Of a stretch of 64,000 bases of DNA, positions 1 through 64,000 are shown piece by piece. The translations under genes were made by a program, and so were the position numbers. The stretch lies in assembly GCA_047288015.1 (NCBI GenBank), contig CM103826.1:3917510-3981509 (forward strand), written 5' to 3'. The DNA comes from Mactra antiquata. Taxonomy: Eukaryota. Below the pieces are notes generated by a model. That model was not told where the DNA came from, ran no database searches, and was given only the letters and a program-made list of their open reading frames with translations. Numbering within the stretch: position 1 is the first letter of the stretch; the number at the start of each line of letters is the position of its first letter.

Positions 1-458
1 CGTTATACCTTTTAAAGTTCTGGTAAATGGTTGTTTTCCTTACATTGTAAAACAAAGAACTATTATAAGGGTAATGCGACGGCATTATCCTTAGCTGGTT
101 GCATCTGGACCAATGAGAGCTTGCCTGGCCATCACGTGATCATGATATGGTCTGGTGACCCACAGCAGCAGTAGTGAGAATAAATGAGTCTGAATTGAGA
201 ATGGGATTGTTTTTAGACAGTAGCGTCATTCAGAATAAGATCGCTGACTTCAAGCCAATGTTACCTCTAAGGCTCTCACTGATAGTAGGTCATGGGCTGG
301 AGCCCAGTTCACCGACCGCGACTCTCTATCAGAAAAAGTAGGAAGTTGATATCGAAGAATGGAGGTTTAGTACTGGTAGATTGCAAGAACGATTGTTTTG
401 TGAAATGTCCATCTTGTATGCCACTGTTGAATAGGGGCGTAAACACAAAATAACGGAA

Positions 459-735
459 GCCCGCCTGACTAGCTCAGTCAGTAATGCACAAGTCTACTGA
501 CTGAGGGGTCGTGGGTTCGATTCCCGGGCGGGGCGTACATTCGTGGAGCTTGGTCATGAAATCATTTCTACGGTCATTCTCCCTCCTATCACGGATCCTA
601 AATCATGTAGGGCAGCTGTCTGTCACTGACGGAAATATGCGCCTAGTAACTGGTGGGTAGCTAAATCCAGAGATTTAGCTTTTCAATGACCTATACATGT
701 ATAATGTGTTGCTTCGGCGTTAAACCCTACAAAAA
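459..735 (+). mobile_element. tRNA-derived SINE, family A (tRNA-like head, conserved core ttcgtggagcttggtcatgaaat..tttctacggccattctcc, tail ..ccagagatttagc..).
   Basis: Head gcccgcctgactagctcagtc...gggttcgattcccgggcgggg is followed by the shared body. Multiple copies in the window. Confidence 0.85.
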
Positions 736-831
736 TCACGATCATGTATGTGGACTCAAATGAGCAATCATGGCTGTTTATTGAACGTAATACTTGTACA
801 ATGATCTAATATTCGTCAATACATATTACAG

Positions 832-933
832 ATCAGCCTGGTATATCCGTGGTTGGATTACATTATAATATAAATCAACCAATGAATGGCCTAGAACATG
901 GACAAGTTGGTGTTGATATAAATACTAAAACTG
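832..933 (+). CDS. Gene 1 (CBM39-like + GH81 beta-1,3-glucanase) exon A: CBM39-like module part 1 (phase 1 in, phase 1 out). The upstream signal-peptide exon is not in the window.
   Basis: Acceptor ttacag|atcag and donor ctg|gtaagt. Translation DQPGISVVGLHYNINQPMNGLEHGQVGVDINTKTG. It is 95% nt-identical to gene 2 exon 2, and the phase is consistent with exon B. Confidence 0.75.
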
Positions 934-979
934 GTAAGTTTGCGTATCAGTCCCATGCATTTTAACATTGAATTTTACA

Positions 980-1202
980 GTCTACAGACGATAAAGTGAC
1001 CGATTAATATGACCAATGCTATGTTGTTAATAATTAGACATGTTGTTAAATTATATTTTCTATAATTATTTTTATTTCACGTTTTGGTACGTAAAATATG
1101 GTCAAGTGGTTAAAATCAAGTTATTTATTATTATCCATGCTTTGTTATGAAAAATCTGCTTGACAAAAACACAATTCAACTTACCGCCTGTGGACTATGT
1201 CG
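980..1202. mobile_element. MITE family with TIR GTCTACAGACGATAAAGTGAC, copy in gene 1 intron A/B.
   Basis: Ends gtctacagacgataaagtgaccg ... cttaccgcctgtggactatgtcg. Related copies at 33968..34196, 55200..55640 and 27893..27995 (partial). Confidence 0.65.
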
Positions 1203-1883
1203 TATATAACATAAAAACTCATTGTTACTGTAAAGCAGGTAACTGTCAGGTTGAATATACCACGAGATCAAAAGCTACAATACTAATCGAATAATGTAAA
1301 CAAATATCCTAGACTGAAGTAAAAAGTGGTTGGAAGTATCTTTAAGTTATTTCTTTGTCAAATTTCATTACACATAGACCAGTCAACGTAGAAAATTGTA
1401 AGCTTTCTACATAGTATCGAATCTTCACTCCAAGTAGCGTAGTTTTCTCAAAATTCGAGAAAAGCGCTTGACAATCAACGAAATATGCCGAACAAATGAG
1501 TAAAAGTAAAAAAGAACACTTAAAGCTGTAGAAAGGTCAAGGTTTTTTCGAATGCTTTGAAAGCCACGCAGCTGGTGGGAAAGATCTAATCCGTCGTGGA
1601 TATTTACATTTGCATTTGAATTTCTTTGTACTGCTAAAGGGAGCTGACATGTGAAATTTGGTACATCAATCCAATTTCTGTTACAATACAATGTACTTAG
1701 AAATACATTGTTAAGTTTACCATGAACCATTGGATGACGCAAAATATGCTAACATATCATGAAACAGTATGAAGTGTGTCCATGTTGTAAAACTGTTTGA
1801 TTAGAAAATGATATATTTATTTAACATGGGGTTCAATGAAAATTATAAACTACTCATTATTCATTTCATATTGATTGTTTCAG

Positions 1884-2174
1884 GAAATGCATGGGTACAT
1901 GAGAACCCTAAAGTTGCTGTAAAACCAGGAGATACTGTAAACTATTGGTATATTTCTATACAAAATGGAATAGGAAATCTGGTACAAGATCAAACATGGA
2001 CTCCTTCCGGAAATACAGTTACACCAACAGGAAGACCAACAACAACAAATACACCTACCGGAAGAACAACAATAGAAAGTACAACTTCCGGAAATACACC
2101 AACCGGAAGAACAACAATAGAAAGTACAACTTCCGGAAATACACCAACCGGAAGTACACCTACCGGAAGTCCTG
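1884..2174 (+). CDS. Gene 1 exon B: CBM39-like module part 2 plus an expanded Thr/Pro-rich linker.
   Basis: Acceptor tgtttcag|gaaatg and donor cctg|gtcagt. Translation GNAWVHENPKVAVKPGDTVNYWYISIQNGIGNLVQDQTWTPSGNT followed by TPTGRTTIESTTSGN repeats. Paralogous to gene 2 exon 3; phase 1 in and out. Confidence 0.75.
2051..2140 (+). repeat. Two near-identical in-frame 45-bp tandem units inside gene 1 exon B (15-aa TPTGRTTIESTTSGN repeat), flanked by degenerate copies from 2021 to 2173.
   Basis: Units acacc(t/a)accggaagaacaacaatagaaagtacaacttccggaaat at 2051..2095 and 2096..2140 differ at one position. Confidence 0.9.
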
Positions 2175-3107
2175 GTCAGTTGTTTCATATTTAACCCAAT
2201 CATCTGGTACTAATTACTGCAAACGTTGAAATAATTAATTCAGTTCGTACAATATTTTGAGATATTTACAGTAATTAAGCCAATTTGTTTACTGGCGGCG
2301 AAATTTGTCATATGTTCACATAACTTCTATTGTTTTCAAAGATTAAACACAATATACCGTAGCGTTACGAAGTAGATAAATAGAGTTTTATGTTGATACA
2401 TACTAGGGGGGTTCTATTTCGTCACCCTAAAGCAATTAATGAAATTAATGATGAACTTGGAATTGTAAACTACAGAAACATTTATTTTATTAGTAAATGA
2501 TTCATTAATATATTGTTCTATCAACGTTTTTAATTTATCTCGGAAAGAAACATAAGCATTCACAGTATAGAAGTCAACGGTGTAAATGCAGACGACCGTC
2601 ACAGTCTTGAGCATGCCCGTATGTCGTCACAGCAGAATAAAACTTAAAGTTTGTCCACTTACTTCATGAAAAGCATTCTGTTTTACATTAATGAGGAATG
2701 CTTAGGCCTATTACATTTTAAAAATCATATTTCTACAACTATATAAAAATGAAATCGTCAAAATCGTCCATTTGTAATGTTGACATATTTGCCGTAAGCA
2801 TAAACACGTAACTGGTGATAGTTTGTCTCTGCCCACAAAATAGCTCCGCCTAGCTGTTATATTTCGGACTAAAATTGGTGTTCAAGAATAATTCAGGGAA
2901 TTCTAACTTTACAACACTTAACACAGCTGTTTAATTTAAATACGATTGAGGTAACGAAATTAAGACCGTGACGAATTTAGGGTCTCGTACAACGAAATTC
3001 GGGACTTTTGATAGTCAACGTAAGCGTAGTCGAGATAAAGCGAAATGACTGTATCAATATATTATGTAAAACTGTATGAAATGGTATCTTTACCTGTAAA
3101 ATTTCAG

Positions 3108-3329
3108 ACACCGTCTTACCCAGAGATTGCGTGCCACTAGAGAATGGCGTATTGGACCAATTTGATCCTATGTCTGTCTTTCAACCAAACTCTGAGATAG
3201 GAACAAAACAACCACCAGTTAAAGTTAGGCCGGATATCCGTCCTAACAGACCATTGCCTACACAAGCTTTTTTCACGTCACAGCTGAAGTCTACTGGCGC
3301 TGGACCAATGGTTTTATGGCCATATTTTG
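3108..3329 (+). CDS. Gene 1 exon C: start of GH81 domain A.
   Basis: Acceptor atttcag|acacc and donor tttg|gtaagt. Open frame DTVLPRDCVPLENGVLDQFDPMSVFQPNSEIGTKQPPVKVRPDIRPNRPLPTQAFFTSQLKSTGAGPMVLWPYFG. This resembles the GH81 N-terminal PLPT..FF....W.PY region. Confidence 0.65.
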
Positions 3330-3904
3330 GTAAGTGAATGTCCCTGTATGATATTTTAATGTTAGGTAAGTACTTAAAGACGGAAACAATACATGTACAG
3401 TGTATATATTCATGATCAGGTTGGTAACGAACTCAAAGAGCATGACTTGATTCAAATTAAGTAGTGAATTCTTACGAACCATTTTCGAGAACAGTTCGGA
3501 GCAATAACAACATTCGCAAAGTGACCCAAAAGCTTGTCAATGTAGGTACATGTACTAGTAAATAAAAAGCTATCTGTATCTATGTAATTATATATATGGT
3601 GTTTCAAAACAAAGGGAGCGCACGTACATAAAAGAACTATCTATTTCAATTCAGTATACATCATAACAGTTCGATACTCACATACATGTAAATACTTGTT
3701 TGGTGAAAACCTTAGTACTTCACACTTTCTGATAATAACATAATATGTTATTCATTATGCCAAGAAATAAATACATTGTTATCATATAAAAGAAACACAC
3801 GCCCACAAAAATGCTAGATTTATTCAATTTATTACATCATACGCTCCAATGCAGACGTCACGTGTCTTCATTGTTCAACAATCTATGAAATTCAAGCTTT
3901 TTTA

Positions 3905-4200
3905 TAGGATTTTCGCCGTTTACCAACACTTTTTTATTTTTTTTTTATTTATGGCCACCGGCTCACCTTACCAGTTTTCTTACTAGACTCTTTTTTTTGA
4001 TCCAGTGTTCGCTTACCCTTCCCCAAGGAGCCGACCTCTTCCCCTGTACGAAGGAAAATCAACATTATTGTCGCCATTCCATAGAATGGTATGGCATGTC
4101 AGGAATCGAACCCAGATCGAGGATCACGTGCACGTGCTAACCACTGCACTCAGCCGCGGCAATGTGGTTCCAGTGGAAGTCTTGATCATCCCCTGATTTA
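3905..4200 (-). mobile_element. tRNA-derived SINE, family B (tRNA head; body ggttatacccttccat..ttcgacaataatgtcgattttcctcc..ccttgtggaagggtaagcgagtactggtta..ggccgccgtaaaatgaccataa..gttaacacggcgttaaacccaacc; A-rich tail).
   Basis: Minus orientation with the poly-T at its left end and head ggaatcgaacccagatcgaggatcacgtgcacgtgctaaccactgcactcagccgc at the right. Confidence 0.75.
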
Positions 4201-4563
4201 TAGTTCATGCAAAAATCACATTGAAATGGAATTTGGTTAAAATTTATATTTTTGGTGTCTAGATTCCCTTACCACTGGAAACAAATCTTTTCCGTAGCCC
4301 TTGCAATGATACCTGGAACACACCATTAGAATGCTTATTATTTAAGATATCCTATACTGTGACTTCAGGTACTGCCTTCTCCTGTTCATGTTCATATCCA
4401 GAGACTGTGAGTAGGTTGACTGACCGCCGCGATATGACTGAAAATTTGTCTACGTAAAGCGCCATACATTACCTATTTTACCTAGTGCATGCCAAGTGTG
4501 TGTGCAAAATTACTGTATAATATTAATTAATTATCGTATATATTTGTATATTCATGTATATAG

Positions 4564-4758
4564 CTTCAATGGACAATGAAGGTATAACCTACGATGCCTT
4601 TGAATTTAGAAGATTTATGGATCCAGAGAGAACTATTCTAGCAGACCAACAATCTATGTCAGAAGATGGGAAACCTTGGAATCGTTTGTTTGATCTTGGT
4701 ACCAATTTCTTTCAGAAAGTCTCAGGACCTGATGGAAATCCACTGTCAGGATTTTACG
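4564..4758 (+). CDS. Gene 1 exon D.
   Basis: Acceptor tatag|cttc and donor ttttacg|gtaaaa. Open frame ASMDNEGITYDAFEFRRFMDPERTILADQQSMSEDGKPWNRLFDLGTNFFQKVSGPDGNPLSGFYG. Phase 1 in and out. Confidence 0.65.
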
Positions 4759-5061
4759 GTAAAATAATTTGATGTTTTCGGTTTATGACTATAATATACA
4801 ATGTATGTAGTAGCCACGATGAAGTCCCCCGGGTAGTCAGTTAGTAACCTCGTGACGACTCGAACACCTGTTTTAGGGCATTATAACTAGAGATGGGAAT
4901 TGGGTTGAAAAATCATTATCTATAAATCGGGTTCAGTTTTAACGGTTCATTGTCAATAATTTTCCGATTGTTTATAAAATCTATTATTAGGTTTTCTTCC
5001 TGAAAAATTCAGACCTAAACTTGAGACTTAATGTGTCACATTTATTTATTATCTATCCCAG

Positions 5062-5171
5062 GTAAAAGTGGTGTCAAGGTCGGTATTGAAGGAAGTGCTG
5101 AACCGGAACTTGGAGACTTTGGTGATCTCTATGGTAACTTTAAATTCACCGGAAGTACTGGAACTCTTGAG
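5062..5171 (+). CDS. Gene 1 exon E.
   Basis: Acceptor tatcccag|gtaaaag and donor cttgag|gtaatt. Gly-rich open frame GKSGVKVGIEGSAEPELGDFGDLYGNFKFTGSTGTLE. Phase 1 in, phase 0 out. Confidence 0.55.
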
Positions 5172-5540
5172 GTAATTAGTTAGGCTTTGATTTAGCATAA
5201 CGATCAATTTTGGTTATGGGAATAGTGAAAAAAGCTGTTCCAGCTGGGTGGTAAAAATAAAGTACTTTTGTTAACTTATATTTATATGAACCGCTGCCAT
5301 TAGAAAGTTTATTTCGAATGCGGCGTACCGGCCCCCATTTCTGTTTGCGGCAGGTCAAAACTTTCCATGAAAATTCGAAAATAATATCGATTTTCCTCCG
5401 AAATTATAGCAGTTTAGTTTTTGCATACGCTACAATGCAATTTAAAACATGGCAACACAAATAAGAACAATGCGTAACACAAGATAGCGCTCCATGAAAA
5501 GTACCTTGGCATATTTTAATTCAACTCAACATTATTTCAG

Positions 5541-5673
5541 GTACCACTTGTTAGAGGATCAATCTTACTGACACATATATTTGATAATGCTAACCCTGTG
5601 ATCACACCTTTCTGTTTGGACAATATCAATGGTGGTGACTCACAGAATTTTTACTGTCCACTGAACCCTGCAG
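5541..5673 (+). CDS. Gene 1 exon F.
   Basis: Acceptor attatttcag|gtacc and donor cctgcag|gtatat. Translation VPLVRGSILLTHIFDNANPVITPFCLDNINGGDSQNFYCPLNPAG. Phase 0 in, phase 1 out. Confidence 0.65.
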
Positions 5674-5699
5674 GTATATTTTGGCTAGCGTTTTATCTT

Positions 5700-5993
5700 C
5701 ACCCGCGCTCCACCTGGTTAACTCAGTCGGTAACACATCTGCATACCGATCCTGGGGTCGCGAGCTCGATTCCCGGGCGGCTGCATACATTCGTTGAGTT
5801 TGGTCACGAAATACTTTCTAACTCCATTCTCACCCCTGACAGAGCAGTAGGTTACCCACTGGCGAAGGTATGTGCTTAGTACTGGTTAAAAGACTAGGAA
5901 TAGAGATCTAAGCCTCTCCAGGAACAATGAGTATGTCGACTGACAGCCACGATATGACTGAAAAATGTCGAAAAGCTGCGTAAAACACCATAA
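5700..5993 (+). mobile_element. tRNA-derived SINE, family C. It shares its core with family A but has a distinct tail: ..aaagcttaggtctag.tctaagcctctccagg..gtgagtaggttgactgaccgccgcgatatgactgaaaaattgtcg..gcgtaaagcacc.
   Basis: Head, core tttggtcacgaaatactttcta and tail are all present. Related copies lie at 22214, 31750, 34822, 49728 (minus) and 60520 (minus). Confidence 0.8.
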
Positions 5994-6609
5994 ATTAACA
6001 ATTTATTATTGATCGGTATTACAGAATTCCGATTCGAATCAGCCAAAGTTGTCGAACAGGGGTTTGTCAACTGTACTTAAAAACCAACAATGCTGGTTCG
6101 ATTCCAGGTCTCGTGAAATTTCGATAAAAATGTCGTTTTTCCTCAGTACAGAGAGATGTTCTCCACTCCTTATGAAAGAAAGTAGAGTATTGGTAAAGTC
6201 CATGAAAGTTGGTTAGGTTAGACGACTCCCGTAAATAACTGAACAATACTCTTCTGAACGCTAACCAATCTGAGTAACCTGGCAAAATTTATTTCCAATA
6301 TTTTATTAAATATTACTCTGTATTGACAAACCGGTATCTAACGGTATCTTGGGGATAGCCTCTACCGTCAGCGAAGTAAATGGTTTAACTGAACGGGTTC
6401 ATTAACTTCTTGCAAACCTGTTAGCTAATGTTAGCTTATGGTAGCTGCTAACAGACCGTTCATTTAATGCCTGTTACGACACGGTGCATACCGGTACGTT
6501 TCGATACACGTTACCAGTGGTTTTGTTGAATGCACTGCAGTACTAGTTCTTTTATCTTTGTCATACTGGGCCAGCATATGATATCACATTTTTGTCTGTA
6601 TAAATGCAG

Positions 6610-6834
6610 CCACTAATGGAGGAAGTGGTTATCTTAGTGGTGAATGTACTGGTTCAACTCTTACAATCACACTTCATAATACAAGACCTATAACAGATAT
6701 AAGTTTGATACAATGGGCTGCTAACACGGCATCACAGTATGGTTCAAGTCATGCGATGCATAATTGTGATGAATCACATTGTCGTCTGCTGGAGAATGGA
6801 CAAAGACTTGATATTACCGTCCCTAACGCACATG
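6610..6834 (+). CDS. Gene 1 exon G.
   Basis: Acceptor aaatgcag|ccact and donor cacatg|gtaagt. Open frame ATNGGSGYLSGECTGSTLTITLHNTRPITDISLIQWAANTASQYGSSHAMHNCDESHCRLLENGQRLDITVPNAHG. Phase 1 in and out. Confidence 0.65.
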
Positions 6835-8267
6835 GTAAGTATATAACTTTTAGAATAGGGTATGTAAGTCGCGTCATGTGACCTCCGAGATTTTACGATA
6901 TTTTCTAACTTCCGGGTACAAACACAAAATTAACGTCATGGTGCTTTCCATTAGATATTAGGCTAAATGCGTCGATGGACACGCAAAGCTTACAAGGAAG
7001 AGCGAGACATAGGTGGAGAGTGGCAGGGTGCTTCTATTTGTAACTGACGACACCAGAGTCATTTTAAGCCGATATAACTTTCTATTTTTAGAAACCAAAA
7101 TTTACCTACCTGCACAGATCAACCCATTTGTTCCTTTCCTTTGGATTAATTGGAAATCTAAACAAACTACAAGTCTGTGACCCACCAGTACGATGCATAC
7201 AGCCAAAAGCTTAACAGTAAACGATTGTACAACTGAGCGTTCGCGTTTACTTTCACTTTCGATACCCTATTTCGAATAAGAATAGAATAGTGTCGATTAA
7301 TATAATTTTGAGTGTTTCAAATAACGAAGGTTGTGAGTCTAGTACTGGCGCAATTCAGGAACGATGAACTTGCCGCCGCCTATGATTCTGACAATTGGAA
7401 AAGGTTTCGATAACCCCTGGGTTGGTAAGAAGTACAGAACAAAAACAAAGCAAATCCTTCAAAATAGGATGCCGAGTTTCAACTCCCGTATTCAAGGCCA
7501 ATGTACATGTAAAGTTTGGTTACATCAGACGATAATTATTTTTTTATTAAATTTATAATTAAAACTGACATTTCTATTGTGTACATGTTTTATTTCTATA
7601 CTTTAGCAGAATTGAAAATTAATAATAATTATAATTAATACTAATTATTCCCATCTGATATATCATCAATTTTAGACTTTCGGGCGAATTTCGCCCGGAA
7701 CGTCTTTAGTTACCACAAATTGGAAACTATCGACGAAAAAAAAATCCTGCCCAGTTTAACCTGCGTAGTGATATTCAAGTGCGGACAAGCACGTTCGTGT
7801 ACATGTGCCTCGCACCTGATACTTAATATAACCGTCCAATATTAATTGAAAACAAGAAATCGTTGTAAATCTAACCTGTTTTTCGCGATTAAAAACAATC
7901 AGAATCTGCGTTCTTCGTAAAACTTATCCTTTTCCCTTAATGCCTTTCGAAAAATAGTTCTCCGATTACGTAATTTATAGACCTATATACTGAACTCATG
8001 ACGTGAATGAGCCGACGACGCAAAAGAAATAGTGCACTCGATACATTGATAATTTGACGATAAATCCATCATATAGTTTTACAGGTGTCAAAAATGCAAT
8101 ACCAGGTTGCATAATAATGCTTTTTATTGGAATAAAATGCATAGTTCTGTTTATAATATAAGTTGAAATAATGTTTAATTATTTTAGAAACACAAAGTTG
8201 TAGGCATACAGGCAAAAAACGTAAATGATCGATGTTTGCCGAAATTGTTTTTAGTTCATAAATCGGG

Positions 8268-9005
8268 CACCAGTAAATGTGTATACCCCACCCTCCACCC
8301 ACAGAAAATAGTTTTACTTATTAATTCCTTAAATAACTATCGAATGGGTTTGGAAATTTGCATATTTTTTAAATTAAAGGGAGGTAATTCATTCAACTGA
8401 TGTGAACTGGGACATCATAGGCCGATTTATGATTCTTCTCAAGTGTGGTATGATTTATTAAATGAAACTGCATATAATTATCATGGCACAAATCCTGTCT
8501 CAGTGCGAACAACAAAATGTATTTTTCAACATTATTAATAGATTTTACTTAATATTGGATTATAATGGATTTTTCCAAAACTGATAATTTCTGAAGGATT
8601 TAAGCTCTAAAGGAACTCTAATTCGCCTTTGTAAATAAATTCATACAAACAGCTTGCACAAAAATTAAGAGAACTTAAGTTCGATCAATACTAATGCAGC
8701 TTTTAAAATTTCTTATGGTCAACCAAGAGAAATTCTAGAAGCTGTATTAATATTAATTATCATAAGGGAGGAAAGACAGGATAGAGCGCCATGATCGTGC
8801 GACCACATGCACGACTCATGCAGGTAGTTCGTCTTCTCACGAAGACAAACAAAAAACAAGAGCGTAAGCACAGCTTCCAGCAAAACACCAACAGCTCTGG
8901 TAACCATGCCTTATTTCCCTGATCTATGAAAAGGGATGGCGTGGTGTTTAGGAACGACCAGAGCCAGTTAAATGCTTTACCAAAAGAAGGCAAACGCTTG
9001 GCTAT
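8268..9005 (+). mobile_element. Dispersed repeat of about 740 bp, copy 1 (unclassified interspersed element).
   Basis: Ends align with 26727..27470: ..ccccaccctccacccaca..aattaaagggaggtaattca.. and ..agacaggatagagcgccatgatcgtgcgaccacatgcacgactcatgcag..ttcgtcttctcacgaagacaaac..ggcaaacgcttgg. Confidence 0.75.
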
Positions 9006-10235
9006 ATGTATGTATAACACTTTACCAATCCAAACAGTAAAGCATTTTCTATTATTGGTAAATTACTAGCTACATGGTTAATTACTTCAACAGATTATCA
9101 TGTCAATAAAATTCAATTTAACTTAAATTCAGTCATATTTTGAATGCCATTTTCTCTAATAATTATTTAACATAATGCATATTCTAAATCATAAAAATGT
9201 AAAAATAGTAACTTAGTAGTTCATAAATTAAATTTAACACGCACGATTTACTTACATTTTTGTATATATCTTATTATATAGTGTATATTTAAACCTATTT
9301 ATATTTATGCCCCTAGGCATATCATGAGATCTTTATAAAGTGTGATTTACTCGTATTAGGATATAAGTAAGAAAGGGATACAACCCGATCAGGATATAAA
9401 ATATCAGTGTTATCTCTCTTAAATCTGACCAGCAAGCAGGAGGGTTCTTCGAAGGGGTCACTACGGTACTTACCGTGGTTTCCAAAATACTTGCAAATAA
9501 AGCGTAGTGTTTGGACCTTCTGGACAAGGATAATTAGTCAATCCTAACAGGTAAAAATATGCAGAAGTCTCTCTAGCTTTTTGTAATAGCAGGTCCATGT
9601 TCCCACATTTATTCTTATCATTATCATTTCTTAGCGATATTTGCTCTCAGTGATGAATATTCTCAAGACCAAAACTCGCGTTTAAAACCAGTAGCTATAA
9701 TTCGCCATGGCAATAACCATGTGTTTCATCAATCGATATTGTATTACTGTATAAGTGAACGATTCTGTGCACTGGAAGGTTCTTTCACAAAATATCATAT
9801 GAAAAGTGACATTGGGTCAAGTCCTATGATCAAATACAATGTATTTAGAGTTGATACTGATGGGTATTGATGAAACTTAAAATTTGATATTATTCATCAT
9901 TCATGCATGTATTTGCACCGTTAACATCCGCGAATTTTATATGTTCATGTATTGATTTCTAATTTTCCTTCTTCTGTATTCGAAAAAGCTCCAATTAACC
10001 ATTTCTATCCACAGATGTGTAGCCCATACCGACCCAACCAATCAGGCGGCCCCACTAACGATACCTCTGTACATGGCCCTGTTGGATCCATGTTCAGACA
10101 GCGCTTCCAATGTTTTGATTATTTTCGGGCCCTAAGTAAAATTATATGTTTGAAGAGTAATGTATCTAAGTATCCATCGCCGACTTATTTTCCATGTTAA
10201 ATATATCAAGGTTGCAGATCGATTTTTTTGATTGG

Positions 10236-10496
10236 GTAAAGGTCATATCACGGCGGTCAGCCACCTAACTCATCGATCCTGGAAATACTAAATCTCTGGA
10301 TTTAGCTGTTAACCAGTTACTAGACGCATACTTCCGTCCGTGACTGACAACTGCCCTACATGATTTAGAATGGGAGAATGGTCGTAGAAATTTTTTCATG
10401 ACCAAGCCTCACAAAAGTATGCCCCGCCCGGGAATCGAACCAACGACCCCTCGGTCAGTAGACTTGTGCGCTTCAGACTGAGCTAGTCAGGCGGGC
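10236..10496 (-). mobile_element. SINE family A copy (minus orientation).
   Basis: Reverse complement of the family A consensus from tail ggtcatatcacggcggtcag to head ..gagctagtcaggcgggc. Confidence 0.85.
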
Positions 10497-10559
10497 GCAG
10501 ATCGAGAATAAGTCAGGACTCGGTATTTAAGAAAAACTCATTAGACACCTTCAGAACTT

Positions 10560-10725
10560 CGAAACCCAAAGTGCGTTAATATGTAGCATATCAACGCTCT
10601 TCGGGGTCCATTTCTTCGTTTTGACCCCAAAGTGCGTCGGACCCCTAAGTGCGTTTTAAAGTTTACCGCACTTTGGGGTCGGACCCCGAAGTGCGTTGGA
10701 CCCCAAAGTGCGTTGTTACAACGCT
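10560..10725. repeat. Cluster of a 15-bp motif gaccccaaagtgcgt in direct and inverted copies, adjacent to a SINE.
   Basis: The motif or its reverse complement acgcactttggggtc occurs at least 6 times. Confidence 0.75.
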
Positions 10726-11558
10726 ATGCTGTATATGTATATATTTAAATAACAAGAAATAGTCAAATTACGATTTTATGCGCAAGAAAGTCTTTCTGTG
10801 TTGTCAACACTTTGAGTTCTACATTGTTAACTCATGTCACGCGTATATACATTATACATTGAAAATAGATCATGTACTGTATACACTTATATTGTAATCT
10901 TTTTTCTGTTTTTTTTTTTTTTTAATTGGGTTTAACGTCTTATTAAACACATATTTAGGTCATATATACGACGGCCAGCTCTTCCTACTATAGGTTCCCT
11001 GGACACTTTTCCATCACCAGTACTAACTTACCCTATATATTGTAATCTACAACCAGAGTTAAATGAAGTTTATTCTTGTTGTAACAATAGGTAAATACTA
11101 CATGTATATATAAATGTACGAATATTTGCATTGTAAAAAACAAATAACTGACCATAACTTACGTTTTATAAGTTACTAAATAATAGTTGTTTCAGATATT
11201 ACAATACCTACATATGTGATGCTTTATTTATTCAATATTCACAGGCATAACTTCAAATATTTATGCTAGTGACAGGCGGAACTGAGAGAGACTAACTTTC
11301 TAAGAATATTATTATTTTGTTACGTTGATAAAATGTGGAATTTTTTTTAAAAAAAACTTAGCCTGGAACCCCATGATAATCATTTCTGGATCAGCCCCTT
11401 ATGTGGAATTCATTTTTTTGCCAATGAGTATGCTGTATTTTTTGATATTCTCGAAATTTAATAAAGTAAATAGTGTTTTGAATATCATCAATGCAGTGGT
11501 AATTTACGTAAGATTGGGCAGGACTTATTAAATGGACACCACTACACTTATGTTTCAG

Positions 11559-11830
11559 GCACGATGTATTTCGCAATAAATTACATAGCTAATTACGTGA
11601 TACCCGGAGACTGGATAAACAAACCACAAGAAGTCACGTGTACCACTAGTGGTAAGAGAGAATCAAGTGGTATGGAATCTGATTTAGCAGAAGGGCGCGT
11701 CGGTAATCAAGCTATCAGACGCGAAAAGAGAGGGGTAACTGACATTGGATTGAATGCCACTTGTGATGCATCCAATACGATTAAGATCGCCTTGAATTTA
11801 GCTGACTACAGTAATATTAAATCTGAAAAG
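11559..11830 (+). CDS. Gene 1 exon H.
   Basis: Acceptor tgtttcag|gcacg and donor gaaaag|gtaggt. Open frame GTMYFAINYIANYVIPGDWINKPQEVTCTTSGKRESSG...IKSEK. Phase 1 in, phase 0 out. The 4.7 kb intron upstream carries repeats. Confidence 0.6.
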
Positions 11831-12700
11831 GTAGGTCTGCTATCAGATTGAATAAACCAATAAGACTAAATGTTAAAATAATCAGAAAAAATGCCAAAAA
11901 TAATGTACCCTTTAGTACCTCCGTCGTCGTATACTCACATTTCGTCTCCTAGAAACTAGGCTGCCACGTACATGCTATTAGAAAATCTTTGATTGCTGTT
12001 TCAGAGTAACATTTTGTTTTGTTACCACCAAACAAGATCAATTTTGACAAGATGTGTGTGTATTTTATATAAAAAAGTTTTGACTAGGACGCCAATAGAA
12101 TACTTTCAGTGGGTGGGGTTTTTTATGGTCAGTCGGGAAACAGCAATCAAACCTAACTTCAACCCAGTCTGTATTGTAATTATAGGATATTATATTTAAC
12201 AATATTGAAATTTTAAACCTAAAAATGCAGAGAAAAGTGTTGAATGCATTGATACTTACAAGCAACTTTTTCACCAGAAAAACAAACCTGGGTCACTAAG
12301 AAAAGACAAATGGGAGAAAATGGTGATGGGATATCATTCTTTTTTACTCTGATTAGTAATGGATTTTTGTATCATTTTTGGGAAACACAGCTGGCTGAAG
12401 TACAAATTGAAGTTTGAAAAAGAGCCAAAATTGCATTTTTGCCAATATTGCTTCTCTCCATTGTTGCCATTTGGGTAAAAGGGCCATTTCTGAAAAACGA
12501 TGGTCCTTGGAACACTCTGGTCAAGTTTCGTTTCTAACACACTGTTATTGATAAAATTAGAACATTGTCCATATACATGTAGCCTACCGCATTAAGCTTG
12601 AAAAAAGTGATTTTTGACTCAGTCCAAATCAATTACAACTGTGTATTAAGTCATGATACCAGTCAAATTTATCGTCAATGGACTATACATTTGTTGACAG

Positions 12701-12828
12701 ATTCAATACGCTGTTGAACATGCAAACAACTGGGGTAACCCACCTCCTATGAGGAATTGTGGATCAATGTGCACTATAAGTGGAAACGTCGTAACCATCC
12801 GAAAACAGATGAATTCGAATCATTTAAA
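12701..12828 (+). CDS. Gene 1 exon I.
   Basis: Acceptor ttgttgacag|attc and donor ttaaa|gtaagt. Translation IQYAVEHANNWGNPPPMRNCGSMCTISGNVVTIRKQMNSNHL. Phase 0 in, phase 2 out. Confidence 0.6.
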
Positions 12829-13198
12829 GTAAGTATTTTAATCATTGAAGCACGCATAGAACAAGAAAAGTTTGTCATGGAGTCATCAAAAATCGGTCTT
12901 ACCAGACCACCTCGGTCATGTCGGCTTTTTCCGTAAAAGGTTAGAATGAAAATGTTGTAGAAATTTGGTGACTATTGCAAATCGGTCTTAATTGAATATA
13001 GAGCATTAGATGACTTAGATGAATCACCATTACATGATACAATCAATGCTGTGCAATTGGGGCGACCAAATGGTACCAAGTCTAGGAAACAAACACACGT
13101 TTTCTCGAAATGGTGCTTAAGAATACGAAAAAATGTGTAAAAGAGACCAATAGTTACTAGCTTCTTTAAAGTTAAATCGTATCGTAAAAATGTTCTTA

Positions 13199-13393
13199 GC
13201 CCGCCGGCTAGATCAGTCGGTAGCGCACAAGTCTACTGATCGAGGGGTCGTGGGTTCGATCCCCGGGCGGGGCATACTTTCGTGGAGCTTGGTCATGAAA
13301 TAGTTTCTACGGCCATTCTCCTTCCTACCACTGATTCTAAATCATGTAGGGCAGTTGTCAGTCACTGACGGAAGTATGCGCCCAGTAACTGGT
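13199..13393 (+). mobile_element. SINE family A copy (3' truncated).
   Basis: Head gcccgccggctagatcagtcggtagcgcacaagtctactgatcgaggggtcgtgggttcgatccccgggcgggg plus core. Confidence 0.85.
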
Positions 13394-13921
13394 CATGTAT
13401 TATAGTGATTGGTTGCCTTTAAGTCTAATCAGATGCCAAATTACGGCTAAGACAGTGAAATAGATGACAAATATGTAAAAAATTGGCTGCAAGTGGTTCG
13501 ATGAGTTTTCCTTACGCCCCTAAACAGATGCTTGTTTTCGTTGCACAAACTGATTACAGTTGTCATCTGGAATAAAAATTTAGTCTTGTATTGAAAATGT
13601 CGTTATGTCCGATGAAGTTAAAGTCCGTATAAATGAGAGCATAGTAATGATTATGCCTCATGATGTAAATAATAGAAAGGTTTTATACTCGCATGACATT
13701 GTCGATTCATTTTGATAGAGAAATTAATGCGCGTGTGACCTATCCGAATGATGGTGCGGAAAAATAAAATAACTGTTATAACCGTATAACTGCAGTACAA
13801 TATTTAAGCATAAACAACGTATGGTTCGAACCTATGCGCATTAATACATTATTGAAAAGTAAGATGAGCCGTGCCTGTTAAAAGTAGTCCGTATATTGTA
13901 TGTATGTTTTGACAATTACAG

Positions 13922-14175
13922 ATTTGCCATAAATGTAATAGGACACATTGTACTACCATTTCAAAATTGGATCAGTCAACCACTTGAAATAACATGTGGA
14001 ATTGGTCAAGTAGTACGCTATGGTAGTTCAGGACTAGAAATTGACAACGAAAACGTAGGAACGACTACGACGAAAAAAACAACATCTACCACAACACAGG
14101 CAGTAACATCACAGCCTCCAGAGACACAAGGAACGACCTCTCATCAACCTATTACTCAACAACCTACAACCACTG
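13922..14175 (+). CDS. Gene 1 exon J, ending in a second Thr-rich linker.
   Basis: Acceptor attacag|attt and donor cactg|gttggc. Translation KFAINVIGHIVLPFQNWISQPLEITCGIGQVVRYGSSGLEIDNENVGTTTTKKTTSTTTQAVTSQPPETQGTTSHQPITQQPTTTG. Phase 2 in, phase 1 out. Confidence 0.6.
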
Positions 14176-15174
14176 GTTGGCATTTCTTTTTTACCATTGT
14201 TATTAATAGAAAAAATCGAAGTCATTTAAACAAACAACTTATATTTAACATCATCCACACACCTGCTTATAGCACTAAGGGAGACAATATGATGTTCGTA
14301 AACTTTGAACGATATCTCTTGTTTGTGCATGATACCTGACAAACCGCCATTTTGTGTTCTACTAAAAGCAATATTCATATTAATATAATAATTAAATATG
14401 TCATATTAAATTCACATACCGATTTTATAATTATCAGGATAAACAAATCAAACATGTGACAAAACAGTTCGGATACACTGGTTTCCGGATTTCTCAAGTT
14501 ATTTTGCGTTCGAAATGGGACCGAGAAATAAGCTCAGAATTCATGGGATTTCGGATTTCTCAGGTAGTCCTGTATTATTTTTTGTTTTGTTTCATTCTTC
14601 AAGGCACAAGTAACACTGGACCCATACCTCCCGACAGAAAGTTCATTTTGGAACTTAATGAACAAGGGACCTCGTTACCACAACAGACAAGAAAGTACGC
14701 ATTGTATTTTAGCCAGGCAGTGACGCCACAAATACGCAAATCTGACAACAAAGTAGTCTTCGTTCCAAAATCTGGAGGTCTTTTCAATGGAATCATGCAA
14801 GTGGCGTATCTAGGTAAAATATTATTGAATATATTAACGGAAGCCTTTAATGCGGTTTATGGTGTTATTATTCTTGATGAAGGGAGAAATACCAAGTATG
14901 CGCTTTGTGCACCGCCTAAAAAGTAGTTCCCATCGCAAGAAGTGGGCGTGGCCAAACAATAATGATGTTGGACTGATAATTATTTGATAGTCAGCTTCGC
15001 GATGCATTGAATGTCATCCAACTTCCAAGCCCATCTCGTTGATTCCTTGAACAAGAAACTTTATCCTAAATGCTTAGTACTGAGTGACCAGGAAGCTCAC
15101 TCAATAGTAATTGGTTAGGTTGGCATAATTGTTTCACAATATTTGTATAGACTAAACTTAAATTTAACAGTCAG

Positions 15175-15395
15175 TTCATATTTTTATTTTTATTTTTTTT
15201 TTGGTTGGGTTTAACGCCGTGTTAACACAAGTTATGGTCATTTTACGGCGGCCAGCTTACCTAACCTAGCTTTCCTGGACCATTGTCTGTAACCAGTACT
15301 CATCTACCCTTCCACAAGGCCAACAACCTCTCCATGAACCTTATTAATGGAGGAAAATCGACATTTTGTCGAATTTTTTTATGGAAGGGTATAAC
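15175..15395 (-). mobile_element. SINE family B copy (minus).
   Basis: ttttttttttggttgggtttaacgccgtgttaac...gaaaatcgacattttgtcgaatttttttatggaagggtataacc. Confidence 0.75.
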
Positions 15396-15481
15396 CATAT
15401 ATAATATTTCTGATCAGATTGCCTATACATGTATGTACAACGTTTTTAGATGAATTAATTTAATATGAATCTTTTTACAAG

Positions 15482-15678
15482 GTGCTGGGCGCCGTGGAAG
15501 TCATGAAAACGACACTGTATTTGATGAACATTTTGGGGTATACTCGAGTACACCGAAGACTTCGTTCTGTGCCAGTGAGTCAACGGGGAAGGCGTATCTT
15601 ACCTTCAAATGGAATCCAAACTACCAAGATGCCCAGTCAGCTACCTCTAGGTTACTAATGTTAACAATGCCACATCAT
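15482..15678 (+). CDS. Gene 1 exon K.
   Basis: Acceptor tttttacaag|gtgc and donor catcat|gtaaga. Translation GAGRRGSHENDTVFDEHFGVYSSTPKTSFCASESTGKAYLTFKWNPNYQDAQSATSRLLMLTMPHH. This donor is the only one that hands phase 0 to exon L. Confidence 0.55.
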
Positions 15679-15710
15679 GTAAGATTTCAACAACTACCTT
15701 TATAAATTAT

Positions 15711-15888
15711 TACAGTAAAATTTCGCTATAAAGACCACCTTGGTTATATCAAAATCAAGCAACTTTGACAATTTTTAAGTCCCAAATGCTTAATTTGGGA
15801 ATGAACAGATCACTATAATAAGACCATTTTGCTATTAAGACCATCGATTTTGATGGTCCTAATAAAACCAGTGGATTTTATATAAAAG
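15711..15888. mobile_element. MITE (Tc1/mariner-like, TA-flanked; TIR CAGTAAAGTTCCGCTATAAAGACC) copy 1, just downstream of gene 1 exon K. The right TIR is degenerate.
   Basis: Shares about 180 bp with copies at 23115..23275 and 55025..55195. Confidence 0.7.
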
Positions 15889-16300
15889 CACTGTTAAAAC
15901 CAACCATTTTTATCATCGTAACATACTCCAGTGTATCGGATTAATTACATTCCATTATATGTATTTATTCACGCACAGTTTCGTTACTTTTTACGAAATA
16001 TTTTTGTGCTGGCCTTACATAAAATGAAAACATTTTCCGATTTAAAAGTTTCTATTATGCCGGCCATAACACTCTCAAACAGAGATTGTTCAAAATTGTT
16101 ATGCTGGCCTAACACATAATAAATTTTTAATTTGTCTATTTGTTATGCCGGGCATAACACTTTCAAACAGACATTGTTCAAAGAAGTCGGACGGGTTGTG
16201 TCGAATGTTAACGTGTGTCAACTCAAAACAGGTCGATTTTGTCGGACTTTAAAACGCGAAGAACGCATACATGTCTGGATGATAATATTTTGACTTTCAG

Positions 16301-16462
16301 GTGAATTCTATGACCACAAAGTATTTATCCAACCTCAAGAATACAGTGTTTGGTTTCAAAGCTATGACAGGATCTGAACTTCTCCTAGAAATGAAACTAC
16401 CACGAGCTTCAATGGAGCCAGATCCAACAGCTGTTGCTACACTTACCCAACAACAAAGACAG
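16301..16462 (+). CDS. Gene 1 exon L.
   Basis: Acceptor tgactttcag|gtgaa and donor agacag|gttggt. Only phase-0 entry is stop-free. Translation VNSMTTKYLSNLKNTVFGFKAMTGSELLLEMKLPRASMEPDPTAVATLTQQQRQ. Confidence 0.6.
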
Positions 16463-16798
16463 GTTGGTGATTTGTCACATGGACACCTAAATACTTAAAA
16501 CTTATAACTACCATTAGCACCCTGTGTCGCATAGGGCGTGACCGAGCGGTTTGGCCGCTGGAATGGTTCAGCGTCGGTTCCAATCCCATTCAAAACCCAC
16601 CCCGTTGTTTCCTTGGGCAAGAAACGAAACTTTTATCATAATTACTAAGATTACCAAGTAATGGGGAGCCAGAAGCCAGAATTCAAGGTGTAAGAACTTG
16701 TTTCACAATCGACCTGTACCGGAGTTTTAAATCGACATACGTCATTTGCTAATCAAGACTTGCATTACAGTAAAAATGGATTTTCGATATACTTGTAG

Positions 16799-17000
16799 GA
16801 AATCATAGCAGCTATAGATAGGGACGCTCAAACTAACAACTTAGATTGGTTCTGTTCTCGCGCAGACTCATATGGTGTTGGAAAAGCAATCAGTTTTGTT
16901 GCACGTCTTGCAAGTATATCCAGAACGTTCAATACTCAACATTATACTGTATTAGATGAATCTGTTCGTAATTGTTTAGAAAAATGGTTAAGAATACAAG
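16799..17000 (+). CDS. Gene 1 exon M (GH81).
   Basis: Acceptor acttgtag|gaaatc and donor acaag|gtatgt. Translation EIIAAIDRDAQTNNLDWFCSRADSYGVGKAISFVARLASISRTFNTQHYTVLDESVRNCLEKWLRIQ. Phase 0 in, phase 1 out. Confidence 0.6.
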
Positions 17001-17057
17001 GTATGTATGGGTTATACAATATGAAAAACCACAAACATATGTCTGTCACGAATTTTT

Positions 17058-17359
17058 TGTTGAGTTTAATGCCGTAGCAACACATTGTATAGGTCATATC
17101 ACGGCGGCCAGTCAACCTACTCATCGTTCCTGGAAAGGCTTAATCTCTGGATTTAGCTGTTCACCAGTTACTAAGCGCATACTTCCGTCAGTGACTGACA
17201 ACTGTCCTACATGATTTAGAATCAGTCGTAGGAGGGAAAATGGTCGTAGAAAATTATTTCATGACCAAGCTCCACGAAAGTATGCCCCGCCCGGGAATTG
17301 AACCCACGATCCCTCGATAAGTAGATTCGTGCGCGACCGACTGAGCTAGCCGGGCGGGC
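17058..17359 (-). mobile_element. SINE family A copy (minus), immediately after gene 1 exon M.
   Basis: Full-length reverse complement of family A including the tail ..gcaacacattgtataggtcatatcacggcggccag. Confidence 0.85.
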
Positions 17360-18333
17360 TGCCACGAATATTCGAGTATTCGAGTAAACCTACAGACATG
17401 CAGTTTCAGTGATGTAAATGTAGGCCTAACTTACTGCATGTAATACTCTGTGATTTAAACAACTAGCAGCTAAGATTATGTTTTCTGTCTCCTCTGAGGT
17501 CTATAATTCTACATTGACAGTTCAGAGATTTCTCACATACATAACGTTATACATCATAGCTTCAAGAACTATGATGAAGGTTTGCCTGAGCTGTAATAGC
17601 AAAATACACGTATAAATACTTCGCAAACTTTTATGAAATATATAATTCTAATTATCAAATTAATATCAGCAAAGAGAATTCTCCCTCCGCCCCTGACATT
17701 ACGTCCTACGAGCTCGTGGATAATGCATAGGGCCGAGAATAAATGGACGTACGTGGTTTCGACTAAATTTTGATCTCTCATCTGACGCCGGGTTCGTATT
17801 TCATGTTTGCAGGTTAACTGGTAAATGTATAGATCTTTAAAATAAGGCTTAATTTCTGCGCAATATATCAGCTTATTAAAAACATACTTGTCCATGTTCA
17901 TTAAAAATTACTTGACCTTTGTCAAACTAGAGAAATTGTCAATAACATTCGAGTGAGAGACTCATGGCGTTTTATATTGACACCTACGCTAAAACAAGTG
18001 TCAGTCACAAATATGTGTTGATCGAACTTCAGTCTGACGAAGATATGTGTACAATATTGAGGCAAAAAATCGTATTGTACTGTATCTAAAACTCGAACTA
18101 TTGCCAATTGTTCAGCCAATTTATTCACACGCAGTGTATTCTGAGAAATCCGAACGTCTTCAGACCGAACGAAATGTTTGGTTTTTACAGGTTTCTAGAT
18201 TTCTCGGGTTTTCTTTCCCCAAGATCGGCCTGAGAAAATCGATCGTAATTTAAAGGATTCCGGATTTGTCAGTGTTCGTATTTCTCAGGTTACGCTGTAT
18301 ATATATTAACTAATGGTCTACTCTGTTTTTAAG

Positions 18334-18525
18334 ATGTATTGGATGACATGTGGAAGTTTAAATACGATACTGTATGGGGTGGTTTATTCTTGAAGGCAAC
18401 ACGTGGTGAGGTACAGTTTGGTGCAGGCTTTGGGTTTCCATTTTACAATGATCATCATTTTCATCTTGGATATTTTATATATGCTGCTGGTTATTATGTT
18501 AAACATTATCCTGATTGGGGATCAG
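18334..18525 (+). CDS. Gene 1 exon N: GH81 signature exon (YNDHHFH motif).
   Basis: Acceptor tttttaag|atgt and donor atcag|gtaaga. Translation DVLDDMWKFKYDTVWGGLFLKATRGEVQFGAGFGFPFYNDHHFHLGYFIYAAGYYVKHYPDWGS. FYNDHHFH(Y/L)GYxIYAAA is a hallmark of GH81 endo-beta-1,3-glucanases. Confidence 0.85.
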
Positions 18526-18699
18526 GTAAGATGCCTTAAACTGTATATGAGCCGTTTTAGGTTAAAAGGTACTTTAACGTCATTTACGATAAATGACGGA
18601 AAGACGTCCCGAACGTCACCGATTCATCATAATGCGGAAGTATTTACATGGTTTTTGTATGAGTGGATAGTAAAGGAACTTCTGAGTGATGTTGCACAT

Positions 18700-19020
18700 A
18701 ATGGTATGTATATGAGTGCTTAAACATGCGATTTTGTATGAGTGCATGATCACAGGAATTTTTATACATACGAGTACCTGAGTAATCAATCACATAATTT
18801 ATGTATGAGTGGTTGATCGCATGATTATGTGACAGTGGTTTAAAGCATGATTTTTGTATGAGTGGTTGAAGACATGATTTTATATGACTGGTTGATGACA
18901 CGATTTTTGTATGAGTGGTTGATAACACGATTTTTGTATGAGTGGTTGATGACATGAGTTTTTAAAGAGTGGTTGGTCAAGTGATTTTGTGTGGGTAGTT
19001 GATAACATGAATTATTTCGT
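18700..19020. repeat. Intronic satellite, about 27-31 bp unit (gatttttgtatgagtggttgatgacac), in gene 1 intron N/O.
   Basis: At least 9 degenerate tandem units visible. Confidence 0.85.
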
Positions 19021-19029
19021 TCATGAGTA

Positions 19030-19271
19030 GTTTCTGCTACAGAACAGAACATAGACATAAACTACATCTATGAACTAGAGATTGAATAGTCTTTCTGTTA
19101 CAGAACATAGACATAAACTCTATCTATGGGCTAGAGATTTCATACTCTTTATGTTACAGAACATAGACACAAACTCTATCTATGGGCTAGATATTTAATA
19201 CTCTTTATGTTACAGAACATAGACACAAACTCTATCTATGGGCTAGATATTTAATACTCTTTATGTTACAG
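19030..19271. repeat. 56-bp minisatellite in about 4 units, each carrying the ttacag|aacatagac acceptor of exon O.
   Basis: Acceptor g at 19159, 19215 and 19271 (period 56), plus a degenerate earlier unit. Confidence 0.9.
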
Positions 19272-19429
19272 AACATAGACACAAACTCTATCTATGGGCT
19301 AGAGATGTAGCCAACCCAACACATACAGATCCATATTTTCCTGTGGTAAGACATATGGATATGTATACAGGGTTCTCATGGGCTTCTGGTATTGTACCAG
19401 GATCAAGACAAGAAGAATCAGCATCTGAG
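19272..19429 (+). CDS. Gene 1 exon O: GH81 catalytic-region exon.
   Basis: Acceptor ttacag|aacat is the last of four tandemly repeated copies and the only one downstream of the in-frame stop at 19244..19246. Donor ctgag|gtaagt. Translation EHRHKLYLWARDVANPTHTDPYFPVVRHMDMYTGFSWASGIVPGSRQEESASE. It matches the GH81 FPxxRHFD..GHSWAxG...E(S/T)(S/T)SE catalytic region. Confidence 0.8.
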
Positions 19430-19784
19430 GTAAGTAAACTCTTTTATGAACCTGTATTTTGTGTAGCTTTTTTTTGGTTTTGCTTATTGAACTTGCTAGC
19501 AGTTTATCTAGTCTGTTCTGTCCGATTCGTCTAACCAGCTATCTTGGACCATTCCCACTATAGTACTCGCTTTCCCGACCATATGGAGCTGACAAAATTT
19601 TCCTTTACGGCGGAAAATCGACAATTGGATTTTACCATTGAAATGCAGTTAAGATGCCGGATTAACTTTTTTTGTTAAATTGTATATTTATGAAGACCCA
19701 TTCAGCATTTTAGTGAAAATTGCTGATGACGACGGCAGGATGAGACATAACTCCATATGCAATGTATTAATTCAATTATCCGAG

Positions 19785-20035
19785 TACTAGATACACAGGA
19801 GCTTGAAATTTATATTAAAATATGCAAAATACCGTTCCTTATGATATAATACTGTGTTTTTATATTATTGAATTAGTTGTATATTCCATAGGAGCTTGAT
19901 ATTTTATATGAAAATACAAAAAAAACTCTTTTAACAACGTGTTTTATAGTGGTATATGTATATTTAGTCATATATTCCACAGGAGCTTGAAATTTTATAT
20001 AAAACATGAAAATGTCCCTCCTTTCTATTATTAAA
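19785..20035. repeat. Tandem repeat of about 88 bp in roughly 2.8 units (..ccacaggagcttgaaattttatat..).
   Basis: Direct repetition of ggagcttga.atttt.tat..aaa at 19797, 19890 and 19982. Confidence 0.7.
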
Positions 20036-20065
20036 AGGAGTATTTTTTCATATATAGATCAAATC

Positions 20066-20372
20066 ACGCCCGGCTAGCTCAGTCGGTAGCGCACAAGTCT
20101 ACTGATCGAGGGGTCGTGGGTTCGATTCCCGGGCGGGTCATACTTTCGTGGATCTTGGTCATGAAATAATTTCTACGGCCATTCTCCCTCCTACCACTGA
20201 TTCTAAATCATGTAGGGCAGTTGTCAGTCACTGACGGAAGTATGCGCCTAGTAACTGGTTAACAGCTAAATCCAGAGATTTAGCTTTTCCAGGAACCGTG
20301 AGTAGGTTGACTGACCGCCGTGATATGACTTATACAATGTGTTGCTACAGCGTTAAGCCAACAACAACAATA
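20066..20372 (+). mobile_element. SINE family A copy (full length, with tail ..gtgagtaggttgactgaccgccgtgatatgact..).
   Basis: Best-preserved copy; the consensus was derived from it. Confidence 0.9.
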
Positions 20373-20504
20373 ATTCCAAGCTCCCGTGAAAGACCTAATT
20401 TGTTCTTACATATTTCATTCATTGTTATTGGTAGAATATCGATAACCAATTTATTTCATGCAAAAAAATCAAACTCGCGTATAACCATGACTTCTACTTT
20501 ATAG

Positions 20505-20822
20505 AGTCTAAATTGTTATCATGGAGTTGCCGCCCTTGGTGAAGCATTTAATGACAAGAAGTTACAACATGTTGGACAAACTATGTTAGCCATGGAACTT
20601 ACTTCCGTAAGAGAGTATTGGCAAGTTCGAGCACATAATAGAGATCATTTCCCACCACTTATACAAGATACAGGTGTATGTGGACAGATAACTGAGGATA
20701 GCTTTTATGTGTACACATTAAATTGGCCATGTGAACCTAACGTATTTCCAATGAGACATGCATGCCTGGTAGGAATACAAGTCATTCCTATAACAGCTGT
20801 ATCAAAGTATTGGGTTGATCAG
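20505..20822 (+). CDS. Gene 1 exon P (GH81 alpha/alpha barrel region).
   Basis: Acceptor ctactttatag|agtc, which is the first ag after the in-frame stop at 20502..20504. Donor gatcag|gtaaca. 106 codons open: SLNCYHGVAALGEAFNDKKLQHVGQTMLAMELTSVREYWQV...VSKYWVDQ. Confidence 0.7.
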
Positions 20823-21484
20823 GTAACATTTGTGTTATTTTGTTTGAGGAAATATTAAGTTGTTGTTTTTTCATGGTATGTTGTCGAGTTTACAAATGTG
20901 GGGAATATGGTCTGTAGGAATATTAGGTCTAGAGGTCTAAACCTCTTCAGTGACAATGAGTAGGTCTACGGACAGCCTCAATAATTAAATACGTGATTAT
21001 TCATTGCAAGGTTTGTTATTATTATGTTGTTTTAAGGCGCATCGACAGCTAAAGTCATGTAGCACGCATGTAGATCATAGAATGGAAGAGGCAAGGTTTG
21101 TTATTTTTTTCAATACCACTGGCATTAAGCAGCAAGCTATCTGAATTATATTTGTCTTTCAGAACATGGTGCAAATTTATATTTGGTTTTTTCTGCTAGT
21201 GGTGTTTATGAATATTGACAATGGTGACACAGTTTTTTTCAAACAAATTATGAAATTGAACTGCGTTGGCCATAATATCCATGCACATGTTACAACATTG
21301 TCTGAAAAAAGAGTAAAAATATTCTAGTCAAATTACGAACGCTAAGCATAAATGATTAATGATAAAAAACCATCCAATTAATCACTTTCATGCAAGAAAG
21401 TTCAGGTCAACTAACAAACAACAGGTATGATTCTAGTATGAATAGCTATGAAAGCATCTAATCAATCATTTTAATAAATTGCAG

Positions 21485-21592
21485 GAATGGGCAGCTTCCA
21501 TCAAGCATTCTTGTGAATCGGCAGTACATTTCAATAGAGAAAGTGAATATTCAATAGCTGACAAACAACAAAGGGATCGCAAGCTTGCCGCG
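21485..21592 (+). CDS. Gene 1 exon Q.
   Basis: Acceptor aaattgcag|gaatgg and donor gccgcg|gtaagt. Translation EWAASIKHSCESAVHFNRESEYSIADKQQRDRKLAA. Phase 0 in and out. Confidence 0.5.
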
Positions 21593-21895
21593 GTAAGTCT
21601 GTATTACCCTCTCGTATAAAAATATTTGCTACCAAATATGTGTATATACTTTTTTATTCGAAAATTCATTTTCATTCATTTGCTAGGATGTACTTGATTC
21701 GAATAACGCTTTTTACTCAAGAGAGTTTTAATTAATTCAAATTAATATATTTTTGAAGTTAAAACATGAGTGCTTCTATCGACATAAAACAGTATATTAA
21801 ATGAGTAGCGTTCATTGACATATTGAATGTCAACACAAGTCGAATCAAACAAGACAAGAACATTAATATCAATGTTGATTTTTGTACTGTAACAG

Positions 21896-21997
21896 AAACA
21901 AACAAGATCAAATCATCGTGGTCATGACTTCACTCCACATAAGTTCCTGCCTTCTCGGTGGAGTGTTCGGTTTGAAGCCATTCTGCTGCACTTGTGG
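21896..21997 (+). CDS. Gene 1 exon R (short form). An alternative model reads through to a TAA at 22094..22096 as a terminal exon.
   Basis: Acceptor tgtaacag|aaaca and candidate donor ttgtgg|gtaaag. Translation KQTRSNHRGHDFTPHKFLPSRWSVRFEAILLHLW. The read-through tail VKYKIYSPRKW...NTFC is less protein-like. Confidence 0.4.
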
Positions 21998-22213
21998 GTA
22001 AAGTACAAAATATACTCACCGCGGAAATGGACAAGTCCGATCAAGTTCGACCCAGGAATGTTTATGCGAGTTTCCTCTTTTAATACATTTTGTTAATTTG
22101 AAGTTTGTGTTATATACCATATACTGTTATAAAACAGTGTAACGTTCAGATATTGTGAATGGTCAATCTTATACATTGTCTCATATTGTGTAGTAAAGCT
22201 TGCTTAAATCGAC

Positions 22214-22516
22214 CTAGCCCGCCCAGTTAGCTCAGTCGGTGGAGCGTCTTCCTTTGAATCCAGGGGTTTTGTGTTTGAGTCCCAGGCAATACCCACGTAC
22301 TTTCGTGAAATTTGGTCATGAAATACCTACTACGGCCATTCTCTCTCCTACCACTGTATCGTGTAGGGCAGTTGCAATCCACTGGCGAATGTATGTGCTT
22401 AGTTCTGGTTAAAAGCTTAGGTCTAGTTCTAAGCCTCTCCAAGGACAGTGAGTAGGTTGGCTGGCGATCGTGATGTGACTAAAACTGACGGAAAAGCTGC
22501 GTAATGTACCATAAAG
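22214..22516 (+). mobile_element. SINE family C copy in the gene 1 R/S intron.
   Basis: Head cccgcccagttagctcagtcggtggagcgtcttcc..., core and family C tail. Confidence 0.8.
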
Positions 22517-22896
22517 TACCTTTTACAAGGGATAAAAATTTGACATCGGTTGTACTTATTACAGTTAGTTAAAGTGTCACTACTGAAGCGTGTAATCTGT
22601 GTTAGGTCAATTTGCACAAGCTATAATATGGATAAATCCAACCCTCGTTGGATGTTAAAAAACTTGAAAAAAGTGGTCGCACATATGACTTAATTTATAC
22701 CTTAACCCTCCTTACTCATTTGGAAAATAATCAACAAGGACACCGCCCTTGAATATATTCAGGAACTGGCCTATATTAATCATACCTTGTTTTACATTGT
22801 AGCATTCTCACTAGTCAGAGCCTAGAAGGTAAACGATTCTAGATGTTAGATCGACTATGTCTTGATAACCTCTGGGTTCCGAGAATGACATTGTAG

Positions 22897-23049
22897 GGAT
22901 GGGCAGCATTTTGTCTAGCAGCATTATCACCATTAGATGCCAGTCATAAGACAGAAGCTGCTAATTTCTTACAGGACAAGAATGCTCGTGATCTAGTTGG
23001 AGGTACTGGGGCTGCTAGTACATTACTGTTTATATATGCTAGTACATAG
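22897..23049 (+). CDS. Gene 1 candidate terminal exon S (stop TAG at 23047..23049).
   Basis: Acceptor cattgtag|ggatgg lies immediately after a small palindromic MITE. 51 codons open: GWAAFCLAALSPLDASHKTEAANFLQDKNARDLVGGTGAASTLLFIYAST*. Phase 0 is compatible with exon R (short form). Confidence 0.4.
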   Translation, partial: GWAAFCLAALSPLDASHKTEAANFLQDKNARDLVGGTGAASTLLFIYAST

Positions 23050-23114
23050 AACACTGATGTGAGGACTTCGAAGTGAAACTAAGATAGAACTTCTGTGTTT
23101 GAAATACAATCATA

Positions 23115-23275
23115 TACAGTAAAGTTCCGCTATAAAGACCACATTGGTTATTGCAAATTCAAGCAATTTTTGAGTCCTAAATGCTTAATTTAAGAAGAAA
23201 AAGGTCCCTATATTAAGACCATTTTGCTATAAAGACCGTCGATTTTGATGGTGCTACTAGCGGAACTCTACTGTA
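23115..23275. mobile_element. MITE (TA|CAGTAAAG...CTCTACTG|TA) copy 2.
   Basis: Terminal inverted repeats tacagtaaagttccgctataaagacca / tggtgctactagcggaactctactgta; flanked by TA. Confidence 0.8.
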
Positions 23276-24695
23276 TATGTATTCCAAGTTCAACTACATG
23301 TATATACAATTACAATAATTTATATAATCTACATGTGTTTAAATGTCATATACCCTCGTTTCGGAGTCATAATTAGCAAAAATGGAGTTTGATCTATCAA
23401 TCTTGTCTGTATTATATGATTTTAGCATTTGGTTTTGAGAAATTATAAACAAAAAAATAAACATTAAACTATGATTTGGTGTTGCTTGACATCTATGCTA
23501 CCTACATTTTTCCTACCTAGTTCTATATTATAAATGGGATATGCCATTACTGAATGTGTGTTAATACAAATATACATGTATTCATGAAATTCATCTGCTC
23601 ATGGTCATTATACATGTACATTTATACCTTACAGTAGTACATGTAATGGCAATGTACATGTATATAATGAATGTGCATGTGTATGGAAAGTTTCGGAAAA
23701 GTAATTTTCTGGAGATGACAAACAGAAATTGAATATTGCCTTACTCTTGAAAAAAAAACAGCATGAGAGTTTACTGCAGTTTTTAGTTAATACACATCAT
23801 TTCAGTTCGACACTGAAACAAGTTCTTACACATTAGATTAATCACTTCTGAGTTCACTTAATCCTAGTCCCCCAGTACTGAGCAACCAGGATAAAGTATC
23901 TTGCTCAATTAAACAACGAAATGTTTTATGGGATTCGAACCAGTGTAGAGATGGTTGTTCAAAGATTACCAGTCCAGTGTTGTAACAGCCCAGCCACCCC
24001 TCGTGAAAACCATAAAAAACAAAACTGCCACTGTTGATAATAAATGGTTTGAACTTCATTACTCATAACCAAAAAAACTCTGACAGGCAATACCTGAACA
24101 TTTCTGCCAAGTTTCATCAACTTTGGCCAATGGGGTTTAGAAGAAGTGTAAAGACATTGTATTGACGGACGCACACACGCACCACGGACAACGGACCATC
24201 ACGATAGCTCAATTTGAGCACTTTGTGTTCAGGTGAGCTAAAAAAACCAATGAAATGGCCTAGCATTTTTAGGGAGTACAAGTATGCACGGTGTCATAAA
24301 GGTGACATGTGTGGATCTTATTATTATTGCACACTAAAGAAATAATAGAATCTTATTATTGTATTCCCACGAGATAATTATTACGTTCCAGTTAGATAAG
24401 GATTGTGTCCCCCACAAAATTTTATTGCGTTCCCACAAGACAAGGACTTGCTCTAACGAGGTTAGCTCAGGCAACCAAATTACCTCAATCTCAATCAAAA
24501 CGTACTGGGGACACGAGACGTGACGTCCGACTCAAACCCGCATCTGCTGAAGGTGATTGTCAAAATCAAATATGTAGATAGACAAAGAATGTCCTTGTCT
24601 CAAGGAATAGAAACAGAATTCATCAGCAGTGTATGCCAGATAAATTTTGTGCGATGTCGACGACCGACCCAGTGATCTAAAGAGCTAGTGTTTTT

Positions 24696-24718
24696 ATCAT
24701 CATCATCATCATCATCAT
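24696..24718. repeat. (CAT)n microsatellite.
   Basis: atcatcatcatcatcatcatcat. Confidence 0.9.
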
Positions 24719-24999
24719 GCATTATGTTCGTAATCTCTTGCAATATATTGAAGTTAATAGTTCGTAATATGTATTATTTGCGTTCAAATAAGTATAAGTG
24801 TATGATCTACAAACAAATAAACACAGGTGTAATAGTATGTATTATTAACTCAAGGTTTCATCAATGTTTATTGGGTCACTCAATAAGTTTCAGGGCGGAT
24901 CATCGGTTTAGTGGTAAAACACTTGCTTCACGCCCCATGAGTCGCTGGTTTGATCCCCTCTCCTCAAATAAAATTACTAAGGCGCGAGAGTAGGTTGCT

Positions 25000-25400
25000 A
25001 TGGACCTAAATGCGGTTGCTAGGGTGTAAGTGGTGTTACCATGGATATTCGTGCGGTTGCTAGGGAGCGTAAGGTAGGATGTTAGGATCTTAAGTGTTTG
25101 CTAGGGCACTAGAATAATTGCTATGGACCATGAAACTGTTGCTTATTGCTCTTGAGTGGCTGCTATGGACCTCAAGCCGGTTACTTGAGGCGCAAGTGTA
25201 ATTGCCATGGGTATTTATGCGGTTGCTATGAATGCGAGACTGGTTAATATGGACCTAATAGCGGGGATACTAAGGGCGCTATTATGGTTGCTATTGACCT
25301 TAAGGTGGCTGCTCTAGGTGCTAGAGTGGTTGCAATGGACCTTAAGGTGGTTTATTAGGGCGCAAGATTGGTTTGGCATAGACCTTAGGGTGGTTGCGAC
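25000..25400. repeat. Satellite array with a unit of about 30 bp (ggttgctatggacct.aa..gcggttgctaggg..) immediately 3' of a tRNA-like SINE head at 24880..25000.
   Basis: At least 12 degenerate units containing ggttgct(a/g)(t/g)gga.c. Confidence 0.8.
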
Positions 25401-25454
25401 ATCTAGCGTCCGTGTTGCGACGTTTAGCGTCTAAATACAGTACTCGGATGGATC

Positions 25455-25610
25455 GTGCAAGTTACCGAAATGGGTGTGTATCGTGCGTTTATTGTGCGTG
25501 CATCGTGCGTGTATCATTCACATCGTGTGCGTGTACCGTTCGTTCCGTGTATTTGAATCGTGCATCGTGTATCGTTTGTCGTGTAATTTCATGTTAAAAG
25601 GACGGTCCGA
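25455..25610. repeat. Microsatellite-like array of cgtgtat / cgtgcgt motifs. A related array lies at 28866..28960.
   Basis: Repeated atcgtg(t/c)g(t)(g)(t) units. Flanking sequence ccgagtactgta is shared with the second locus in the opposite relative position. Confidence 0.7.
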
Positions 25611-26139
25611 GCCATTGTGATTGCGTATTTTCTATCGTGTATCGTGTGTACGAGATAAATAAACCGTGTTTGTGTCAAAGACCCAGACATTAGCTAGATT
25701 TATAAACAAGTAAGATCGTAGTTAATTATTTCACGACTATCAATTAAATTTGATAAGTTTCCAGGTCTGTGGTTATTGAGTTTTATATCGATTAAAATCG
25801 TACTCGATTCAAGCCGAAAATTTGAGTTAAATCGTCTGTTATGCTCGTCAATTACATGGTTTCGCGAGTGATATTTTCGAAAGATCCATCCCAAGAACGT
25901 AACACTGTACATTTTCCGACAATCGGAACACGTTTATTCGCCGGAAATCCGAAAATCTTTTCCGGAGAAAGTACGGAGAAGGTTTAAACAACCACAAATG
26001 CATTATAATAAATTCAATTTTCAAAATATTTTAGTATAATACTCTAGACATAAATAGAATTGAATATAGGTTAAAAAATAGATATTTATCCTAAACATAT
26101 AAACTAATTTTAACTCAAAAATCTCCGCGAAATCCATTT

Positions 26140-26490
26140 TGAATTTCCCGGAAATCATAAAACTAGCTACAAAATCGATGTTATTTATCCAAATGTAATA
26201 TTTTTTGTATTATCACGAAGCTAACATATCAGGCTTGAAATACCATATAAAACATATTATTATTTACATTGATTTAGTATCAAATATCGACTTCAAAGTA
26301 CGCTATGGACACAAAGAAAGAAAATCCGTAATTTCAGTTTTTGATTTTCCTGAAATCATAAAACTATCTACAAAAGCATTATTATGAAGCTAGCGTAACA
26401 GGCTTGAAATATTTAATAAAATATTGTATTTTAGCCCGTTTATTTTGCATTAAGTATCGACCTAAATACACGCTAAGAAACTTGAGATGA
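26140..26490. repeat. Tandem duplication of about 190 bp in 2 units (..cc(c/t)g(g)aaatcataaaacta.ctacaaaa...aggcttgaaata..atcgac.t.aa.tacgcta..).
   Basis: Two units with about 75-80% identity. Confidence 0.7.
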
Positions 26491-26726
26491 TATTTTATAT
26501 GGTTCCTGAACATTTGATGGGCCCCTCTATTGTAAAGCCCACTATTTGAGAAAATCGTGGACAGCGTGTGGGGTCATGGGATCGAATCTTTATGATCTTG
26601 TAGGAACCTCTTGGACTGTTGATAATCGTAAATACATGTACACACATGGTTGACCTTTATTTTACTGAAGTAAACGTATATGACCGAAGTTGGCCGAATT
26701 ATTTTTACATTGCTTAACTCAGACCA

Positions 26727-27470
26727 CAATTCATGTGTGTACCCCACCCTCCACCCACAAAGAATAGTTTTTCTTAATAATTTCTTAAATTACTATCCTA
26801 CTGGTTTTAAAATTTGAATATTTTTGAAAATTAAAGGGAGGTAATTCACTCAACAGACGTGGACTCAGTGCACATTAACTTTTTTCAGATTTCAGTACTT
26901 TTGATATTGATAAGAAAAAAAACTGCATTATTTCAACGGCACAATTCCTGTCTTAATAACCCTTTATCAAGATCGTTTTAAACAATCTATTTTTATGGAT
27001 TTTGGACTCTGCATAGTTTAACAGCATTTCGACTTGCCCTAATGAATACAATAAAAAATGTATCAAATGATAATCAGGGCAGGTTAAATTGTGTTGGACT
27101 TAAATGATTTTTTTTCTAGAATTTCCAAAGTTGTTGAAAAATCAAAAACATTGAATCAAATAAGTTTCTTTCTTTTTAATAAGAAACCATATACTATAAC
27201 TAATATTGATAATCAATTTGGAGGGGGGGGTAAGACAGGATAGAGCGCCATGATCGTGCGACCACATGCACGACTCATGCAGTGTGTTCGTCTCCTCACG
27301 AAGACAAACACAAAAAACAACAGTGTAAGCTCAACTCCCAGCAAAACATCAACAGCTCTGGTAACCATGCCGTATTTCCCTTCTCTATCATGAAAAAGGA
27401 TGGCGTGGTGTTTGAGAACGACCAGAGCCGATTAAATGCTTCGCCAAGAGAAGGCAAACGCTTGGAAATT
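26727..27470 (+). mobile_element. Dispersed repeat of about 740 bp, copy 2.
   Basis: See copy 1. The middle section has diverged. Confidence 0.75.
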
Positions 27471-30400
27471 TATATGACTTAATGTCATTAAAACGGTCCA
27501 ACAAGAAAAGGTGTAACCTTATGTACTACGAATAAACTCTAAGCAAATGGTTTTCATATGATCATGGCATCAGCAGACGACCGTGTCTATTAAATTCAAT
27601 CTTGTTTCAATTTATGTTTATTTCACGCTGCATATTCTCTGGGAATTATTTTCAAATGATGCATTATTTTTGCATCAATAGATCCAGAAAATAATTAATT
27701 AGATTCAAAAGTAAAAGTACAGTAAACTTACCTGGTTGTATTACATATAGTATATAATATTTAATCTAAGGCCCCAGGGCATAAAATAGGATTTATATAT
27801 ATACAATAATACAGGTAGGCAAGGGAAACAACCCAAGCTAAGGTACAATGTTTTTACGTTTTACTTCATTTTACGTTGAGCTACATAAGATATGACATCG
27901 AGTGGTTAAAACACGTGCTTTAATCTGTGTTTGGCATTGAATATCTGTTTATAAACAGCGTTCAACTTATTGTCTTTGGACTATATTTATAATATATTCA
28001 ATCTCGTGCACCAGAGGTTATCGTGCGTTGGGTCGAGAACCTTCATAACATCTGGTGTGCGAGAATGCGTATACAGTGAACATGTGTATAATCCAAAGAC
28101 GATATAGTCACCTCTCGGGGTCCGCACATAATGCATCTTCAAAGGTATGAAGGAACCTCATTTAATCTAAAATGCAGAAAACAATCATATAATGTTCAGA
28201 GCTGTTTCCTGTTAATTCCAAATAGGTCTAAATTACAAAGAAAAGTGTACATCTTGTGGATATCTCATCCAAAAATAGTAGTATTGGATCTTACGACGGT
28301 CTGTGATAAAAAACACTTGTGAGCAAAGTCCTTCTGTTTCTTCAATTATGGGGTAATTGCATGTGGTGCGTTTCCTATTATTACCATGTTAATATAACTG
28401 CTTCATTATTTACACCCTCAAAATGATTTCTGATCTTGTATAAAAATGACAAAAATAATTGATGTTTTGACGAATCGCCGAAACATTATTCCATTATTTG
28501 TACGAACTTGTAACGTAAAAAAATTCTACAGTTGATATAATCAGGGATTCGCAATCATGTACATTTATATCAAATTTCAACAGTTGTGGATGATAGTGCA
28601 GCTCATTCTGATAGTGAGTATTACATGTTCAAATATTAATATTCACATGTATTTTATAACAACACGCTTCACTTTCGCTTAAGTTTCCAGAAAAATGAGT
28701 TGTGTTCGACTGTTTAGGTGTTATGAATAAAAAATAATCTTGGATTTTTAATTTACATCTGTGACGCATAAAATGTATAAGTCGTCGATAGGCGAAAATA
28801 GCCGAGGAATCCGAACAAACGTGTTTAACGTGTATCGTGAACCGGGATTGTCAATTTGAGCCCAAACGAAGCTTTCTATCGTGTTCGTGTATCGTGCGTA
28901 TCGTGCGTATCGTGTGCGTTCATCGTGTGTGTATCGTGCGTGTATCGTCCGTTCCGTGTGACAACTTGCGCAACCCGAGTACTGTAAAAGTGTTTGAAAC
29001 TAACCGAAACGTTAGTTTTGTTTACTAGGGTTACAATTATGCCAATTGCTCAAGGGTGACAGGGTGCCATCACTCAGATTCTCAATCAGCACTACTCAAA
29101 GATATTGTAACTGCATTAAAACCTTGTGGAGACGCAAGTGCACGGTACTGCTGGACTATTTACATTTTTATTGCACAAAAACTGTTAAATCGAATTGTTT
29201 TCATGCTCAGCCGTCTTATAAATGTTTTCCGTAATTTATCATAAAGAAAAATACGAGTCTACTAAGCTTTTTTTAAAAAGGACCCCCTTTTCTACGAAAT
29301 AGCCACTTTCTTTAACTTAAACTTTGAAAGCAAACAGTTTAACAATGTATCTTTGTGTCTAAGCTTGTTATATTTAGTTGAATTTGACGTTAAAAGATCG
29401 TTTTCTAATCTGCTGTAAATGAATATACCTTAGTATTGTGGCTTTAAAATTGTTTTTATCTTCGGGTCATCACTGCTGATACTTGTCGAAATATATCGGT
29501 GTAAGGAAATACTTTATCGGATAGAGTAACCAGTGTTAGAATACAAGGCAAATTTATTTACTTTGTCCGTTTATGTCCAACATAAGCCACTGTCGTGGTC
29601 CATTACGCTGGACTTTGCTCAGACGACCAGGGGCAGATTCCCGGCCATGTACATTCGACAATAATGTCGAGTTTTCTCCGTGTAGGAAGATGTTGTCGGC
29701 TGATTGGTTGAGCAAGTACACATTAGGTATAGTAAGGAATTCAGAAAAAAATGGTGAGACGAGCTGGACACACTCAGCTGGTCACCATACGTAAATGACT
29801 GTAAACATGTTGACAAACGACGCATAATCCAAATAAACAAACAAACAAATACAGTGTACGTCAAATGTAGATTAGTAATAGTATTTTAGGTTTATTTTAT
29901 AAAAGGGGATCCATTGTCCAGTGTGGATTGAAAATATTGGATATATAAACATACAATACTATCGTATAAAATTGTTAGCAATCGGACCATTTAATTATTT
30001 AGTCCTAAATGAAATAACTATTTTGATCTCAGTACATACGTGTATGTACCCAGAGGTATTACTAATTTGTATTTAATCTTACACTAATCTATACACCTGG
30101 CCCTTCAGGCAATACATCAAAAGTTTTGTTTATGAAATACAACACTAGTAAAGTAATCATGTTTTTGTTTGTTTATTTAGAAACAAGTGTCATACCCTAA
30201 TTTGTCATAATTAAAATGTTGTGGCGTTTTTAACAATGTTTGTTTCTGTTATTAGTTCAGGGACAAATCAACAATTTTTCCAAGGGGGGTTGAAGTAAAG
30301 TTATTTTTATGTAGGGTCCGTACGCTCAAGTTATCATTTGGATACACGTTTTCAACCGTTTGTTATCATGAGATTCGACCATTTAAGGAAGGAGGGGGGT

Positions 30401-31204
30401 CAGGATCCCCCAACCCTCCCTACTTGGATCCGTCACTGACATCTGATTCTGTTTCCCTATATAATGAATAACAGTGTTGATTAGTATTTCATTAAAACTC
30501 TGAAGCTAGTTGGGATTCAAGAAATATGGTAAGTAAACAAATTTTTTTTAAATATATTCTATAAAGAAAATTTATATGTTTGTACTTTATTATTTATTAT
30601 ATTAAACTATTATTTTAATGGTCCTTTTGTGTTATATATCTTACTGATAATTTATATGTAATATGATACCTTGATTTTATTATTAGCTACATATTTCATA
30701 TAGAATATCAGATCATAAAGACGTATCATCTATAAGAAAAATGTTATTATCGCTGTCTGTGACAAGTTCATTCAACAGCACAAGTAAGTTGCTAGGTTAT
30801 CAAACGTAGCAACCAGGTTGGCAACCTGAGAGTCTATATGTAAAACCGACCGAGCCATGCATGCTACGTAAATTATTATATTAACGTTGAACAACTGCGT
30901 TATGTATGTACAGTGTTGTTTCTAACTCAAACTGACTTAAGTCAGAAGTTAAAAGTCATTCTCGTGAGAGAACGAATCTGGTGAAAGCTGTAATTTCCAT
31001 GCTCAGGTTTGATGAATTATTTATTATGTCCATTATTTATACAAATTGGATGAATACAGTATTTCATGAATATATTTCATTTATCAGTTGCAGCAATAAT
31101 TTCCTACCAGCCTCCAAAAACATTGTCAATGTTACTCGATGTTATACTGGAATGTTGGCAGTAACGAAAGATGTGCCTATAGCCTCTTTTTGGCAACTTA
31201 GCAT

Positions 31205-31220
31205 TTTCTTATTTTTAAAC
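31205..31220 (+). promoter_or_regulatory. Candidate TATA-like element (tatttttaaac) about 30 bp upstream of the gene 2 ATG. An upstream non-coding exon (acceptor ttttag just before ATG) is not excluded.
   Basis: AT-rich TATA-like string only. No other support is visible from sequence. Confidence 0.15.
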
Positions 31221-31243
31221 GTTCTTGTTCATGATTTTAGAAA

Positions 31244-31355
31244 ATGAAGTTATCACACATTGTGTCGACCATTGTCTGCTGGTTTGTGACAGTGTCAGCA
31301 CAAAATGCTGAGTTCAGTTTGTTACAACCCCAAGGATTGAAATTTTCACTGCCAG
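31244..31355 (+). CDS. Gene 2 (CBM39-like + GH16 beta-1,3-glucanase) exon 1: start codon and signal peptide.
   Basis: ATG at 31244 is preceded by an in-frame TAG two codons upstream. Translation MKLSHIVSTIVCWFVTVSAQNAEFSLLQPQGLKFSLP(G) has a hydrophobic core and an AQ-type cleavage site. Donor ccag|gtaaat; phase 1 out. Confidence 0.8.
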
Positions 31356-31749
31356 GTAAATTAACATTTATACATGTATTAAAGTATTCTTCTTCGAAAA
31401 TGATAGTGTTGCATTAGTTACAGTTCATGGTCCGAGCTTATAAAACATGAGAACGAATTCCATGCTCAAAACTCAGTTTTGTGACCAAGCTTCATTCTTT
31501 AATGACATAAAACTATGGACTTATTCACTTATTCATCGCAGTTTAGAAAAGTAATGGGACTCTGCTTCCAAATATTATTAGGCTTTCTTGCATTGATCCG
31601 TTATTTACAATTAATTCTCTTGAGAATGAAACTGAATTTTGGGCAGGGAGTTCGTTCTCAAGTTTTACAACCTCGGATCCGGTTGTTGTTTTTTCTCACA
31701 TTTGTACTGAAATCATAGAAAAAAGACCATAGCTACCTACTGAATGTAA

Positions 31750-32012
31750 ACGCAGTCCGTAGTGCGTCTGTCTTTGAATACAGGGGTCGTAGGTTCGATT
31801 CCCGTACGAGACCTTCATACACTCTTACAGTTTGGTCATGAAATACTTTTTACGGCAATTCTCCATCCTACCGCTGTATGGTGTATAGCAGTTAAAAGTT
31901 CCGGTTAAAAGCTTAGGTTTAGGGATCTAAGCATCTCCATTGGTAGCGAATATGTCGACTGACCGCCGCAATATGACTGAAAAATTGTCGCAAAGTGGCG
32001 TAAAGCACCATG
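31750..32012 (+). mobile_element. SINE family C copy in gene 2 intron 1.
   Basis: Core and family C tail present; head partly truncated. Confidence 0.8.
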
Positions 32013-32091
32013 ATATATTTAATTTACCAAATATTGATTGAATATAAATATGTATAATTATATTTATTTCAATTTCTCTCATATATTCCAG

Positions 32092-32193
32092 ATCAGTCTG
32101 GTATATCTTTGGTTGGATTACATTATAACATAAATCAACCAATGAATGGCCTAGAACATGGACAAGTTGGTGTTGATATCAATACTAAAACTG
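32092..32193 (+). CDS. Gene 2 exon 2: CBM39-like module part 1.
   Basis: Acceptor attccag|atcag and donor ctg|gtaagt. Translation DQSGISLVGLHYNINQPMNGLEHGQVGVDINTKTG. Paralog of gene 1 exon A. Confidence 0.85.
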
Positions 32194-32639
32194 GTAAGTT
32201 TATATGAACTACAGCATATTTTATTTGCTTTCAATATTATTGTTTAGCACACGGGCGATATGGTTAATTATATTACCAATGCACCGTTGCTATTGATAGA
32301 ATTGTATTAAACTAAACCAAATATCTGTTGGCCCCAGTGCATTCACAATTTTTCAACAATAAATTTAACATATCCTTCCGCACCCTATTTGAATAGCTAA
32401 TAAATGTTCGCTCAATTATTAGTCATTCGCCACTTTAGAATAATTTGTTAACTAATGGTTGCACTAAACTTGTTTTTGAGCTAAGCTATAGGCAAATAAA
32501 TTAAGCTGTTTGTGTTTTCAATGGAACTATTTTAGGCGATATCAGGAAGAGAAGTAAGAGAAAAAAAACAACATTCAAAATTTCACGTACCAGATCCGAA
32601 ACAATACCTACGACTGATGAGTCAGTCTAGCTAAACTAA

Positions 32640-32800
32640 GCTCTTCCCATGTCCATAACACATACCTCGTCTTCTTCGTTGAATACAGTCCCCAGGGCTG
32701 TTCGTAGTACCTTTTGAATTTTTAATGCAAAGTTCTCTTTTGCGTGGGACAGACACAACTCAAAACTTGACTTTTGATTTTTATCCACAATCATCGTTTA
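32640..32800. repeat. Dispersed repeat with a second copy at 42095..42255 (..gttgaatacagtc...ttgaatgcaaagtt.tc.tttgc.tgggacaga.aca..tcaaaacttg..).
   Basis: About 150 bp with about 80% identity between the two loci. Confidence 0.65.
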
Positions 32801-33374
32801 GGCGATGACAAATATCTCGTTTTAGTCTATAAATTTTAACAACACGACTCACTGAGCTCGCTAAACATTGTTCAGACATTCATATAGCATCAAAATATTA
32901 TTATGCTAAGCCCTGTGTGTTTACGACAAGAACTAATTAGTGTAAATTGTTGTGTGCTTCGCCAGTGTTTTGCCTCGCGTATGTAGCAAAAACCCATGAA
33001 ACTTGGTGGACCTCCTACGAATCCTTGCGGATTTATTCGTCGTATGAATTGGTCGAAGTGTTCTAAATGGCTTCATAATTATCAGACTGATTCTTTATTT
33101 GCTTGCGTTTATCGGCACGCCAACACAAAAAGGTCATGTCGCTATCAGACTGATCAGCTTATAGAAAATCTTTTACACATGGTCATGGATTATACAGAGT
33201 CCCATTCTCGGAACTCGGAGGTTATTAAAACATAGTTGATCTTGTTAGAATCAAGTATTTTCTAAGTGAACCTCTGACTTGTCTTGTGAGAATGACGTCC
33301 TTGACGTGGTTCATTATTTTCGTCTCTAATGTTCATAATAAACTTATTATTTATTATTATATTGATTGTTTCAG

Positions 33375-33509
33375 GAAATGCATGGGTACATGAGAAAACT
33401 AATGTCGCTGTAAAACCAGGTGATACCGTATACTTTTGGTATCTTGTTGTTAAGAATGGAATAGGAAGTCTGGTAAAAGATCAAACATGGACGCCTCCTG
33501 GAAGTACCG
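33375..33509 (+). CDS. Gene 2 exon 3: CBM39-like module part 2.
   Basis: Acceptor tgtttcag|gaaatg and donor taccg|gtcagt. Translation GNAWVHEKTNVAVKPGDTVYFWYLVVKNGIGSLVKDQTWTPPGSTG. It resembles the insect betaGRP N-domain (CBM39) motif [28 protein letters not shown]. Confidence 0.85.
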
Positions 33510-33967
33510 GTCAGTTGTTGTCATATATTTTACTATCTCAGCTTGAAATAATTACGACAAATTACACGAGTACTAAATTTATTCAATTATAACAAGCTTT
33601 TGCGAGAAAAATATTAGGTCAATTTTATATACCCTTCCATGAAAACTCGACAATAGTGTCGATTTTCCTCCATTAATAAGGTATATGGAGCAGTAGGCTA
33701 GGCTAGGATTTCGAATCTATTGTCCCGAAGGGATTGCTGATTCGATTGAAAATGTTTTGTTGCTTCTGGAGATGTACTGTCACGATATGACTTAATTAAT
33801 GTTAATTAAAACATCCACGTGGCACTTAATAGACTATAATGTCAGTTTACATAGGGCTCAATTTTTCAGCTAACGCAATATTAACCTTTTTGTTAGCTGT
33901 GGAATTAAGTGGTATATAAAACTTATAAGAATTATTTTAATGAAATATTTTTCACTGTTCGTAGGTA

Positions 33968-34196
33968 TGGTCCGCTGACGCTAAAGTGGCCGATTGTAAT
34001 GACCAATACTCTGTCGTTATCATTGATAGGGAAAGTTGTTAAATCATATTCCATGACTAGTTTTATTTTAAGTTTAGCTATATAAGATATGGTCGAGTGA
34101 CTATAATCACGTGATTTATTTTTAATACGTGTTTCCTTATTGAGTATCTGATTATAAACAAAGTCCAACTTATCGTCTTTGTACTATATTAGAGTA
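33968..34196. mobile_element. MITE (GTCTACAGACGATAAAGTGAC family) copy in gene 2 intron 3.
   Basis: Ends tggtccgctgacgctaaagtggccg ... caacttatcgtctttgtactat. Confidence 0.6.
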
Positions 34197-34305
34197 TTAC
34201 AATAAATCGCCAATATTCTAAAGGAACAGGCTACAGAAAGATTTACACATACAAGAAGTAAATTCGGGTGTTTATAAACGATTTATGTTTCTATGGTAAC
34301 TATAG

Positions 34306-34493
34306 GTCCAATAACAACATCAACAAAAGGTCCAACGGCAACAACAAAAACTGAAGGCCCCACCCAACCACCACAAACCACGTCTAGACCAACATCAAAT
34401 CCGTCTAACTACCCTCGTTTGATATTTGAAGACAATTTTGACACCTTGAACCTTGATGTATGGGAACATGAGATTACTGCCGGTGGTGGAGGA
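34306..34493 (+). CDS. Gene 2 exon 4: Thr/Pro linker plus start of the GH16 domain.
   Basis: Acceptor ctatag|gtcc and donor ggagga|gtaagt. Translation GPITTSTKGPTATTKTEGPTQPPQTTSRPTSNPSNYPRLIFEDNFDTLNLDVWEHEITAGGGG. Phase 1 in, phase 0 out. Confidence 0.85.
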
Positions 34494-34821
34494 GTAAGTT
34501 AATTATATATTTACTCTGTAAATTTGTTTTATACTTAGTCGATAGCGCAGCCGACTGTCTTCTTCTTCTATGGTAATGGCTATCAGTCATTACTGACTAC
34601 ATTATGACCATGCGTGGGGTGTTAGTAAAAGTGAGCTACCAGACCCCCTCAGCTACTAAATCCATCAAGGGGATACTGGTAGTGTGATAAAATAGGAGCA
34701 AAACCTAAACTTCTTAACAACCTTAAAATGCCCTTAAGTCTACAAATACACTACTAAGTGCAGAGAGAGAGAGAGAGGTTGGCAATTGTTAAAATCAGGA
34801 TAAAAAGAGTGTGTTCTATTT

Positions 34822-35078
34822 AGGGCTGCATCAATACGGGGGCGTCGGTTTGATTCTCGGAATAGCCTAAATTGTTTCGTGGATTTTGGTTACCAACTGC
34901 TTTCTACGACTATTCTTCATCCTACTTCTGTATCAAATAGGGCAGTTGTCAGTCGCTGGCTTAGTACTGGTTAGATGCTTAGGACTAGAAATCTAAGCAT
35001 CTCCAGCGATTGTGACTAGGTCGACTGACCGCCGCAATGTGACTGAAAAATTGTCGGCAGAGCAGCATAAAGCATCGC
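34822..35078 (+). mobile_element. SINE family C copy in gene 2 intron 4.
   Basis: Head gggctgcatcaatacgggggcgtcggtttgattctcgg, core and family C tail. Confidence 0.75.
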
Positions 35079-35160
35079 ATTCTCGGAACCCAGAGGTTAT
35101 CAAGACATAGTTAGATCGACTATGTCTTGATAACCTCTGGGTTCCGAGAATGAAAGCATC
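35078..35160. mobile_element. Small palindromic MITE (31-bp perfect inverted repeat ttctcggaacccagaggttatcaagacatag / ctatgtcttgataacctctgggttccgagaa). Other copies at 22836..22890, 33196..33295 and 35696..35762.
   Basis: Perfect hairpin-forming inverted repeat with an 11-bp spacer; dispersed copies. Confidence 0.7.
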
Positions 35161-35260
35161 GTAAACCAACCGTAACTCAAACCGTTTTAAAAACCGTTTA
35201 TAGCTTATACACATTTCTTCAATATATATCTCTGGACATGATAGTTTTATCTTTTTTCAG

Positions 35261-35335
35261 AACTGGGAATTCCAGTATTACACTAACAATCGTAGTAACA
35301 GCTATGTTCGTGATGGAAAATTATTTATTAAACCA
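35261..35335 (+). CDS. Gene 2 exon 5 (GH16).
   Basis: Acceptor cttttttcag|aactgg and donor aaacca|gtaagt. Translation NWEFQYYTNNRSNSYVRDGKLFIKP, a classic GH16 laminarinase N-terminal motif. Confidence 0.85.
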
Positions 35336-35799
35336 GTAAGTATATTTCTTATGTAACATATTTTATTATGATAGTTAAAACTGACTATAATGGTAATATT
35401 CATTCAATTTCAATGAAAAGGTGTTGTTTAGCGAGCAATTGTCCAATATGAGTGCTGGTGATTCCATACGCACTGAACTGTCCTGCACGTTACCCAAGGG
35501 TTCTTGTCGTCTACCATTTACTCTGTGACTAATCATGCATATCATTCGAGATTGCTCTACTTAAAAACGCATTTCTACAAATTTCCTGTCAACCTGTCAC
35601 AAAATGCATTTCCTGCCACTGCATGTAGGACACTTTTGCTAACAAAGCAAGCACGCATGTGTGGTTGTAAAAAAAAGACCCTGCTATTATCTTTATCACC
35701 ATTCTCATAACCCAGAGGTTATCCAAATAAGAATTGTGATAGTCTCTAGGTGCGAGAATGATTTTCACAGACAAAATTCTGTCTAAAGCCGCTGTTGCC

Positions 35800-36045
35800 T
35801 GAGTCATAAATACTAAATCCCGTGTGTCCACGGTCCAATGATAAGTACGACGGTCTTCTAATCTGGCGATCCGAGTTCGATTACCGGCCGTGGCAGGTCG
35901 TACCCTTTCGTGAAAATTCGACAATAATGTTGATTTTCCTGAGTATATGGTGTAATGTCGACTCCTTGTGGAATGGTGAGCGAGAACTGGTACAGAAAGT
36001 AGTCAAGGAAAACATATTGATTGGGTGAGTCGGTCGCTGTTAGAA
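35800..36045 (+). mobile_element. SINE family B copy in gene 2 intron 5.
   Basis: Head ..cgagttcgattaccggccgtggcaggtcgtaccctttcgtgaaaattcgacaataatgttgattttcc plus body. Confidence 0.75.
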
Positions 36046-36157
36046 AATGAAAAATAAAAGTTGATAAATGGCGTAATATCCAAATAAATTTAATTTGATT
36101 TAACAAATATACTTAAGTTTACAAAAAGATATTGAACTTTCAAATATTTTCTTTCAG

Positions 36158-36224
36158 ACATTTACGGTGGATACGCTGAATCGTGGACCTGATGGTTTAA
36201 CACAAGGGTCTTTAGATTTATGGG
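36158..36224 (+). CDS. Gene 2 exon 6 (GH16).
   Basis: Acceptor ctttcag|acatt and donor tatggg|gtacgt. Translation TFTVDTLNRGPDGLTQGSLDLW(G). Phase 0 in, phase 1 out. Confidence 0.7.
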
Positions 36225-36239
36225 GTACGTAGGAATAAA

Positions 36240-36570
36240 GTTTAATTTGCCACGAAAATGCCGTGATATTATTTAGTAAATTAGTAATGATGAGTTATTA
36301 CTAGTTAATTAGGAATTATGTATTATTTTTAGTCAATTAGTAATCGTGTATTATTTTTTGTTAATTAGTAATTATTTTAATTAATTAGTAATCGTGTATT
36401 ATTTTTTGTTAATTAGTAATTATTTTAATTAATTAGTAATCGTGTATTATTTTTTGTTAATTAGTATAATCATTTATCATTTCTAGTTAATTAGTAATTA
36501 TGTATTATTTTTAATTAATTAGTAGTCATGTATTATTTTAGTTGATTAGTGATTATGTATCATTTATTGT
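36240..36570. repeat. AT-rich tandem repeat (ttaattagtaatcgtgtattattttttg plus ttaattagtaattatttta) in gene 2 intron 6.
   Basis: About 49-bp compound unit repeated about 6 times. Confidence 0.85.
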
Positions 36571-36577
36571 TTTGAAG

Positions 36578-36760
36578 GTTCCTTGCCAGGCGATGTGTGC
36601 ACTGGAAATGGTTGGTGGGGATGTCGACGTGATGGTTCTCCAAATAATATCCTCAATCCTATACAGTCTGCTAGATTAAGAAGTTCCCGTGGTTTTAATT
36701 TCAAATATGGTAAAGTGGAAGTAAGGGCAAAAATGCCAAAAGGAGATTGGATATGGCCTG
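36578..36760 (+). CDS. Gene 2 exon 7 (GH16).
   Basis: Acceptor ttttgaag|gttcc and donor gcctg|gtatgt. Translation GSLPGDVCTGNGWWGCRRDGSPNNILNPIQSARLRSSRGFNFKYGKVEVRAKMPKGDWIWP. Confidence 0.85.
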
Positions 36761-36917
36761 GTATGTTTATTAAATATTTATTGTTAATGAATGTCAAGTA
36801 CTAGTATATGATAATTATTATTATATAATAATTATAGAGTTCTAAACTTTTACTTGATATGTTTATAAAATTACAATGTAAACCGATTGGGTTCACTGAA
36901 ATCAAATTAATTAAAAG

Positions 36918-37315
36918 CTGCGGTCGTGACCGAGTGAAAAGAGCGCTCGACTACGGATCATAAGGCCCCATGTTCGAACCCCAGTCGTGGCAGGTTATAC
37001 CCTTCCATTAAACTTTGACTAATAATTGTCTATTATCCTCCTCTATATCCTCCTTTTCCTCCTTTGTCGAATTTTTATAGAAGGGTATTACCAGCCCGGG
37101 TGGGACTCGAACCAGACCCCCGTCGCAGCAGACCAAACTCTTCCATGAAAATCTAATATTTAATATAGATTTTACTCAGCAGAGGGAGAAGTTTTCGGCT
37201 CCTTGTGGAAGGGTAAGCAAGTACTGGTTAAAGAAAAGTGTCCAGGAAATCCGGTTAGGTTAGTCGGCCGCCGTACATAACCTTAACATGTGTTGATAAA
37301 CGTCGTTAAATCAAA
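36918..37315 (+). mobile_element. SINE family B copy with duplicated head in gene 2 intron 7.
   Basis: Two tRNA-like heads followed by the family B body ..ccttgtggaagggtaagcaagtactggttaaag..gttaggttagtcggccgccgtacataacc. Confidence 0.7.
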
Positions 37316-37396
37316 TTTTAAAAAATAAGTTTATTTGGCATCTACTCTGGCAATAAGAATTCCCGTATTAACATGTGGCATGTTTTAAAAAAGACA

Positions 37397-37675
37397 CCTG
37401 CCTGGCTAGCTCAGTCGTTGCGCGCAAATCTACTGATCGAGGGGTCATGGGTTCGATCCCCAGGTGGGGCATACTTTCGTGGAGCTTGGTCATGAAATTA
37501 TTTCTACAGCCATTCTCCCTCCTACCACTGATTCTAAATCATGTAGGGCAGTTGTCAGTCACTGACGGACGTATGCGCTTAGTAACTGGTTAACAGCTAA
37601 TCCAGAAATTTAGCCTTTCCAGGAACGGTGAGTAGGTTGACTGACCTATACAATGTGTTACTACGGCGTTAAACC
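37397..37675 (+). mobile_element. SINE family A copy in gene 2 intron 7, ending about 75 bp before the catalytic exon 8.
   Basis: Head cctgcctggctagctcagtcgttgcgcgcaaatctactgatcgaggggtcatgggttcgatcccc plus core and tail. Confidence 0.85.
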
Positions 37676-37750
37676 CAAAACAAAACACAAAAATTATAAA
37701 AAAGACAATTGCCTTTGTGACACTGATGCTACTTAGTATTGTTTCTTCAG

Positions 37751-37828
37751 CTATTTGGATGTTACCACTAAGAAATGCTTATGGAAAATGGCCAGCATCA
37801 GGAGAGATCGATATTGTTGAAGTCAGAG
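37751..37828 (+). CDS. Gene 2 exon 8: GH16 catalytic exon (ExDxxE).
   Basis: Acceptor gtttcttcag|ctatt and donor cagag|gtaggt. Translation AIWMLPLRNAYGKWPASGEIDIVEVRG. E-I-D-I-V-E is the GH16 nucleophile / acid-base motif and is intact. Confidence 0.9.
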
Positions 37829-38484
37829 GTAGGTACATGCAGTTGTTGAAATTTGTTATACATTTGTAACTCATTTTGTTTGCTTTACTTACCTATTTAA
37901 ATATACGAAGGGAGGTAATACAGCGTCCAGTAGTACTACTACTTAGTTAACTTCCTTACACCAGGACGCGTGCAAATAAACCTTTAGAATGGGTTTCATG
38001 CTTAATACGCAGTTTCGTTCTAAATAGATTTCCTTTTAAACTATTGCAAATTGATTTATTGTTTTCCACTATCAAAAAGGTACTGTTCGAGGACGACAGT
38101 AAGTTTTAAATTTGAGCATAGAATCAGTTCTCAACTGTTATATAACCTCAGATCCAGGATATCATGTACAAGTACTTATTTCATACTCATTGATTGTTTT
38201 ACAAGTTTGTTAAAAAGAACTTAAACATTTACCATCCACGAAGTCTACTCAGTACAAACATATACCCGCCTTCCTTGAAATGAGACCTTAACAATACTAT
38301 ATACCTTATATATATATAAGTTCATCCATTGTAAGACATTGAATCACGTATGTCAGTTGGTATTAATGGACTTCGAAAGCTTTGTATATACATCTATAAG
38401 CCAACGTATTGCCTTCATCAAGATTCTATTCTTAACATTAATTCAAATACATATATATCAAATTGTCTTTTACATTCTAAATAG

Positions 38485-38602
38485 GTAACGCCAATTATCG
38501 TAATACAAATGGTCATTCAAAGGGTATAGACAATGCTGGCAGTACTTTACATTTTGGATCAGACTTCTGGCATAATAAATTTTACAAAGCTCATGGTGAT
38601 AA
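38485..38602 (+). CDS. Gene 2 exon 9 (GH16).
   Basis: Acceptor taaatag|gtaacg and donor gtgataa|gtaagt. Translation GNANYRNTNGHSKGIDNAGSTLHFGSDFWHNKFYKAHGDK. Phase 1 in, phase 2 out. Confidence 0.8.
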
Positions 38603-39386
38603 GTAAGTTTTTGTCTTTAAGAAATTCATTTGTACATATCGAAAGTTGGGAATGGAATTTTGATGTAAAAAGAAACTAATCAACCCATGTCAATGAAAAT
38701 TATGAATACAATTTGTATAATAATGCAGTTCGTTTCATTGGAAGACCAAAGAAAAATGACTTGTTCCTGATTCAAGGGATTTGGCAAATTGAAAATGCTC
38801 TATGTTCATTACTACTAGGGTGTCAGAAACGCAACTGGGTCAAAATGTTCCCTGGGCAATCGTCTTTCAAAAATATCAATTTTTTGGACCCAAATCTCGA
38901 CTTCCATGGTTGGAGCAGAGAAAAATGAGCTGAGAAAACCACAAGTTTTTGCACTTTGCAACCTCGAATTGCATTTCAGACGGCTGAGGGTTCTTGAAAT
39001 GATGCCTAAAGTGCTAGTGGTTTTCACTTAGTTTTTAGAGCCTCAAAGCATGCTAAATTATCACCATTTCGCGCCATTTGCCTGCACCTAACAACTTAGC
39101 AATCAGGGACGCTCTACTCCCTTCATACCAAAAGCACAGCGGAAGACACATACACCTTCCCTCTGGGACTCCTGAGGTTATCGTTTCGTGGAGTGGCCCT
39201 TGAAAAAATGTCAACTTTTTATAAACAACTTTCCATAAGGTTCACAATTTATAAAATCTGTGAATGAATCTATCTACCATAGGCTTTTTATAAATCTGAG
39301 CAATACCACTTTCTCTTCTGTTTTTGTTATTTTCATGCATGATCAATAAATATGCTATCAATGTGCTGTTAATATGTATTTTTTAG

Positions 39387-39458
39387 AATGGCTGACCAAG
39401 GCACTTATGCTGATGGTTTTCATATCTTTGAACTGATTTGGGATGAAAATCACATTAG
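39387..39458 (+). CDS. Gene 2 exon 10 (GH16).
   Basis: Acceptor attttttag|aatgg and donor cacattag|gtaagt. Translation (K)MADQGTYADGFHIFELIWDENHI. Phase 2 in and out. Confidence 0.8.
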
Positions 39459-40583
39459 GTAAGTTAGGCTTACAATTCAAATCAAAATGGTAACAGTTTG
39501 ATGCAGAAAGTATGAATTGTCAGTGATAGTGTGCAATACCATTTTGTGTTTTGAACATTAGACAGATTATGAAACATCTTTCTTAATTAAGAAAAGAGCC
39601 ACATTGTTTGAATACAAACGATATATTCAAATTGCAAAGACAATATATTATATGTACATGTATGTACAATAATTCTACTTAAGGATAAAATTACTATCCG
39701 TGTGAAGAGCTTAGCAATGCTAAAGTTTTTTGTCATCATATGCACTAAACTAAAATAACAGAGGGCGGCACTCCATACATGTGTGGCTGACCTTCGTTTT
39801 GTCCTGAGTTGATGATAGTGTCTCCACTCAATAGTATTGCCTTTCCAGATCCTGTCCGTCTTGTCTCACATTAGACCAAATATCTTTAGATTGTATCTGT
39901 GTATCTCTCTACATGTATTTACTTAAGGACATCTACTGGTCTTACATAGGGTTTACAGGTCCCTATCCTGGTCTTGGTTTTGATTGTCAGTTGAGTTGTG
40001 GAAGCACTGGCTTCCAAAGGGCTTTCACCAGCACGCGTCATGGACTCTATAGCAAAGGGCTTTTTTCTCACCATGTCGTTTATGGAAATTGTTGTTGCAG
40101 CTTCTGTAACCGTCATTTTTAAAGTATCGGGTTGTTAGCCCAATACAAACTTTGACCCAACCTGGAGGACCAGTGATCGAGTCTGGTCTCGACCCATTGA
40201 CTTGTCTGGCTAGGGTGGCCCTACCAGGAGATGAATCTCCCGCAAGCATAGCTCTCAGGGTCGTTAAGACACACGAGCCCCCCCCCTCCACCATTACGCC
40301 AAGGTTGCACTCGTAGGACAGATTTATAGCAGGTCTACTCCATGAAGATGAACGACATTAGCCAGCACTTTTCAAATATAATCATCTCTGTATGGAAGTG
40401 CTGTAAAAATATGTTGGCATTAGGTAAATCATCCGTGTACCAACATGGTTTAAATGTGTTAACTAAATTTTATATCACCCTTATATCACTGTTATGGAAC
40501 AGGCTTTGATAATATAAACACAATACTAACAAAAATGGACTATAGTTAGCTCTGCTTAATTTTCTGGTATTCTACTGTTTCAG

Positions 40584-40716
40584 TGCATCAATTGATGGTA
40601 CAAGAGTAATGAATGTTGAACCAAGACAAACAATGTGGGAATTTGGTGGATTGGATAAGGATAACGTAGATAATCCATGGGTTGGTGGAAATAAAATGGC
40701 TCCTTTTGATCAAGAG
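40584..40716 (+). CDS. Gene 2 exon 11 (GH16).
   Basis: Acceptor tactgtttcag|tgcatc and donor caagag|gttagt. Translation SASIDGTRVMNVEPRQTMWEFGGLDKDNVDNPWVGGNKMAPFDQE. Confidence 0.8.
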
Positions 40717-40920
40717 GTTAGTACAACAGTCTGAGGGGCACCAATGTGGTTTACATACACACTTTGAACATATCAGGTCAAAATTTTCTGCGACTGCGGT
40801 GCAGTGGTTAGCATACTCAATTCCCAACCATAAAATTTGCAACTATTAGGATGACCAGCTTATTCTATCCTTGTAAAACACTTGAGTGCATCAGATAGCA
40901 CAAAAGTGTTTTGGTTTTTA

Positions 40921-41049
40921 TGAAGCTTTACCGCTCTTCTGAAAATAAAATCAGTCATATTGCAATGGTCAGTCAACCTACTCACTGTTTTTGTAGAGGC
41001 TTAGATCTCTAGACCTAAGCTTTAACCAGTAGTAGGCACCTACCTTCAC
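40921..41049 (-). mobile_element. SINE family C tail fragment (minus) in the last intron of gene 2.
   Basis: Tail-only match. Confidence 0.6.
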
Positions 41050-41134
41050 CAATAACTGACAACATTTCTATTGTAAAATAAAACTTTCGTCCAATCAAAA
41101 GCATTATAATTAATGTATCCAATTTTTGTTTCAG

Positions 41135-41359
41135 TTTTTCTTTATACTGAATGTAGCAGTTGGGGGAACCGGAGGGTACTTCCCAGATCATTATCAGAGT
41201 AATCCACCTAAACCATGGAGCGATCAATCTGGCACTGCTGCACGTGATTTCTGGAACGCACGAGGACAATGGTACCCAACATGGAACCCTGATAAGAACA
41301 ATGGAGAAGATGCTGCAATGCAAGTTGATTACATCAAAGTCTGGAAATTAAAACCATAG
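41135..41359 (+). CDS. Gene 2 exon 12: terminal exon with stop TAG at 41357..41359.
   Basis: Acceptor ttgtttcag|ttttt. Translation FFFILNVAVGGTGGYFPDHYQSNPPKPWSDQSGTAARDFWNARGQWYPTWNPDKNNGEDAAMQVDYIKVWKLKP* is the GH16 C-terminal consensus. Confidence 0.9.
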   Translation, partial: FFFILNVAVGGTGGYFPDHYQSNPPKPWSDQSGTAARDFWNARGQWYPTWNPDKNNGEDAAMQVDYIKVWKLKP

Positions 41360-42484
41360 AACCATAGACTCTAGGAATGACCATTGATCGTACTCTAAGA
41401 TTGTATATATTAAATGTGGACCTTATGTAATGAAGTCTTCTTAAAGGGTAATTCAGTCACCAAAACAACTTCAGCTGAAATAAGTGTACTGAAAAAGAAA
41501 CACATGAGTTAAAGAGTTTTTGAATTTGCATAAGTATTAACAAAATTATGAGCATTTAAATGTTTATTTTCTCATACTTCCTATGACATCACAATGACGT
41601 CATAAGAAGTTAATTAATGTGCGCATCGCTAATTTCTCTGTAATTAGAAACATAAATTGCGAATTAAACATGAAATTTTGAAGTTCAAAAAACAGTTTTT
41701 ACAAATTTATTTAATTTTTCATTTCAATGTTACTTTAGTCATAGAAAATTAGACAAAAGGAAACTCATTTGATGGACACTCCCACCTTATTTATATTCAT
41801 AAGCAAATATTGCATCTTCAATTATGAATAACTGCTTTATTAGGCAGCCGATTTTCAAAATTCTTTCACATTTGAGTTTGTTTTCAAAATATCTTTCATT
41901 TAAGCTCAAGTTGTTTTTTTACTGAATCTACCCTTTAATGTTGGTATTGGTTAGAACTGTTGTTATTCTTCATACATTGATATTATACTTGTTGAACACT
42001 GAATTTGTACTTTTATTTCAAATATTTTGACGCCATGTTGTAACTACTTTCACTTCACATGACCAAACATGAATGGCACACTTTGAAAAATTAAACTCTT
42101 CCAATATCCAGTGGGAAAAACCCATACCACGCCTTTCTTGTTGAATACAGTCATTGGGGCTACTCCAAGACTTTAATGTCTTGAATGCAAAGTTGTCATT
42201 TGCATGGGACAGATACAATTCAAAACTTGCCATCTTGCCAACTTTCCCACATGAAAGACATTGTCGGGACTCAACATCTACTTATGAGCAACACAGGCCA
42301 TTGAGAAAATACTATTTTAAGTTAATCCATACATCAAGAAGTGGAAGAAAAATAAATAAACAAAAACTGTAAGATTATAGAAGCATAGATTTATTGATCA
42401 CACCAGAAACAAGCAATGTTGCAAATATACAATACAAGTAACAAAAAAATATAGTAAATATGTAATGAAAACGTTAAATCCCCC

Positions 42485-42780
42485 TTTCTTAGTTTTTCCA
42501 TCATTCTCTATGTTCCTCCCATTCCCATTTTGTATGTCCCTCCCATTTCTCTAAGTCCCATCCATTTCTCTATGTACCTCCCATTTCTCTCAGTCCCAAC
42601 CATTTCTCTATTTCTCTTCCATTTCACTGTGTCCCTACTCATTCATCTGTCCCATTTGTCTTAGTCCCTAAAAAGTTTATAAGTTTCTAACCTACACTCA
42701 CAGTCCTTCTCCCCAACATTCTAAGTCTCTCCCTCACCGATCCCTCAGAGTCCCCCTACCCCCCCCCCCACCCCCTCAAC
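42485..42780. repeat. About 21-bp tandem repeat (tccc.cccatttctcta.g) followed by a poly-C/CA tract, downstream of gene 2.
   Basis: At least 8 units, then ccccctaccccccccccaccccctcaacc. Confidence 0.8.
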
Positions 42781-44166
42781 CTATCAAGATATATATAATT
42801 ACACTGCTCTAGTAAATCGATATAGTCAGAGATTTAGCTTTATAAACATAATTTTGTTTGTCATTTGAAATTACAAATATTTTGTTTTTATTTTCACTAT
42901 TCATTTTGTCTAATCAAACTTGGTTTCGTAGATGTTCAGGATGAAAAAAGTATTTAAAAAAATGAAAAATATTTTAACTAGAATATATTCTACCTAATGC
43001 CAAAACAAAAGACTAAAATTAACAAGTAAACATTATTTCTGCAAGTACACGATGCTGAAAGAGTATTATTTAAAATAATTCTTTGCGCAAAAAATTAAAG
43101 ACATTTTGAAGGTATACATGCAAAAAGCCAAAGGAAAACATTATTGGAAAAAAAATAGAAAATATCATTATAGGAAGAGGAAAAGCATCAATCATATTTG
43201 CATCAAATGACAAACATTATCATGCATTTTTTTTTTACTTTCCATACTTTCCACTCCACATAAATATATTGTTATTAAATCAACAGAGATCCTATGTAGT
43301 TATACTTCTTAGGGCAGTATTTGATATAATTTGCCTCTATGTCTCTACATAGTACACGGCCACCCAAAAGTTCCTTCATAGTACAATTAACTTATGTTCA
43401 TTATATATTATAATTATTATCTACGCAATGACAACAGAATATCATGGATATAATTATTCATTAATAAGTTGCAGCAATAATTATCTGTCAGATTCTAAAG
43501 CCATGATCAATGTTTCTTAATGCTACAACCTAGATTTTAAAGATCAAATTCCTCCAAAATTTTCATTTTTTTGTAACTAAATTTATTTGATAGAGTTTTA
43601 TTAGCTGAGAAAAATGGTGCAATTTTTATCCACATCAGATATCAAACAATGAAGTTATGGAAGATTTTGTGTCACAAAAATGAATATTCATGATGACATC
43701 GATGATGTCATCGATGATCTTATTAATATGCATAACTGATTTTTCTACTACCACATGCATTTAAAACATATTTTCTTGTTGGTTTTCAACAGTAATCATT
43801 TTCAGCTTCATATTCAAACAGAATGTTACTTAATTTTTTAGCATATATGCATTTTGCAAGTGTTCTAAAATTTTATTAAATAAGTGGGCATGTCCTTATT
43901 TCCTTATATGGAAAACACTTAAATTGGTTATATGTTGGTTATTCATTGTCCGATTTTCATTCTGTTTTCTTTAAAGTGAATGTCTCAAAAATTCCTTTTA
44001 AACACAATTGACTCCCAAATCAGTGAATTTGACCTTTAAGTTATTTTTGAAATCTCATATCTTAAGGAAAATCTACTGATTTCCGAAGTAAAACATGGAA
44101 GCGTTTTAACATAAACTGAAATTACATCTTTCACTGAGTTTTGTGAGTCTTTTTCTTTTGGTGGTT

Positions 44167-44290
44167 GGAAGGAGAATGGCTGTAGAAATTGTTACATGAC
44201 CAAGCTCCACGAAAGTATGCCCCGCCCAGGAATTGAACCTACTACCCCTTGATCAGTAGACTTGTGCGTTACTGAGCTAGCTAGGCGAGC
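44167..44290 (-). mobile_element. SINE family A fragment (head plus core, minus).
   Basis: Reverse complement of the head and core: ..catgaccaagctccacgaaagtatgccccgcccaggaattgaacc... Confidence 0.75.
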
Positions 44291-46999
44291 TGTGAAAGTC
44301 TGTTTGGTACAATTTAAATTGAGAATGTGTGAAGGAACTTTTGGATGACAGGGTATCTCTAATATTAAATAATCTAGCTAAACAAAATCATAAGCAAACT
44401 AAATTACAGTAAAATCTTTCCTTAAGACCACTACAAAGATGAAACAACTGAAATATGTTTCCATAAACTGTCATGTCGAACATGTATCATCTTTTTGTTT
44501 AATCAATGTACATTTCAGTTGATTTTCAGCCAGACTAAAGGATGTTCAAGCTATTGTTTGTGTACTATAGATGTTGTAAATTATAAAGAAGTTAATACAG
44601 TCAAATGAGTTAAAAATCACACCAAATACAAATACAGAAAATCTGAATACATATCAAATGTTAGTACATGCTTAACTCTTTAATCTTTTCTACGCCTTTT
44701 GACACTTTATACCCCCCCTCCCAATTTGGCCAAGTTGTATTCCTGTCACACTAATGGCGATGAAACAAGAGCAATTTCAAATTGCCCTACCATGATAAGC
44801 TGGAAAAAGGCTCTTTTCTGTCCAAGTGAAAAATGGGAAAGGGTTAAAAAGGACTAAGTATTTTCAGTGAAAAATCTACCTCATGTAACCCTTTAAAAAT
44901 TCCATAATATAAGAAGCTCATTTTAGATTATTTCACTCCCAATTAGACTGGTAATACATGTTATACTTTCCTAACTAAACACTTAAGGCCATGGAAGATA
45001 CAAGGGTAAAAGTTCAAAATTTTGAAAATTCTGAAATATTCATATCTTATGGAATTCATACATCATTAGTTCAGTACACAAATATAAGATATTTCAACTC
45101 TCAAAATCTTGAATTCAAAAATAATCCTGAAAAAAAAAACATCCATGAATCTATATTGTGGTCTTACATTTTGTAATATTGAAAATTTTACTGTAATTTA
45201 CTACTGCTATACAAGATGTTACCAATATCAAACCATACAGAAAAGTAAATATTAAGACAATAAACTGTCTTCGTAGCTTTATGTCTCTGACTTCGCTGGT
45301 CTTCTTTTAGAAAACCATATTTATTTTTATTTTAAATATTTATTTTTTGTTTTAGACAACGCTATGATGTACTGACTTGTATTTGGAAACATTTTAAAAC
45401 TAGACATAACTAAACACTGACTTTCAAAAGCCTCAGGGTCATACTAAAGTATCTTCCTTTTACATAAGTACCATCACTTTGCATAAAATCCTCAAAAAAC
45501 TTAACCTTCTGTTCAAAACAGCACAAAACCATGGTATCACCTATTTCTTCAGACACTGTTTTGCAGTTGCAGTTTTGAATGGTAGCCTTAAAATATATTT
45601 TTTAGTTCTGACTCAGTGTTCAACTAAAGCACAATTATCACAGTGCTGTACCGAGTCCTTTTGTTTTTTTGTTTTTAGCACAAGATAAAACTCTAGTATT
45701 TTGTACATAAGTTCAGCTACAATAATTCTACCCACCCTGGGCCCTCATAACAATTTAAAACATATATACACAAGTCAATTCAATCATAGCATTGTCCCCA
45801 GAGCAGCGCAATTTATCTCAAAATTCAACAATCCATTACATCAATCATACAATCTAAGGTTTTTTTTAATGAACAATTTTGTCTGTCAAATTTAACCTGA
45901 TACTCTATCTTTATTAATAATAATGTCACAGTGTCATGATACATACAAATATAAGAATTTTAAACTGTTTATAACACTTTTATTTTATTATTTAAGATAG
46001 CCAGGTCACCTAACCAGCTTCCAGGCGAATTTTATTTTACAAGTACTCACTTACCCTTCAACAAGCAGCCAACAACTCCCTATACGGAGAAAAATTGATA
46101 TATATTCCAAGACTAATTTTCAAGTATTGGCATAGCCAGTCGAAACTGTCAAATTTTTCCTTCCATACTGGTTGAAAAGAGCTATTTATATCATTACTTT
46201 AGATCTCACAGCAATATTTGTAATTCATTGACTGCTACCATGAAAATGACCTTGACTTCTTAAAAAGGTTGTCAAATTAATTGCACCACGGTGTGTAATT
46301 AGTATAAGGTATATGTATCAGGTTAAATTTGTCAGGCTGTACATGAATACAAAATGTGTCATGTTAATCAAACAACAAGCTCAAATGGTACCGGGTATTT
46401 AAAGCAAAAAAGCAGAAAACAAAAAAAATATATACAGAATACACTAAATCAAACAATTACATACAAGTGGATAAGATTCAATAAAAAATCAAAATATATG
46501 TCTACTTTTAAGAATTTTAAAGCAACTAAAATATAGCAAAAAAAATGACATAATGTAAAAATCAAGAATCAGGCTTGTCTGTCTGAGCTATGGCATACAT
46601 CAACTCAATATAAACCAAAGTTTCCAATTTCCTCACAATAAACCACAAAATTAGTACATAAAATAAGCTTAATATTTAATGCTAAAATTGCATATAAATA
46701 AAATACATATATCGAACCAAAATACATAGTAGTTTCTCTTTTTATTTAACGTTTCAACTAAAAAGCCTTCATCAAACAAGGATTTAATCCATTATCAAAC
46801 AATATATTCATTACACAGAATGTTATTCATATTAATACACAAAATTAAGAAGTAAATACAGTCATTAATTTTCCGTATTTAAATGAAGCCTAAAGCCTAA
46901 AATACACAATAATAACAATAATATGGAATTCTTTGGACCCTTTTTTGGCCCGTTTTTCATGAGATTACATCTCCACTCGCACAATGTCTTCCTGTATGT

Positions 47000-47206
47000 T
47001 TAACAATTCAAACTCTTCATTTCCTCAGCATTATCAGAGTTAACTCCTCCCTCCATCTTCTCGTCCACAGATTTGTCTTCTATATCTTCAATACTCTCAG
47101 GTAATTTACGGTGGAGTGTTTCAGGTAAGATCAAAGTTAGGAATCCACCAATCAAAGTCACAATACCAAACAATATCAATGGTAAAGACTTACTTCCATA
47201 CTGATC
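47000..47206 (-). CDS. SLC22-family transporter exon 8: terminal exon with TAA stop.
   Basis: Minus-strand acceptor atactttcag|gatcag. Translation DQYGSKSLPLILFGIVTLIGGFLTLILPETLHRKLPESIEDIEDKSVDEKMEGGVNSDNAEEMKSLNC*. LPET..K.LPE.IED is the SLC22 C-terminal consensus. Confidence 0.9.
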   Translation of the reverse strand, partial: DQYGSKSLPLILFGIVTLIGGFLTLILPETLHRKLPESIEDIEDKSVDEKMEGGVNSDNAEEMKSLNC

Positions 47207-48377
47207 CTGAAAGTATGATACATGAGGGCTGTTACAAATATTTAATGATACACAAGGGTTGTCACAAAATTTAATAACTTTTCTATGGATTATAAGCCTT
47301 GCATATGTTAACTTTTTCAATTGTATACTGCAGACAAAAACATAGGGAGACTAATTAGACTAATGTATTTATTGTTACCTGTTTAAAACTAATACTTTAA
47401 TTAAGATTATTAGAAACACTGGGTTATGGCTATTTAGTAACTATTGCTTTCATTCTAATAGAACTACTTTGGAACTCCAATTCATTGTTTTTCCATCTGT
47501 GCACAGGCGGTACAAACAAAGTTTTTCCAAACATTATTGCTAAAAAGCACGAAACACAGATTAAATCCTATTGTTCTTTTTACAAATATTTTCATTGTAA
47601 CAATGAAAGTTGGTTTGTACCGCTGGGAAAAAAAACAAAATTTAAATCCGGATATAGTCTATTATAACTTCAAGTGTATACATTTATATCTGATGATATA
47701 TTACTTGCCAAAATAATTATTTGCTTGATGATAAGCAGGGCTTCTTTTCCATATATTAAAGGGTCCATTTACAGGCCCTTTTCCCTTCTGAAATTTCTTT
47801 AAAATTATGCAGTTTTCCCCAATTTGGAGTATATCTTGGAATTTCTCATTCCCCTATCAATGAAATTGTGACAAAAATGTCCCAAATGTTCTATATAAAA
47901 TAAGGCCCAAGGCCCCTTCTACAAATACTAAAAAAGCCCTGATAAGAAGCATTCTAAAAGCTTTAACCCAAATTAATAAAAATCTAATACAAACCATGTA
48001 CTCCGAACACAAAAGCTAAGCATTAGTAATTCTAACGGAACAGATATTTATTTCGATACCATGACCAAGGGTGTGTATTTCTCAAAGAGAAAGAATTTTA
48101 CAAAATTTCTGTATGCAATGGTCAAGGATGTAAGTGAGACCAATAACGTTTTATATATATTGAATTCATATGACGTACATGTAATTCGTCAGTTGTAGCT
48201 TCATACACTTTAATAAAACTTACATTACATGTAGCCAAAATCAAAGCAAAAAGTTAAAGAAAGGATATGACCTCCCACAAACGGTCTTTAAATCCTCATC
48301 ATCTGGTGAGTTCTATTTACCTCTAAGGCAAAGCCATGACAGGAAAAATATAACAACTGTAGCTAGGTTATACATAC

Positions 48378-48450
48378 CAGTATAATAATCTGTGGAGCTA
48401 TCACACCACCAACTCTAGTCCAGAATGCACAACTACCCATACCTATATTC
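48378..48450 (-). CDS. SLC22-family transporter exon 7.
   Basis: Minus-strand acceptor ttgtacag|gaatat and donor atactg|gtatgt. Translation (R)NIGMGSCAFWTRVGGVIAPQIIIL. Phase 2 in, phase 0 out. Confidence 0.75.
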
Positions 48451-49275
48451 CTGTACAATATATGTCATAATTGAATGAATTTGTAATATCTAGAAATGTC
48501 TACATGTATTTTAATGTCATAACTCGCTCGTAACATACATGATGATATTACTGTAATGCTCACATATAATGAACTAAGATATAACAAATTTCTGTTATTA
48601 CAAAGCAAAATCAATTTCCCCCAGCCAAGACATTACTTTATCTTTGTTGTATGGGGAAAAAACTCAGATAAAATGTTGCATAAGAAAAAGGGATTCCCTT
48701 GGAATAAGGCCTAAGGGTACTAAGCTTTATTCAAAACCATATAAAATATAATGAAACAATTGTTGGTTACATAATAGTCAATATCGTTACAAATGGTTGC
48801 AGTACACAGCTTGTTCAGTTAAAACTGGTTTGAGATGTATTATAACATTTTGAAATAGTTTCATCAACTGAGCAGACAAAGTACAGTAGGCATACCACTT
48901 CCAAAACTGTAAGCCAGTTGTAGTGTACCAGTTCAGCAAACAACTAGTTCAGAAAAAAAGTATCATAACATATTCATACATTTTGAAAGGGTTTCATTAA
49001 ATTAATGCACGGCTAATATGTTTCACAAAATTTCTCAAAATGAGACAGGTCTGGTGTTTAACTTTTAAGACATAATAAATTCAATGGCATCCAACTGTCA
49101 TTGGCCCAAGAATGATCTAGAGTTGCCATGGATTTCAGGTGCTTAGACCTTTGTTGTATTTTGTGATCACTTATCAATGCTACTATAAAGACTACTGCCC
49201 CAAAACTCCCACATTACCCCTGCAATAGAGGAGACAGGGGAAATAAACAAATAAACCCTATTATTCATATCTTAC

Positions 49276-49479
49276 CTTATAATGGTTGGGTAGAGCTCAG
49301 ATGTATACAAAAATATCACACTGAATAATCCTCCCATAGCAAACTTGCCACATATAGCCAATATACTTGATACATACACTGTATTTGAGGAAGAGTAGAC
49401 AAGGGGCATAACTCCTGCACTTATCATGAACAATGATGCCAACAGAAAATAGGTCAACAATGGTCGCTTTCTACCAAAT
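49276..49479 (-). CDS. SLC22-family transporter exon 6.
   Basis: Minus-strand acceptor atgacag|atttgg and donor ataag|gtaaga. Translation FGRKRPLLTYFLLASLFMISAGVMPLVYSSSNTVYVSSILAICGKFAMGGLFSVIFLYTSELYPTII(R). ELYPT is an SLC22/MFS motif. Confidence 0.9.
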
Positions 49480-49727
49480 CTGTCATAAGAAAAACAATCA
49501 CAATTTACATTTTCAATGTAAATTAAAGTTTGACCTCACATGAAACTAAAAAATCAAACATGAAATAATATCTAACAGACCATAGCCATGGCTAAGTAAA
49601 TGGCATACTGGACTTCCTGAAAATGGAAGGTGATATACTGTTTCTCGTAAATGAAACCAATGCTGATTTTTCTCTACATGGGAACAATTTACTAGTACCT
49701 CACAAAGGGTAAATTTGGTACTTTATG

Positions 49728-49995
49728 ATACTTTATGCCACTTCTCGACATTTTTCAGTCATTTTGCTGTGGTCAGTTGGCCAACTCACTGTTCCAGGAG
49801 AGGCTTAGATCTCTAGACCAAAGCTTTTAACCAGTATCAAGCACCTACCTTCACCAGTGGCTGTCAACTGCCTACTTGATACAGCAATAGGATAGTATTA
49901 CCTGACCAAGAAAGGTAGTTACTGATCAGGAATTGAACCCACAACCCCTTGATCTGTAGGCAAACAGACTACTGACCAAGCTAGTCAAGCAGACT
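49728..49995 (-). mobile_element. SINE family C copy (minus) in an SLC22 intron.
   Basis: Reverse complement of the family C tail, core and head. Confidence 0.8.
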
Positions 49996-50308
49996 CTCAC
50001 AAAAGGCAAGTTTGAACAAGTTAGAACATAGATCACGAAAGCCAAGTAGATGAAAGGTGACATATTATGCTTAAAAAACAGCATTAAACAACAGGGTACA
50101 TAAATACACAGTAAAATCTTTGCAGAGTGGCGCTCTGTAGAGGAATTACCTCCTTACAATAACAGTATTAATTCTTGCCAAAGTAAACATTTACAATTAA
50201 TTTAACCTCTCTAGAGCAGCACCTCTCATGAGCAACAAAAAGTCATTGTCTCTGGAAGAGTGTGGCTCTGCAGTGGTTACACTGTCTATATATGTATAAA
50301 AAACCTAC

Positions 50309-50443
50309 TTCTTAGTAATATAGATGACTAATGTATAAGCAACAAATTCTACAGCTCCAGCTATAAAAAAGTTCAGATATTTGTTTCCAGGTAAACTTGT
50401 CAGTCTCCAGGTGAGTCCATAGTAACCAACGGATATAGCAAAC
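50309..50443 (-). CDS. SLC22-family transporter exon 5.
   Basis: Minus-strand acceptor ctaaacag|gtttgc and donor aagaa|gtaggt. Translation WFAISVGYYGLTWRLTSLPGNKYLNFFIAGAVEFVAYTLVIYITK(K). Confidence 0.85.
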
Positions 50444-51072
50444 CTGTTTAGAGAAAATAAAACAAAATTAAAGACATAGCAAATTTTTCGCAATATATAA
50501 TTCAAAAACAGTTGACAAAATTGGCAGGTTTCACTTTGCCAGACCAACCTTTTTTCGTCTGGAAACTTTGTCAGTCCACAGTTTGGCCTGTACAAATCAC
50601 TTAGGAGGGTTAAAAATTCCTGTTTTATCAGTCCACATGGGCAATGAATTTAAAAATCATGATACACTTTTCTTTGCATTTCTTCTGTCAGATTCAATCA
50701 ATTTCAATATACTAGCTTATATTTATTACACATAGAAATTTCTTGTTCTCATAATGACCAGTGTCAACAAACGTCTTATTTCAACTACACAAATTAATGG
50801 GTCTGGTAAAACAGTCTGCAAGTTTAGAGTTTGAAAAAAGTCCTTATAGCTGCCTTTGCTTTATCTCTTTGTAATAGTTTGGTTGCCTTAGTAATTTTTT
50901 GATCGTCCAAACTGTAAAGTGGTTGTCTGGGACGGATTGTTTTGCAGACTGTAAAAAATTAATTTAATTGGTCCGAATGACATGTAAATGTTTATAGAAG
51001 ACTGTGTAAATTCGAGGAATCAGAATGACACAAGAAAAACGCAGGGCCTGAAATTAAAAAATCATACTATAC

Positions 51073-51303
51073 CACAGATAGAAAAGAACGATGCTTCTTT
51101 TCCTAAGTCTTGAAGTCTTCAATAAATCTAAGAAGGAGAATTGTTTGTTATTACTGTCCATGGTACCCAGTTGTTGTTTGAGATTCTCCCAAGTCTGTTG
51201 AGGAAATGTTACTTTGTTCCAGGATGACATTTTATATAACTGGTTCTCCGCTTCATCCACTTTGTTCTTCAAGATCAACCAACGTAGAGATTCTGGCATT
51301 ACA
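51073..51303 (-). CDS. SLC22-family transporter exon 4.
   Basis: Minus-strand acceptor aatacag|tgtaatg and donor ctgtg|gtatag. Translation CVMPESLRWLILKNKVDEAENQLYKMSSWNK...SRLRKRSIVLFYL(W). PESxRWL is an SLC22 hallmark. Confidence 0.9.
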
Positions 51304-51339
51304 CTGTATTAAAAAAAATGGATAAACACAATATTAATA

Positions 51340-51660
51340 TTATATTCCACTATGATGATTGACTGATTGAGTTTAACACTGAGTTAACACAAATTATGGT
51401 CATTTTACGGTGGCCAGTTCACCTAACCTAGCTTTCCTGGACTCTTGTCTATAACCAGTACTCACCTACCCTTCGACAAGGCCGACAACTTCTCTATAAA
51501 CCTTATTAATGCAGGTAAATTGACATTGTTGAATTTTCATGGAAGGGTATAACCAGCCTGGGTGGGGTTCAAACCATCGACCCTTTCGGGACACTAGATT
51601 GGAAATCCTGCAAGTACGCGAGCTGAGAATTTTAGATCAGATTGGACCAGCACCTGACAA
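51340..51660 (-). mobile_element. SINE family B copy (minus, full length) in SLC22 intron 3/4.
   Basis: Body is the reverse complement of family B; head ggtgctggtccaatctgatc...ggtttgaaccccacccaggctggttatacccttccatg. Confidence 0.8.
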
Positions 51661-51696
51661 AAACAATGTAACCCCCCCCCATAAATGTTAACCTAC

Positions 51697-51893
51697 CATA
51701 TATAGAAAGCAGCAAGAACACTAGGTACAGATATAACAAGCTGTAACAGTCTCCAGTTACGTATGAAGTAAGCCAGTAGTGGTATAGTCATAACACTAAG
51801 TCCCCAGAAACATTCTAAGATAGCACCAGCATAACTACGATGTTTAGGTAGAAATAGTTCCATAGCTAATGTGTATGTTGATGTCTGTAGACC
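51697..51893 (-). CDS. SLC22-family transporter exon 3.
   Basis: Minus-strand acceptor ttttgtag|ggtcta and donor tatatatg|gtaggt. Translation GLQTSTYTLAMELFLPKHRSYAGAILECFWGLSVMTIPLLAYFIRNWRLLQLVISVPSVLAAFYI. Phase 0 in, phase 2 out. Confidence 0.9.
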
Positions 51894-53329
51894 CTACAAA
51901 TATAAAACAATAGTGTCATTATATCAAATTATAATTAGCCATTTTTTAAAGCCACTCGCTCACAGATTTGGTAAAATTTTTTTGATATTTTAAAATTACC
52001 TGTCTTTAATAGTAATTGTGTTAAGAAAATGAATTCTTAATATTCTAAGACACACTGACCAATAGATTGTGAGTAATATAAGATAAATGTCACAAAAAAT
52101 GAAGATAAATGTCATAAAAAATGTCATAAATAATTTATACTGTTACTAACGGGGGTAGGTTTTTATGTATAAAATCAAAATATTTTACAGCTGTATGCCA
52201 ATTTGCACTAAAATATTCATTATCAGAACACTGCTTTTCTGTTTCCAAAATGTTTCTAAACAATTTTGAGAGTTTTAGAAAAGTTGATATTTAAGTTGAA
52301 ATCTGTGATTGAGTAGCTTTAATAAATATAATCACCTTAAGCCTAAACAAAAAAATGTTTTTTAACAACGATCAAAAAAATGCTGGTGGGGTAAGGATTG
52401 AGGTTATCAAATTTTGTTTTCAAATTTTTGGACAAATCAAAATAGTGATTCTAGTTTCCAAAGTTCAACATAATGTAAAAAAATAGATAAATCATAAAAC
52501 AGAACTCTAGGACCTTGTAGTTTGACACTTGCATTAAGAGCATTTATCTTTGAACAATACATGTATAATATTTACACTGTAGGTACTTTTTGTTTGAAAC
52601 TATATACAAAGCTAACTATTCAAAGTATTTGTCAATAAAACATATAGTAAAATGTACTTTAATATCATACATAATATATAAATAATATTCATGTGGCTTA
52701 CAGAGAATATTGGACAGTGACTAACAGTGTAGCCACTACAAATACAGTCATACAAATAATGAAGTACTAATTATTATGATTACACAGAACTTAACTTGCC
52801 TTCTTGATTGTTATTGTTGTATATTGTTTGTAAAGTTTCAGGGTTTAAAACCAGTTTCAACAATTTTATCATTTCAGACAGTTCACCTAGCCAGGATTTT
52901 GTAGAATTTCTAGAAAGGGTATAACCCATACTACTGAACTTTGAACCTAGTTAGCCAGATTAGATATCCAATGCACTAACCATAGTAACATTCAAATGAA
53001 AAAAGTAAATAAATTTGATAATACTGTGCAATGAACTTTAAAATTACAGAAAAATTAGCAATGTACATATTCATCGACTTCTTATGACGTCATTGTGATG
53101 TCATACAAAATATGACAAAATATACTCTTAAATGCTCATGATTTCGTTAATAATCATGCAAATAAAAAAAAATTCTTTCACTGCTATGTTTTTTTTTTGA
53201 TACACTATTATTTATGCTTAAGTTGTTTTTGTGACTGAATCTCCCCTTTAAATGTAAATACTCGTCAACATGTTCAACAAAGCAGAATAAATGGTACTAG
53301 TCTATAAATCTAAGAAACTATTTACAAAC

Positions 53330-53560
53330 CTGCATAAGAATGCCTTGTATGAATCTTAAGGCAACAAAACCAGAATACCATGGAACAAACGATGTTGCCA
53401 CACCAACGATGATAGGCATATACAGAGTGATCAACATTATTGGCTTACGCCCAAGCTTGTCGGCAAGGTGACCAAACACCACTCCGCCTACCATGACTCC
53501 ACAGAAATATATAGTTGTAGCAAGTGATGACAGATAGGCTTGACTACAGACTAGGTTCCA
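53330..53560 (-). CDS. SLC22-family transporter exon 2.
   Basis: Minus-strand acceptor ttttcag|tggaac and donor atgcag|gtttgt. Translation WNLVCSQAYLSSLATTIYFCGVMVGGVVFGHLADKLGRKPIMLITLYMPIIVGVATSFVPWYSGFVALRFIQGILMQ. EWDLVC-like and GRK motifs are typical of SLC22. Confidence 0.9.
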
Positions 53561-54000
53561 CTGAAAAAGTATAGGTACATCACAAGTACATCACAGAGTA
53601 TTAATTAATATTTCTAATTAAACAAAAAGTTAATTAATATTCCCAATTAAACAAAAAATAATTAACATTTTCAATGAAACAAAATTTAAAAAATCTTTAT
53701 CATAATATGAATAATGCAACAAAAAATTCAGTCTAGACAGAGTTCTCAAATACAAAAATCTAACCACCATTTTGGGCCATTTGCCTGCATCCAGTGACCC
53801 ACATCCCCTCACTGGGACCCCCCTGAGCTATATTTTGATGGGAGAGGCACCCGAAAAATATCATTTTTTAAAATAATTTTCTTCAAGTGAAATCAACCAA
53901 ATCCTGCTTCAAGCCCAGGGGTGGCCATTTTGAAGGGGGGGTGTAAATGAGTCAAAGCGCATCTAAAAATGTTAAAGGGATAATTATGTAAATGCCATAC

Positions 54001-54366
54001 CTCAGTTACAATGGTAGCCTCATCTTGTCCAATGTCAAAAATTACAACACCATCAGTACTATCTGGACATGTTACTGTCTCATTCTCAGAATCACCAATC
54101 ATATAATTTGCCGAGCAACTTTCTATATGTGATGTGAAACTTAAATTCTGAGCTGCTCCTGTGTAGCTGGTACCCGTAACACTGTAGGAACCATTCATGT
54201 AAGCTTTCGAATGACATTCATATTTTGGCCGGGAACCAAAGAATGCCATGATGACATGGTTAAACACAAGTGGAAAGTAGTTCAAACATAAGAGCAGGAA
54301 TACAAAAATTTGGTAACGACCAGGATTTCCAAGTTGTGCAAGTACTTCGTCAAGATTCACTCTCAT
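54001..54366 (-). CDS. SLC22-family transporter exon 1 (start codon, TM1 and large extracellular loop).
   Basis: Minus-strand ATG at 54366..54364. Translation MRVNLDEVLAQLGNPGRYQIFVFLLLCLNYFPLVFNHV... contains N-glycosylation sites NGSY, NLSF and NETV and ends ...IVTE before donor gag|gtatgg. 122 codons. Confidence 0.85.
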
Positions 54367-55024
54367 TTTGATTGCTTTGATTTACAATCTGGAAGTAAAC
54401 AAAAACATATTTTATACATTTAATAGGCCTCTACATTGAAAACTTCCTTACCAAAATGCTAAAATCTCGGAATCAATTGATTTTTTGGGGGGGGGGGTTA
54501 ATGCAGTTTAAACAGTACCCTTAACTGATTGTCCTGAACGATCAAACAAGTGCTAATTTTACAGACCACTGACTTACATGTACAGCACTTGGACACAAGA
54601 CAACCATCTGATAAAAGCAGAATCTTAAACACATCATAGGTAATTTATAAACTTCTCTTGCCGATTGCTGAATAACAAATGTTTAACTATTAAATTAATT
54701 GATTAATGGTTTTCTACAAGCAGGTTTTAAAATCTACAAGTTCTAATGAACATTGAAGTAAAAATCAATTTTATTGATAGCGTAGAGACACTCATGTATC
54801 AACTCTGAACCATTATTTACTACTTTATTTAGTAACCAGGAAATCAATGCTATAAGTGGTCAATAGTTATCAATCAATACAAATTGTCAGTCAATAGCAA
54901 TTACTTTACCTTATATCTTATATTATTGTAGACGGACAAAATTGAAATTGTCTCTTTGAATAAAAATACTCATTCAAACATTGGCGTTTTTTTTTTTTTG
55001 GTTGGGTTTAATGCCTATACTTAG

Positions 55025-55195
55025 TACAGTAAAGTTCAGCTATAAAGACCACCTTGGTTATTGCAAAATCATGCAATTTTTGACAATTTTTAAGCCCCAA
55101 AAGCTTAATTTAAGAAGAAAATGGTCCCTATATCAAGACCATTTTGCTATTAAGACCATCGATTTTGATGGTCCTACTAGCGGAACTCTACTGTA
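55025..55195. mobile_element. MITE (TA|CAGTAAAG...CTCTACTG|TA) copy 3, upstream of the SLC22 gene.
   Basis: Perfect TIRs tacagtaaagttcagctataaagacca / tggtcctactagcggaactctactgta. Confidence 0.8.
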
Positions 55196-55199
55196 TATA

Positions 55200-55640
55200 G
55201 GCCACAGACAATAAAGTGACAGTTTATTATTACCAATGCAACATTGTTATTGATGGGACAGGCTGTAAAATCATATTACATTGCTAGCTTTATTTTAGTC
55301 TTAGCTACATTAGATACAGTCGAGTGCTTAAAAATCATATGCTTTATAATATGAAGTTGAACCCTGTTTACAAACAGATATTTAATAACAGGACACGGAT
55401 TAAGATAAACTATGTGTTTTAACCACTAAAATATATCTTACTTTGCTTACATAGAGTAAAATCCAGCTATTTAGTATTAAATATGATTCAACAGCGTATC
55501 CTATCAAAAACAACATTTAATTGGTTATAATAAACAGTCACTTTATCGTCTGTGGACAATATCTTAATCCACGTTTTGCTTGAATATTGAATATTTGTTT
55601 ATAAACAAAGTTCAACTTATCGTCTGTGGACTATACTGTC
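55200..55640. mobile_element. Two adjacent or nested copies of the same MITE family.
   Basis: ggccacagacaataaagtgacag ... gtcactttatcgtctgtggacaat ... caacttatcgtctgtggactatactgtc. Confidence 0.6.
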
Positions 55641-58600
55641 AGCCTACAGTTGTCTACATGTACGTCTATATTTTAAAAGTTTTACTGACTAAGTTATACA
55701 AATCAGGATCAAACAGCTGTTTTAAGTTTAGCATTGCCTAATGTCATACAATAATGAGTATGTACAAGTTATACAGAGAATATTTAAGTAAAATAAAACA
55801 CGGAGAAAGTATCATATATTAGATGAAGATGAAGGTTATACAATAACACTTTAACAATAGACTATATCCGCAATTGAAATATTTGGGGTTTTCCCTGCGG
55901 TACAAACAAACTTTCATCATTACAATCAAAATATATGTACAAAGAACAATCTGACTTAATCCGTGTTTCGGGCTTTTCAGCAATAATGTGCAAAAAATGT
56001 ACCGCCTGTGCACAGATGGAAAAACTCATAAATTGGAGTTCTGAATTGGGTCTATTAAGAGGGTCATGGTTGTTGAGGCTATACTGTTAACACTTTACAG
56101 AGAAACTGTATGTTTCAAAAGATCATCAAAAGTCAAGATACCTAAAACAGATAGAAACTAGGAGTGAGTGTATGAGTTGTTTTGTATTTTTTTCTAAAAA
56201 AATAGAAATTAGACTTATGAATCACATTGAAGTTGACAATTTGAAAGTTTCATCAAGATAGATAAACATGGCACAACTTGAATAACAATGGAGGACAACA
56301 TAACAGGCAGAACACACAAGTCAGTGGAATTAAAAGTAAAACAGACCAAACGCGCAAGTCGGTGGCATTAACAGTAAATCTCTCAAACTACTGGGTTAAA
56401 TATCAACCATTCACCCTGAGTGACCATTTCAAAAAGGTAGCTTAATACAGATCTACATTGTATTGAGTGAAATTCCTTAGAGCTATACCTGGGATGGACA
56501 TACAACAGACTTTAGTTTAGTGTTAACAGTTTTCAAATTTAAGAGATTTCTGTCGTTTATCCTAGTTGTTCTGAAAGATAGCACATTTGTTAGCACATTA
56601 AAAACCATTTGTTTTCAAATTAACACCTCAAATTTAGCATATGTGTTGCACAATTAATATTGTTAAAAAGATTAGATCTACAGACTACATTTCCAAAGCT
56701 GGAACCAACAAAGAGGGCATAGGAGGCTTGTTCTAATCCAACATGTATTGCAATTTAATTTGTTTTTGAATGAAAGATTTTGAATTTCAATTCATCTTTT
56801 ATGAAAATCAATTCGTAAAAATGATAAAACGATGCTTATCTAGAGCACTGCCCATTTGCAGCATGGAGAAACGCATATGCAAATATATAAATAGGGAAAT
56901 TCACTCCTCCCATTTCCTGTGATTTTTAACGCAAAACACAGCCCACTTTCACGTCTTATTGATGGCATTTTGATTCAAACGGTGTTAATGTTATTTTTTG
57001 CTCAGAAATTAAGTGAAAACAAAACGTTAACCGCATTAATTTGGCGTGGCTGGTTAAGTATGGAACAGTCCATCATAAATAAAGTCAAAACGAAAGGTGC
57101 CTATTAGATTTGTAAAAGTATGTTACTAAGTATAGATTAAAAAAGACTACTATAAATAAATACTGGTTTTCCAGAAAAAAAATAAATTAACTTTAATCAG
57201 CATTATTTCTAGAATGTTCTTTCCAGAGGTTCGTGTGCATGGCTGGCTACTGCAGCCTGGCACCTGAGACTGAGAAGGTCTGGGGCTGTGCCTGGTCCTC
57301 CACTGAAATTTCAAAAATTTATATGCAAAAAAATCTTTACTACAGGATTAAGAAATAATCAATCAGACACCGAAGAAAATAATCTTAAATTCCTAGATCT
57401 GCCGTTGTCACAGACACTTCACTGGGTCCTTAGTTTCACCTAAATGACCAGTTGAATCATGCTTTCAGTTTCATTGCCCCTCGTTTTTTTAAGTTCAAGG
57501 GGATTTTACCACAAACTTCCTCTACTGATTACGTTCCTCATTCTTCTGAAGGCAAATTATACACAACTAGGACCTAGGTGCATAACTGCAGAAACATTAT
57601 AGATATAAATAAGATTTTAAACCATTTCTCAGACTAACAGAGGGCCAATTATTAGTCAGGAATCCAAAGGCGGAAAAAGTGACGAGCCATGGCATCGGAG
57701 AGTAGGAAGTGGCATCCATGCTCAAGAGTATCGTTGATGTCCATGTAATACCAAACGGCCGGATGCCAACTTTGATTTTGCCTCGTTGTCTCAGAATTAG
57801 GTCAAAGGTCAACTGAGTACATTTATTTTATATGGTCCTATATATTTCTCAATGGCTTGGAAAGTATAAGAGATATGTCAATTAATTTGGTACGAAAATG
57901 AAGGTAATGCTTTGTACTTTTATAATATGGGAAACACTTCTTTCTAAATCATTTACATAATTATGGATATTAATGAGATTGACAAAAATGAAGCAAAATG
58001 CATCAAATGAAAGGTACAAAATGTACATTTAAGTGTATTTTTTTTATTTCTAAACATACTATTTATGGCCACAACAGTACAAATTTAACGACAATATATA
58101 TCACTACGAAAAACTGGCCGGAACACTTTGAAACCACATCATATACTTACCACTATGAGTATGGATGTGGGTGGGGTAAATTGACGTGTGAACTAAAAAA
58201 TCTTCTATAAAACCTGGGTTAATTATTTTTGTTATCAGACTACAATTGCTAGTATTCATGTCAAAACATGTTTGTAATATATGTATATTGCTAGATGACA
58301 GAAATCATATTTCAAATTGAATAAGTCTCATAGTCTGTGTCAGAATTAGGTCAAAGGCCAACTTAGTGCATAACTTTTATTATTGCATTATGGTTGTTTA
58401 AATAATGCAAGATTGTTGATAAAATTGAACATAACACCTTAGTTTCGTTCCATAAATAGTATTCTGTAATTAGGGCATTGAATGCAATGACTTCAATATA
58501 ATTACCCAATAACTGGTTTGGACTAAGCCAAAACATAATCCGTTTCCAGCTTTGAGAGAACTGAATGTTTTATGTGATCACTATCAGCGTGCCATACACG

Positions 58601-60519
58601 CAACTTGACTGAAATGTTGCCGAGCATTTGTCTTTCAGAAATAGCGGTAGAACTCAAATACTGATTTCCATTGCGACGCTTAGGAGGATAGATAGGATAG
58701 ATGTGAAAACTCGTTGATGTCTGTCAATGTATTTAACTGGTGAACCGTCCAGTAAGAATATGTATACCGGTATTTGTTATTTGTGTGATATTGTCAACAA
58801 TGTTACATTTTGCAAGATTATGAAAAGAACTCTCTGAAAATGACGTATAAAATTTGCATCAATCATTGTCAGCATCATGTATTTACGAGTATTTACTTTA
58901 TTTTTACCGGATAATAATCTTTTTCCAAGAATTACAATTGATATGTCCTCATACTAAACTAAACATTTACATGTAATCATGAGAAAACTATATTTTCTCT
59001 TTACTGCATTTAGATGGAGCATTTGTAGTTTATGTATCCATAAACATTTCTTTGCATAAACGATGAGTATTACTATCTATAGCATCAATAGGCCTGTAAG
59101 AAAATTGAGACATGTTATGAGTTCCTTCCTTTAAATGACTTGCAATTAGTAGCAAATGTTTGAAATATCAAATTTATAGTTGTTCATACGATGAGACTGA
59201 TTGCATAGTATGGCCAACACATTGCATTTAGTATTTAGTTATAACATTTATCACATTTTCTGAGTGGCAGTTTGTATTATGTCGGGTTATCCAACGATTG
59301 TCCTGTATCAGAACTTGTAAATTTAGAGCTAGAGTTTATACGAACACAACGAGCGTTATGTTTTCTATTACTGCTGTTGATTAAAAAGTATCAATTGTAT
59401 TGTCATTCTTAAAATTTGAAGTGACTAAAACGCCATACAAATGTTTAGAATGTATGTAAGCTAGAATTGGCTTAAATTTTCGAAACACTTGTTTAACTCT
59501 CTCATTTTTATTATAATAATAATTATGTTCAAGTACCTATTTACGGAAATGCCAATATTAGGCAATGATGAGTTAAACTTCACAACAATGGGGATAATAC
59601 TCTTTTCCTCGTTGGTACAGGCACTGTCCCACGAACTTGGTAATAAGTTTTGTCCAAAGTTGCCTGGTTTGAATAGTAGGAAAGCAAGATTAGGACATGA
59701 ACCGTTTCTACACTGTATAACAAAACTTAATCTATTACAATGCAGAGCCATGTATTCACAGAGAAACTATTCAAACCAAGAACTGATTCACTATGGCAGA
59801 TTGTAACTTAAAGTGCAAGTTAGTCTTGAACCCACGAATGGGTATAAAATAAAAGGCAACTCTGAAGGTTCAGTTAAAATGTTAATTGACTCCACGAACT
59901 TGTATAAAATGTTCTATATTACATTGTATTCGCTAAAATTGCAGGCTTAATAACTCAACCATGTGTATTTTGTTGCCTACAAATCGCATTTTATATCGAA
60001 TAAACAGTAGATCTTGTCCGTTTCATATTATTAACTATACAATTGCACTTTTTTTGCTATCCATGTAATATGGATAATATATATAAAGTTCTATAAAAAA
60101 CTAAGCTATGTATTTTGCGTCTTGTGCTCCTTTCAAGCATTAGTAATGTAAACAGTCGTAATCCAATCGGCATAAATTTCGTATTTGATACCATAAAAAA
60201 CTTAATCATTTCAAATTATCTTATAGAAAAGAATTACATAAAAACACAGACTACAGTATTAATTCTGCAAAAAATAGTTAAGACAACATTGTATTTTGCA
60301 AATAATAATATCCATTTTCCATGGTTGCGTTTTTACACAGGTATTAAGTAAGTTTGTCATGAAACATTATTGACTTTGTATTCAAATGTTTGAAACAAAA
60401 AACCAGGAATGATGTGTACTGAAAGATAAAGTACAAGTGTGTGAACTACTTCAGTTTTTGAAGTTACATCAAACTACACTTATATCTTACAAGTGCAAAC
60501 AGACATGACCGATTGTTCA

Positions 60520-60765
60520 ATCATATCGCGGCGGTCAGTCGACCTACACACAGTCCTTGGAGGAACTTAGATCTCTAGACCAAAGCTGTAATCAGTATTA
60601 AACACATGCCGTCGCCAGTGATTGCAACTGGCCTACTTGATACAGCGGTAGCAGGGAGAATGGTCGTAGTAATTATTTATAGCAAAACTCCATGTAGGCC
60701 TGGCACGGGAATCGAACATACGATCCCTGAATTGAGTCACCACGGACTTAGCTAAGCGGGTGGGC
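60520..60765 (-). mobile_element. SINE family C copy (minus).
   Basis: Reverse complement from tail tcatatcgcggcggtcagtcgacc to head ..gcttagctaagcgggtgggc. Confidence 0.8.
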
Positions 60766-63419
60766 ATAACTGTAGTGAAAATCGTCTTCAGTTGTAGTTA
60801 TGGATAGTTGTATATAATCCATGTGTCTCTATTGAGTAGGCATGTCAATCGTGAATAGGTCGTAATATGTGTTCATTTATATACATTGAGTCTGTCCATT
60901 AAAATAGAATTGGTACATTGAGTTGAACTTGAGAAGACTACTAAATGGAAATTTCTCTAATAACTCATCTTTATATAGTTTCTTTGAAACCACAGTATTG
61001 TTACAAGTTTTAAAATCACGTATAACATTTAATGTCATTTAAGTTTGATGTTCAAGTGGTACCATGTGTGTTTGTCGGTTGTTCCGTAGATAAAAAGATT
61101 TCTCAACCGAATATCTACTGCGCAGCAACATACAGATACATTTTAACATCGTATGGGGTCAACCTTTTTGATAGTGGTTATTTTCATACTGTAGTGTCTC
61201 TTAAAACAGGGGCACCATTAGTGTCAAAACTTTGAATGTTTAATGGGGGTGTCTGGATTAAAAAAACTGTCGTTTTCCATACAATGTTATGAACGTCTGT
61301 ACACTTGATCCTTGTAGGATCTCTCCATGTATATATACATGTATATTTACTAATATTTGATTAGTACATTACAAATAGGGGTTCTATTCTAATTTGGTTC
61401 ATTAAGGAATGCTACATGTATACTTTAATACAAGAATACTAGACCTACCAGTTTTACAACTAATATGTTCATTTTCATTTGGTTGCCATGGCAACCAATG
61501 TCAACCAGCGTACTTAGTTATGAAAAATAATCTGAGAGTGAAACACCTTGGTAACATTTTTATGTTAAAATTGTTGCGATAGTTTACATGTATTAAGAAA
61601 CCGATTAAGTTACTCAATTTTCATGCAAAAGGGAGTTAATAGCCACCAACCTTTATAACTAACGAGCGTGTCCTGATATATCAAATTATTTTTAAACTTT
61701 AAATTTCTACCTTCCAAAGTAATTATATACCTCTATCTCCAACCAAACGCAAGCTAGAAAATGATTATGCATTAAGTACGTATTATCAAATCTGTTAGTA
61801 TGAAAGGAGCATTCAAGGGCCGGGATTCAAACCCACAATGCTATGTGCATGCATTGTCATTTCCTTATTTTCATAAAAACAGTGTTTTAAAAGGTATAGT
61901 ACTCGAAATTATTTAATTAGTGACTATAAGTATTTAGATCAACATTAGCATATTTTACATGACATTATTAAGTTTAAAGCGTCAGTGGGATATTTTACCC
62001 CACCCACTTTACAAGTCTTGTATATGAAATCTGGTGTAAACTTTCTGTACGAATTTTATATCAACATAAAGATAACTACCAGGATATGTTTTCTGTGAAG
62101 TGTAAATGATCAGAAATAAGAAGCAAAAAGAAATTGGATGGTTTACTTCGATAGTTCGCCCCTTCCTATCCTAAACATCTTGGCTACTTTTGTCTTCTTA
62201 TTACCAATTATTAGTCTGAGAGCTTGTTACTGCTCATAAAATGACATTAAATGAAAGAACTATCTCCCAGCTTTATTTTGATACCATATTGAATGTTTTA
62301 GACTAATAATTAATAAAGATATGGTGAGGTATAGCAAACATGTATCCGAACTGCACTCATTTGACCTTTGACCTAATTTGTGACCTTCATTGGGACTTTC
62401 ACGCTTGGCATCCAGCCAAACTATATGCAGACCCTATTGACAAATACAGATATCATACTCTAACATTCCTACTCTTTCATGCCATGGACCATGAAAAACA
62501 AGCCAATTTTTCCCTATAGGATTCCAGACTATATGAAGAATTTTACCAAAATGACTCAAATTACAATGTAATTTTTACACAAATAGGCCCAATCATTTTG
62601 GTTTTCCTGGAATCACAATGTACAATAATTATAAATATATTAAATATCATTCAACAGAGAAAACAACCTTTTTAAACTGTTTATTTTTTAACAAAATTAA
62701 TTTAAAATCACAACATCAAATCAAACGTACAATTTTTCGATAAAAAGAAATATTTACTTACTTTTATTCCAAAGTTATTCTCAAGGATTGCACAATTGGT
62801 AATCTGTCAGTATCGGAAGATTTCTGGAAACTGAAAGTCGTCACTGTGACATTTGTTTATTTATAACCACATGTGATATCAGAATCTTTTCTATTTTTAG
62901 AAATTGGACAGGAAGTTAATTTCGGTACGGACGAAATAATTCTAAATCATTGCGTGTAACGGAAATGTTGATGTCATCACATGCAGTTTATAGGTTCATG
63001 GCACATGGAAAAACAATGTAGATTAATATCCTCTCCTCGTGATAGTTATCACACGTAATTAAGCAAAATTAAGTGCCTTAGACAATAGCAGGAAAATGAA
63101 AATATTCATCCCAAATAAGAATTGCATTTAATTAATCCAAGGAGGGTCCATGATTAATCATGGATTTTATATCTAGAGATTTCTTGAATTCACTTGGTGC
63201 AATGATGATTCTAGTGGCCAATCAGAGACATACATGTAGATAAATCATCTATATCTCTGACTCTTCTACTTGCAAGTGAGACCAAAATGTAATTTCTCTA
63301 GCAGAGTAAAAAATGCATAAATTGTACTTTCAGAAGGGTTAGAGTAGTTCACTGCAATCAGTTGTATAACGATTCTAAACTGATAAACAGACTTCAAATA
63401 TTGGATCTAAAACTATGGT

Positions 63420-63640
63420 TAATTTTGCCGTGGCACAGTAGATTTCAAATCCTTAAATACCAGGTTCGATCCCCTGTCGAGGCAGGTCATGAAAATTTGA
63501 TAATTAATATCCATTTTCCCTGGAGAGTGAGTTGTCAGCTCCTTGCAGAAGGGTAATTAAAGCATTACTGGTAAAAGAAGATAGTCAAGGAAATGCTATA
63601 GTTAGGTGAGCCCACCGTTGAACAAGAATCCAGCAATCAC
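63420..63640 (+). mobile_element. SINE family B-like copy.
   Basis: tRNA-like head ..ccaggttcgatcccctgtcgaggcaggtcatgaaaatt followed by ..ccttgcagaagggtaa..actggtaaaagaag..gttaggtgagcccaccg. Confidence 0.6.
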
Positions 63641-64000
63641 CAAAGGTTATCAAAGTTCCTCACAGGCTGGTGTAAGTGAATTACCATGATTATAGACATA
63701 TAATTTAAGTTTTGGTCAAGGGAATTGAATGATAAATGTTCCAGAGACATAGTGACGATGCTTTCAAACAATAATTCATCAGACAAAATTGATTCAACCA
63801 AACCTATACTTTTGAATTACTGTGTTTTGACTATACAATAAGTATTTGGTTATGTCCAACTAAACACTGCATAATGTCTACAGTTCGGACATTCTCATCT
63901 GCATGGCTCTTAGATAAGTTTATAGGCCTATGTCATCTGTTCTTCTTTCACCAACAACCTTAGCATAACCCTGCCTTTAACCCTATGACTGCATTTTAAA

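Follow-up and report, generated by a model that had tools for sequence, protein, structure and literature searches.

We place a probability of roughly 0.8 on gene 1 of this locus being a lineage-specific chimera, in which a duplicate of a GH81 gene carries 5′ exons from a copy of a CBM39+GH16 gene. The locus lies in a 64,000-nucleotide stretch of DNA (the window, with zero Ns) from Mactra (Coelomactra) antiquata, and its exons match two GenBank proteins at 100% identity. Gene 1 corresponds to ACF0H5_016633 of M. antiquata (P0001, CBM39+GH81), labelled "hypothetical protein" in GenBank, and gene 2 to P0028 of the same species, labelled "3-glucan binding protein". The fusion reading rests on the gene structure and on the deposited, evidence-integrated gene model.

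832-23049, + strand: gene 1, with its first exon upstream of the window
31241-41359, + strand: gene 2, an ordinary CBM39+GH16 "beta-1,3-glucan-binding protein"

Position 832 is the first base of exon A and 41359 the last base of the gene 2 stop codon. The original prediction for this DNA described a same-strand tandem pair, GH81 followed by GH16, with one N-terminal module common to both. Pfam matches and catalytic residues bear this out: searches with both gene models recovered GH81 in gene 1, GH16 in gene 2 and CBM39 in each, and the motifs that it quoted all lie on the + strand at the expected places. Its separation of ~31 kb holds as a start-to-start distance but not as a gap, as the intergenic interval spans 8188 bp (23050-31237).

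The gene 1 product is predicted from its sequence to comprise a signal peptide, a CBM39, a Thr/Pro linker and a complete GH81 endo-beta-1,3-glucanase with the catalytic Asp/Glu/Glu intact, for a predicted total of 1247 aa once an exon skipped in the deposited model is put back. P0001 is the sole source for exon 1, which falls outside the window on its upstream side. The in-window exons (19/19) have AG...GT boundaries and maintain a single open reading frame through to the stop codon.

832..933, + strand: exon A (coding exon 2), central part of CBM39 (QPGISVVGLHYNINQPMNGLEHGQVGVDINTKT), phase 1-1
1884..2174, + strand: exon B, phase 1-1, C-terminal half of CBM39 and Thr/Pro linker, with a GTCAGT donor homologous to that of gene 2
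2020..2170, + strand: tandem array inside exon B coding the gene 1 linker (TPTGRTTIESTTSGN repeats), 15-bp unit x10, 45-bp unit x2.5 at 97%
2175..3107, + strand: fusion intron, in-frame stop 3077-3079 just before its acceptor
3108..3329, + strand: first GH81 exon (DTVLPRDCVPLENG...), phase-1 acceptor, equivalent to where the mature protein starts in GH81 relatives that lack CBM39
4564..4758, + strand: GH81 exon, N-terminal region
5062..5171, + strand: GH81 exon, N-terminal region
5541..5673, + strand: GH81 exon, N-domain before the insert (PLVRGSILLTH...)
6610..6834, + strand: part of insert domain 1 (FN3/Ig-like beta-sandwich conserved in animal GH81)
11559..11830, + strand: insert, from the last part of domain 1 through a disordered loop into domain 2
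12701..12828, + strand: part of insert domain 2
13922..14175, + strand: end of insert domain 2 and internal Thr/Gln/Pro-rich linker
14604..14813, + strand: GH81 N-domain exon, 210 nt, skipped in P0001, phase 1-1, conserved in paralog P0002 (83% aa)
15482..15678, + strand: GH81 N-domain exon
16301..16462, + strand: GH81 N-domain exon
16799..17000, + strand: GH81 exon, linker domain and start of C-domain
18334..18525, + strand: C-domain exon of GH81 containing FYNDHH, whose Asp (codon 18450-18452) aligns with Asp475 of RmLam81A
19272..19429, + strand: C-domain exon of GH81 with QEESASE as its last residues, of which the Glu at 19415-19417 and that at 19427-19429 align with Glu553 and Glu557 of RmLam81A
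20505..20822, + strand: GH81 C-domain exon
21485..21592, + strand: GH81 C-domain exon
22897..23049, + strand: last GH81 exon, including stop codon 23047-23049

Pfam gathering cut-offs were 25.6 bits for both GH81 families, 22 bits for Glyco_hydro_16 and 25 bits for CBM39. The corrected 1247-aa product scores 180 bits for Glyco_hydro81C (PF17652) and 50.6 bits for the Glyco_hydro_81 N-domain (PF03639). On the + strand, FYNDHHFHLGYFIYAAG is encoded at 18441-18491, YFPVVRHMDMYTGFSWASG at 19334-19390 and QEESASE at 19409-19429. The NDHH Asp and both QEESASE Glu residues align with Asp475, Glu553 and Glu557 of RmLam81A (4K35 chain A), which we take to be the catalytic residues of that enzyme. The GH81 part is predicted to form an N-terminal beta-sandwich with an animal-specific pair of FN3-like inserts, followed by an (alpha/alpha)6 catalytic domain; no characterisation of an animal GH81 was found in the literature searched. 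Inclusion of the conserved 210-nt exon at 14604-14813, omitted from P0001, lifts the GH81 N-domain score from 37.7 to 50.6 bits. As P0001 is an evidence-integrated prediction (PMC11897284) that skips a conserved exon, it does not constitute proof of an mRNA.

Gene 2 is, as judged from its sequence, an ordinary and catalytically competent CBM39+GH16 laminarinase. Its Glyco_hydro_16 match scores 51.8 bits, with NWEFQYYTNNRSNSYVRDGKLFIKP at 35261-35335 and GEIDIVE at 37801-37821 (+ strand). The latter aligns with GEIDIME of the Thermotoga laminarinase 3AZX, leaving the ExDxxE motif intact. This architecture is common in marine invertebrates, and many invertebrate homologs of gene 2 share it.

31241..31355, + strand: signal-peptide exon, MKLSHIVSTIVCWFVTVSA/QNAEFSLLQPQGLKFSLP marking the start of CBM39, ATG at 31244, acceptor TTTTAG 31235-31240, phase-1 donor
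32092..32193, + strand: middle of CBM39, exon A paralog, phase 1-1
33375..33509, + strand: C-terminal half of CBM39, exon B paralog, donor GTCAGT, phase 1-1
34306..34493, + strand: exon 4, Thr/Pro linker and start of GH16
35261..35335, + strand: GH16 exon (NWEFQYYTNNRSNSYVRDGKLFIKP)
36158..36224, + strand: GH16 exon
36578..36760, + strand: GH16 exon
37751..37828, + strand: GH16 exon with catalytic motif GEIDIVE (37801-37821)
38485..38602, + strand: GH16 exon
39387..39458, + strand: GH16 exon
40584..40716, + strand: GH16 exon
41135..41359, + strand: last GH16 exon, including stop codon 41357-41359

The module shared by the two genes is a CBM39 (PF15886) of about 95 aa, scoring 82.2 bits in gene 1 and 82.8 bits at the N-terminus of gene 2. 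The Mactra modules match the solved N-domains of the GNBP3/betaGRP proteins (3IE4, E 6e-15; 3AQX, E 5e-13). CBM39 begins in exon 1 together with the signal peptide, so the mature gene 1 protein does not start at exon A as had been proposed. The same proposal ascribed the module to two paralogous exons; their paralogy is far beyond chance, but the module spans three. The exon A region (823-941) shares 95% nucleotide identity with 32083-32201 (E 5e-50), with 5 of 102 nucleotides differing between 832..933 and 32092-32193, and the exon B region (1852-2016) shares 85% with 33342-33507 (E 2e-48). Over 74 codons, the gene 1 and gene 2 modules differ with a dS of 0.21 and an omega of 0.41, and their CBM39 introns no longer align. 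Both Mactra modules have V-D-I where the insect proteins have R-D-I, with the Asp of that motif aligned; this Asp may correspond to Asp49, one of the glucan-contacting residues of Bombyx betaGRP-N (PMC7915573). A Thr/Pro linker is present in both genes as predicted, but the two linkers are not homologous to each other: that of gene 1 is the tandem array in exon B, and that of gene 2 is encoded in exon 4, where GH16 also begins.

Phase-1 symmetry, a shared donor hexamer, sister modules and CBM39-less GH81 relatives all support the earlier claim that exon shuffling put the module into gene 1. The CBM39 exon boundaries are phase 1 throughout in both genes, with an identical GTCAGT donor and homologous flanks, and the recipient GH81 acceptor (3107/3108) is of the matching phase. 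A phase-1 intron is also found in the Mercenaria GH81 ortholog, within its signal peptide. Within some 100 nt, the fusion intron loses its homology to intron 3 of gene 2. The kinship of the modules is upheld by phylogeny, where the CBM39s of gene 1 and gene 2 form a sister pair with 100% bootstrap support, nested within GH16-linked modules from heterodonts; the two are 85% identical to each other and at most 63% identical to those of other species. The GH81 part of gene 1 aligns collinearly with P0002, a paralog that has no CBM39 (aa 172-1247 versus 19-1094, 84.8% identity), and is 64% identical to the Mercenaria protein. Like all the remaining mollusc GH81s, P0002 retains a signal peptide of its own, and none of the other GH81s retrieved from molluscs, brachiopods or annelids has a CBM39. 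Searches of two very large protein libraries yielded no second CBM39-GH81 protein, and no description of the combination was found in the literature. Exact-sequence look-ups of P0001, P0002 and P0028 returned no match, and a junction-directed protein search was dominated by the low-complexity linker and did not recover even P0001. So far, a single assembly from a single species shows the fusion.

Gene 1 could instead be two separate genes, with exons 1, A and B encoding a small secreted CBM39 protein and GH81 forming a gene of its own whose 5′ exon went unrecognised, though we consider this unlikely. When the exon B donor is read through, the frame does stop six codons later (...GSPGQLFHI, then a stop at 2190-2192), and the deposited model, in part the product of computation, clearly skips one exon in error. 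However, an in-frame stop (3077-3079) sits 28 nt upstream of the acceptor of the first GH81 exon, directly ahead of the only usable acceptor, and no alternative signal-peptide exon (ATG, hydrophobic core and phase-1 donor) was found in 2175-3100. With the CBM39 exons removed, the GH81 part therefore has no upstream start or signal peptide in the window. Its orthologs and paralog all have an N-terminal signal peptide, for which this GH81 needs the CBM39 exons, and the phases of the exon B donor and the GH81 acceptor agree.

It is quite improbable that gene 1 is a decaying relic, in which a partial 5′ duplicate of the GH16 gene and a neighbouring non-functional GH81 duplicate were joined only by prediction software. 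Such decay would suit the presence of a functional, ancestral-type paralog (P0002) elsewhere on the same chromosome, a 56-bp repeat that sets four decoy acceptors ahead of one GH81 exon, and the loss of alignability between the introns of the two CBM39 regions. Nonetheless, every exon keeps an open frame and is bounded by canonical splice sites, the catalytic Asp/Glu/Glu is intact, and the alignment to P0002 is gap-poor over 1078 aa at 84.8% identity. The CBM39 sequence has an omega of about 0.4 and is free of frameshifts, and exon B (291 nt) remains in frame, repeat array included. An assembly mis-join that placed CBM39 exons beside GH81 exons is very improbable, as it has no direct support other than that the fusion comes from a single assembly, while the N-free window belongs to an assembly built from HiFi and Hi-C data (PMC11897284), the sequence of the junction intron (933 bp) is unique and contains no repeat able to seed a mis-join, and the 5% and 15% nucleotide differences from the gene 2 exons mark the gene 1 CBM39 as a separate locus and not a collapsed copy.

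In the favoured chimeric origin of gene 1, the conserved GH81 endo-beta-1,3-glucanase gene of molluscs would have been duplicated, and one duplicate would have lost its own signal-peptide-coding 5′ end and gained exons 1 to 3 of a CBM39+GH16 gene copy via a phase-1 intron; these three exons would code for a signal peptide and a complete CBM39. The surviving full copy of the donor-lineage gene would be gene 2, 8.2 kb downstream on the same strand. Expansion of the 15-bp tandem array within the third donated exon would have given rise to the Thr/Pro linker, which is probably O-glycosylated. Gene 1 would then produce a fused mRNA, and its product would be secreted and bind glucan. RNA-seq data for C. 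antiquata are deposited as SRR30941538-44 (PMC11897284).

Gene 2 is a member of the betaGRP/GNBP/LGBP family (CBM39 with GH16 or a GH16-like domain; Tapes literatus betaGRP, Meretrix LGBP, insect betaGRP/GNBP3), with a signal peptide, CBM39, linker and GH16 (+PF26113) and 72% identity to Tapes betaGRP. Unlike insect betaGRPs it keeps the catalytic ExDxxE, which places it closer to digestive mollusc laminarinases (PMC7551256) than to a pure pattern-recognition receptor. The same family is the source of the gene 1 CBM39, which gene 1 joins to GH81, a different fold from GH16. Lophotrochozoan and deuterostome GH81s (about 1050 aa; P0002, ACF0H5_016708; Mercenaria LOC123535015; Mizuhopecten "Endo-1,3(4)-beta-glucanase 1") are collinear with gene 1 throughout the mature enzyme, both FN3-like inserts and the catalytic residues included. 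Unlike gene 1, they have no CBM39, and their own signal peptide leads directly into "VP(R/S)DC...". Mollusc GH81 is present at about one copy per genome in 4 of 7 listed mollusc genomes and absent from three, with its main expression site in the hepatopancreas (PMC7560691). Fungal GH81s (Rhizomucor miehei RmLam81A, 4K35; yeast Eng1/Eng2) share the catalytic domain and the conserved Asp/Glu/Glu with gene 1 at about 30% identity, but have neither CBM39 nor the FN3-like N-domain insert. The gene 1 catalytic domain also matches that of Bacillus halodurans BH0236 (GH81-CBM6-CBM56), a functional analogue, for the use of CBMs in attacking structured glucan, in which GH81 is combined with dedicated beta-1,3-glucan-binding modules (PMC7915573); BH0236 differs in being bacterial, with C-terminal CBMs of unrelated families and no evolutionary link to CBM39.

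The original prediction took this pair of architectures to be undescribed, yet CBM39+GH16 is canonical for invertebrate betaGRP/LGBP proteins, mollusc GH81 has already been catalogued and the fused protein is in GenBank; only the CBM39-GH81 combination itself appears to be undescribed. Gene 1 appears to be a case of recent, so far species-restricted exon shuffling, in which known parts are newly combined, and not a new system. With regard to its physiological role, we can offer only as speculation, and a rather doubtful one, that the chimera is a newly evolved immune effector, coupling CBM39 pattern recognition of triple-helical fungal or oomycete beta-1,3-glucan to a wall-degrading GH81. If so, recognition and killing would be united in one secreted protein, beyond a digestive enzyme with an extra anchor. 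Gene 1 would then hold the first CBM39 outside a GH16 context, and would provide a datable (dS about 0.2) case of an immune module recruited by a neighbouring gene.

The window has ~35% GC, and its reading frames are split. Deposited Mactra antiquata proteins for both genes were found through a protein search with a rough exon concatenation, then fetched and mapped by tblastn, where they match the exon cores of the window with 100% identity. The gene-1 protein, P0001, is deposited as 'hypothetical protein ACF0H5_016633' (1177 aa; precomputed Pfam domains CBM39, GH81 N, and GH81 C) and the gene-2 protein, P0028, as '3-glucan binding protein' (497 aa; CBM39 and GH16). Exon junctions of both genes were refined against these protein sequences, and all refined junctions are AG...GT. 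The peptide motifs quoted in the original prediction all lie on the + strand, where they were expected.

Features of the window
832-933 ... 22897-23049, + strand: gene 1 (CBM39+GH81), 19 exons in the window plus one exon upstream of it
31241-31355 ... 41135-41359, + strand: gene 2 (CBM39+GH16), 12 coding exons, junctions fitted to the protein
501-626, 13240-13365, 20106-20231, 37437-37562, + strand: SINE-like repeat
4000-4200, 10344-10478, 17195-17317, - strand: SINE-like repeat

The dispersed SINE-like repeat, with the open frame GRGFDSRAGHTFVELGHEIISTAILPPTTDSKSCRAVVSH, occurs at these and other positions in many introns of both genes and in both orientations. An unrelated multi-exon gene on the minus strand (~47000-54400) has, by eye, the look of an SLC22/organic-cation-transporter-type MFS protein (MRVNLDEVLAQLGNPGRYQIFVFLL...).

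The upstream exon of gene 1 encodes MKLSHIVSTIACWFVTASAQNAEFSLLQPQGLKFSLP and is known from P0001 only; it differs from exon 1 of gene 2 at two residues and is therefore a separate copy. The deposited gene-1 model joins 14175 to 15482, omitting a 210-nt phase-1/phase-1 exon at 14604-14813. This exon is conserved and in frame, encodes part of the GH81 N-domain, and is 83% identical to the matching part of P0002, a CBM39-less M. antiquata GH81 paralog (ACF0H5_016708). Once it is restored, the product grows from 1177 to 1247 aa and the GH81 N-domain scores 50.6 bits in Pfam, up from 37.7. By skipping 14604-14813, the deposited ACF0H5_016633 is misannotated. The source annotation combined ab initio, homology, and RNA-seq evidence (PMC11897284), so P0001 is suggestive of a fused transcript and not proof of one. 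Elsewhere in gene 1, a 56-bp tandem repeat (19044-19306, 4.7 copies, 94%) copies in each unit the 3' splice site (ttatgttACAG) and opening ~35 nt of the GH81 exon starting at 19272, so that the real acceptor is preceded by four decoys; as the 56-bp unit is not divisible by 3, splicing to any decoy would shift the frame.

Gene 2 begins 8188 bp beyond gene 1, and its exon set translates to P0028 exactly, except for the first Met. The in-window ATG at 31244, likely the true start, is preceded by a TAG codon that is part of a TTTTAG acceptor (31235-31240), so the extra Met of P0028 must come from an upstream 5' exon. A candidate for this exon lies at ~30526 (AAATATG/GTAAGT, the slash marking the junction).

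Pfam searches placed GH81 in gene 1 and GH16 in gene 2, as had been predicted. The corrected gene-1 product scores 82 bits for CBM39 (aa 20-113), 50.6 bits for GH81 N, and 180 bits for GH81 C, and the gene-2 product scores 82.8 bits for CBM39 and 51.8 bits for GH16. In gene 1, the Asp of the NDHH motif lines up with Asp475 of Rhizomucor miehei Lam81A (4K35), and the two Glu of QEESASE with its Glu553 and Glu557; the paper describing that structure reportedly gives these three residues a catalytic role. In gene 2, GEIDIVE aligns to GEIDIME of the Thermotoga laminarinase (3AZX). From these alignments to solved structures, both predicted enzymes look catalytically intact. Similarity of the N-terminal module to the solved N-domains of GNBP3 and betaGRP (E 6e-15 to 5e-11) identifies both modules, at the level of sequence, as bona fide CBM39.

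The two modules are closely related. Exon A of gene 1 (832-933) shares 95% DNA identity with the second exon of gene 2, and exon B (1884-2174) shares 85% with the third. The proposed exon paralogy is thereby upheld, and only the count of two exons needs revision, as the module spans three. The introns of the CBM39 region no longer align between the genes, apart from short stretches adjoining the exons, and the modules differ with a dS of 0.21 and an omega of 0.41, values that are indicative only at 74 aligned codons. The Mactra modules are 85% identical to each other at the protein level, and no other species exceeds 63%; neighbour joining groups the two as sisters with 100% bootstrap, nested within the GH16-linked modules of heterodont bivalves. 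These identities and this nesting point to the CBM39+GH16 lineage as the probable donor and to a Mactra-lineage duplicate of GH81 as the probable recipient. In Mercenaria the adjacency is not ancestral, since the 10-kb surroundings of its GH81 gene contain no CBM39 or GH16 exons. Gene 1 and the intergenic region were also searched for GH16 exon relics, which invasion of a whole GH16 duplicate should have left; none was found.

The junction itself is consistent with phase-compatible insertion. Exons A and B are phase 1-1, as are their gene-2 counterparts, and in both genes the CBM39 exons end at a GTCAGT donor with homologous flanks (...GGAAGTnCnGG/GTCAGTTGTT...). The first GH81 exon opens at a phase-1 acceptor (3107/3108) four codons ahead of the conserved PRDC, at the position where the signal peptide has just ended in CBM39-less GH81 relatives, and an in-frame stop precedes this acceptor by 28 nt. 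Scanning 2175-3100 gave no plausible candidate for an ATG with a hydrophobic stretch and a phase-1 donor. The Mercenaria GH81 ortholog (L001) has a phase-1 intron within its signal peptide, which indicates that the ancestral GH81 gene had a phase-compatible entry point. From aa 172 to its end, the corrected gene-1 product is collinear with P0002 (84.8% identity, 4 gaps), and the GH81 copy of gene 1 is thus complete except for its signal peptide. Upstream of 3108, where a relic of the ancestral GH81 signal peptide was sought, 'NGIFTCKIS' bears no more than a vague likeness to 'AILSLSQVVGS' of P0002. No repeat or mobile-element signature was found in the junction intron. Taken together, the phase-1 exons, common donor, and sister modules support the proposal that the module was shared by exon shuffling.

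Thr/Pro linkers are present in both genes, as described, but they are of independent origin and not homologous. The gene-1 linker is an array (15-bp units x10, or 45-bp units x2.5, 97%) inserted in exon B immediately ahead of its conserved donor, and the gene-2 linker is located in the first GH16 exon.

The claim that the architecture pair is novel holds only for the GH81-CBM39 combination. CBM39+GH16 proteins are widespread (bivalves, gastropods, annelids, brachiopods, echinoderms, hemichordates, and tunicates) and are routinely named betaGRP/LGBP, and mollusc GH16 laminarinases are well characterised (PMC7551256). P0001 is the only CBM39-bearing protein among GH81 relatives in a 90%-clustered library. 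HMMER, run exhaustively against 1.84 billion representatives, returned no further CBM39-GH81 protein, in a library of one protein per 50% cluster that would hide close relatives such as other Mactridae. One candidate, P0157, was rejected as it is a 5xCBM39+GH16 protein. A junction-centred protein search (CBM39, linker, and GH81 start) gave two matches with P0001 missing; low-complexity words of the linker probably swamped the query, and the outcome does not count against a fused transcript. In the searched corpus both families are named together in three CAZyme surveys (two of fungal genomes, one of a beetle gut symbiosis), whose titles and abstracts give no hint of such a fusion. Among bacteria, BH0236 (GH81-CBM6-CBM56) provides a functional pairing of GH81 with beta-1,3-glucan CBMs (PMC7915573). 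Two GH81 relatives from the sea urchin Diadema (P0024, P0151) bear a Kunitz/BPTI domain, and the animal GH81 scaffold has thus gained different N-terminal modules in different lineages.

Mollusc GH81 is present as one copy in four of seven listed genomes and absent from the other three, and is expressed mainly in the hepatopancreas (PMC7560691). The literature searched yielded no biochemical work on any GH81 from an animal. The predicted gene-1 product would be a secreted endo-beta-1,3-glucanase, in which an N-terminal CBM39 on a flexible, probably O-glycosylated linker may bind structured beta-1,3-glucan and concentrate the GH81 domain there. Its role is most likely digestive, directed at the laminarin or chrysolaminarin of a microalgal diet. 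A role against fungi or in immunity would be the more interesting alternative and is less likely.

Gene 1 joins known parts in a domain combination that is new and seen in one lineage, and the prediction, still unnamed, has already been deposited; it reveals neither a new class of enzyme nor a new mechanism or system. Should the fused transcript prove real, the known CBM39 partners would extend beyond GH16-type domains, and the locus would be a clean, recent example of animal exon shuffling, with donor lineage, recipient paralog, phase-compatible junction, and later in-exon linker expansion still visible within ~40 kb. It also points to an uncharacterised animal GH81 with a built-in predicted glucan-targeting module, which may be of interest for laminarin or yeast-glucan processing.

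Follow-up and report, generated by a model that had tools for sequence, protein, structure and literature searches.

The clam Mactra antiquata carries a gene, hereafter gene 1, which we interpret with a probability of about 0.7 as a lineage-specific chimera that arose by exon shuffling, in which a CBM39 module would target a GH81 enzyme to its substrate, most likely in a digestive setting. It lies in the 64,000-nucleotide stretch of DNA analysed here (the window) and corresponds to the deposited “hypothetical protein” ACF0H5_016633 (P0001), which consists of CBM39, a Thr/Pro linker and GH81. The fusion claimed by the original prediction agrees with both gene structure and domain content, and looks real in the genomic sequence, from which we infer a single mRNA that joins the CBM39 and GH81 exons, as well as the secretion, glucan binding, effect on activity and tissue of the product.

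The part of the CBM39 module that falls in the window is encoded by two exons of gene 1, the second of which runs on into the linker:

832..933, + strand: gene 1 exon 2 (exon A of the original prediction), CBM39 part 1, encoding DQPGISVVGLHYNINQPMNGLEHGQVGVDINTKT(G)
1884..2016, + strand: first part of gene 1 exon 3 (exon B), C-terminal half of CBM39, NAWVHENPKVAVKPGDTVNYWYISIQNGIGNLVQDQTWTPSGN
2017..2174, + strand: second part of gene 1 exon 3, Thr/Pro/Gly-rich linker of 52 codons in an open frame

The spliced translation of 832-933 and 1884-2174 gives DQPGISVVGLHYNINQPMNGLEHGQVGVDINTKTG followed by NAWVHENPKVAVKPGDTVNYWYISIQNGIGNLVQDQTWTPSGN and then the Thr/Pro linker. The translation of exon 832..933 is open between AG/GT sites and includes the codon for the equivalent of betaGRP Asp49 within 906-923, while the equivalent of Trp76 is encoded within 1940-1957 of the 1884..2016 exon. 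The module was thus present where it had been placed (832-2174), but this range covers only ~80% of the domain. Exon 1, which encodes the signal peptide and first β-strand (MKLSHIVSTIACWFVTASAQNAEFSLLQPQGLKFSLP), precedes the window and is known from the deposited model alone. The window contains a second CBM39 copy at 32092-32193 and 33375-33509, in a gene termed gene 2. The module string originally quoted turned out to be a composite, its second half VKPGDTVYFWYLVVKNGIGSLVKDQTWTP coming from the gene 2 copy at 33371-33505, whereas gene 1 actually reads VKPGDTVNYWYISIQNGIGNLVQDQTWTP at 1884-2016.

Profile search, sequence matches to solved structures, predicted fold and key residues all assigned the module to CBM39, as had been proposed. 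Against Pfam PF15886 the module scored 82-86 bits compared to a cut-off of 25, with 82.2 bits (E=2.7e-23) for full gene 1 and 82.8-85.8 bits (E=2e-24) for the gene 2 N-terminus, and aligned to positions 3-96 of the 107-position model; restricted to the window, gene 1 scored 62.4 bits. A phmmer search against the PDB retrieved five betaGRP/GNBP3 N-domain sequences (E=3e-17 to 4e-15) and no significant match beyond them. At the sequence level, the similarity to CBM39 is far above chance. An AlphaFold2 model of the gene 2 copy (pLDDT 93) was matched by Foldseek to the betaGRP-N fold: the nine best PDB matches are all betaGRP/GNBP3 N-domains, with TM-scores of 0.84-0.92 and RMSDs of 0.8-2.1 Å, including 0.89-0.92 for 3ie4, 3aqy, 3aqx and 3aqz. 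The predicted module has the Ig-like β-sandwich fold of these N-domains. Its next-best match is CBM56, with a TM-score of 0.68 to 5t7a and an E-value of 0.013 to Pfam CBM_56.

Compared to the N-domain of insect betaGRP/GNBP3 (3IE4, 3AQX/3AQY/3AQZ, 2RQE, 2KHA), the clam module belongs to the same family, with 35-37% identity and a TM-score of ~0.9, and likewise occupies the N-terminus after a signal peptide. The alignment to the insect domain, described earlier as running position for position, is out of register by one residue around DINTKTGNAW. Asp49 and Trp76, the glucan-contact residues of Bombyx/Plodia betaGRP-N (PMC7915573, PMC6272582), are conserved in the clam as module residues D47 and W74, which fall in invariant columns and are present in both copies. 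Two positions ahead of the key Trp, gene 1 has Asn in place of the aromatic residue, as does P0019; this position is a His in Dreissena, Lingula and Owenia.

Downstream of the linker, gene 1 continues across a junction intron into the GH81 body:

2175..3107, + strand: junction intron from the CBM39/linker exon to the first GH81 exon
3108..3329, + strand: exon 4, start of the GH81 body, DTVLPRDCVPLEN...WPYF
4564-4758, 5062-5171, 5541-5673, 6610-6834, + strand: exons 5-8, matching P0001 exactly, with AG/GT sites
11559-11830, 12701-12828, 13922-14175, + strand: exons 9-11
14604..14813, + strand: exon 12, conserved 70-aa GH81 N-domain exon, GTSNTGPIPPDRKFILELNEQ...MQVAYL
15482-15678, 16301-16462, 16799-17000, 18334-18525, + strand: exons 13-16, GH81 core
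19272-19429, 20505-20822, 21485-21592, 22897-23049 (with stop), + strand: exons 17-20, GH81 core

All 19 gene 1 exons in the window are open, are bounded by AG/GT sites and reproduce residues 38-1177 of P0001 exactly. Exon 4 is homologous to residues 19 onward of a Mactra paralogue that lacks CBM39, ACF0H5_016708 (P0002). Exons 5-8 (4564..6834) encode the N-terminal region of GH81 and the beginning of a mollusc-specific insert, and exons 9-11 the rest of this duplicated Ig-like insert plus a Thr-rich spacer. Foldseek on the insert returned generic Ig/FnIII-like matches only. Exon 12 is skipped in the deposited model; it is kept in the paralogue and in orthologues, and aligns to RmLam81A within the Pfam PF03639 match.

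The GH81 body scored 180 bits to PF17652 and 50.6 bits to PF03639 (cut-off 25.6), and carries the motif YNDHHFHLGY at 18444-18473 and the Glu pair of QEESASE from 19409. A phmmer alignment to RmLam81A (4k35) paired yndhhfhlgy with ysdhhyhqgy and qEEsasEs with dqEsvpEs, so that the Asp of DHH and the E-x-x-x-E pair are conserved; the core was also aligned to 5xbz. We take the DHH Asp and the Glu pair of E-S-x-x-E to be the catalytic residues of GH81, as in RmLam81A and BhGH81. With these motifs intact, the GH81 of gene 1 is apparently active.

Gene 2, annotated “glucan binding protein”, lies 30 kb downstream of gene 1 in the same orientation:

30526-30528, 31241-31355, 32092-32193, 33375-33509, + strand: gene 2 exons 1-4, reproducing P0262 exactly
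34306..41359, + strand: gene 2 exons 5-13, linker and GH16, with the stop at 41357-41359

Exons 1-4 encode the start codon, the signal peptide and a complete CBM39. The GH16 domain (PF00722, 51.8 bits) retains the E-x-D-x-x-E motif in WPASGEIDIVE, with E-I-D-I-V-E at 37801-37821. The motif GEIDIVE thus supports the earlier statement that CBM39 is joined here to a GH16 of apparently intact catalytic type. Gene 2 resembles gene 1 in its CBM39, which is 84% identical, and in sharing exon phases and signal peptide. They differ in that the partner in gene 2 is GH16, a retaining enzyme of the β-jelly roll fold, compared to the inverting alpha/alpha-6 barrel GH81 of gene 1, and in that the CBM39 exon of gene 2 lacks the linker expansion. 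The insect betaGRP/GNBP3 N-domain triggers the proPO and Toll cascades and is followed by a GH16-like domain that is catalytically dead, whereas in the clam CBM39 precedes an apparently active GH81 (gene 1) or, by its motif, an active-type GH16 (gene 2). Neither gene fits the arthropod betaGRP/GNBP type, given that the partner is GH81 in the former and the GH16 motif is kept in the latter, and neither should be filed as a receptor of that type on present evidence.

Comparison of the two genes points to gene 2 as the evident donor of the 5′ exons of gene 1. Nucleotide identity is 95% between 832..933 and 32092-32193, and 85% between the 1884..2016 exon and 33342-33507. Exon 3 ends in a phase-1 GT donor homologous to that of gene 2 (2156-2223 versus 33491-33561); apart from this site the introns are unalignable. 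A match between 504-588 and 31782-31870 was rejected as shared intron ancestry, since it belongs to a SINE-like repeat that is dispersed over the window in at least 10 copies. Across the CBM39 exons dN/dS is 0.42 and dS 0.22, so the gene 1 copy appears to have been held under constraint. The linker is private to gene 1 (52 codons, 156 nt; absent from gene 2) and is built from a 45-bp unit (15 codons) in 2.5 copies of 97% identity, as detected by Tandem Repeats Finder. A search of the window found no relic GH16 exons after exon 3, and no further CBM39, GH81 or GH16 fragments. The locus therefore combines the marks by which exon shuffling is recognized, namely an identifiable donor paralogue, symmetric phases and the absence of the recipient's own 5′ exon.

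We propose that a mollusc GH81 endo-beta-1,3-glucanase gene was duplicated, that the exon carrying its start and signal peptide was lost from one copy, and that three 5′ exons, encoding the signal peptide with the first strand, CBM39 part 1 and CBM39 part 2, were copied from the neighbouring CBM39-GH16 gene. As all boundaries are phase 1, including the junction from exon 3 to exon 4 (phase 1 to phase 1), the reading frame would be kept when the copied exons are spliced to the first GH81 exon that remained. Tandem repeats would then have expanded the 52-codon Thr/Pro linker, which is probably O-glycosylated, where the last copied exon ends. The product would be a secreted protein of ~1247 aa, composed of a signal peptide, CBM39, the linker and GH81 with its mollusc-specific double Ig-like insert.

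In the chimera, CBM39 would dock on structured, triple-helical or insoluble beta-1,3-glucan and keep the inverting GH81 domain on its substrate. The gain in activity should be greater on particulate glucan, such as paramylon, curdlan-like material or the walls of algae or fungi, than on soluble laminarin. Removal of CBM56 or CBM6 from bacterial GH81 enzymes lowers curdlan activity 2.4- to 6-fold and does not lower laminarin activity (PMC9609564), and triple-helical glucan is recognized by both BhGH81 and betaGRP-N (PMC8949617, PMC7915573). In molluscs, the hepatopancreas expresses GH81 (PMC7560691), and digestion there is the likeliest setting; our literature search brought up no apparent case of a biochemically characterised mollusc GH81. 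Alternatively, the same fused protein could serve immunity rather than digestion, binding the beta-1,3-glucan of fungal or oomycete walls through CBM39 for lysis by GH81, and perhaps also releasing soluble glucan fragments as signals. In insects, betaGRP/GNBP3 pattern-recognition receptors indeed use CBM39 for recognition (PMC7915573, PMC6272582), gene 2 bears the annotation “glucan binding protein”, and GH81 enzymes attack fungal wall glucan (PMC9609564). We nevertheless regard an immune role as unlikely: GH81 and GH16 laminarinases of molluscs are reported as digestive enzymes of the hepatopancreas (PMC7560691, PMC7551256), and the catalytic residues are kept in lophotrochozoan CBM39-GH16 proteins, so that CBM39 there looks enzyme-targeting rather than immune-sensing. 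A single-polypeptide “recognise and destroy” antifungal or anti-oomycete effector, with a beta-glucan pattern-recognition domain grafted onto a wall-lysing GH81, is a rather doubtful reading, under which the symmetric 1-1 phases of the CBM39 exons could also let exon skipping toggle the module in the mature protein.

A second alternative concerns the gene model itself. Exons 2 and 3 might be a truncated duplicate of the gene 2 5′ end that is not spliced to GH81, either as a CBM39-only secreted protein ending after exon 3 or as a decaying fragment, in which case the GH81 copy would be a 5′-truncated pseudogene or possess an unrecognised start exon. The pipeline behind the deposited model mixes ab initio, homology and RNA-seq evidence (PMC11897284). 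The model contains at least one error in gene 1 itself, the skipped exon 14604-14813, and is thus no proof of fusion. A homology search with a linker-free CBM39 and GH81-N junction query retrieved the gene 2 product and one GH81 fragment, and no transcript-derived fusion. In addition, an unspliced exon 3 would stop after seven more codons (GQLFHI*) and thus yield a CBM39-only secreted protein, a type known and common in insects.

By contrast, the 17 exons of the GH81 body are all open, their splice sites canonical and the catalytic residues intact, and a promoterless pseudogene would be unlikely to stay so at a dS of ~0.2. A scan of 2175-3107, by tblastn with the paralogue N-terminus and for ORFs and donors, found no credible alternative start or signal-peptide exon. 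In-frame translation revealed a TGA at 3077-3079, upstream of the acceptor at 3106-3107, and no in-frame ATG ahead of that acceptor. An independent GH81 start at 3077 was rejected, since this codon is the TGA and the ATG at 3081 is out of frame. The exon 3 donor has been kept at the homologous position and is phase-compatible, the in-frame 52-codon linker expansion makes sense only with a downstream coding part, and the dN/dS of 0.42 across the CBM39 exons likewise argues against decay. Altogether, we consider a merged gene model quite improbable. An assembly artefact, in which a mis-join or collapsed duplication placed the gene 2 5′ end before GH81, has very little to recommend it: two CBM39 copies 30 kb apart in the same orientation are the type of region where assemblers err, but 5-15% of exon positions differ between the copies, whose introns are unalignable, as expected of old paralogues rather than duplicated reads, the 156-nt linker expansion is private to gene 1, and the assembly combines HiFi and Hi-C data at QV 54.9 (PMC11897284).

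The chimera apparently stands alone among its relatives, and CBM39-GH81 was found nowhere else in the proteins, loci and literature searched. None of 16 other mollusc GH81 proteins carries CBM39, nor does one further GH81 locus in a bivalve genome; conversely, GH81 accompanies neither the long proteins within a set of 150 CBM39 representatives nor any of 13 CBM39 loci of environmental origin. Our literature search found no paper describing the combination, and the text of Wang et al. 2020 gives the share of mollusc GH81 genes with “a CBM” as 25%, leaving its type unstated. A profile search with CBM39 sequences of clam and insects aligned together, run on a database of 5.8 billion proteins, returned short insect CBM39-only fragments only; it missed P0001 itself and is thus uninformative on architectures. 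The novelty originally suggested therefore holds in that no other case came up, but the protein was already public with its Pfam domains precomputed (P0001), and the combination is undescribed rather than unseen. As it occurs in one species only, conservation is unusable as support.

The closest GH81 relatives are the CBM-less enzymes of molluscs, including the Mactra paralogue, whose sequence is 86% identical to the GH81 body of gene 1, and those of Ruditapes, Mercenaria, Mya, Dreissena, Haliotis, Lottia and others. They share the double Ig-like insert and the catalytic motifs, but lack CBM39 and have their own signal peptide (seen in P0002 and the Mercenaria orthologue). In Mercenaria, no CBM39-GH16 gene adjoins GH81, which gives no obvious reason to regard the adjacency as ancestral. 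Among bacterial laminarinases, Bacillus halodurans BH0236 (GH81-CBM6-CBM56) and Paenibacillus PsLam81A (GH81-CBM56) similarly tether GH81 to a beta-1,3-glucan-binding β-sandwich module. However, their modules are of other families, C-terminal and of independent origin, making them analogues of the clam fusion rather than relatives.

The other CBM39 loci examined all lead to GH16, with the exception of one annelid CEMIP-type fusion, CAH1800781 of Owenia fusiformis (P0148; CBM39-G8-CEMIP), the sole other non-GH16 partner found. This lophotrochozoan protein also has an N-terminal CBM39 after a signal peptide, but its partner is a CEMIP-type β-helix annotated as hyaluronoglucosaminidase, not GH81. 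The view that CBM39 typically accompanies a dead GH16 holds for insects, but orthologues from Dreissena and Lingula have the same architecture as gene 2 with an intact GH16 motif, which suggests that this arthropod framing reflects a bias of the insect literature. Judged by the motif, CBM39 with an active-type GH16 is not novel, being the normal lophotrochozoan state.

CBM39 is known almost entirely as an immune sensor domain of insects. The combination described here looks real and is apparently unique, yet follows the familiar logic of “binding module plus enzyme”, and our understanding of how CBM-enzyme fusions work is unchanged by it; it may be of some biotechnological interest for the production of laminari-oligosaccharides. 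If the immune effector reading were true, gene 1 would be the first case in animals of a GH81 joined to a CBM, and the first case of CBM39 driving a hydrolase other than GH16. A confirmed fused transcript would provide a clean and datable case of animal exon shuffling with the donor gene still adjoining, as well as the first CBM-bearing animal GH81. It would also be one of only two cases found of CBM39 with a catalytic partner other than GH16, and would support the idea that protostomes first used CBM39 as an ordinary module for targeting enzymes, and that insects later co-opted it for immune sensing.

The draft translation of gene 1, which lies at the 5' end of the window and is predicted to join a CBM39 module through a linker to a GH81 enzyme, matched P0001 (ACF0H5_016633), a 1177-aa "hypothetical protein" encoded on a 40.9-Mb contig of the surf clam Mactra (Coelomactra) antiquata, for which a HiFi and Hi-C genome is available (PMC11897284). 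The window is AT-rich (GC about 0.35), with short exons and GT-AG introns. The 19 in-window exons, all flanked by AG/GT splice sites, reproduce residues 38-1177 of P0001 with zero mismatches, which assigns the window to this species; residues 1-37 (signal peptide and first strand) come from an exon that precedes the window.

In-window exons of gene 1 (plus strand, AG/GT splice sites throughout)
832-933, +, exon A
1884-2174, +, exon B
3108-3329, +, exon
4564-4758, +, exon
5062-5171, +, exon
5541-5673, +, exon
6610-6834, +, exon
11559-11830, +, exon
12701-12828, +, exon
13922-14175, +, exon
14604-14813, +, exon absent from the deposited model
15482-15678, +, exon
16301-16462, +, exon
16799-17000, +, exon
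18334-18525, +, exon
19272-19429, +, exon
20505-20822, +, exon
21485-21592, +, exon
22897-23049, +, exon

Pfam analysis of gene 1 revealed CBM39 together with the N-domain (50.6 bits) and C-domain (180 bits) of GH81, and the sequence matched the solved Rhizomucor GH81 (4k35/5xbz) with E=1.5e-27. In this alignment, the DHH aspartate (YNDHHFHLGY, 18444-18473) and the E-S-x-x-E glutamate pair (QEESASE, from 19409), which we take to be the GH81 catalytic residues, are kept. The deposited model skips 14604-14813, a phase-symmetric 70-aa exon of the GH81 N-domain; because the paralogue and orthologues have retained this exon and it can be aligned to the fungal GH81 structure, the true product is probably 1247 aa long, not 1177 aa. 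Immediately before exon 19272, at 19038-19271, its acceptor and first codons (EHRHKLYLWA) recur in four to five tandem copies of ~56 bp, which together offer several potential decoys for the true acceptor.

All mollusc GH81s possess an insert of ~255 aa with conserved cysteines, which in gene 1 spans residues 389-643 (exons 6610-6834, 11559-11830, 12701-12828 and 13922-14175). It has no Pfam match and is an internal tandem duplication (34% identity, E=2e-10), predicted to fold into two Ig-like β-sandwiches (pLDDT about 90) with a disordered loop between them; Foldseek returned generic Ig/FnIII matches only. Wang et al. 2020 assign "a CBM" of unnamed type to one in four mollusc GH81 genes, and the insert might be this module.

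Exons A and B, once spliced and translated, read DQPGISVVGLHYNINQPMNGLEHGQVGVDINTKTG|NAWVHENPKVAVKPGDTVNYWYISIQNGIGNLVQDQTWTPSGN, and a Thr/Pro-rich stretch comes next. The original prediction of a CBM39-like module at 832-2174 stands with minor corrections: the string quoted for it fits both copies in its first half, but the second half (…VYFWYLVVKNGIGSLVKDQTWTP) comes from gene 2, making it a composite. That second copy, the only other one found by tblastn in the window, lies at 32091-32195 and 33371-33505. Pfam PF15886 scored 82.2 bits on full-length gene 1 and 85.8 bits (E=2e-24) on the N-terminus of gene 2, far above the gathering score of 25. Significant PDB sequence matches were confined to five betaGRP/GNBP3 N-domain sequences (E=3e-17 to 4e-15). 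The AlphaFold2 model of the module (pLDDT 93) superimposes on 3ie4, 3aqy, 3aqx and 3aqz with TM of 0.89-0.92 and rmsd of 0.8-2.1 Å, whereas the next family, CBM56, falls far behind (TM 0.68). In addition, the equivalents of Asp49 and Trp76, contact residues highlighted for the laminarihexaose complex in reviews (PMC7915573, PMC6272582), occupy invariant columns in all alignments made. By four independent tests (Pfam, PDB sequence, predicted fold and contact residues), the module is a CBM39, with the betaGRP/GNBP3 N-domains as its closest PDB matches in sequence and predicted fold.

Gene 2, ~30 kb downstream, has 13 exons (30526-41359) that exactly reproduce P0262, a 497-aa protein annotated as "3-glucan binding protein [Mactra antiquata]", in the order signal peptide, CBM39, Thr/Pro linker and GH16. 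As predicted, its GH16 appears catalytically intact, judging from the motif WPASGEIDIVE (37801-37821). Outside arthropods, CBM39 was found in Dreissena, Lingula, Pomacea, Bulinus and Owenia. The accompanying statement that CBM39 classically sits on a dead GH16 agrees with the insect literature, but the catalytic motif persists in the CBM39-GH16 proteins of bivalves and brachiopods; gene 2 is thus typical of this clade. By this motif, CBM39 with an active-type GH16 is already the pattern in bivalves and brachiopods, hence not new. The annotated start of gene 2 is a 3-nt coding exon, ATG (30526-30528), spliced to 31241 (AAAATGAAG…) to give MKMKLSH…, and the gene 1 model begins at the second Met of this counterpart (MKLSH…), both starts being as annotated only.

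At least 11 copies of a dispersed SINE-like repeat (~230 bp) are scattered over both strands, and most of them sit in introns of genes 1 and 2; ARAGORN called no tRNA in any copy.

Copies of the SINE-like repeat
440-700
5710-5837
10282-10496
13198-13393
17133-17363
20067-20289
22296-22403
31782-31870
37397-37619
44161-44291
60649-60728

On the minus strand at about 47000-54400, ORFs resembling an SLC22/MFS-type organic ion transporter (e.g. VFGHLADKLGRKPIMLITLYMP) belong to an unrelated neighbouring gene.

The fusion was assessed from gene structure. Phase 1 is shared by the exon B donor, homologous in position to a gene 2 donor, and the 3108 acceptor. P0002 (ACF0H5_016708), a Mactra GH81 paralogue without CBM39, has a signal peptide of its own at the N-terminus (MELVKICAILSLSQVVGS|VPRDC…), and in Mercenaria GH81 the counterpart of exon 3108-3329 opens with the second half of the signal peptide; in gene 1 this half is gone. 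Ahead of exon 3108, the reading frame meets a TGA at 3077-3079 and has no ATG before the acceptor, and 2175-3107 contains no signal-exon-like sequence. The GH81 body is open across 17 exons with intact catalytic residues. Between genes 1 and 2, the CBM39 exons show dS of 0.22, dN of 0.09 and dN/dS of 0.42 (78 codons), whereas the introns are unalignable except at splice-site flanks; constraint has therefore preserved the CBM39 exons. An in-frame Thr/Pro linker of 156 nt, part of which consists of 2.5 copies of a 45-bp unit at 97% identity, has been added to exon B; such a spacer is what one expects where a CBM precedes a catalytic domain, but it would serve no purpose at a C-terminus. The annotation pipeline for this species combines ab initio prediction with homology and RNA-seq evidence (PMC11897284). 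With its phase 1/1 junction and no separate GH81 start, the proposed fusion is very probably real, and from gene structure we put a genuine fused CBM39-GH81 transcript at roughly 80%.

Apart from P0001, the full-length search returned JGI protein P0015 and GH81 proteins or fragments from molluscs, 16 in number, all lacking CBM39 (the molluscan ones being from the Mactra paralogue, Ruditapes, Mercenaria, Dreissena, Mya, Pomacea, Batillaria, Haliotis, Lottia, Patella, Lymnaea, Pinctada, two Elysia species, Plakobranchus and Tegillarca). An exhaustive HMMER scan with the module gave 251 matches among 1.84 billion representatives, clustered at 50% identity such that a recent fusion can hide under a CBM-less representative, as P0001 itself evidently does. 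Among the matches listed, those of at least 850 aa that were scanned with Pfam (all but P0127, of 2220 aa with 14 matched stretches) were multi-CBM39 or GH16 proteins, except P0148 of the annelid Owenia fusiformis (CAH1800781). P0148 combines an N-terminal CBM39 with G8, CEMIP β-helix and CEMIP domain X; it is a second, apparently undescribed case in which CBM39 is joined to something other than GH16. Of 13 environmental CBM39 loci, eight have readable downstream sequence, and GH16 follows in each of these. GH81 on a bivalve contig has its own signal-peptide half, with CBM39 absent within 8 kb upstream. The GH81 orthologue on the bivalve contig L015 (ENA ERZ25074796) has an in-frame stop in a conserved exon (TLTIT*HNTRPI, about 17150-17240), which could reflect a pseudogene or a sequencing error. 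The literature searched yielded no mention of a CBM39-GH81 fusion or of CBM39 in molluscs. The combination, originally taken as novel, is unique so far among the proteins, loci and literature searched, but the protein was already public, unnamed.

Exon shuffling provides the simplest history for gene 1. The first three coding exons of a CBM39-GH16 gene would have been copied, presumably with the promoter, and placed in front of a duplicated GH81 gene, or vice versa; phase-1 symmetry of all exons involved would make in-frame splicing possible, and the GH81's own signal sequence would have decayed afterwards. Measured as protein identity, the two duplications show similar divergence (84% for CBM39 of gene 1 against gene 2, 86% for GH81 of gene 1 against P0002). 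In Mercenaria, GH81 does not adjoin a CBM39-GH16 gene.

CBM39 binds triple-helical long β-1,3-glucans via a flat convex face (PMC3975366, PMC7915573), and Bacillus halodurans GH81 also engages triple-helical glucan (PMC8949617). The latter is natively tethered to CBM6 and CBM56, removal of which lowers curdlan activity 3- to 6-fold, and Paenibacillus PsLam81A without CBM56 is 2.4-fold less active on curdlan, with laminarin activity unchanged (PMC9609564); clam gene 1, by contrast, carries CBM39. By analogy, the clam CBM39 would concentrate GH81 on insoluble or structured dietary β-1,3-glucan. Hepatopancreas expression has been reported for mollusc GH81 (PMC7560691), and a role of the gene 1 product as an immune effector rather than a dietary enzyme is a live alternative to this dietary role. 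In its design gene 1 obeys a familiar principle; what is new is the pairing of these two well-understood modules.

What the first reader, a model, noticed from the sequence alone, without database searches (positions are those of the whole stretch)
19030..19429. A 56-bp minisatellite has quadruplicated the splice acceptor of the GH81 catalytic-region exon
The sequence ttacag|aacatagacacaaactctatctatgggctaga recurs about 4 times in tandem (acceptor g at 19159, 19215 and 19271, plus a degenerate earlier copy). Only the last copy is downstream of the in-frame stop at 19244..19246 and yields the open frame EHRHKLYLWARDVANPTHTDPYFPVVRHMDMYTGFSWASG...QEESASE. Upstream copies are cryptic acceptors, so any splice into one meets the in-frame stop at 19244..19246 (repeat period 56 is not a multiple of 3). 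This is an expansion-prone structure at the most functionally critical exon, with obvious potential for mis-splicing, NMD-regulated isoforms or copy-number polymorphism.
Basis: seen in the sequence. Interest (0 to 1): 0.55.

Follow-up and report, generated by a model that had tools for sequence, protein, structure and literature searches.

The report
Minisatellite repeating a glucanase gene's splice acceptor
A 56-base tandem repeat in a probable bivalve beta-glucanase (GH81) gene has copied the intron-exon junction of the catalytic exon five times, so only the last copy gives a working protein. This is a real but not new kind of structure, and the data available here cannot show whether it affects splicing.

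Summary
Tandem Repeats Finder reports a 56-bp array at 19044-19306 with 4.7 copies and 94% matches. It carries five acceptor AGs, not four, ending at 19047, 19103, 19159, 19215 and 19271.

The gene is a GH81 endo-beta-1,3-glucanase on the + strand. The upstream exon ends at 18525 in phase 1, and exon 19272-19429 encodes both catalytic glutamates.

Only the last acceptor keeps the frame. Homologues align without a gap across that junction. Three related bivalve-type loci have the same intron position and phase, a single acceptor and no repeat, so the array is specific to this lineage.

The stops fall at 19071, 19196, 19252 and 19308, not at 19244.

Acceptors 19159, 19215 and 19271 have near-identical branch-site, pyrimidine-tract and AG modules. 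The two oldest copies are degraded.

I found no transcript or second assembly of this species, so acceptor usage, NMD and copy-number polymorphism remain untested.

Close precedents exist. Human F7 IVS7 and other minisatellites span donor boundaries, and CBS 844ins68 duplicates a 3' splice site. I rate it a new member of a known kind, of modest interest.

The parts
18334..18525 (+). GH81 exon B (…FYNDHHFHLGY…HYPDWGS). It ends with one base of a split codon (phase 1), with donor cag|gtaaga.
   Evidence: Pfam PF17652 E=5.6e-44; the D of NDHH aligns to D475 of 4k35.
18526..19271 (+). Intron (746 nt) as defined by the productive acceptor. It consists largely of two minisatellites.
   Evidence: The same intron position and phase occur in L001, L002 (Tegillarca granosa) and L004.
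18653..19010 (+). Degenerate 27-bp minisatellite (unit ACATGATTTTTGTATGAGTGGTTGATG). It runs up to the start of the 56-bp array and is confined to this intron.
   Evidence: TRF 18792-19010, 8.2 copies, 75% matches. Eight matches to the core against 0.09 expected, all within 18653-19003.
19044..19306 (+). 56-bp minisatellite, 4.7 copies. Each unit holds about 21 nt of intron 3' end (branch-site-like motif, pyrimidine tract, AG) plus the first 35 nt of the exon.
19046..19047 (+). Pseudo-acceptor 1 (oldest copy). A second AG lies 5 nt upstream. Its use gives a stop at 19071.
19102..19103 (+). Pseudo-acceptor 2. An AG lies 14 nt upstream and there is no yTnAy motif in the AG-free zone. Its use adds 168 nt in frame but stops at 19196.
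19158..19159 (+). Pseudo-acceptor 3, an intact module (ttcAt 17 nt upstream, 23 nt free of AG). Its use gives a stop at 19252.
19214..19215 (+). Pseudo-acceptor 4. Its sequence is identical to the productive acceptor from -25 to at least +12. Its use gives a stop at 19308.
19270..19271 (+). Productive acceptor (ttacag|aacat), the only one that keeps the reading frame.
   Evidence: Homologues align without a gap across DWGS|EHRHKLYLWARD. The orthologous acceptors are single.
19272..19429 (+). GH81 exon C (158 nt): (E)HRHKLYLWARDVANPTHTDPYFPVVRHMDMYTGFSWASGIVPGSRQEESASE, with donor gag|gtaagt. It carries both catalytic Glu equivalents.
19244..19246 (+). TAG in the genomic frame of exon C. It limits the ORF upstream but is not the stop met by mis-spliced transcripts.
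20505..20822 (+). GH81 exon D (SLNCYHGVAALG…SKYWVDQ). Exons E (21485-21592) and F (22897-23046) follow, and all are open.

Best explanation
This is a lineage-specific minisatellite. It arose by repeated tandem duplication (slippage or unequal exchange) of a 56-bp segment spanning the 3' intron-exon boundary of the GH81 glucanase gene. Each unit carries a branch-site-like motif, a pyrimidine tract, the AG and the first 35 nt of the exon.

The duplications added material only on the intron side. The gene stays intact provided the spliceosome uses the 3'-most, exon-proximal acceptor at 19271. The four upstream copies are intronised pseudo-acceptors. They drift freely, and any use of them yields a transcript with a premature stop that should be removed by NMD.

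I consider it most likely that the last acceptor is used predominantly, as in published boundary-spanning repeats, with at most minor unproductive splicing at 19215 and 19159.

Shown here: the array, the gene model, the frame consequences and the absence of the array in relatives. Inferred: the origin mechanism, the choice of acceptor and the NMD outcome.
For: Array and copy structure:
- TRF gives 4.7 copies at 94% matches. Shuffles give no matches to the core.
- Copies share nested substitutions. Copies 1 and 2 share T at unit position 15, and copies 3 and 4 share T at 37 and A at 42. This implies several successive duplication events rather than one.

Gene model:
- The product matches GH81 (PF17652, E=5.6e-44) and solved GH81 structures (4k35, E=8e-20).
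- Exon B ends in phase 1, and only acceptor 19271 gives an open frame.
- Five homologues have exactly 12 residues between DW(xx) and (V/I)xNP, as in the window.

Lineage specificity:
- L001, T. granosa L002 and L004 have the intron at the same codon position and phase, with one acceptor and no tandem repeat.

Relaxed constraint on upstream copies:
- Copies 3 and 4 carry GAT>TAT, which would change the Asp of the ARD motif to Tyr. That Asp is conserved in all five homologues that cover this position.
- The acceptor modules of the two oldest copies have gained nearby AGs or lost the yTnAy motif.

The rest of the gene is open: exons A-F.

Precedents:
- Minisatellites spanning donor boundaries in F7, IFI6 (6-16), CBS IVS13, LMNB2 and PDGF use only, or mainly, the exon-proximal site (PMC1557585).
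- The duplicated 3' splice site in CBS 844ins68 uses the distal site and gives mostly wild-type mRNA (PMC1802585; PMC1334203).
Against: - No RNA evidence exists for this species.
- Acceptors 19215 and 19271 are identical in the flanking sequence examined, and 19159 nearly so. No local signal explains a preference for the last one.
- In human data, equal-strength alternative 3' splice sites more than 20 nt apart show an upstream preference. That preference is only reduced, not clearly reversed, under exon definition (PMC9225289).
- Copies 3 and 4 are identical, so the exact copy number could be off by one if the assembly came from short reads.
- I checked only the C-terminal six exons of the gene for intactness.
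Confidence: 0.72

Rival explanations
1. The upstream acceptors are used at a substantial level. The array would then act as a splicing sink: a hypomorphic or copy-number-dependent allele, or an unproductive-splicing (AS-NMD) control of glucanase output.
For: - Three acceptors have near-identical modules, each with its own yTnAy motif 17 nt upstream and a 23-25 nt AG-free zone.
- All upstream choices give stops 121-358 nt before the next exon junction.
- Human equal-strength 3' splice-site pairs tend to favour the upstream site (PMC9225289).
- CBS 844ins68 needs G runs between the two sites to select the distal one (PMC1802585). That suggests distal choice is not automatic.
Against: - Known boundary-spanning repeats mostly use the exon-proximal site.
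- The gene's checked exons are all open, and the last copy keeps the invariant Asp that copies 3 and 4 have lost. This indicates continued selection on the product.
- Molluscan GH81 is a 0-1 copy gene expressed in hepatopancreas (PMC7560691), so a strong loss of output would probably be selected against.
- There is no evidence of regulation.
Confidence: 0.25
2. The array, or its copy number, is an assembly artefact: an expanded or collapsed repeat.
For: Copies 3 and 4 are identical over 56/56. About 163 nt separate the nearest distinguishing bases on either side, more than a 150-nt read can span.
Against: - Copies 1, 2 and 5 are each distinguishable by substitutions in a nested pattern typical of an evolving array.
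- The array totals only 263 bp, which long reads span easily.
- The neighbouring 27-bp array shows that the intron is genuinely repeat-rich.
- At most the count of the identical unit is uncertain. The duplication of the acceptor itself is not.
Confidence: 0.08
3. The exon starts at a different AG inside the last copy (exon start 19305 or 19311, both in frame). The repeated AG would then not be the real acceptor.
For: AGs at 19303-19304 and 19309-19310 would preserve the frame (my own frame arithmetic on the sequence).
Against: - Either choice would delete 11-13 residues (EHRHKLYLWAR…) that all homologues possess, including the conserved L-x-R-D motif.
- The orthologous acceptors in three relatives align with 19271.
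- The sequence upstream of those AGs is purine-rich and lacks a pyrimidine tract.
Confidence: 0.03

Closest known systems
Human F7 intron 7 37-bp VNTR, and the similar minisatellites of IFI6 (6-16), CBS IVS13, LMNB2 and PDGF (PMC1557585)
   Same: One monomer of a minisatellite spans an exon-intron boundary, so the authentic splice site is reiterated several times in identical form inside the intron. In F7 only the exon-proximal site is normally used, and the array is polymorphic (5-9 copies).
   Different: All of those reiterate the donor (5') site, with the first monomer on the boundary. Here the last monomer spans the acceptor (3') boundary, so each unit must carry a branch site, a pyrimidine tract and an AG. 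The 5'-to-3' scanning model proposed for F7 would not explain selection of the last acceptor. Usage and polymorphism are unknown here.
Human CBS 844ins68 (a 68-bp duplication of the intron 7/exon 8 boundary)
   Same: It is a tandem duplication of intron 3' end plus exon start that creates identical 3' splice sites. The reading frame is rescued because the distal, exon-proximal site is chosen, giving mostly wild-type mRNA (PMC1802585, PMC1334203).
   Different: CBS has one extra copy, whereas here there are four extra copies of differing age. In CBS, G runs between the sites drive distal choice. Here each unit has only one GGG triplet, which is also present downstream of the last acceptor, so it cannot by itself discriminate.
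Intron gain or sliding by tandem duplication of exon sequence carrying a proto-splice site (e.g. PMC2891723, PMC4974935)
   Same: Tandem duplication turns former exon sequence into intron, and the gene survives because splicing removes the extra copy.
   Different: No new intron or new position is created here. The intron position and phase are ancestral, and the existing intron is simply lengthened by 224 nt.
NAGNAG and other short-distance tandem acceptors
   Same: Several acceptor AGs compete for one donor.
   Different: Those lie 3-9 nt apart, share one branch site and are chosen at the second catalytic step. Here the sites are 56 nt apart, each with its own upstream module, and the outcomes are frameshifts or stops rather than one-residue variants.

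Membership tests
Minisatellite / VNTR | Head-to-tail tandem copies of a 10-100 bp unit | tested here: met
   Period 56, 4.7 copies, 94% matches, no indels.
Minisatellite / VNTR | Copy number varies among individuals | not testable with these tools
   No second assembly or reads of the species were found.
Boundary-spanning minisatellite that reiterates a splice site (F7 IVS7 type) | One monomer spans an exon-intron boundary, so the splice-site sequence recurs in the intron | tested here: met
   The last monomer spans the intron/exon C boundary at 19271|19272, and four further AG modules lie upstream.
Boundary-spanning minisatellite that reiterates a splice site (F7 IVS7 type) | The reiterated site is the donor (5') site | tested here: not met
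   The reiterated site is the acceptor. The unit contains no plausible donor, only tat|gttaca.
Boundary-spanning minisatellite that reiterates a splice site (F7 IVS7 type) | Only or mainly the exon-proximal site is used | not testable with these tools
   No transcript data. The reading frame requires the exon-proximal site.
CBS 844ins68-type duplicated 3' splice site | Tandem duplication containing the intron 3' end plus the exon 5' end, giving identical 3' splice sites | tested here: met
   The examined flanks of 19215 and 19271 (-25 to +12) are identical, and 19159 differs only upstream of -20.
CBS 844ins68-type duplicated 3' splice site | G runs between the sites that direct use of the distal site | tested here: inconclusive
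   Each of units 2-5 has one GGG (tatGGGcta), but the same triplet also follows the last acceptor, and there is no GGGG run.
Alternative splicing coupled to NMD | The alternative site introduces a stop more than about 50-55 nt upstream of a downstream exon junction | tested here: met
   The stops at 19071, 19196, 19252 and 19308 lie 358, 233, 177 and 121 nt before the 19429 junction.
Alternative splicing coupled to NMD | The alternative site is actually used, and the isoform is stabilised when NMD is blocked | not testable with these tools
   No RNA data.
GH81 endo-beta-1,3-glucanase gene | Match to the GH81 C-terminal catalytic domain above the curated cutoff | tested here: met
   PF17652: 151.3 bits against a cutoff of 25.6. 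PDB 4k35: E=7.9e-20.
GH81 endo-beta-1,3-glucanase gene | Catalytic Asp and two Glu (D475, E553, E557 of RmLam81A; that these are the catalytic residues is from memory) | tested here: met
   By my count of the alignment, NDHH aligns to chain position 475 and E-S-A-S-E to positions 553 and 557 of 4k35.
GH81 endo-beta-1,3-glucanase gene | GH81 N-terminal domain present upstream | tested here: inconclusive
   One upstream ORF (15469-15702) scores 23.9 bits against PF03639, whose cutoff is 25.6. I did not build the N-terminal exons into a model.

The most novel reading that the evidence does not exclude
The array is a functional, copy-number-variable dial on glucanase expression. Each added unit supplies another fully competent 3' splice site and diverts a fraction of transcripts into NMD. 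Individuals with different repeat numbers would then differ in digestive laminarinase output. It would also be the first natural multi-copy series of identical 3' splice sites, allowing a test of how the spliceosome chooses among them.
Probability: 0.12. Interest if true: 0.5.

Novelty: new member of a known kind. Interest (0 to 1): 0.3.

Why it matters
Identical splice sites in tandem are natural experiments on how the spliceosome chooses a site. The published minisatellite examples I found reiterate donor sites, and the one acceptor-side example I found, CBS 844ins68, has only two copies.

An array with three near-identical and two decayed acceptor modules would test whether exon-proximal choice also holds for 3' splice sites. 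Here the modules sit in front of an exon carrying both catalytic glutamates, in a gene family present at 0-1 copies in the surveyed mollusc genomes. If the array is polymorphic, it could show whether repeat number tunes expression.

For annotation, it warns that gene predictors may pick the wrong copy and produce a frameshifted or truncated GH81 model.

Tried and rejected
1. Same-species transcripts or a second assembly. None of these gave anything, so usage and polymorphism could not be tested.
   - The protein search found nothing above 86% identity.
   - An exact 38-mer scan of metagenome contigs gave 0 hits.
   - Exact look-ups of three ORF products from the window were not on record.

2. 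RNA structure that might hide the upstream acceptors. The fold of 19010-19440 has z=-2.39. It shows the same small hairpin (CATAGA…TCTATG) after every acceptor, including the last, so it does not discriminate.

3. Local signals that might distinguish the last acceptor.
   - Pyrimidine content, yTnAy motifs and AG-free zones are the same for 19159, 19215 and 19271. Only 19047 and 19103 are weaker.
   - The single GGG per unit is also not discriminating.

4. Transposon or dispersed-repeat origin. Both the 56-bp and the 27-bp units occur only in this intron.

5. Alternative in-frame AGs at 19303-19304 and 19309-19310. I rejected them because they delete conserved residues.

6. Upstream units as mini-exons. 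There is no usable donor in the unit.

7. Minus-strand ORFs across the 27-bp array. They are periodic repeat translations and are not evidence of a gene.

8. Possible pseudogenisation suggested by an apparently missing penultimate exon. I rejected this. Exon E is at 21485-21592, with good splice sites and bivalve-type homology.

Full report
OBSERVATION

Tandem Repeats Finder reports one array at 19044-19306 with period 56, 4.7 copies, 94% matches, no indels and score 442. The 32-nt exon-side core occurs four times with at most one mismatch, none is found in shuffled sequence, and it occurs nowhere else in the 64 kb.

Printed in register, the array has five units starting at 19044, 19100, 19156, 19212 and 19268. 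Units 3 and 4 are identical. Unit 2 differs from them at 3 of 56 positions, and unit 1 at 9 of 56. Each unit begins with acag|aacat.

There are thus five acceptor AGs, ending at 19047, 19103, 19159, 19215 and 19271, plus an extra AG at 19041-19042.

GENE MODEL

The window carries a single GH81 gene on the + strand. Joined exon translations match Pfam PF17652 (GH81 C-terminal domain) at E=5.6e-44. They also match the solved Rhizomucor miehei GH81 structure 4k35 at E=7.9e-20.

- **Exon B** (18334-18525) ends ...gat tgg gga tca g|gtaaga, in phase 1.
- **Exon C** (19272-19429), joined at acceptor 19271, reads ...DWGS-EHRHKLYLWARDVANPTHTDPYFPVVRHMDMYTGFSWASGIVPGSRQEESASE, followed by the donor gag|gtaagt.
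- **Exons D** (20505-20822), **E** (21485-21592) and **F** (22897-23046) follow in matching phases and are open.

In the alignment to 4k35, the D of YNDHH falls on chain position 475. The two Glu of E-S-A-S-E fall on positions 553 and 557. From memory, these are the catalytic Asp and Glu residues of that enzyme.

The best protein matches are bivalve: Tegillarca granosa at 67-68%, with unnamed ENA and Logan contigs up to 86% over part of the query. The window is probably from a bivalve mollusc, but I did not identify the species.

WHICH ACCEPTOR IS THE REAL ONE

Five homologues that cover the junction (P0001-P0004, P0013) align without a gap. Each has exactly 12 residues between DW(xx) and (V/I)xNP, as in the window.

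Three related genomic loci have the intron at the same codon position and in the same phase, with one acceptor and no tandem repeat:
- L001, an ENA contig, with acceptor …atag|ca aac aaa cac.
- L002, T. granosa, with acceptor …ttcag|cg cat aag cac.
- L004, a Logan contig, with acceptor …tccag|ac cac aag gac.

These rest. The intron is therefore ancestral and the array is specific to the window's lineage.

Two other in-frame AGs inside the last unit (exon starts at 19305 and 19311) would delete 11-13 conserved residues, so I rejected them.

CONSEQUENCES OF USING THE UPSTREAM COPIES

I joined exon B to each acceptor in turn.

| Acceptor | Extra nt | First stop | Distance from stop to 19429 junction |
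|---|---|---|---|
| 19215 | 56 | 19308 | 121 nt |
| 19159 | 112 | 19252 | 177 nt |
| 19103 | 168 (in frame) | 19196 | 233 nt |
| 19047 | 224 | 19071 | 358 nt |

Every stop would qualify as premature under the usual 50-55 nt rule, which is established for vertebrates. Its application to a mollusc is my inference.

The stated reason is not. The TAG at 19244-19246 lies in the genomic frame of exon C. It would be in frame only for the 19103 acceptor, which already stops earlier at 19196.

ANATOMY OF THE UNITS

Each unit comprises about 21 nt of intron 3' end plus the first 35 nt of the exon.

- Acceptors 19159, 19215 and 19271 each have a yTnAy motif (ttcAt or ttaAt) 17 nt upstream. Each also has 11-12 pyrimidines among the 17 positions -20 to -4 and an AG-free stretch of 23-25 nt.
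- The examined flanks of 19215 and 19271 (-25 to +12) are identical.
- The two oldest modules are degraded. Acceptor 19103 has an AG 14 nt upstream and no yTnAy motif. Acceptor 19047 has an AG 5 nt upstream.
- Units 3 and 4 carry GAT>TAT. In an exon this would replace the Asp of the ARD motif, conserved in all five homologues covering it, with Tyr. The last copy keeps GAT.
- Units 1 and 2 share a T at position 15. Units 3 and 4 share two other changes.

This nested pattern implies several successive duplications and free drift of the upstream copies, with selection acting only on the last one.

The rest of the intron is a degenerate 27-bp minisatellite (18653-19010) that abuts the array and is also confined to this intron. 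The region therefore seems generally prone to slippage or unequal exchange.

MECHANISM

I conclude that this is a boundary-spanning minisatellite. It lengthened an ancestral intron by 224 nt and left four pseudo-acceptors in front of the real one. The gene remains functional only through use of the exon-proximal, 3'-most acceptor.

No local sequence feature distinguishes that acceptor from its two nearest copies. A fold of the region shows the same small hairpin after every acceptor. The choice must therefore depend on context, such as proximity across the exon to the 19430 donor or to exonic enhancers.

The literature points both ways.
- **For exon-proximal use:** minisatellites spanning donor boundaries (F7 IVS7, LMNB2, PDGF, and mostly IFI6 and CBS IVS13) use the exon-proximal site (PMC1557585). 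The duplicated 3' splice site of CBS 844ins68 uses the distal site and gives mostly wild-type mRNA (PMC1802585; PMC1334203).
- **For upstream use:** human equal-strength alternative 3' splice sites show an upstream preference that is only reduced under exon definition (PMC9225289).

I put about 0.7 on predominant use of 19271 with minor leakage. I put about 0.25 on substantial unproductive splicing.

WHAT COULD NOT BE DONE

No transcript, read set or second assembly of this species was reachable. Acceptor usage, NMD and copy-number polymorphism are therefore untested.

An assembly artefact is unlikely to explain the duplication itself, because the copies are distinguishable by substitutions. 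The number of identical units (3 and 4) could still be off by one.

COMPARISON AND NOVELTY

The kind of structure is known. It mirrors, on the acceptor side, the F7-type donor minisatellites, and it is a multi-copy version of CBS 844ins68. It is not a NAGNAG-type tandem acceptor and not an intron gain.

I classify it as a new member of a known kind. It is a useful natural model if material from the species is available, but it would not surprise a splicing specialist.

Noticed in passing
window 18653-19010: A second, degenerate 27-bp minisatellite (unit ACATGATTTTTGTATGAGTGGTTGATG, about 8-13 copies) fills the middle of the same intron and abuts the 56-bp array. Its last partial unit (ttcatgagtagtttctgctacag) forms the pyrimidine tract of the first acceptor.
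   Followed up: partly
window 458-684, 10236-10496, 13198-13393, 17057-17360, 20064-20364, 37394-37646, 44161-44295 (and, more diverged, 22298-22480): A dispersed repeat of about 200-300 bp, with copies 83-96% identical in both orientations, probably a SINE-like element. Several copies sit in introns of the GH81 gene, one ending about 140 bp before exon D. ARAGORN finds no tRNA gene in the window.
   Followed up: partly
window 11474-11848 and 13863-14336: Two upstream + strand ORFs share a similar segment (FAINYIANYVIPGDWINKPQEVTC… and FAINVIGHIVLPFQNWISQPLEITC…). The second continues into a Thr-rich linker (TTTTKKTTSTTTQAVTSQPPETQGTT…). These may be duplicated N-terminal modules or linker exons of the same glucanase gene. 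Neither matched Pfam.
   Followed up: no
window 21485-21592: The penultimate GH81 exon (EWAASIKHSCESAVHFNRESEYSIADKQQRDRKLAA) lacks the NP(W/F)SAPGAD motif seen in the non-bivalve and cDNA-type homologues. It does resemble the bivalve-type exon in L003, L004 and L006 (EWAVSIKHVCEMAIHP…). This is a lineage-variable segment of the enzyme.
   Followed up: partly
window 8217-9001 vs 26672-27465; 15702-15861 vs 23104-23278 vs 55021-55198: Further dispersed repeat families, 80-89% identical, presumably transposon fragments.
   Followed up: no
window 36267-36571 and 2020-2170: Other minisatellites in the window: AT-rich 28/48/58-bp units at 36267-36571, and 15/45-bp units at 2020-2170. The window has roughly ten tandem arrays in 64 kb. 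The 56-bp array scores highest and is the only one I found overlapping a GH81 coding exon.
   Followed up: no

Follow-up and report, generated by a model that had tools for sequence, protein, structure and literature searches.

Two kinds of GH16 protein are distinguished in insects. The GNBP/betaGRP proteins carry a conserved N-terminal domain of ~100 amino acids and their catalytic glutamates are absent, whereas the insect gut glucanases possess these glutamates and the N-terminal extension is absent (PMC4122206, PMC3981738, PMC6403176). The former function as non-enzymatic activators of proPO and Toll (PMC7915573, PMC3981738, PMC6403176). Representatives from Bombyx, Plodia and Drosophila (GNBP3) with solved structures (3aqx, 3aqy, 3ie4) consist of an N-terminal CBM39 followed by a domain of the GH16 fold, and this is also the arrangement of the clam protein analysed here.

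In molluscs, 2-10 GH16 genes per genome have been reported; they were classed as laminarinases, are mostly expressed in the hepatopancreas, and CBMs are present in a third of them (PMC7560691). The biochemically well characterised members are CBM-less digestive laminarinases, namely Lcf of Chlamys farreri, LV of Mizuhopecten yessoensis, LIV of Spisula sachalinensis and the 37-kDa enzyme of Tapes literata, for which endo-1,3-beta-glucanase and transglycosylase activity was demonstrated (PMC7551256). These enzymes also belong to GH16 and share the EXDX(X)E motif (Glu150/Glu155 in Lcf), whose two glutamates are the nucleophile and the general acid/base; in Lcf, a heterologously expressed scallop enzyme, the residues Trp130, Trp134 and Trp145 bind the substrate (PMC7551256).

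Proteins which combine CBM39 with a GH16 domain have also been described outside the arthropods. The oyster betaGBP-1 and the pearl-oyster LGBP contain a 'glucanase motif' and are regarded as proteins of immune recognition (PMC5877582). The sea urchin Strongylocentrotus purpuratus possesses a protein (LOC373274; P0143 / XP_030836379.1) with the same order of signal peptide, CBM39, linker and GH16 domain as the clam protein and with the strand GEIDLVE. It is named beta-1,3-glucanase and was followed as 'laminarinase' in larval gut cells (PMC12079659); it had been cloned by Bachman and McClay (1996, PNAS 93:6808), as cited in PMC1458353.

The gene analysed here lies on the forward strand of a stretch of 64,000 nucleotides from the bivalve Mactra antiquata (the window, which means this whole stretch), as do all features described below. 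For the region from 30.5 to 43 kb, open segments and GT/AG sites were combined into exons. The resulting gene (31244-41359) comprises 12 exons, all introns of which are of the GT…AG type, and forms a single open frame of 493 codons. Exon 1 (31244-31355) contains the start codon, a predicted signal peptide (MKLSHIVSTIVCWFVTVSAQ from position 31244) and the start of CBM39, and ends at the donor TGCCAG/gtaaat. Exon 2 (32092-32193) continues CBM39 (…DQSGISLVGLHYNINQPMNGLEHGQVGVDINTKT…), and its remainder is encoded by exon 3 (33375-33503). Exon 4 (34306-34493) encodes a Pro/Thr-rich linker, which is predicted to be disordered, and the first strands of GH16 (LIFEDNFDTLNLDVWEHEITAGGGG). All following exons belong to GH16: exon 5 (35261-35335; NWEFQYYTNNRSNSYVRDGKLFIKP), which holds the invariant N-W-E-F columns, exon 6 (36158-36224), exon 7 (36578-36760), exon 8 (37751-37828), exon 9 (38485-38602), with the conserved His in STLHFG, exon 10 (39387-39458), exon 11 (40584-40716) and exon 12 (41135-41359), which encodes the C-terminus (FFFILNVAVGG…VDYIKVWKLKP) and the stop codon. 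Exon 7 sits in an open frame at 36553-36801 and contains SARL (36667-36678) together with the conserved stretch of 20 residues that includes W282 and W284.

The 493-aa product is 100% identical to KAL4223162.1, a '3-glucan binding protein' of Mactra antiquata encoded on a chromosome-scale contig of 40.9 Mb, barring two differences between the gene models. In the GenBank model, an N-terminal Met-Lys stems from an upstream exon, and an alternative in-frame donor of exon 3, six bases further downstream (33509), adds Thr-Gly. Exon 8 is included in the deposited model. In a related species, a Logan contig that resembles a transcript (L001, SRR31116234, 1961 nt) contains an uninterrupted ORF of 582 codons with CBM39, GH16 and the E-D-E residues, the product of which is 75% identical to the clam protein. 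The introns of the gene are filled with interspersed repeats, one of which ends ~100 nt upstream of exon 8; a tRNA scan for typing these repeats found none.

The 78-nt segment at 37751-37828 is the exon in which the catalytic motif was noticed. It is bordered by canonical AG/GT splice sites (...tttcttcAG before and GTaggt after), with a pyrimidine-rich acceptor (…gtattgtttcttcAG) and a donor that agrees with the consensus. In the frame fixed by the adjoining exons it encodes (A)IWMLPLRNAYGKWPASGEIDIVEVR(G), the catalytic beta-strand AIWMLPLRNAYGKWPASGEIDIVEVRG being part of it, and the codons for E-I-D-I-V-E are located at 37804-37821. The exon is symmetric (phase 1/1), and its start in codon phase 1 is the sole reason for the stop that appears when 37751-37828 is translated in frame 1. 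Thus, the intact GEIDIVE named in the preliminary description is present when the segment is read in the frame set by its neighbours. The other motifs quoted there were also recovered, namely SARL and the 20-residue stretch in exon 7 and the N-terminal sequence from 31244, and the label 'exon 8' is correct, since this is the eighth of 12 exons with canonical borders in one open frame. In a six-frame translation of the whole window, a pattern of the ExDxxE type occurred only once, and it did not occur in any of 40 Markov-1 resamples, which shows that the motif is not a chance match.

The position of the motif in the GH16 domain was compared with solved laminarinases. In a phmmer search against PDB sequences, GEIDIVE was placed on the catalytic GEIDIME of the laminarinase 3AZX from Thermotoga maritima (E 4.5e-20), with …WPASGEIDIVEVRG… of the clam protein aligned to …WPTCGEIDIMEMLG… of 3AZX; the catalytic segment was also aligned with …WPKSGEIDIMEHVG… of the beta-1,3(4)-glucanase 7WWC. 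The three residues E304, D306 and E309 (E308, D310 and E313 in the numbering of KAL4223162.1) were invariant in an alignment of 69 homologues, which spans molluscs, annelids, a brachiopod, a nemertean, echinoderms, hemichordates, tunicates and a lamprey. An alignment that placed the motif away from the catalytic position had been named as a finding that would speak against an enzyme; the phmmer alignment to 3AZX and the invariance in the 69 sequences confirm the catalytic position. E304 is predicted to be the nucleophile and E309 the acid/base, with D306 between them. In the same alignment W282, W284, W288 and W299 were invariant. Of these, W284, W288 and W299 are located at -20, -16 and -5 from the nucleophile, which is the spacing of Trp130, Trp134 and Trp145 in Lcf and also that of the other CBM-less mollusc laminarinases; the equivalence of these residues to those of Lcf is based on spacing and on the family alignment rather than on a direct alignment to Lcf. 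A putative aromatic Trp platform, as expected in a GH16 laminarinase, is therefore found before the catalytic strand.

The order of the parts of the protein, as predicted from its sequence, is signal peptide, CBM39, Pro/Thr-rich linker and GH16. At the N-terminus, Lys2 is followed by a hydrophobic core (residues 6-17), and V-S-A/Q after residue 19 provides a -3/-1 site, so that by simple rules a typical secretory signal is predicted (residues 1-19, 31244-31300, likely cleavage VSA/QN). Pfam assigned CBM39 (PF15886) to residues 20-112 (E 1.7e-23; 82.8 bits, cut-off 25) and Glyco_hydro_16 (PF00722) to residues 255-392 (E 8.9e-14; 51.8 bits, cut-off 22). The assignment to CBM39 agrees with the similarity of this domain to solved betaGRP N-terminal domains (E 5e-17 to 3aqx and 2rqe, 2e-16 to 3ie4; 3aqy was aligned as well), and it corresponds to the N-terminal extension of ~100 amino acids by which the betaGRP/GNBP type is defined (PMC4122206). 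In the phmmer alignment, the Asp of 'VGVDI', encoded by exon 2, pairs with the Asp of 'WSRDI' in Bombyx, which corresponds to Asp49 if the offset inferred between chain index and residue number is applied. Asp49 of the Bombyx betaGRP N-terminal domain contacts the glucan (PMC7915573).

The AlphaFold2 model, which was built on 69 homologues, had a mean pLDDT of 88.4, with values >90 for both domains and >95 for the catalytic strand (residues 308-314 in this model). CBM39 was modelled with seven beta-strands (pLDDT ~90 or more). The linker (residues 113-150) is rich in Pro, Thr and Ser and predicted to be disordered, with pLDDT <50 for residues 124-148. In a Foldseek search, the best 32 matches in the PDB were GH16 glycosidases, and all but one were beta-glucanases or laminarinases; the target-normalised TM-scores were 0.72-0.81, with a lower value for one two-domain enzyme. 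Among them, the enzymes of Thermotoga, Rhodothermus, Cellulosimicrobium, Zobellia and Pyrococcus were found with E 4e-20 to 5e-18 and TM 0.73-0.81. Taken together, the Pfam score, the pLDDT and the Foldseek matches argue for a predicted GH16 beta-jelly-roll fold. The fold and the catalytic strand are common to the clam protein and the bacterial and archaeal laminarinases (Thermotoga 3AZX, Rhodothermus 3ILN, Zobellia LamA 4BOW, Pyrococcus 2VY0; TM 0.73-0.81), and the sequence E-values are ~1e-20 for Thermotoga and Rhodothermus and 1e-11 to 1e-14 for Pyrococcus and Zobellia. However, the identity to these enzymes is only 22-26%, they lack CBM39, and the metazoan GH16 domain exceeds theirs by ~100 residues and has additional loops and a helical extension at its C-terminus. 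The CBM-less mollusc laminarinases likewise differ by the lack of CBM39, and with a mature mass of ~37-39 kDa they match about the GH16 part of the clam protein alone (39.5 kDa).

These observations point to a secreted, catalytically competent endo-1,3-beta-glucanase which is targeted to beta-1,3-glucan by its CBM39, and we consider this reading probable. The preliminary description had proposed an active, secreted and glucan-binding laminarinase rather than a receptor. Its first part is well founded as a prediction; the sequence does not justify the exclusion of a receptor, because mollusc proteins studied as pattern-recognition proteins keep the motif.

The closest named relatives of the clam protein are the betaGRP of Tapes (72% identity) and the LGBP of Meretrix (71%). 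Together with two further bivalve proteins named betaGRP, LGBP or betaGBP they share its architecture (Tapes literatus AEE89455.1, Meretrix meretrix AGT42010.1, Crassostrea gigas BAG82629.1, Pinctada fucata ACN76701.1). All four have an intact G-E-I-D-x-x-E, are 59-72% identical to the clam protein and group with it in one neighbour-joining clade of heterodont and pteriomorph bivalve sequences. The strand is GEIDVVESR in betaGBP-1 of C. gigas and GEIDIIESR in the LGBP of P. fucata. The four proteins differ in their length of 550-585 aa, their long Ser/Thr-rich linkers and a Cys-rich segment, the cysteines of which are missing in the clam protein. The sea-urchin protein LOC373274 aligns with 99% of the clam protein at 48% identity; it originates from a deuterostome and has a longer linker with a Cys cluster (CSMYPCDAACD…) that the clam protein lacks. 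The sea-urchin enzyme of Bachman and McClay (1996) was reportedly purified from eggs.

The names of these relatives suggest another interpretation, according to which the clam protein is mainly a humoral pattern-recognition protein of the LGBP/betaGBP type. Binding of beta-1,3-glucan, and perhaps of LPS, would involve CBM39 together with the cleft of GH16 and would set off agglutination or prophenoloxidase-like responses. The catalytic residues would contribute to this binding or to a minor 'effector' glucanase activity, which has been reported for termite GNBPs. The clam protein shows the combination by which mollusc LGBP/betaGBP proteins are recognised (CBM39 and GH16 with 'glucanase motif'), is itself deposited as 'glucan binding protein', and has kept the Asp which contacts the glucan in Bombyx betaGRP (PMC7915573). 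The betaGBP-1 of C. gigas and the LGBP of P. fucata, with equal architecture and intact motif, are treated as immune recognition proteins (PMC5877582). In termites, GH16 glucanase activity was confirmed, and blocking of one such protein raised fungal infection (PMC3981738). Most receptor names in this group are, however, transfers by homology and not the result of assays, and no glucanase assay of the bivalve betaGRP/LGBP/betaGBP proteins was found in the literature. Judged by sequence, the name LGBP/betaGBP and the enzyme label describe one and the same mollusc protein family.

The insects, in which a pure receptor role is established, provide a second argument against this interpretation. 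To gather the insect betaGRP/GNBP set, a fused Blattella model was used as query, restricted to its receptor-like N-terminal half. None of the 118 betaGRP/GNBP proteins obtained keeps both catalytic glutamates; 102 have lost both and 16 have retained one. The catalytic strand is typically replaced by GQIRIAMAR or GLMRVAFAR, and WPAIW by xPEIW. The only sequence with both glutamates (1 of 119) is a CBM-less glucanase of Hermetia. Blattella P0220 itself had appeared as an arthropod protein with CBM39 and active GH16, but turned out to be a fused model of two tandem genes, the first encoding an inactive betaGRP and the second an active CBM-less glucanase. Among the relatives of the clam gene, in contrast, E-D-E occupies the three catalytic columns in 118 of 119 sequences, and only a truncated model from Mya deviates. 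With an 83-aa query (exons 7-8), the homologues retrieved were only short fragments (<150 aa), which were uninformative on architecture.

The preliminary description had contrasted the motif with the arthropod receptors. This contrast is real, as the numbers above demonstrate, yet the framing was misplaced, as the source is a bivalve mollusc. Among the closest non-arthropod homologues that carry CBM39 in addition to GH16, 60 of 61 keep the motif, a count that takes in two homologues with Cys in motif position 5, and in these sequences an intact motif is the norm. Retention of the motif in the clam is therefore expected and no exception. As both glutamates are present, the clam protein should not be filed as a non-catalytic receptor of the arthropod betaGRP/GNBP type. 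In a neighbour-joining tree of the GH16 domains, it is located among those of heterodont bivalves (Tapes, Meretrix, Dreissena, Mya); E-D-E proteins with and without CBM are interspersed roughly by taxon, and the insect receptors form a separate, long-branched group. Purifying selection on catalysis would be expected to produce the strict invariance of E/D/E and of the Trp platform that is seen across phyla. We therefore regard a mainly recognising protein as unlikely. The intact motif makes catalysis likely by prediction and is still compatible with a role in recognition.

The genomic neighbour of the gene appears to be another glucanase, which likewise speaks against a mere recognition function. 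Directly upstream on the same strand, exons encoding CBM39 are located at 819-935 and about 1877-2180 (Pfam E 3.4e-16). This gene runs on into GH81 and not GH16, as tblastn revealed no GH16 exons in it. A GH81-N-like piece is located at 3080-3334, the GH81 motif YNDHHFHLGY at 18444-18473, and Glyco_hydro81C was assigned to 19247-19531 (Pfam E 3e-12) and 20505-20855 (E 2e-10). Pfam gave no match for the upstream ORF pieces at 3080-3334, 4527-5180, 6582-6878, 11474-11848 and 13863-14336, which are probably N-terminal or linker exons of GH81 that are too short to score. At the DNA level, the CBM39 exons of one gene match those of the other with 95% identity over 119 nt and 85% over 166 nt. The part of CBM39 encoded by exon 2 is 85% identical in amino acids to that of the neighbour, compared to 59% or less to any other species, and for the part encoded by exon 3 the values are 70% to the neighbour and 72% to Meretrix. 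The upstream gene thus appears to encode a glucanase of the CBM39-GH81 type whose CBM39 module was duplicated recently, and the pattern of identities indicates that the module was copied, at least partly recently, between two families of beta-1,3-glucanases in this genome. The occurrence of a nearly identical CBM39 beside GH81 argues that CBM39 is an enzyme-targeting module in this genome. The GH16 gene had been termed a 'paralog' in the preliminary description. A second GH16 gene in the window was ruled out, since a tblastn search with 120 homologues detected no other GH16 exons in the 64 kb; the paralogy is limited to the CBM39 module.

The clam protein deviates from its homologues in the region between the two domains. 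It has 493 aa, compared to 550-585 in other bivalves, and its linker is unusually short. Furthermore, a pair of cysteines at the boundary of linker and GH16, which is kept in most homologues, is missing (consensus C..YPC-LIFEDNF, clam SNPSNYPR-LIFEDNF). The whole boundary segment is encoded by one exon, so that the loss of the cysteines is not due to a missed exon. It is also unlikely to affect catalysis, because the CBM-less laminarinases start at about this point. The lost cysteines, the short linker and introns full of interspersed repeats, one of them close to exon 8, would fit a decaying or unexpressed duplicate, in which the intact motif is a relic. We consider this highly improbable. 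All 12 exons are open and have canonical splice sites, the model is confidently folded, and the transcript-like contig of the related species shows the same uninterrupted architecture. Moreover, 126 columns reach a conservation of 90% or more among the other 68 sequences, and the clam protein keeps 121 of them (96%); in a ranking that starts with the least conserved sequence, it takes place 26 of 69. Neither relaxed constraint nor decay is apparent.

The symmetric phase of exon 8 offers a further possibility, as skipping of this exon keeps the frame open (…KGDWIWPGNANYRN…). By regulated skipping, one gene could give rise to an active CBM39-GH16 glucanase and to a catalytically dead, glucan-binding isoform. 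Loss of the exon would remove a core beta-strand and would probably cause unfolding of the domain, and it is very doubtful that such an isoform is formed. If it were, exon skipping would represent a splicing route to the split between enzyme and receptor, for which the arthropods used gene duplication and loss of residues. A less far-reaching idea, likewise doubtful, is that the 37-39-kDa laminarinases purified from bivalve styles derive by proteolytic processing from CBM39-bearing precursors like the clam protein.

For the probable function as a secreted endo-1,3-beta-glucanase, the following mechanism can be proposed. The N-terminal CBM39 would bind beta-1,3-glucan and, via the flexible Pro/Thr linker, would be joined to the GH16 beta-jelly-roll, a putative retaining endo-1,3-beta-glucanase (laminarinase), in which E304 would be the nucleophile and E309 the general acid/base, assisted by D306. 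By means of its CBM39, the enzyme would be enriched on glucan that is insoluble or triple-helical, for example algal laminarin, chrysolaminarin, or the walls of fungi or yeasts. Filter-feeding clams eat algae rich in laminarin and chrysolaminarin, and for this reason the protein most probably serves to digest beta-1,3-glucan from the food, either in the digestive gland or in the crystalline style. A second role in immunity, by releasing or clearing microbial glucan, would be possible. For the clam protein, the structure of the gene, the domains and the residues aligned at the catalytic positions are established by the sequence data, the fold is predicted, and secretion, enzymatic activity, substrate and tissue are inferred.

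The sequence had already been deposited, and proteins of this kind have been known since 1996, so that the clam protein is a further, uncharacterised member of its family; the finding is correct but ordinary, and a specialist would find none of it surprising. To our knowledge, no CBM39-bearing laminarinase of a mollusc has been characterised biochemically to date. Marine mollusc laminarinases are of practical interest because of their transglycosylation activity (PMC7551256). For annotation, it is of importance that this gene and many other mollusc genes were named 'glucan binding protein' by transfer from arthropod receptors, while such sequences predict working laminarinases with a glucan-targeting module. 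With its N-terminal glucan-binding domain and predicted active GH16 domain, the clam gene illustrates the presumed ancestral state. According to the model of Bragatto (2010), as summarised in PMC4122206 and PMC6403176, the arthropod receptors originated from this ancestral form through loss of the catalytic residues, and the arthropod gut glucanases through loss of the N-terminal domain.

The gene upstream of the CBM39-GH16 gene appears to encode an endo-1,3-beta-glucanase of the CBM39-GH81 type, with the CBM39 and GH81 exons probably joined in one transcript, as judged from the sequence. Pieces with similarity to CBM39 or GH81 were located on the plus strand at positions 819-935, 1877-2180, 3080-3334, 18333-18536, 19247-19531 and 20505-20855, and exon 1 of this gene falls outside the window, on its 5' side. 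The CBM39 exons were recognized by Pfam (E 3.4e-16), and the linker consists of a Thr/Pro-rich repeat. On the 3' side of the CBM39 exons, the motif YNDHHFHLGY of the GH81 type was detected (18444-18473), and Glyco_hydro81C gave two Pfam matches in this gene (E 3e-12 and 2e-10).

The CBM39 exons of both genes are similar at the DNA level. Positions 823-941 of the GH81 gene share 95% identity with positions 32083-32201 of the GH16 gene, and positions 1852-2016 share 85% identity with positions 33342-33507, whereas the intron sequences of the two genes are mostly unalignable. At the protein level, the part of CBM39 encoded by exon 2 showed 85% identity to the neighboring gene in comparison to at most 59% to the CBM39 of any other species. 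For the part encoded by exon 3 this excess towards the neighbor was absent (70% to the neighbor in comparison to 72% to Meretrix). These sequence comparisons suggest that exons were recently duplicated, or underwent gene conversion, between two neighboring genes which possess different catalytic domains.

The catalytic exon of the GH16 gene (exon 8, 37751-37828), which encodes the strand with the motif E-I-D-I-V-E, has a length of 78 nt and an identical phase at both ends. When this exon was skipped in silico, the reading frame was kept (…DWIWPGNANYRN…) and the entire catalytic strand was removed; such an isoform is hypothetical. Copies of an interspersed repeat (about 250 bp, 69-92% identical) are dispersed across the window on both strands. 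The copy in intron 7 (37397-37646) stops roughly 100 nt before the catalytic exon, and at least 11 other sites were found (e.g. 460-684, 10255-10495, 13206-13393, 17106-17358, 20068-20316 and 44161-44286). A scan of the window with ARAGORN gave no tRNA-like gene.

The clam protein lacks the cysteine pair which precedes LIFEDNF in most CBM39-GH16 homologues (exon 4 linker, 34306-34430); the respective positions are P151 and R156 in KAL4223162.1, the GenBank entry for this gene. Furthermore, the linkers of other bivalves are longer than that of the clam protein by 60-90 residues. In KAL4223162.1, the N-terminus is extended by two residues (MK-MKLSH…), via an upstream exon spliced at 31241, and the exon 3 donor is the one at 33509 (+Thr-Gly) instead of 33503; either donor keeps the reading frame and may be the one in use.

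On the minus strand, exons of a major-facilitator transporter are present at 47003-54381, and the best piece (53321-53590) matches the Pfam families MFS_1 (E 7e-10) and Sugar_tr (E 4e-8). Judged by eye, this transporter is SLC22-like, and it appears to be unrelated to the glucanase genes.

Outside the window, the deposited 756-aa protein P0220 of the cockroach Blattella germanica, retrieved in the homologue searches, represents two fused tandem genes. The first part is a CBM39 betaGRP, a glucan-recognition protein, with the dead site GKIQMAMAR, and the second part is a CBM-less GH16 protein with GEIDLVESK. As P0220 shows, copies of the receptor and of the enzyme lie side by side in the genome of B. 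germanica, and fused models of this kind can mislead architecture counts derived from databases.
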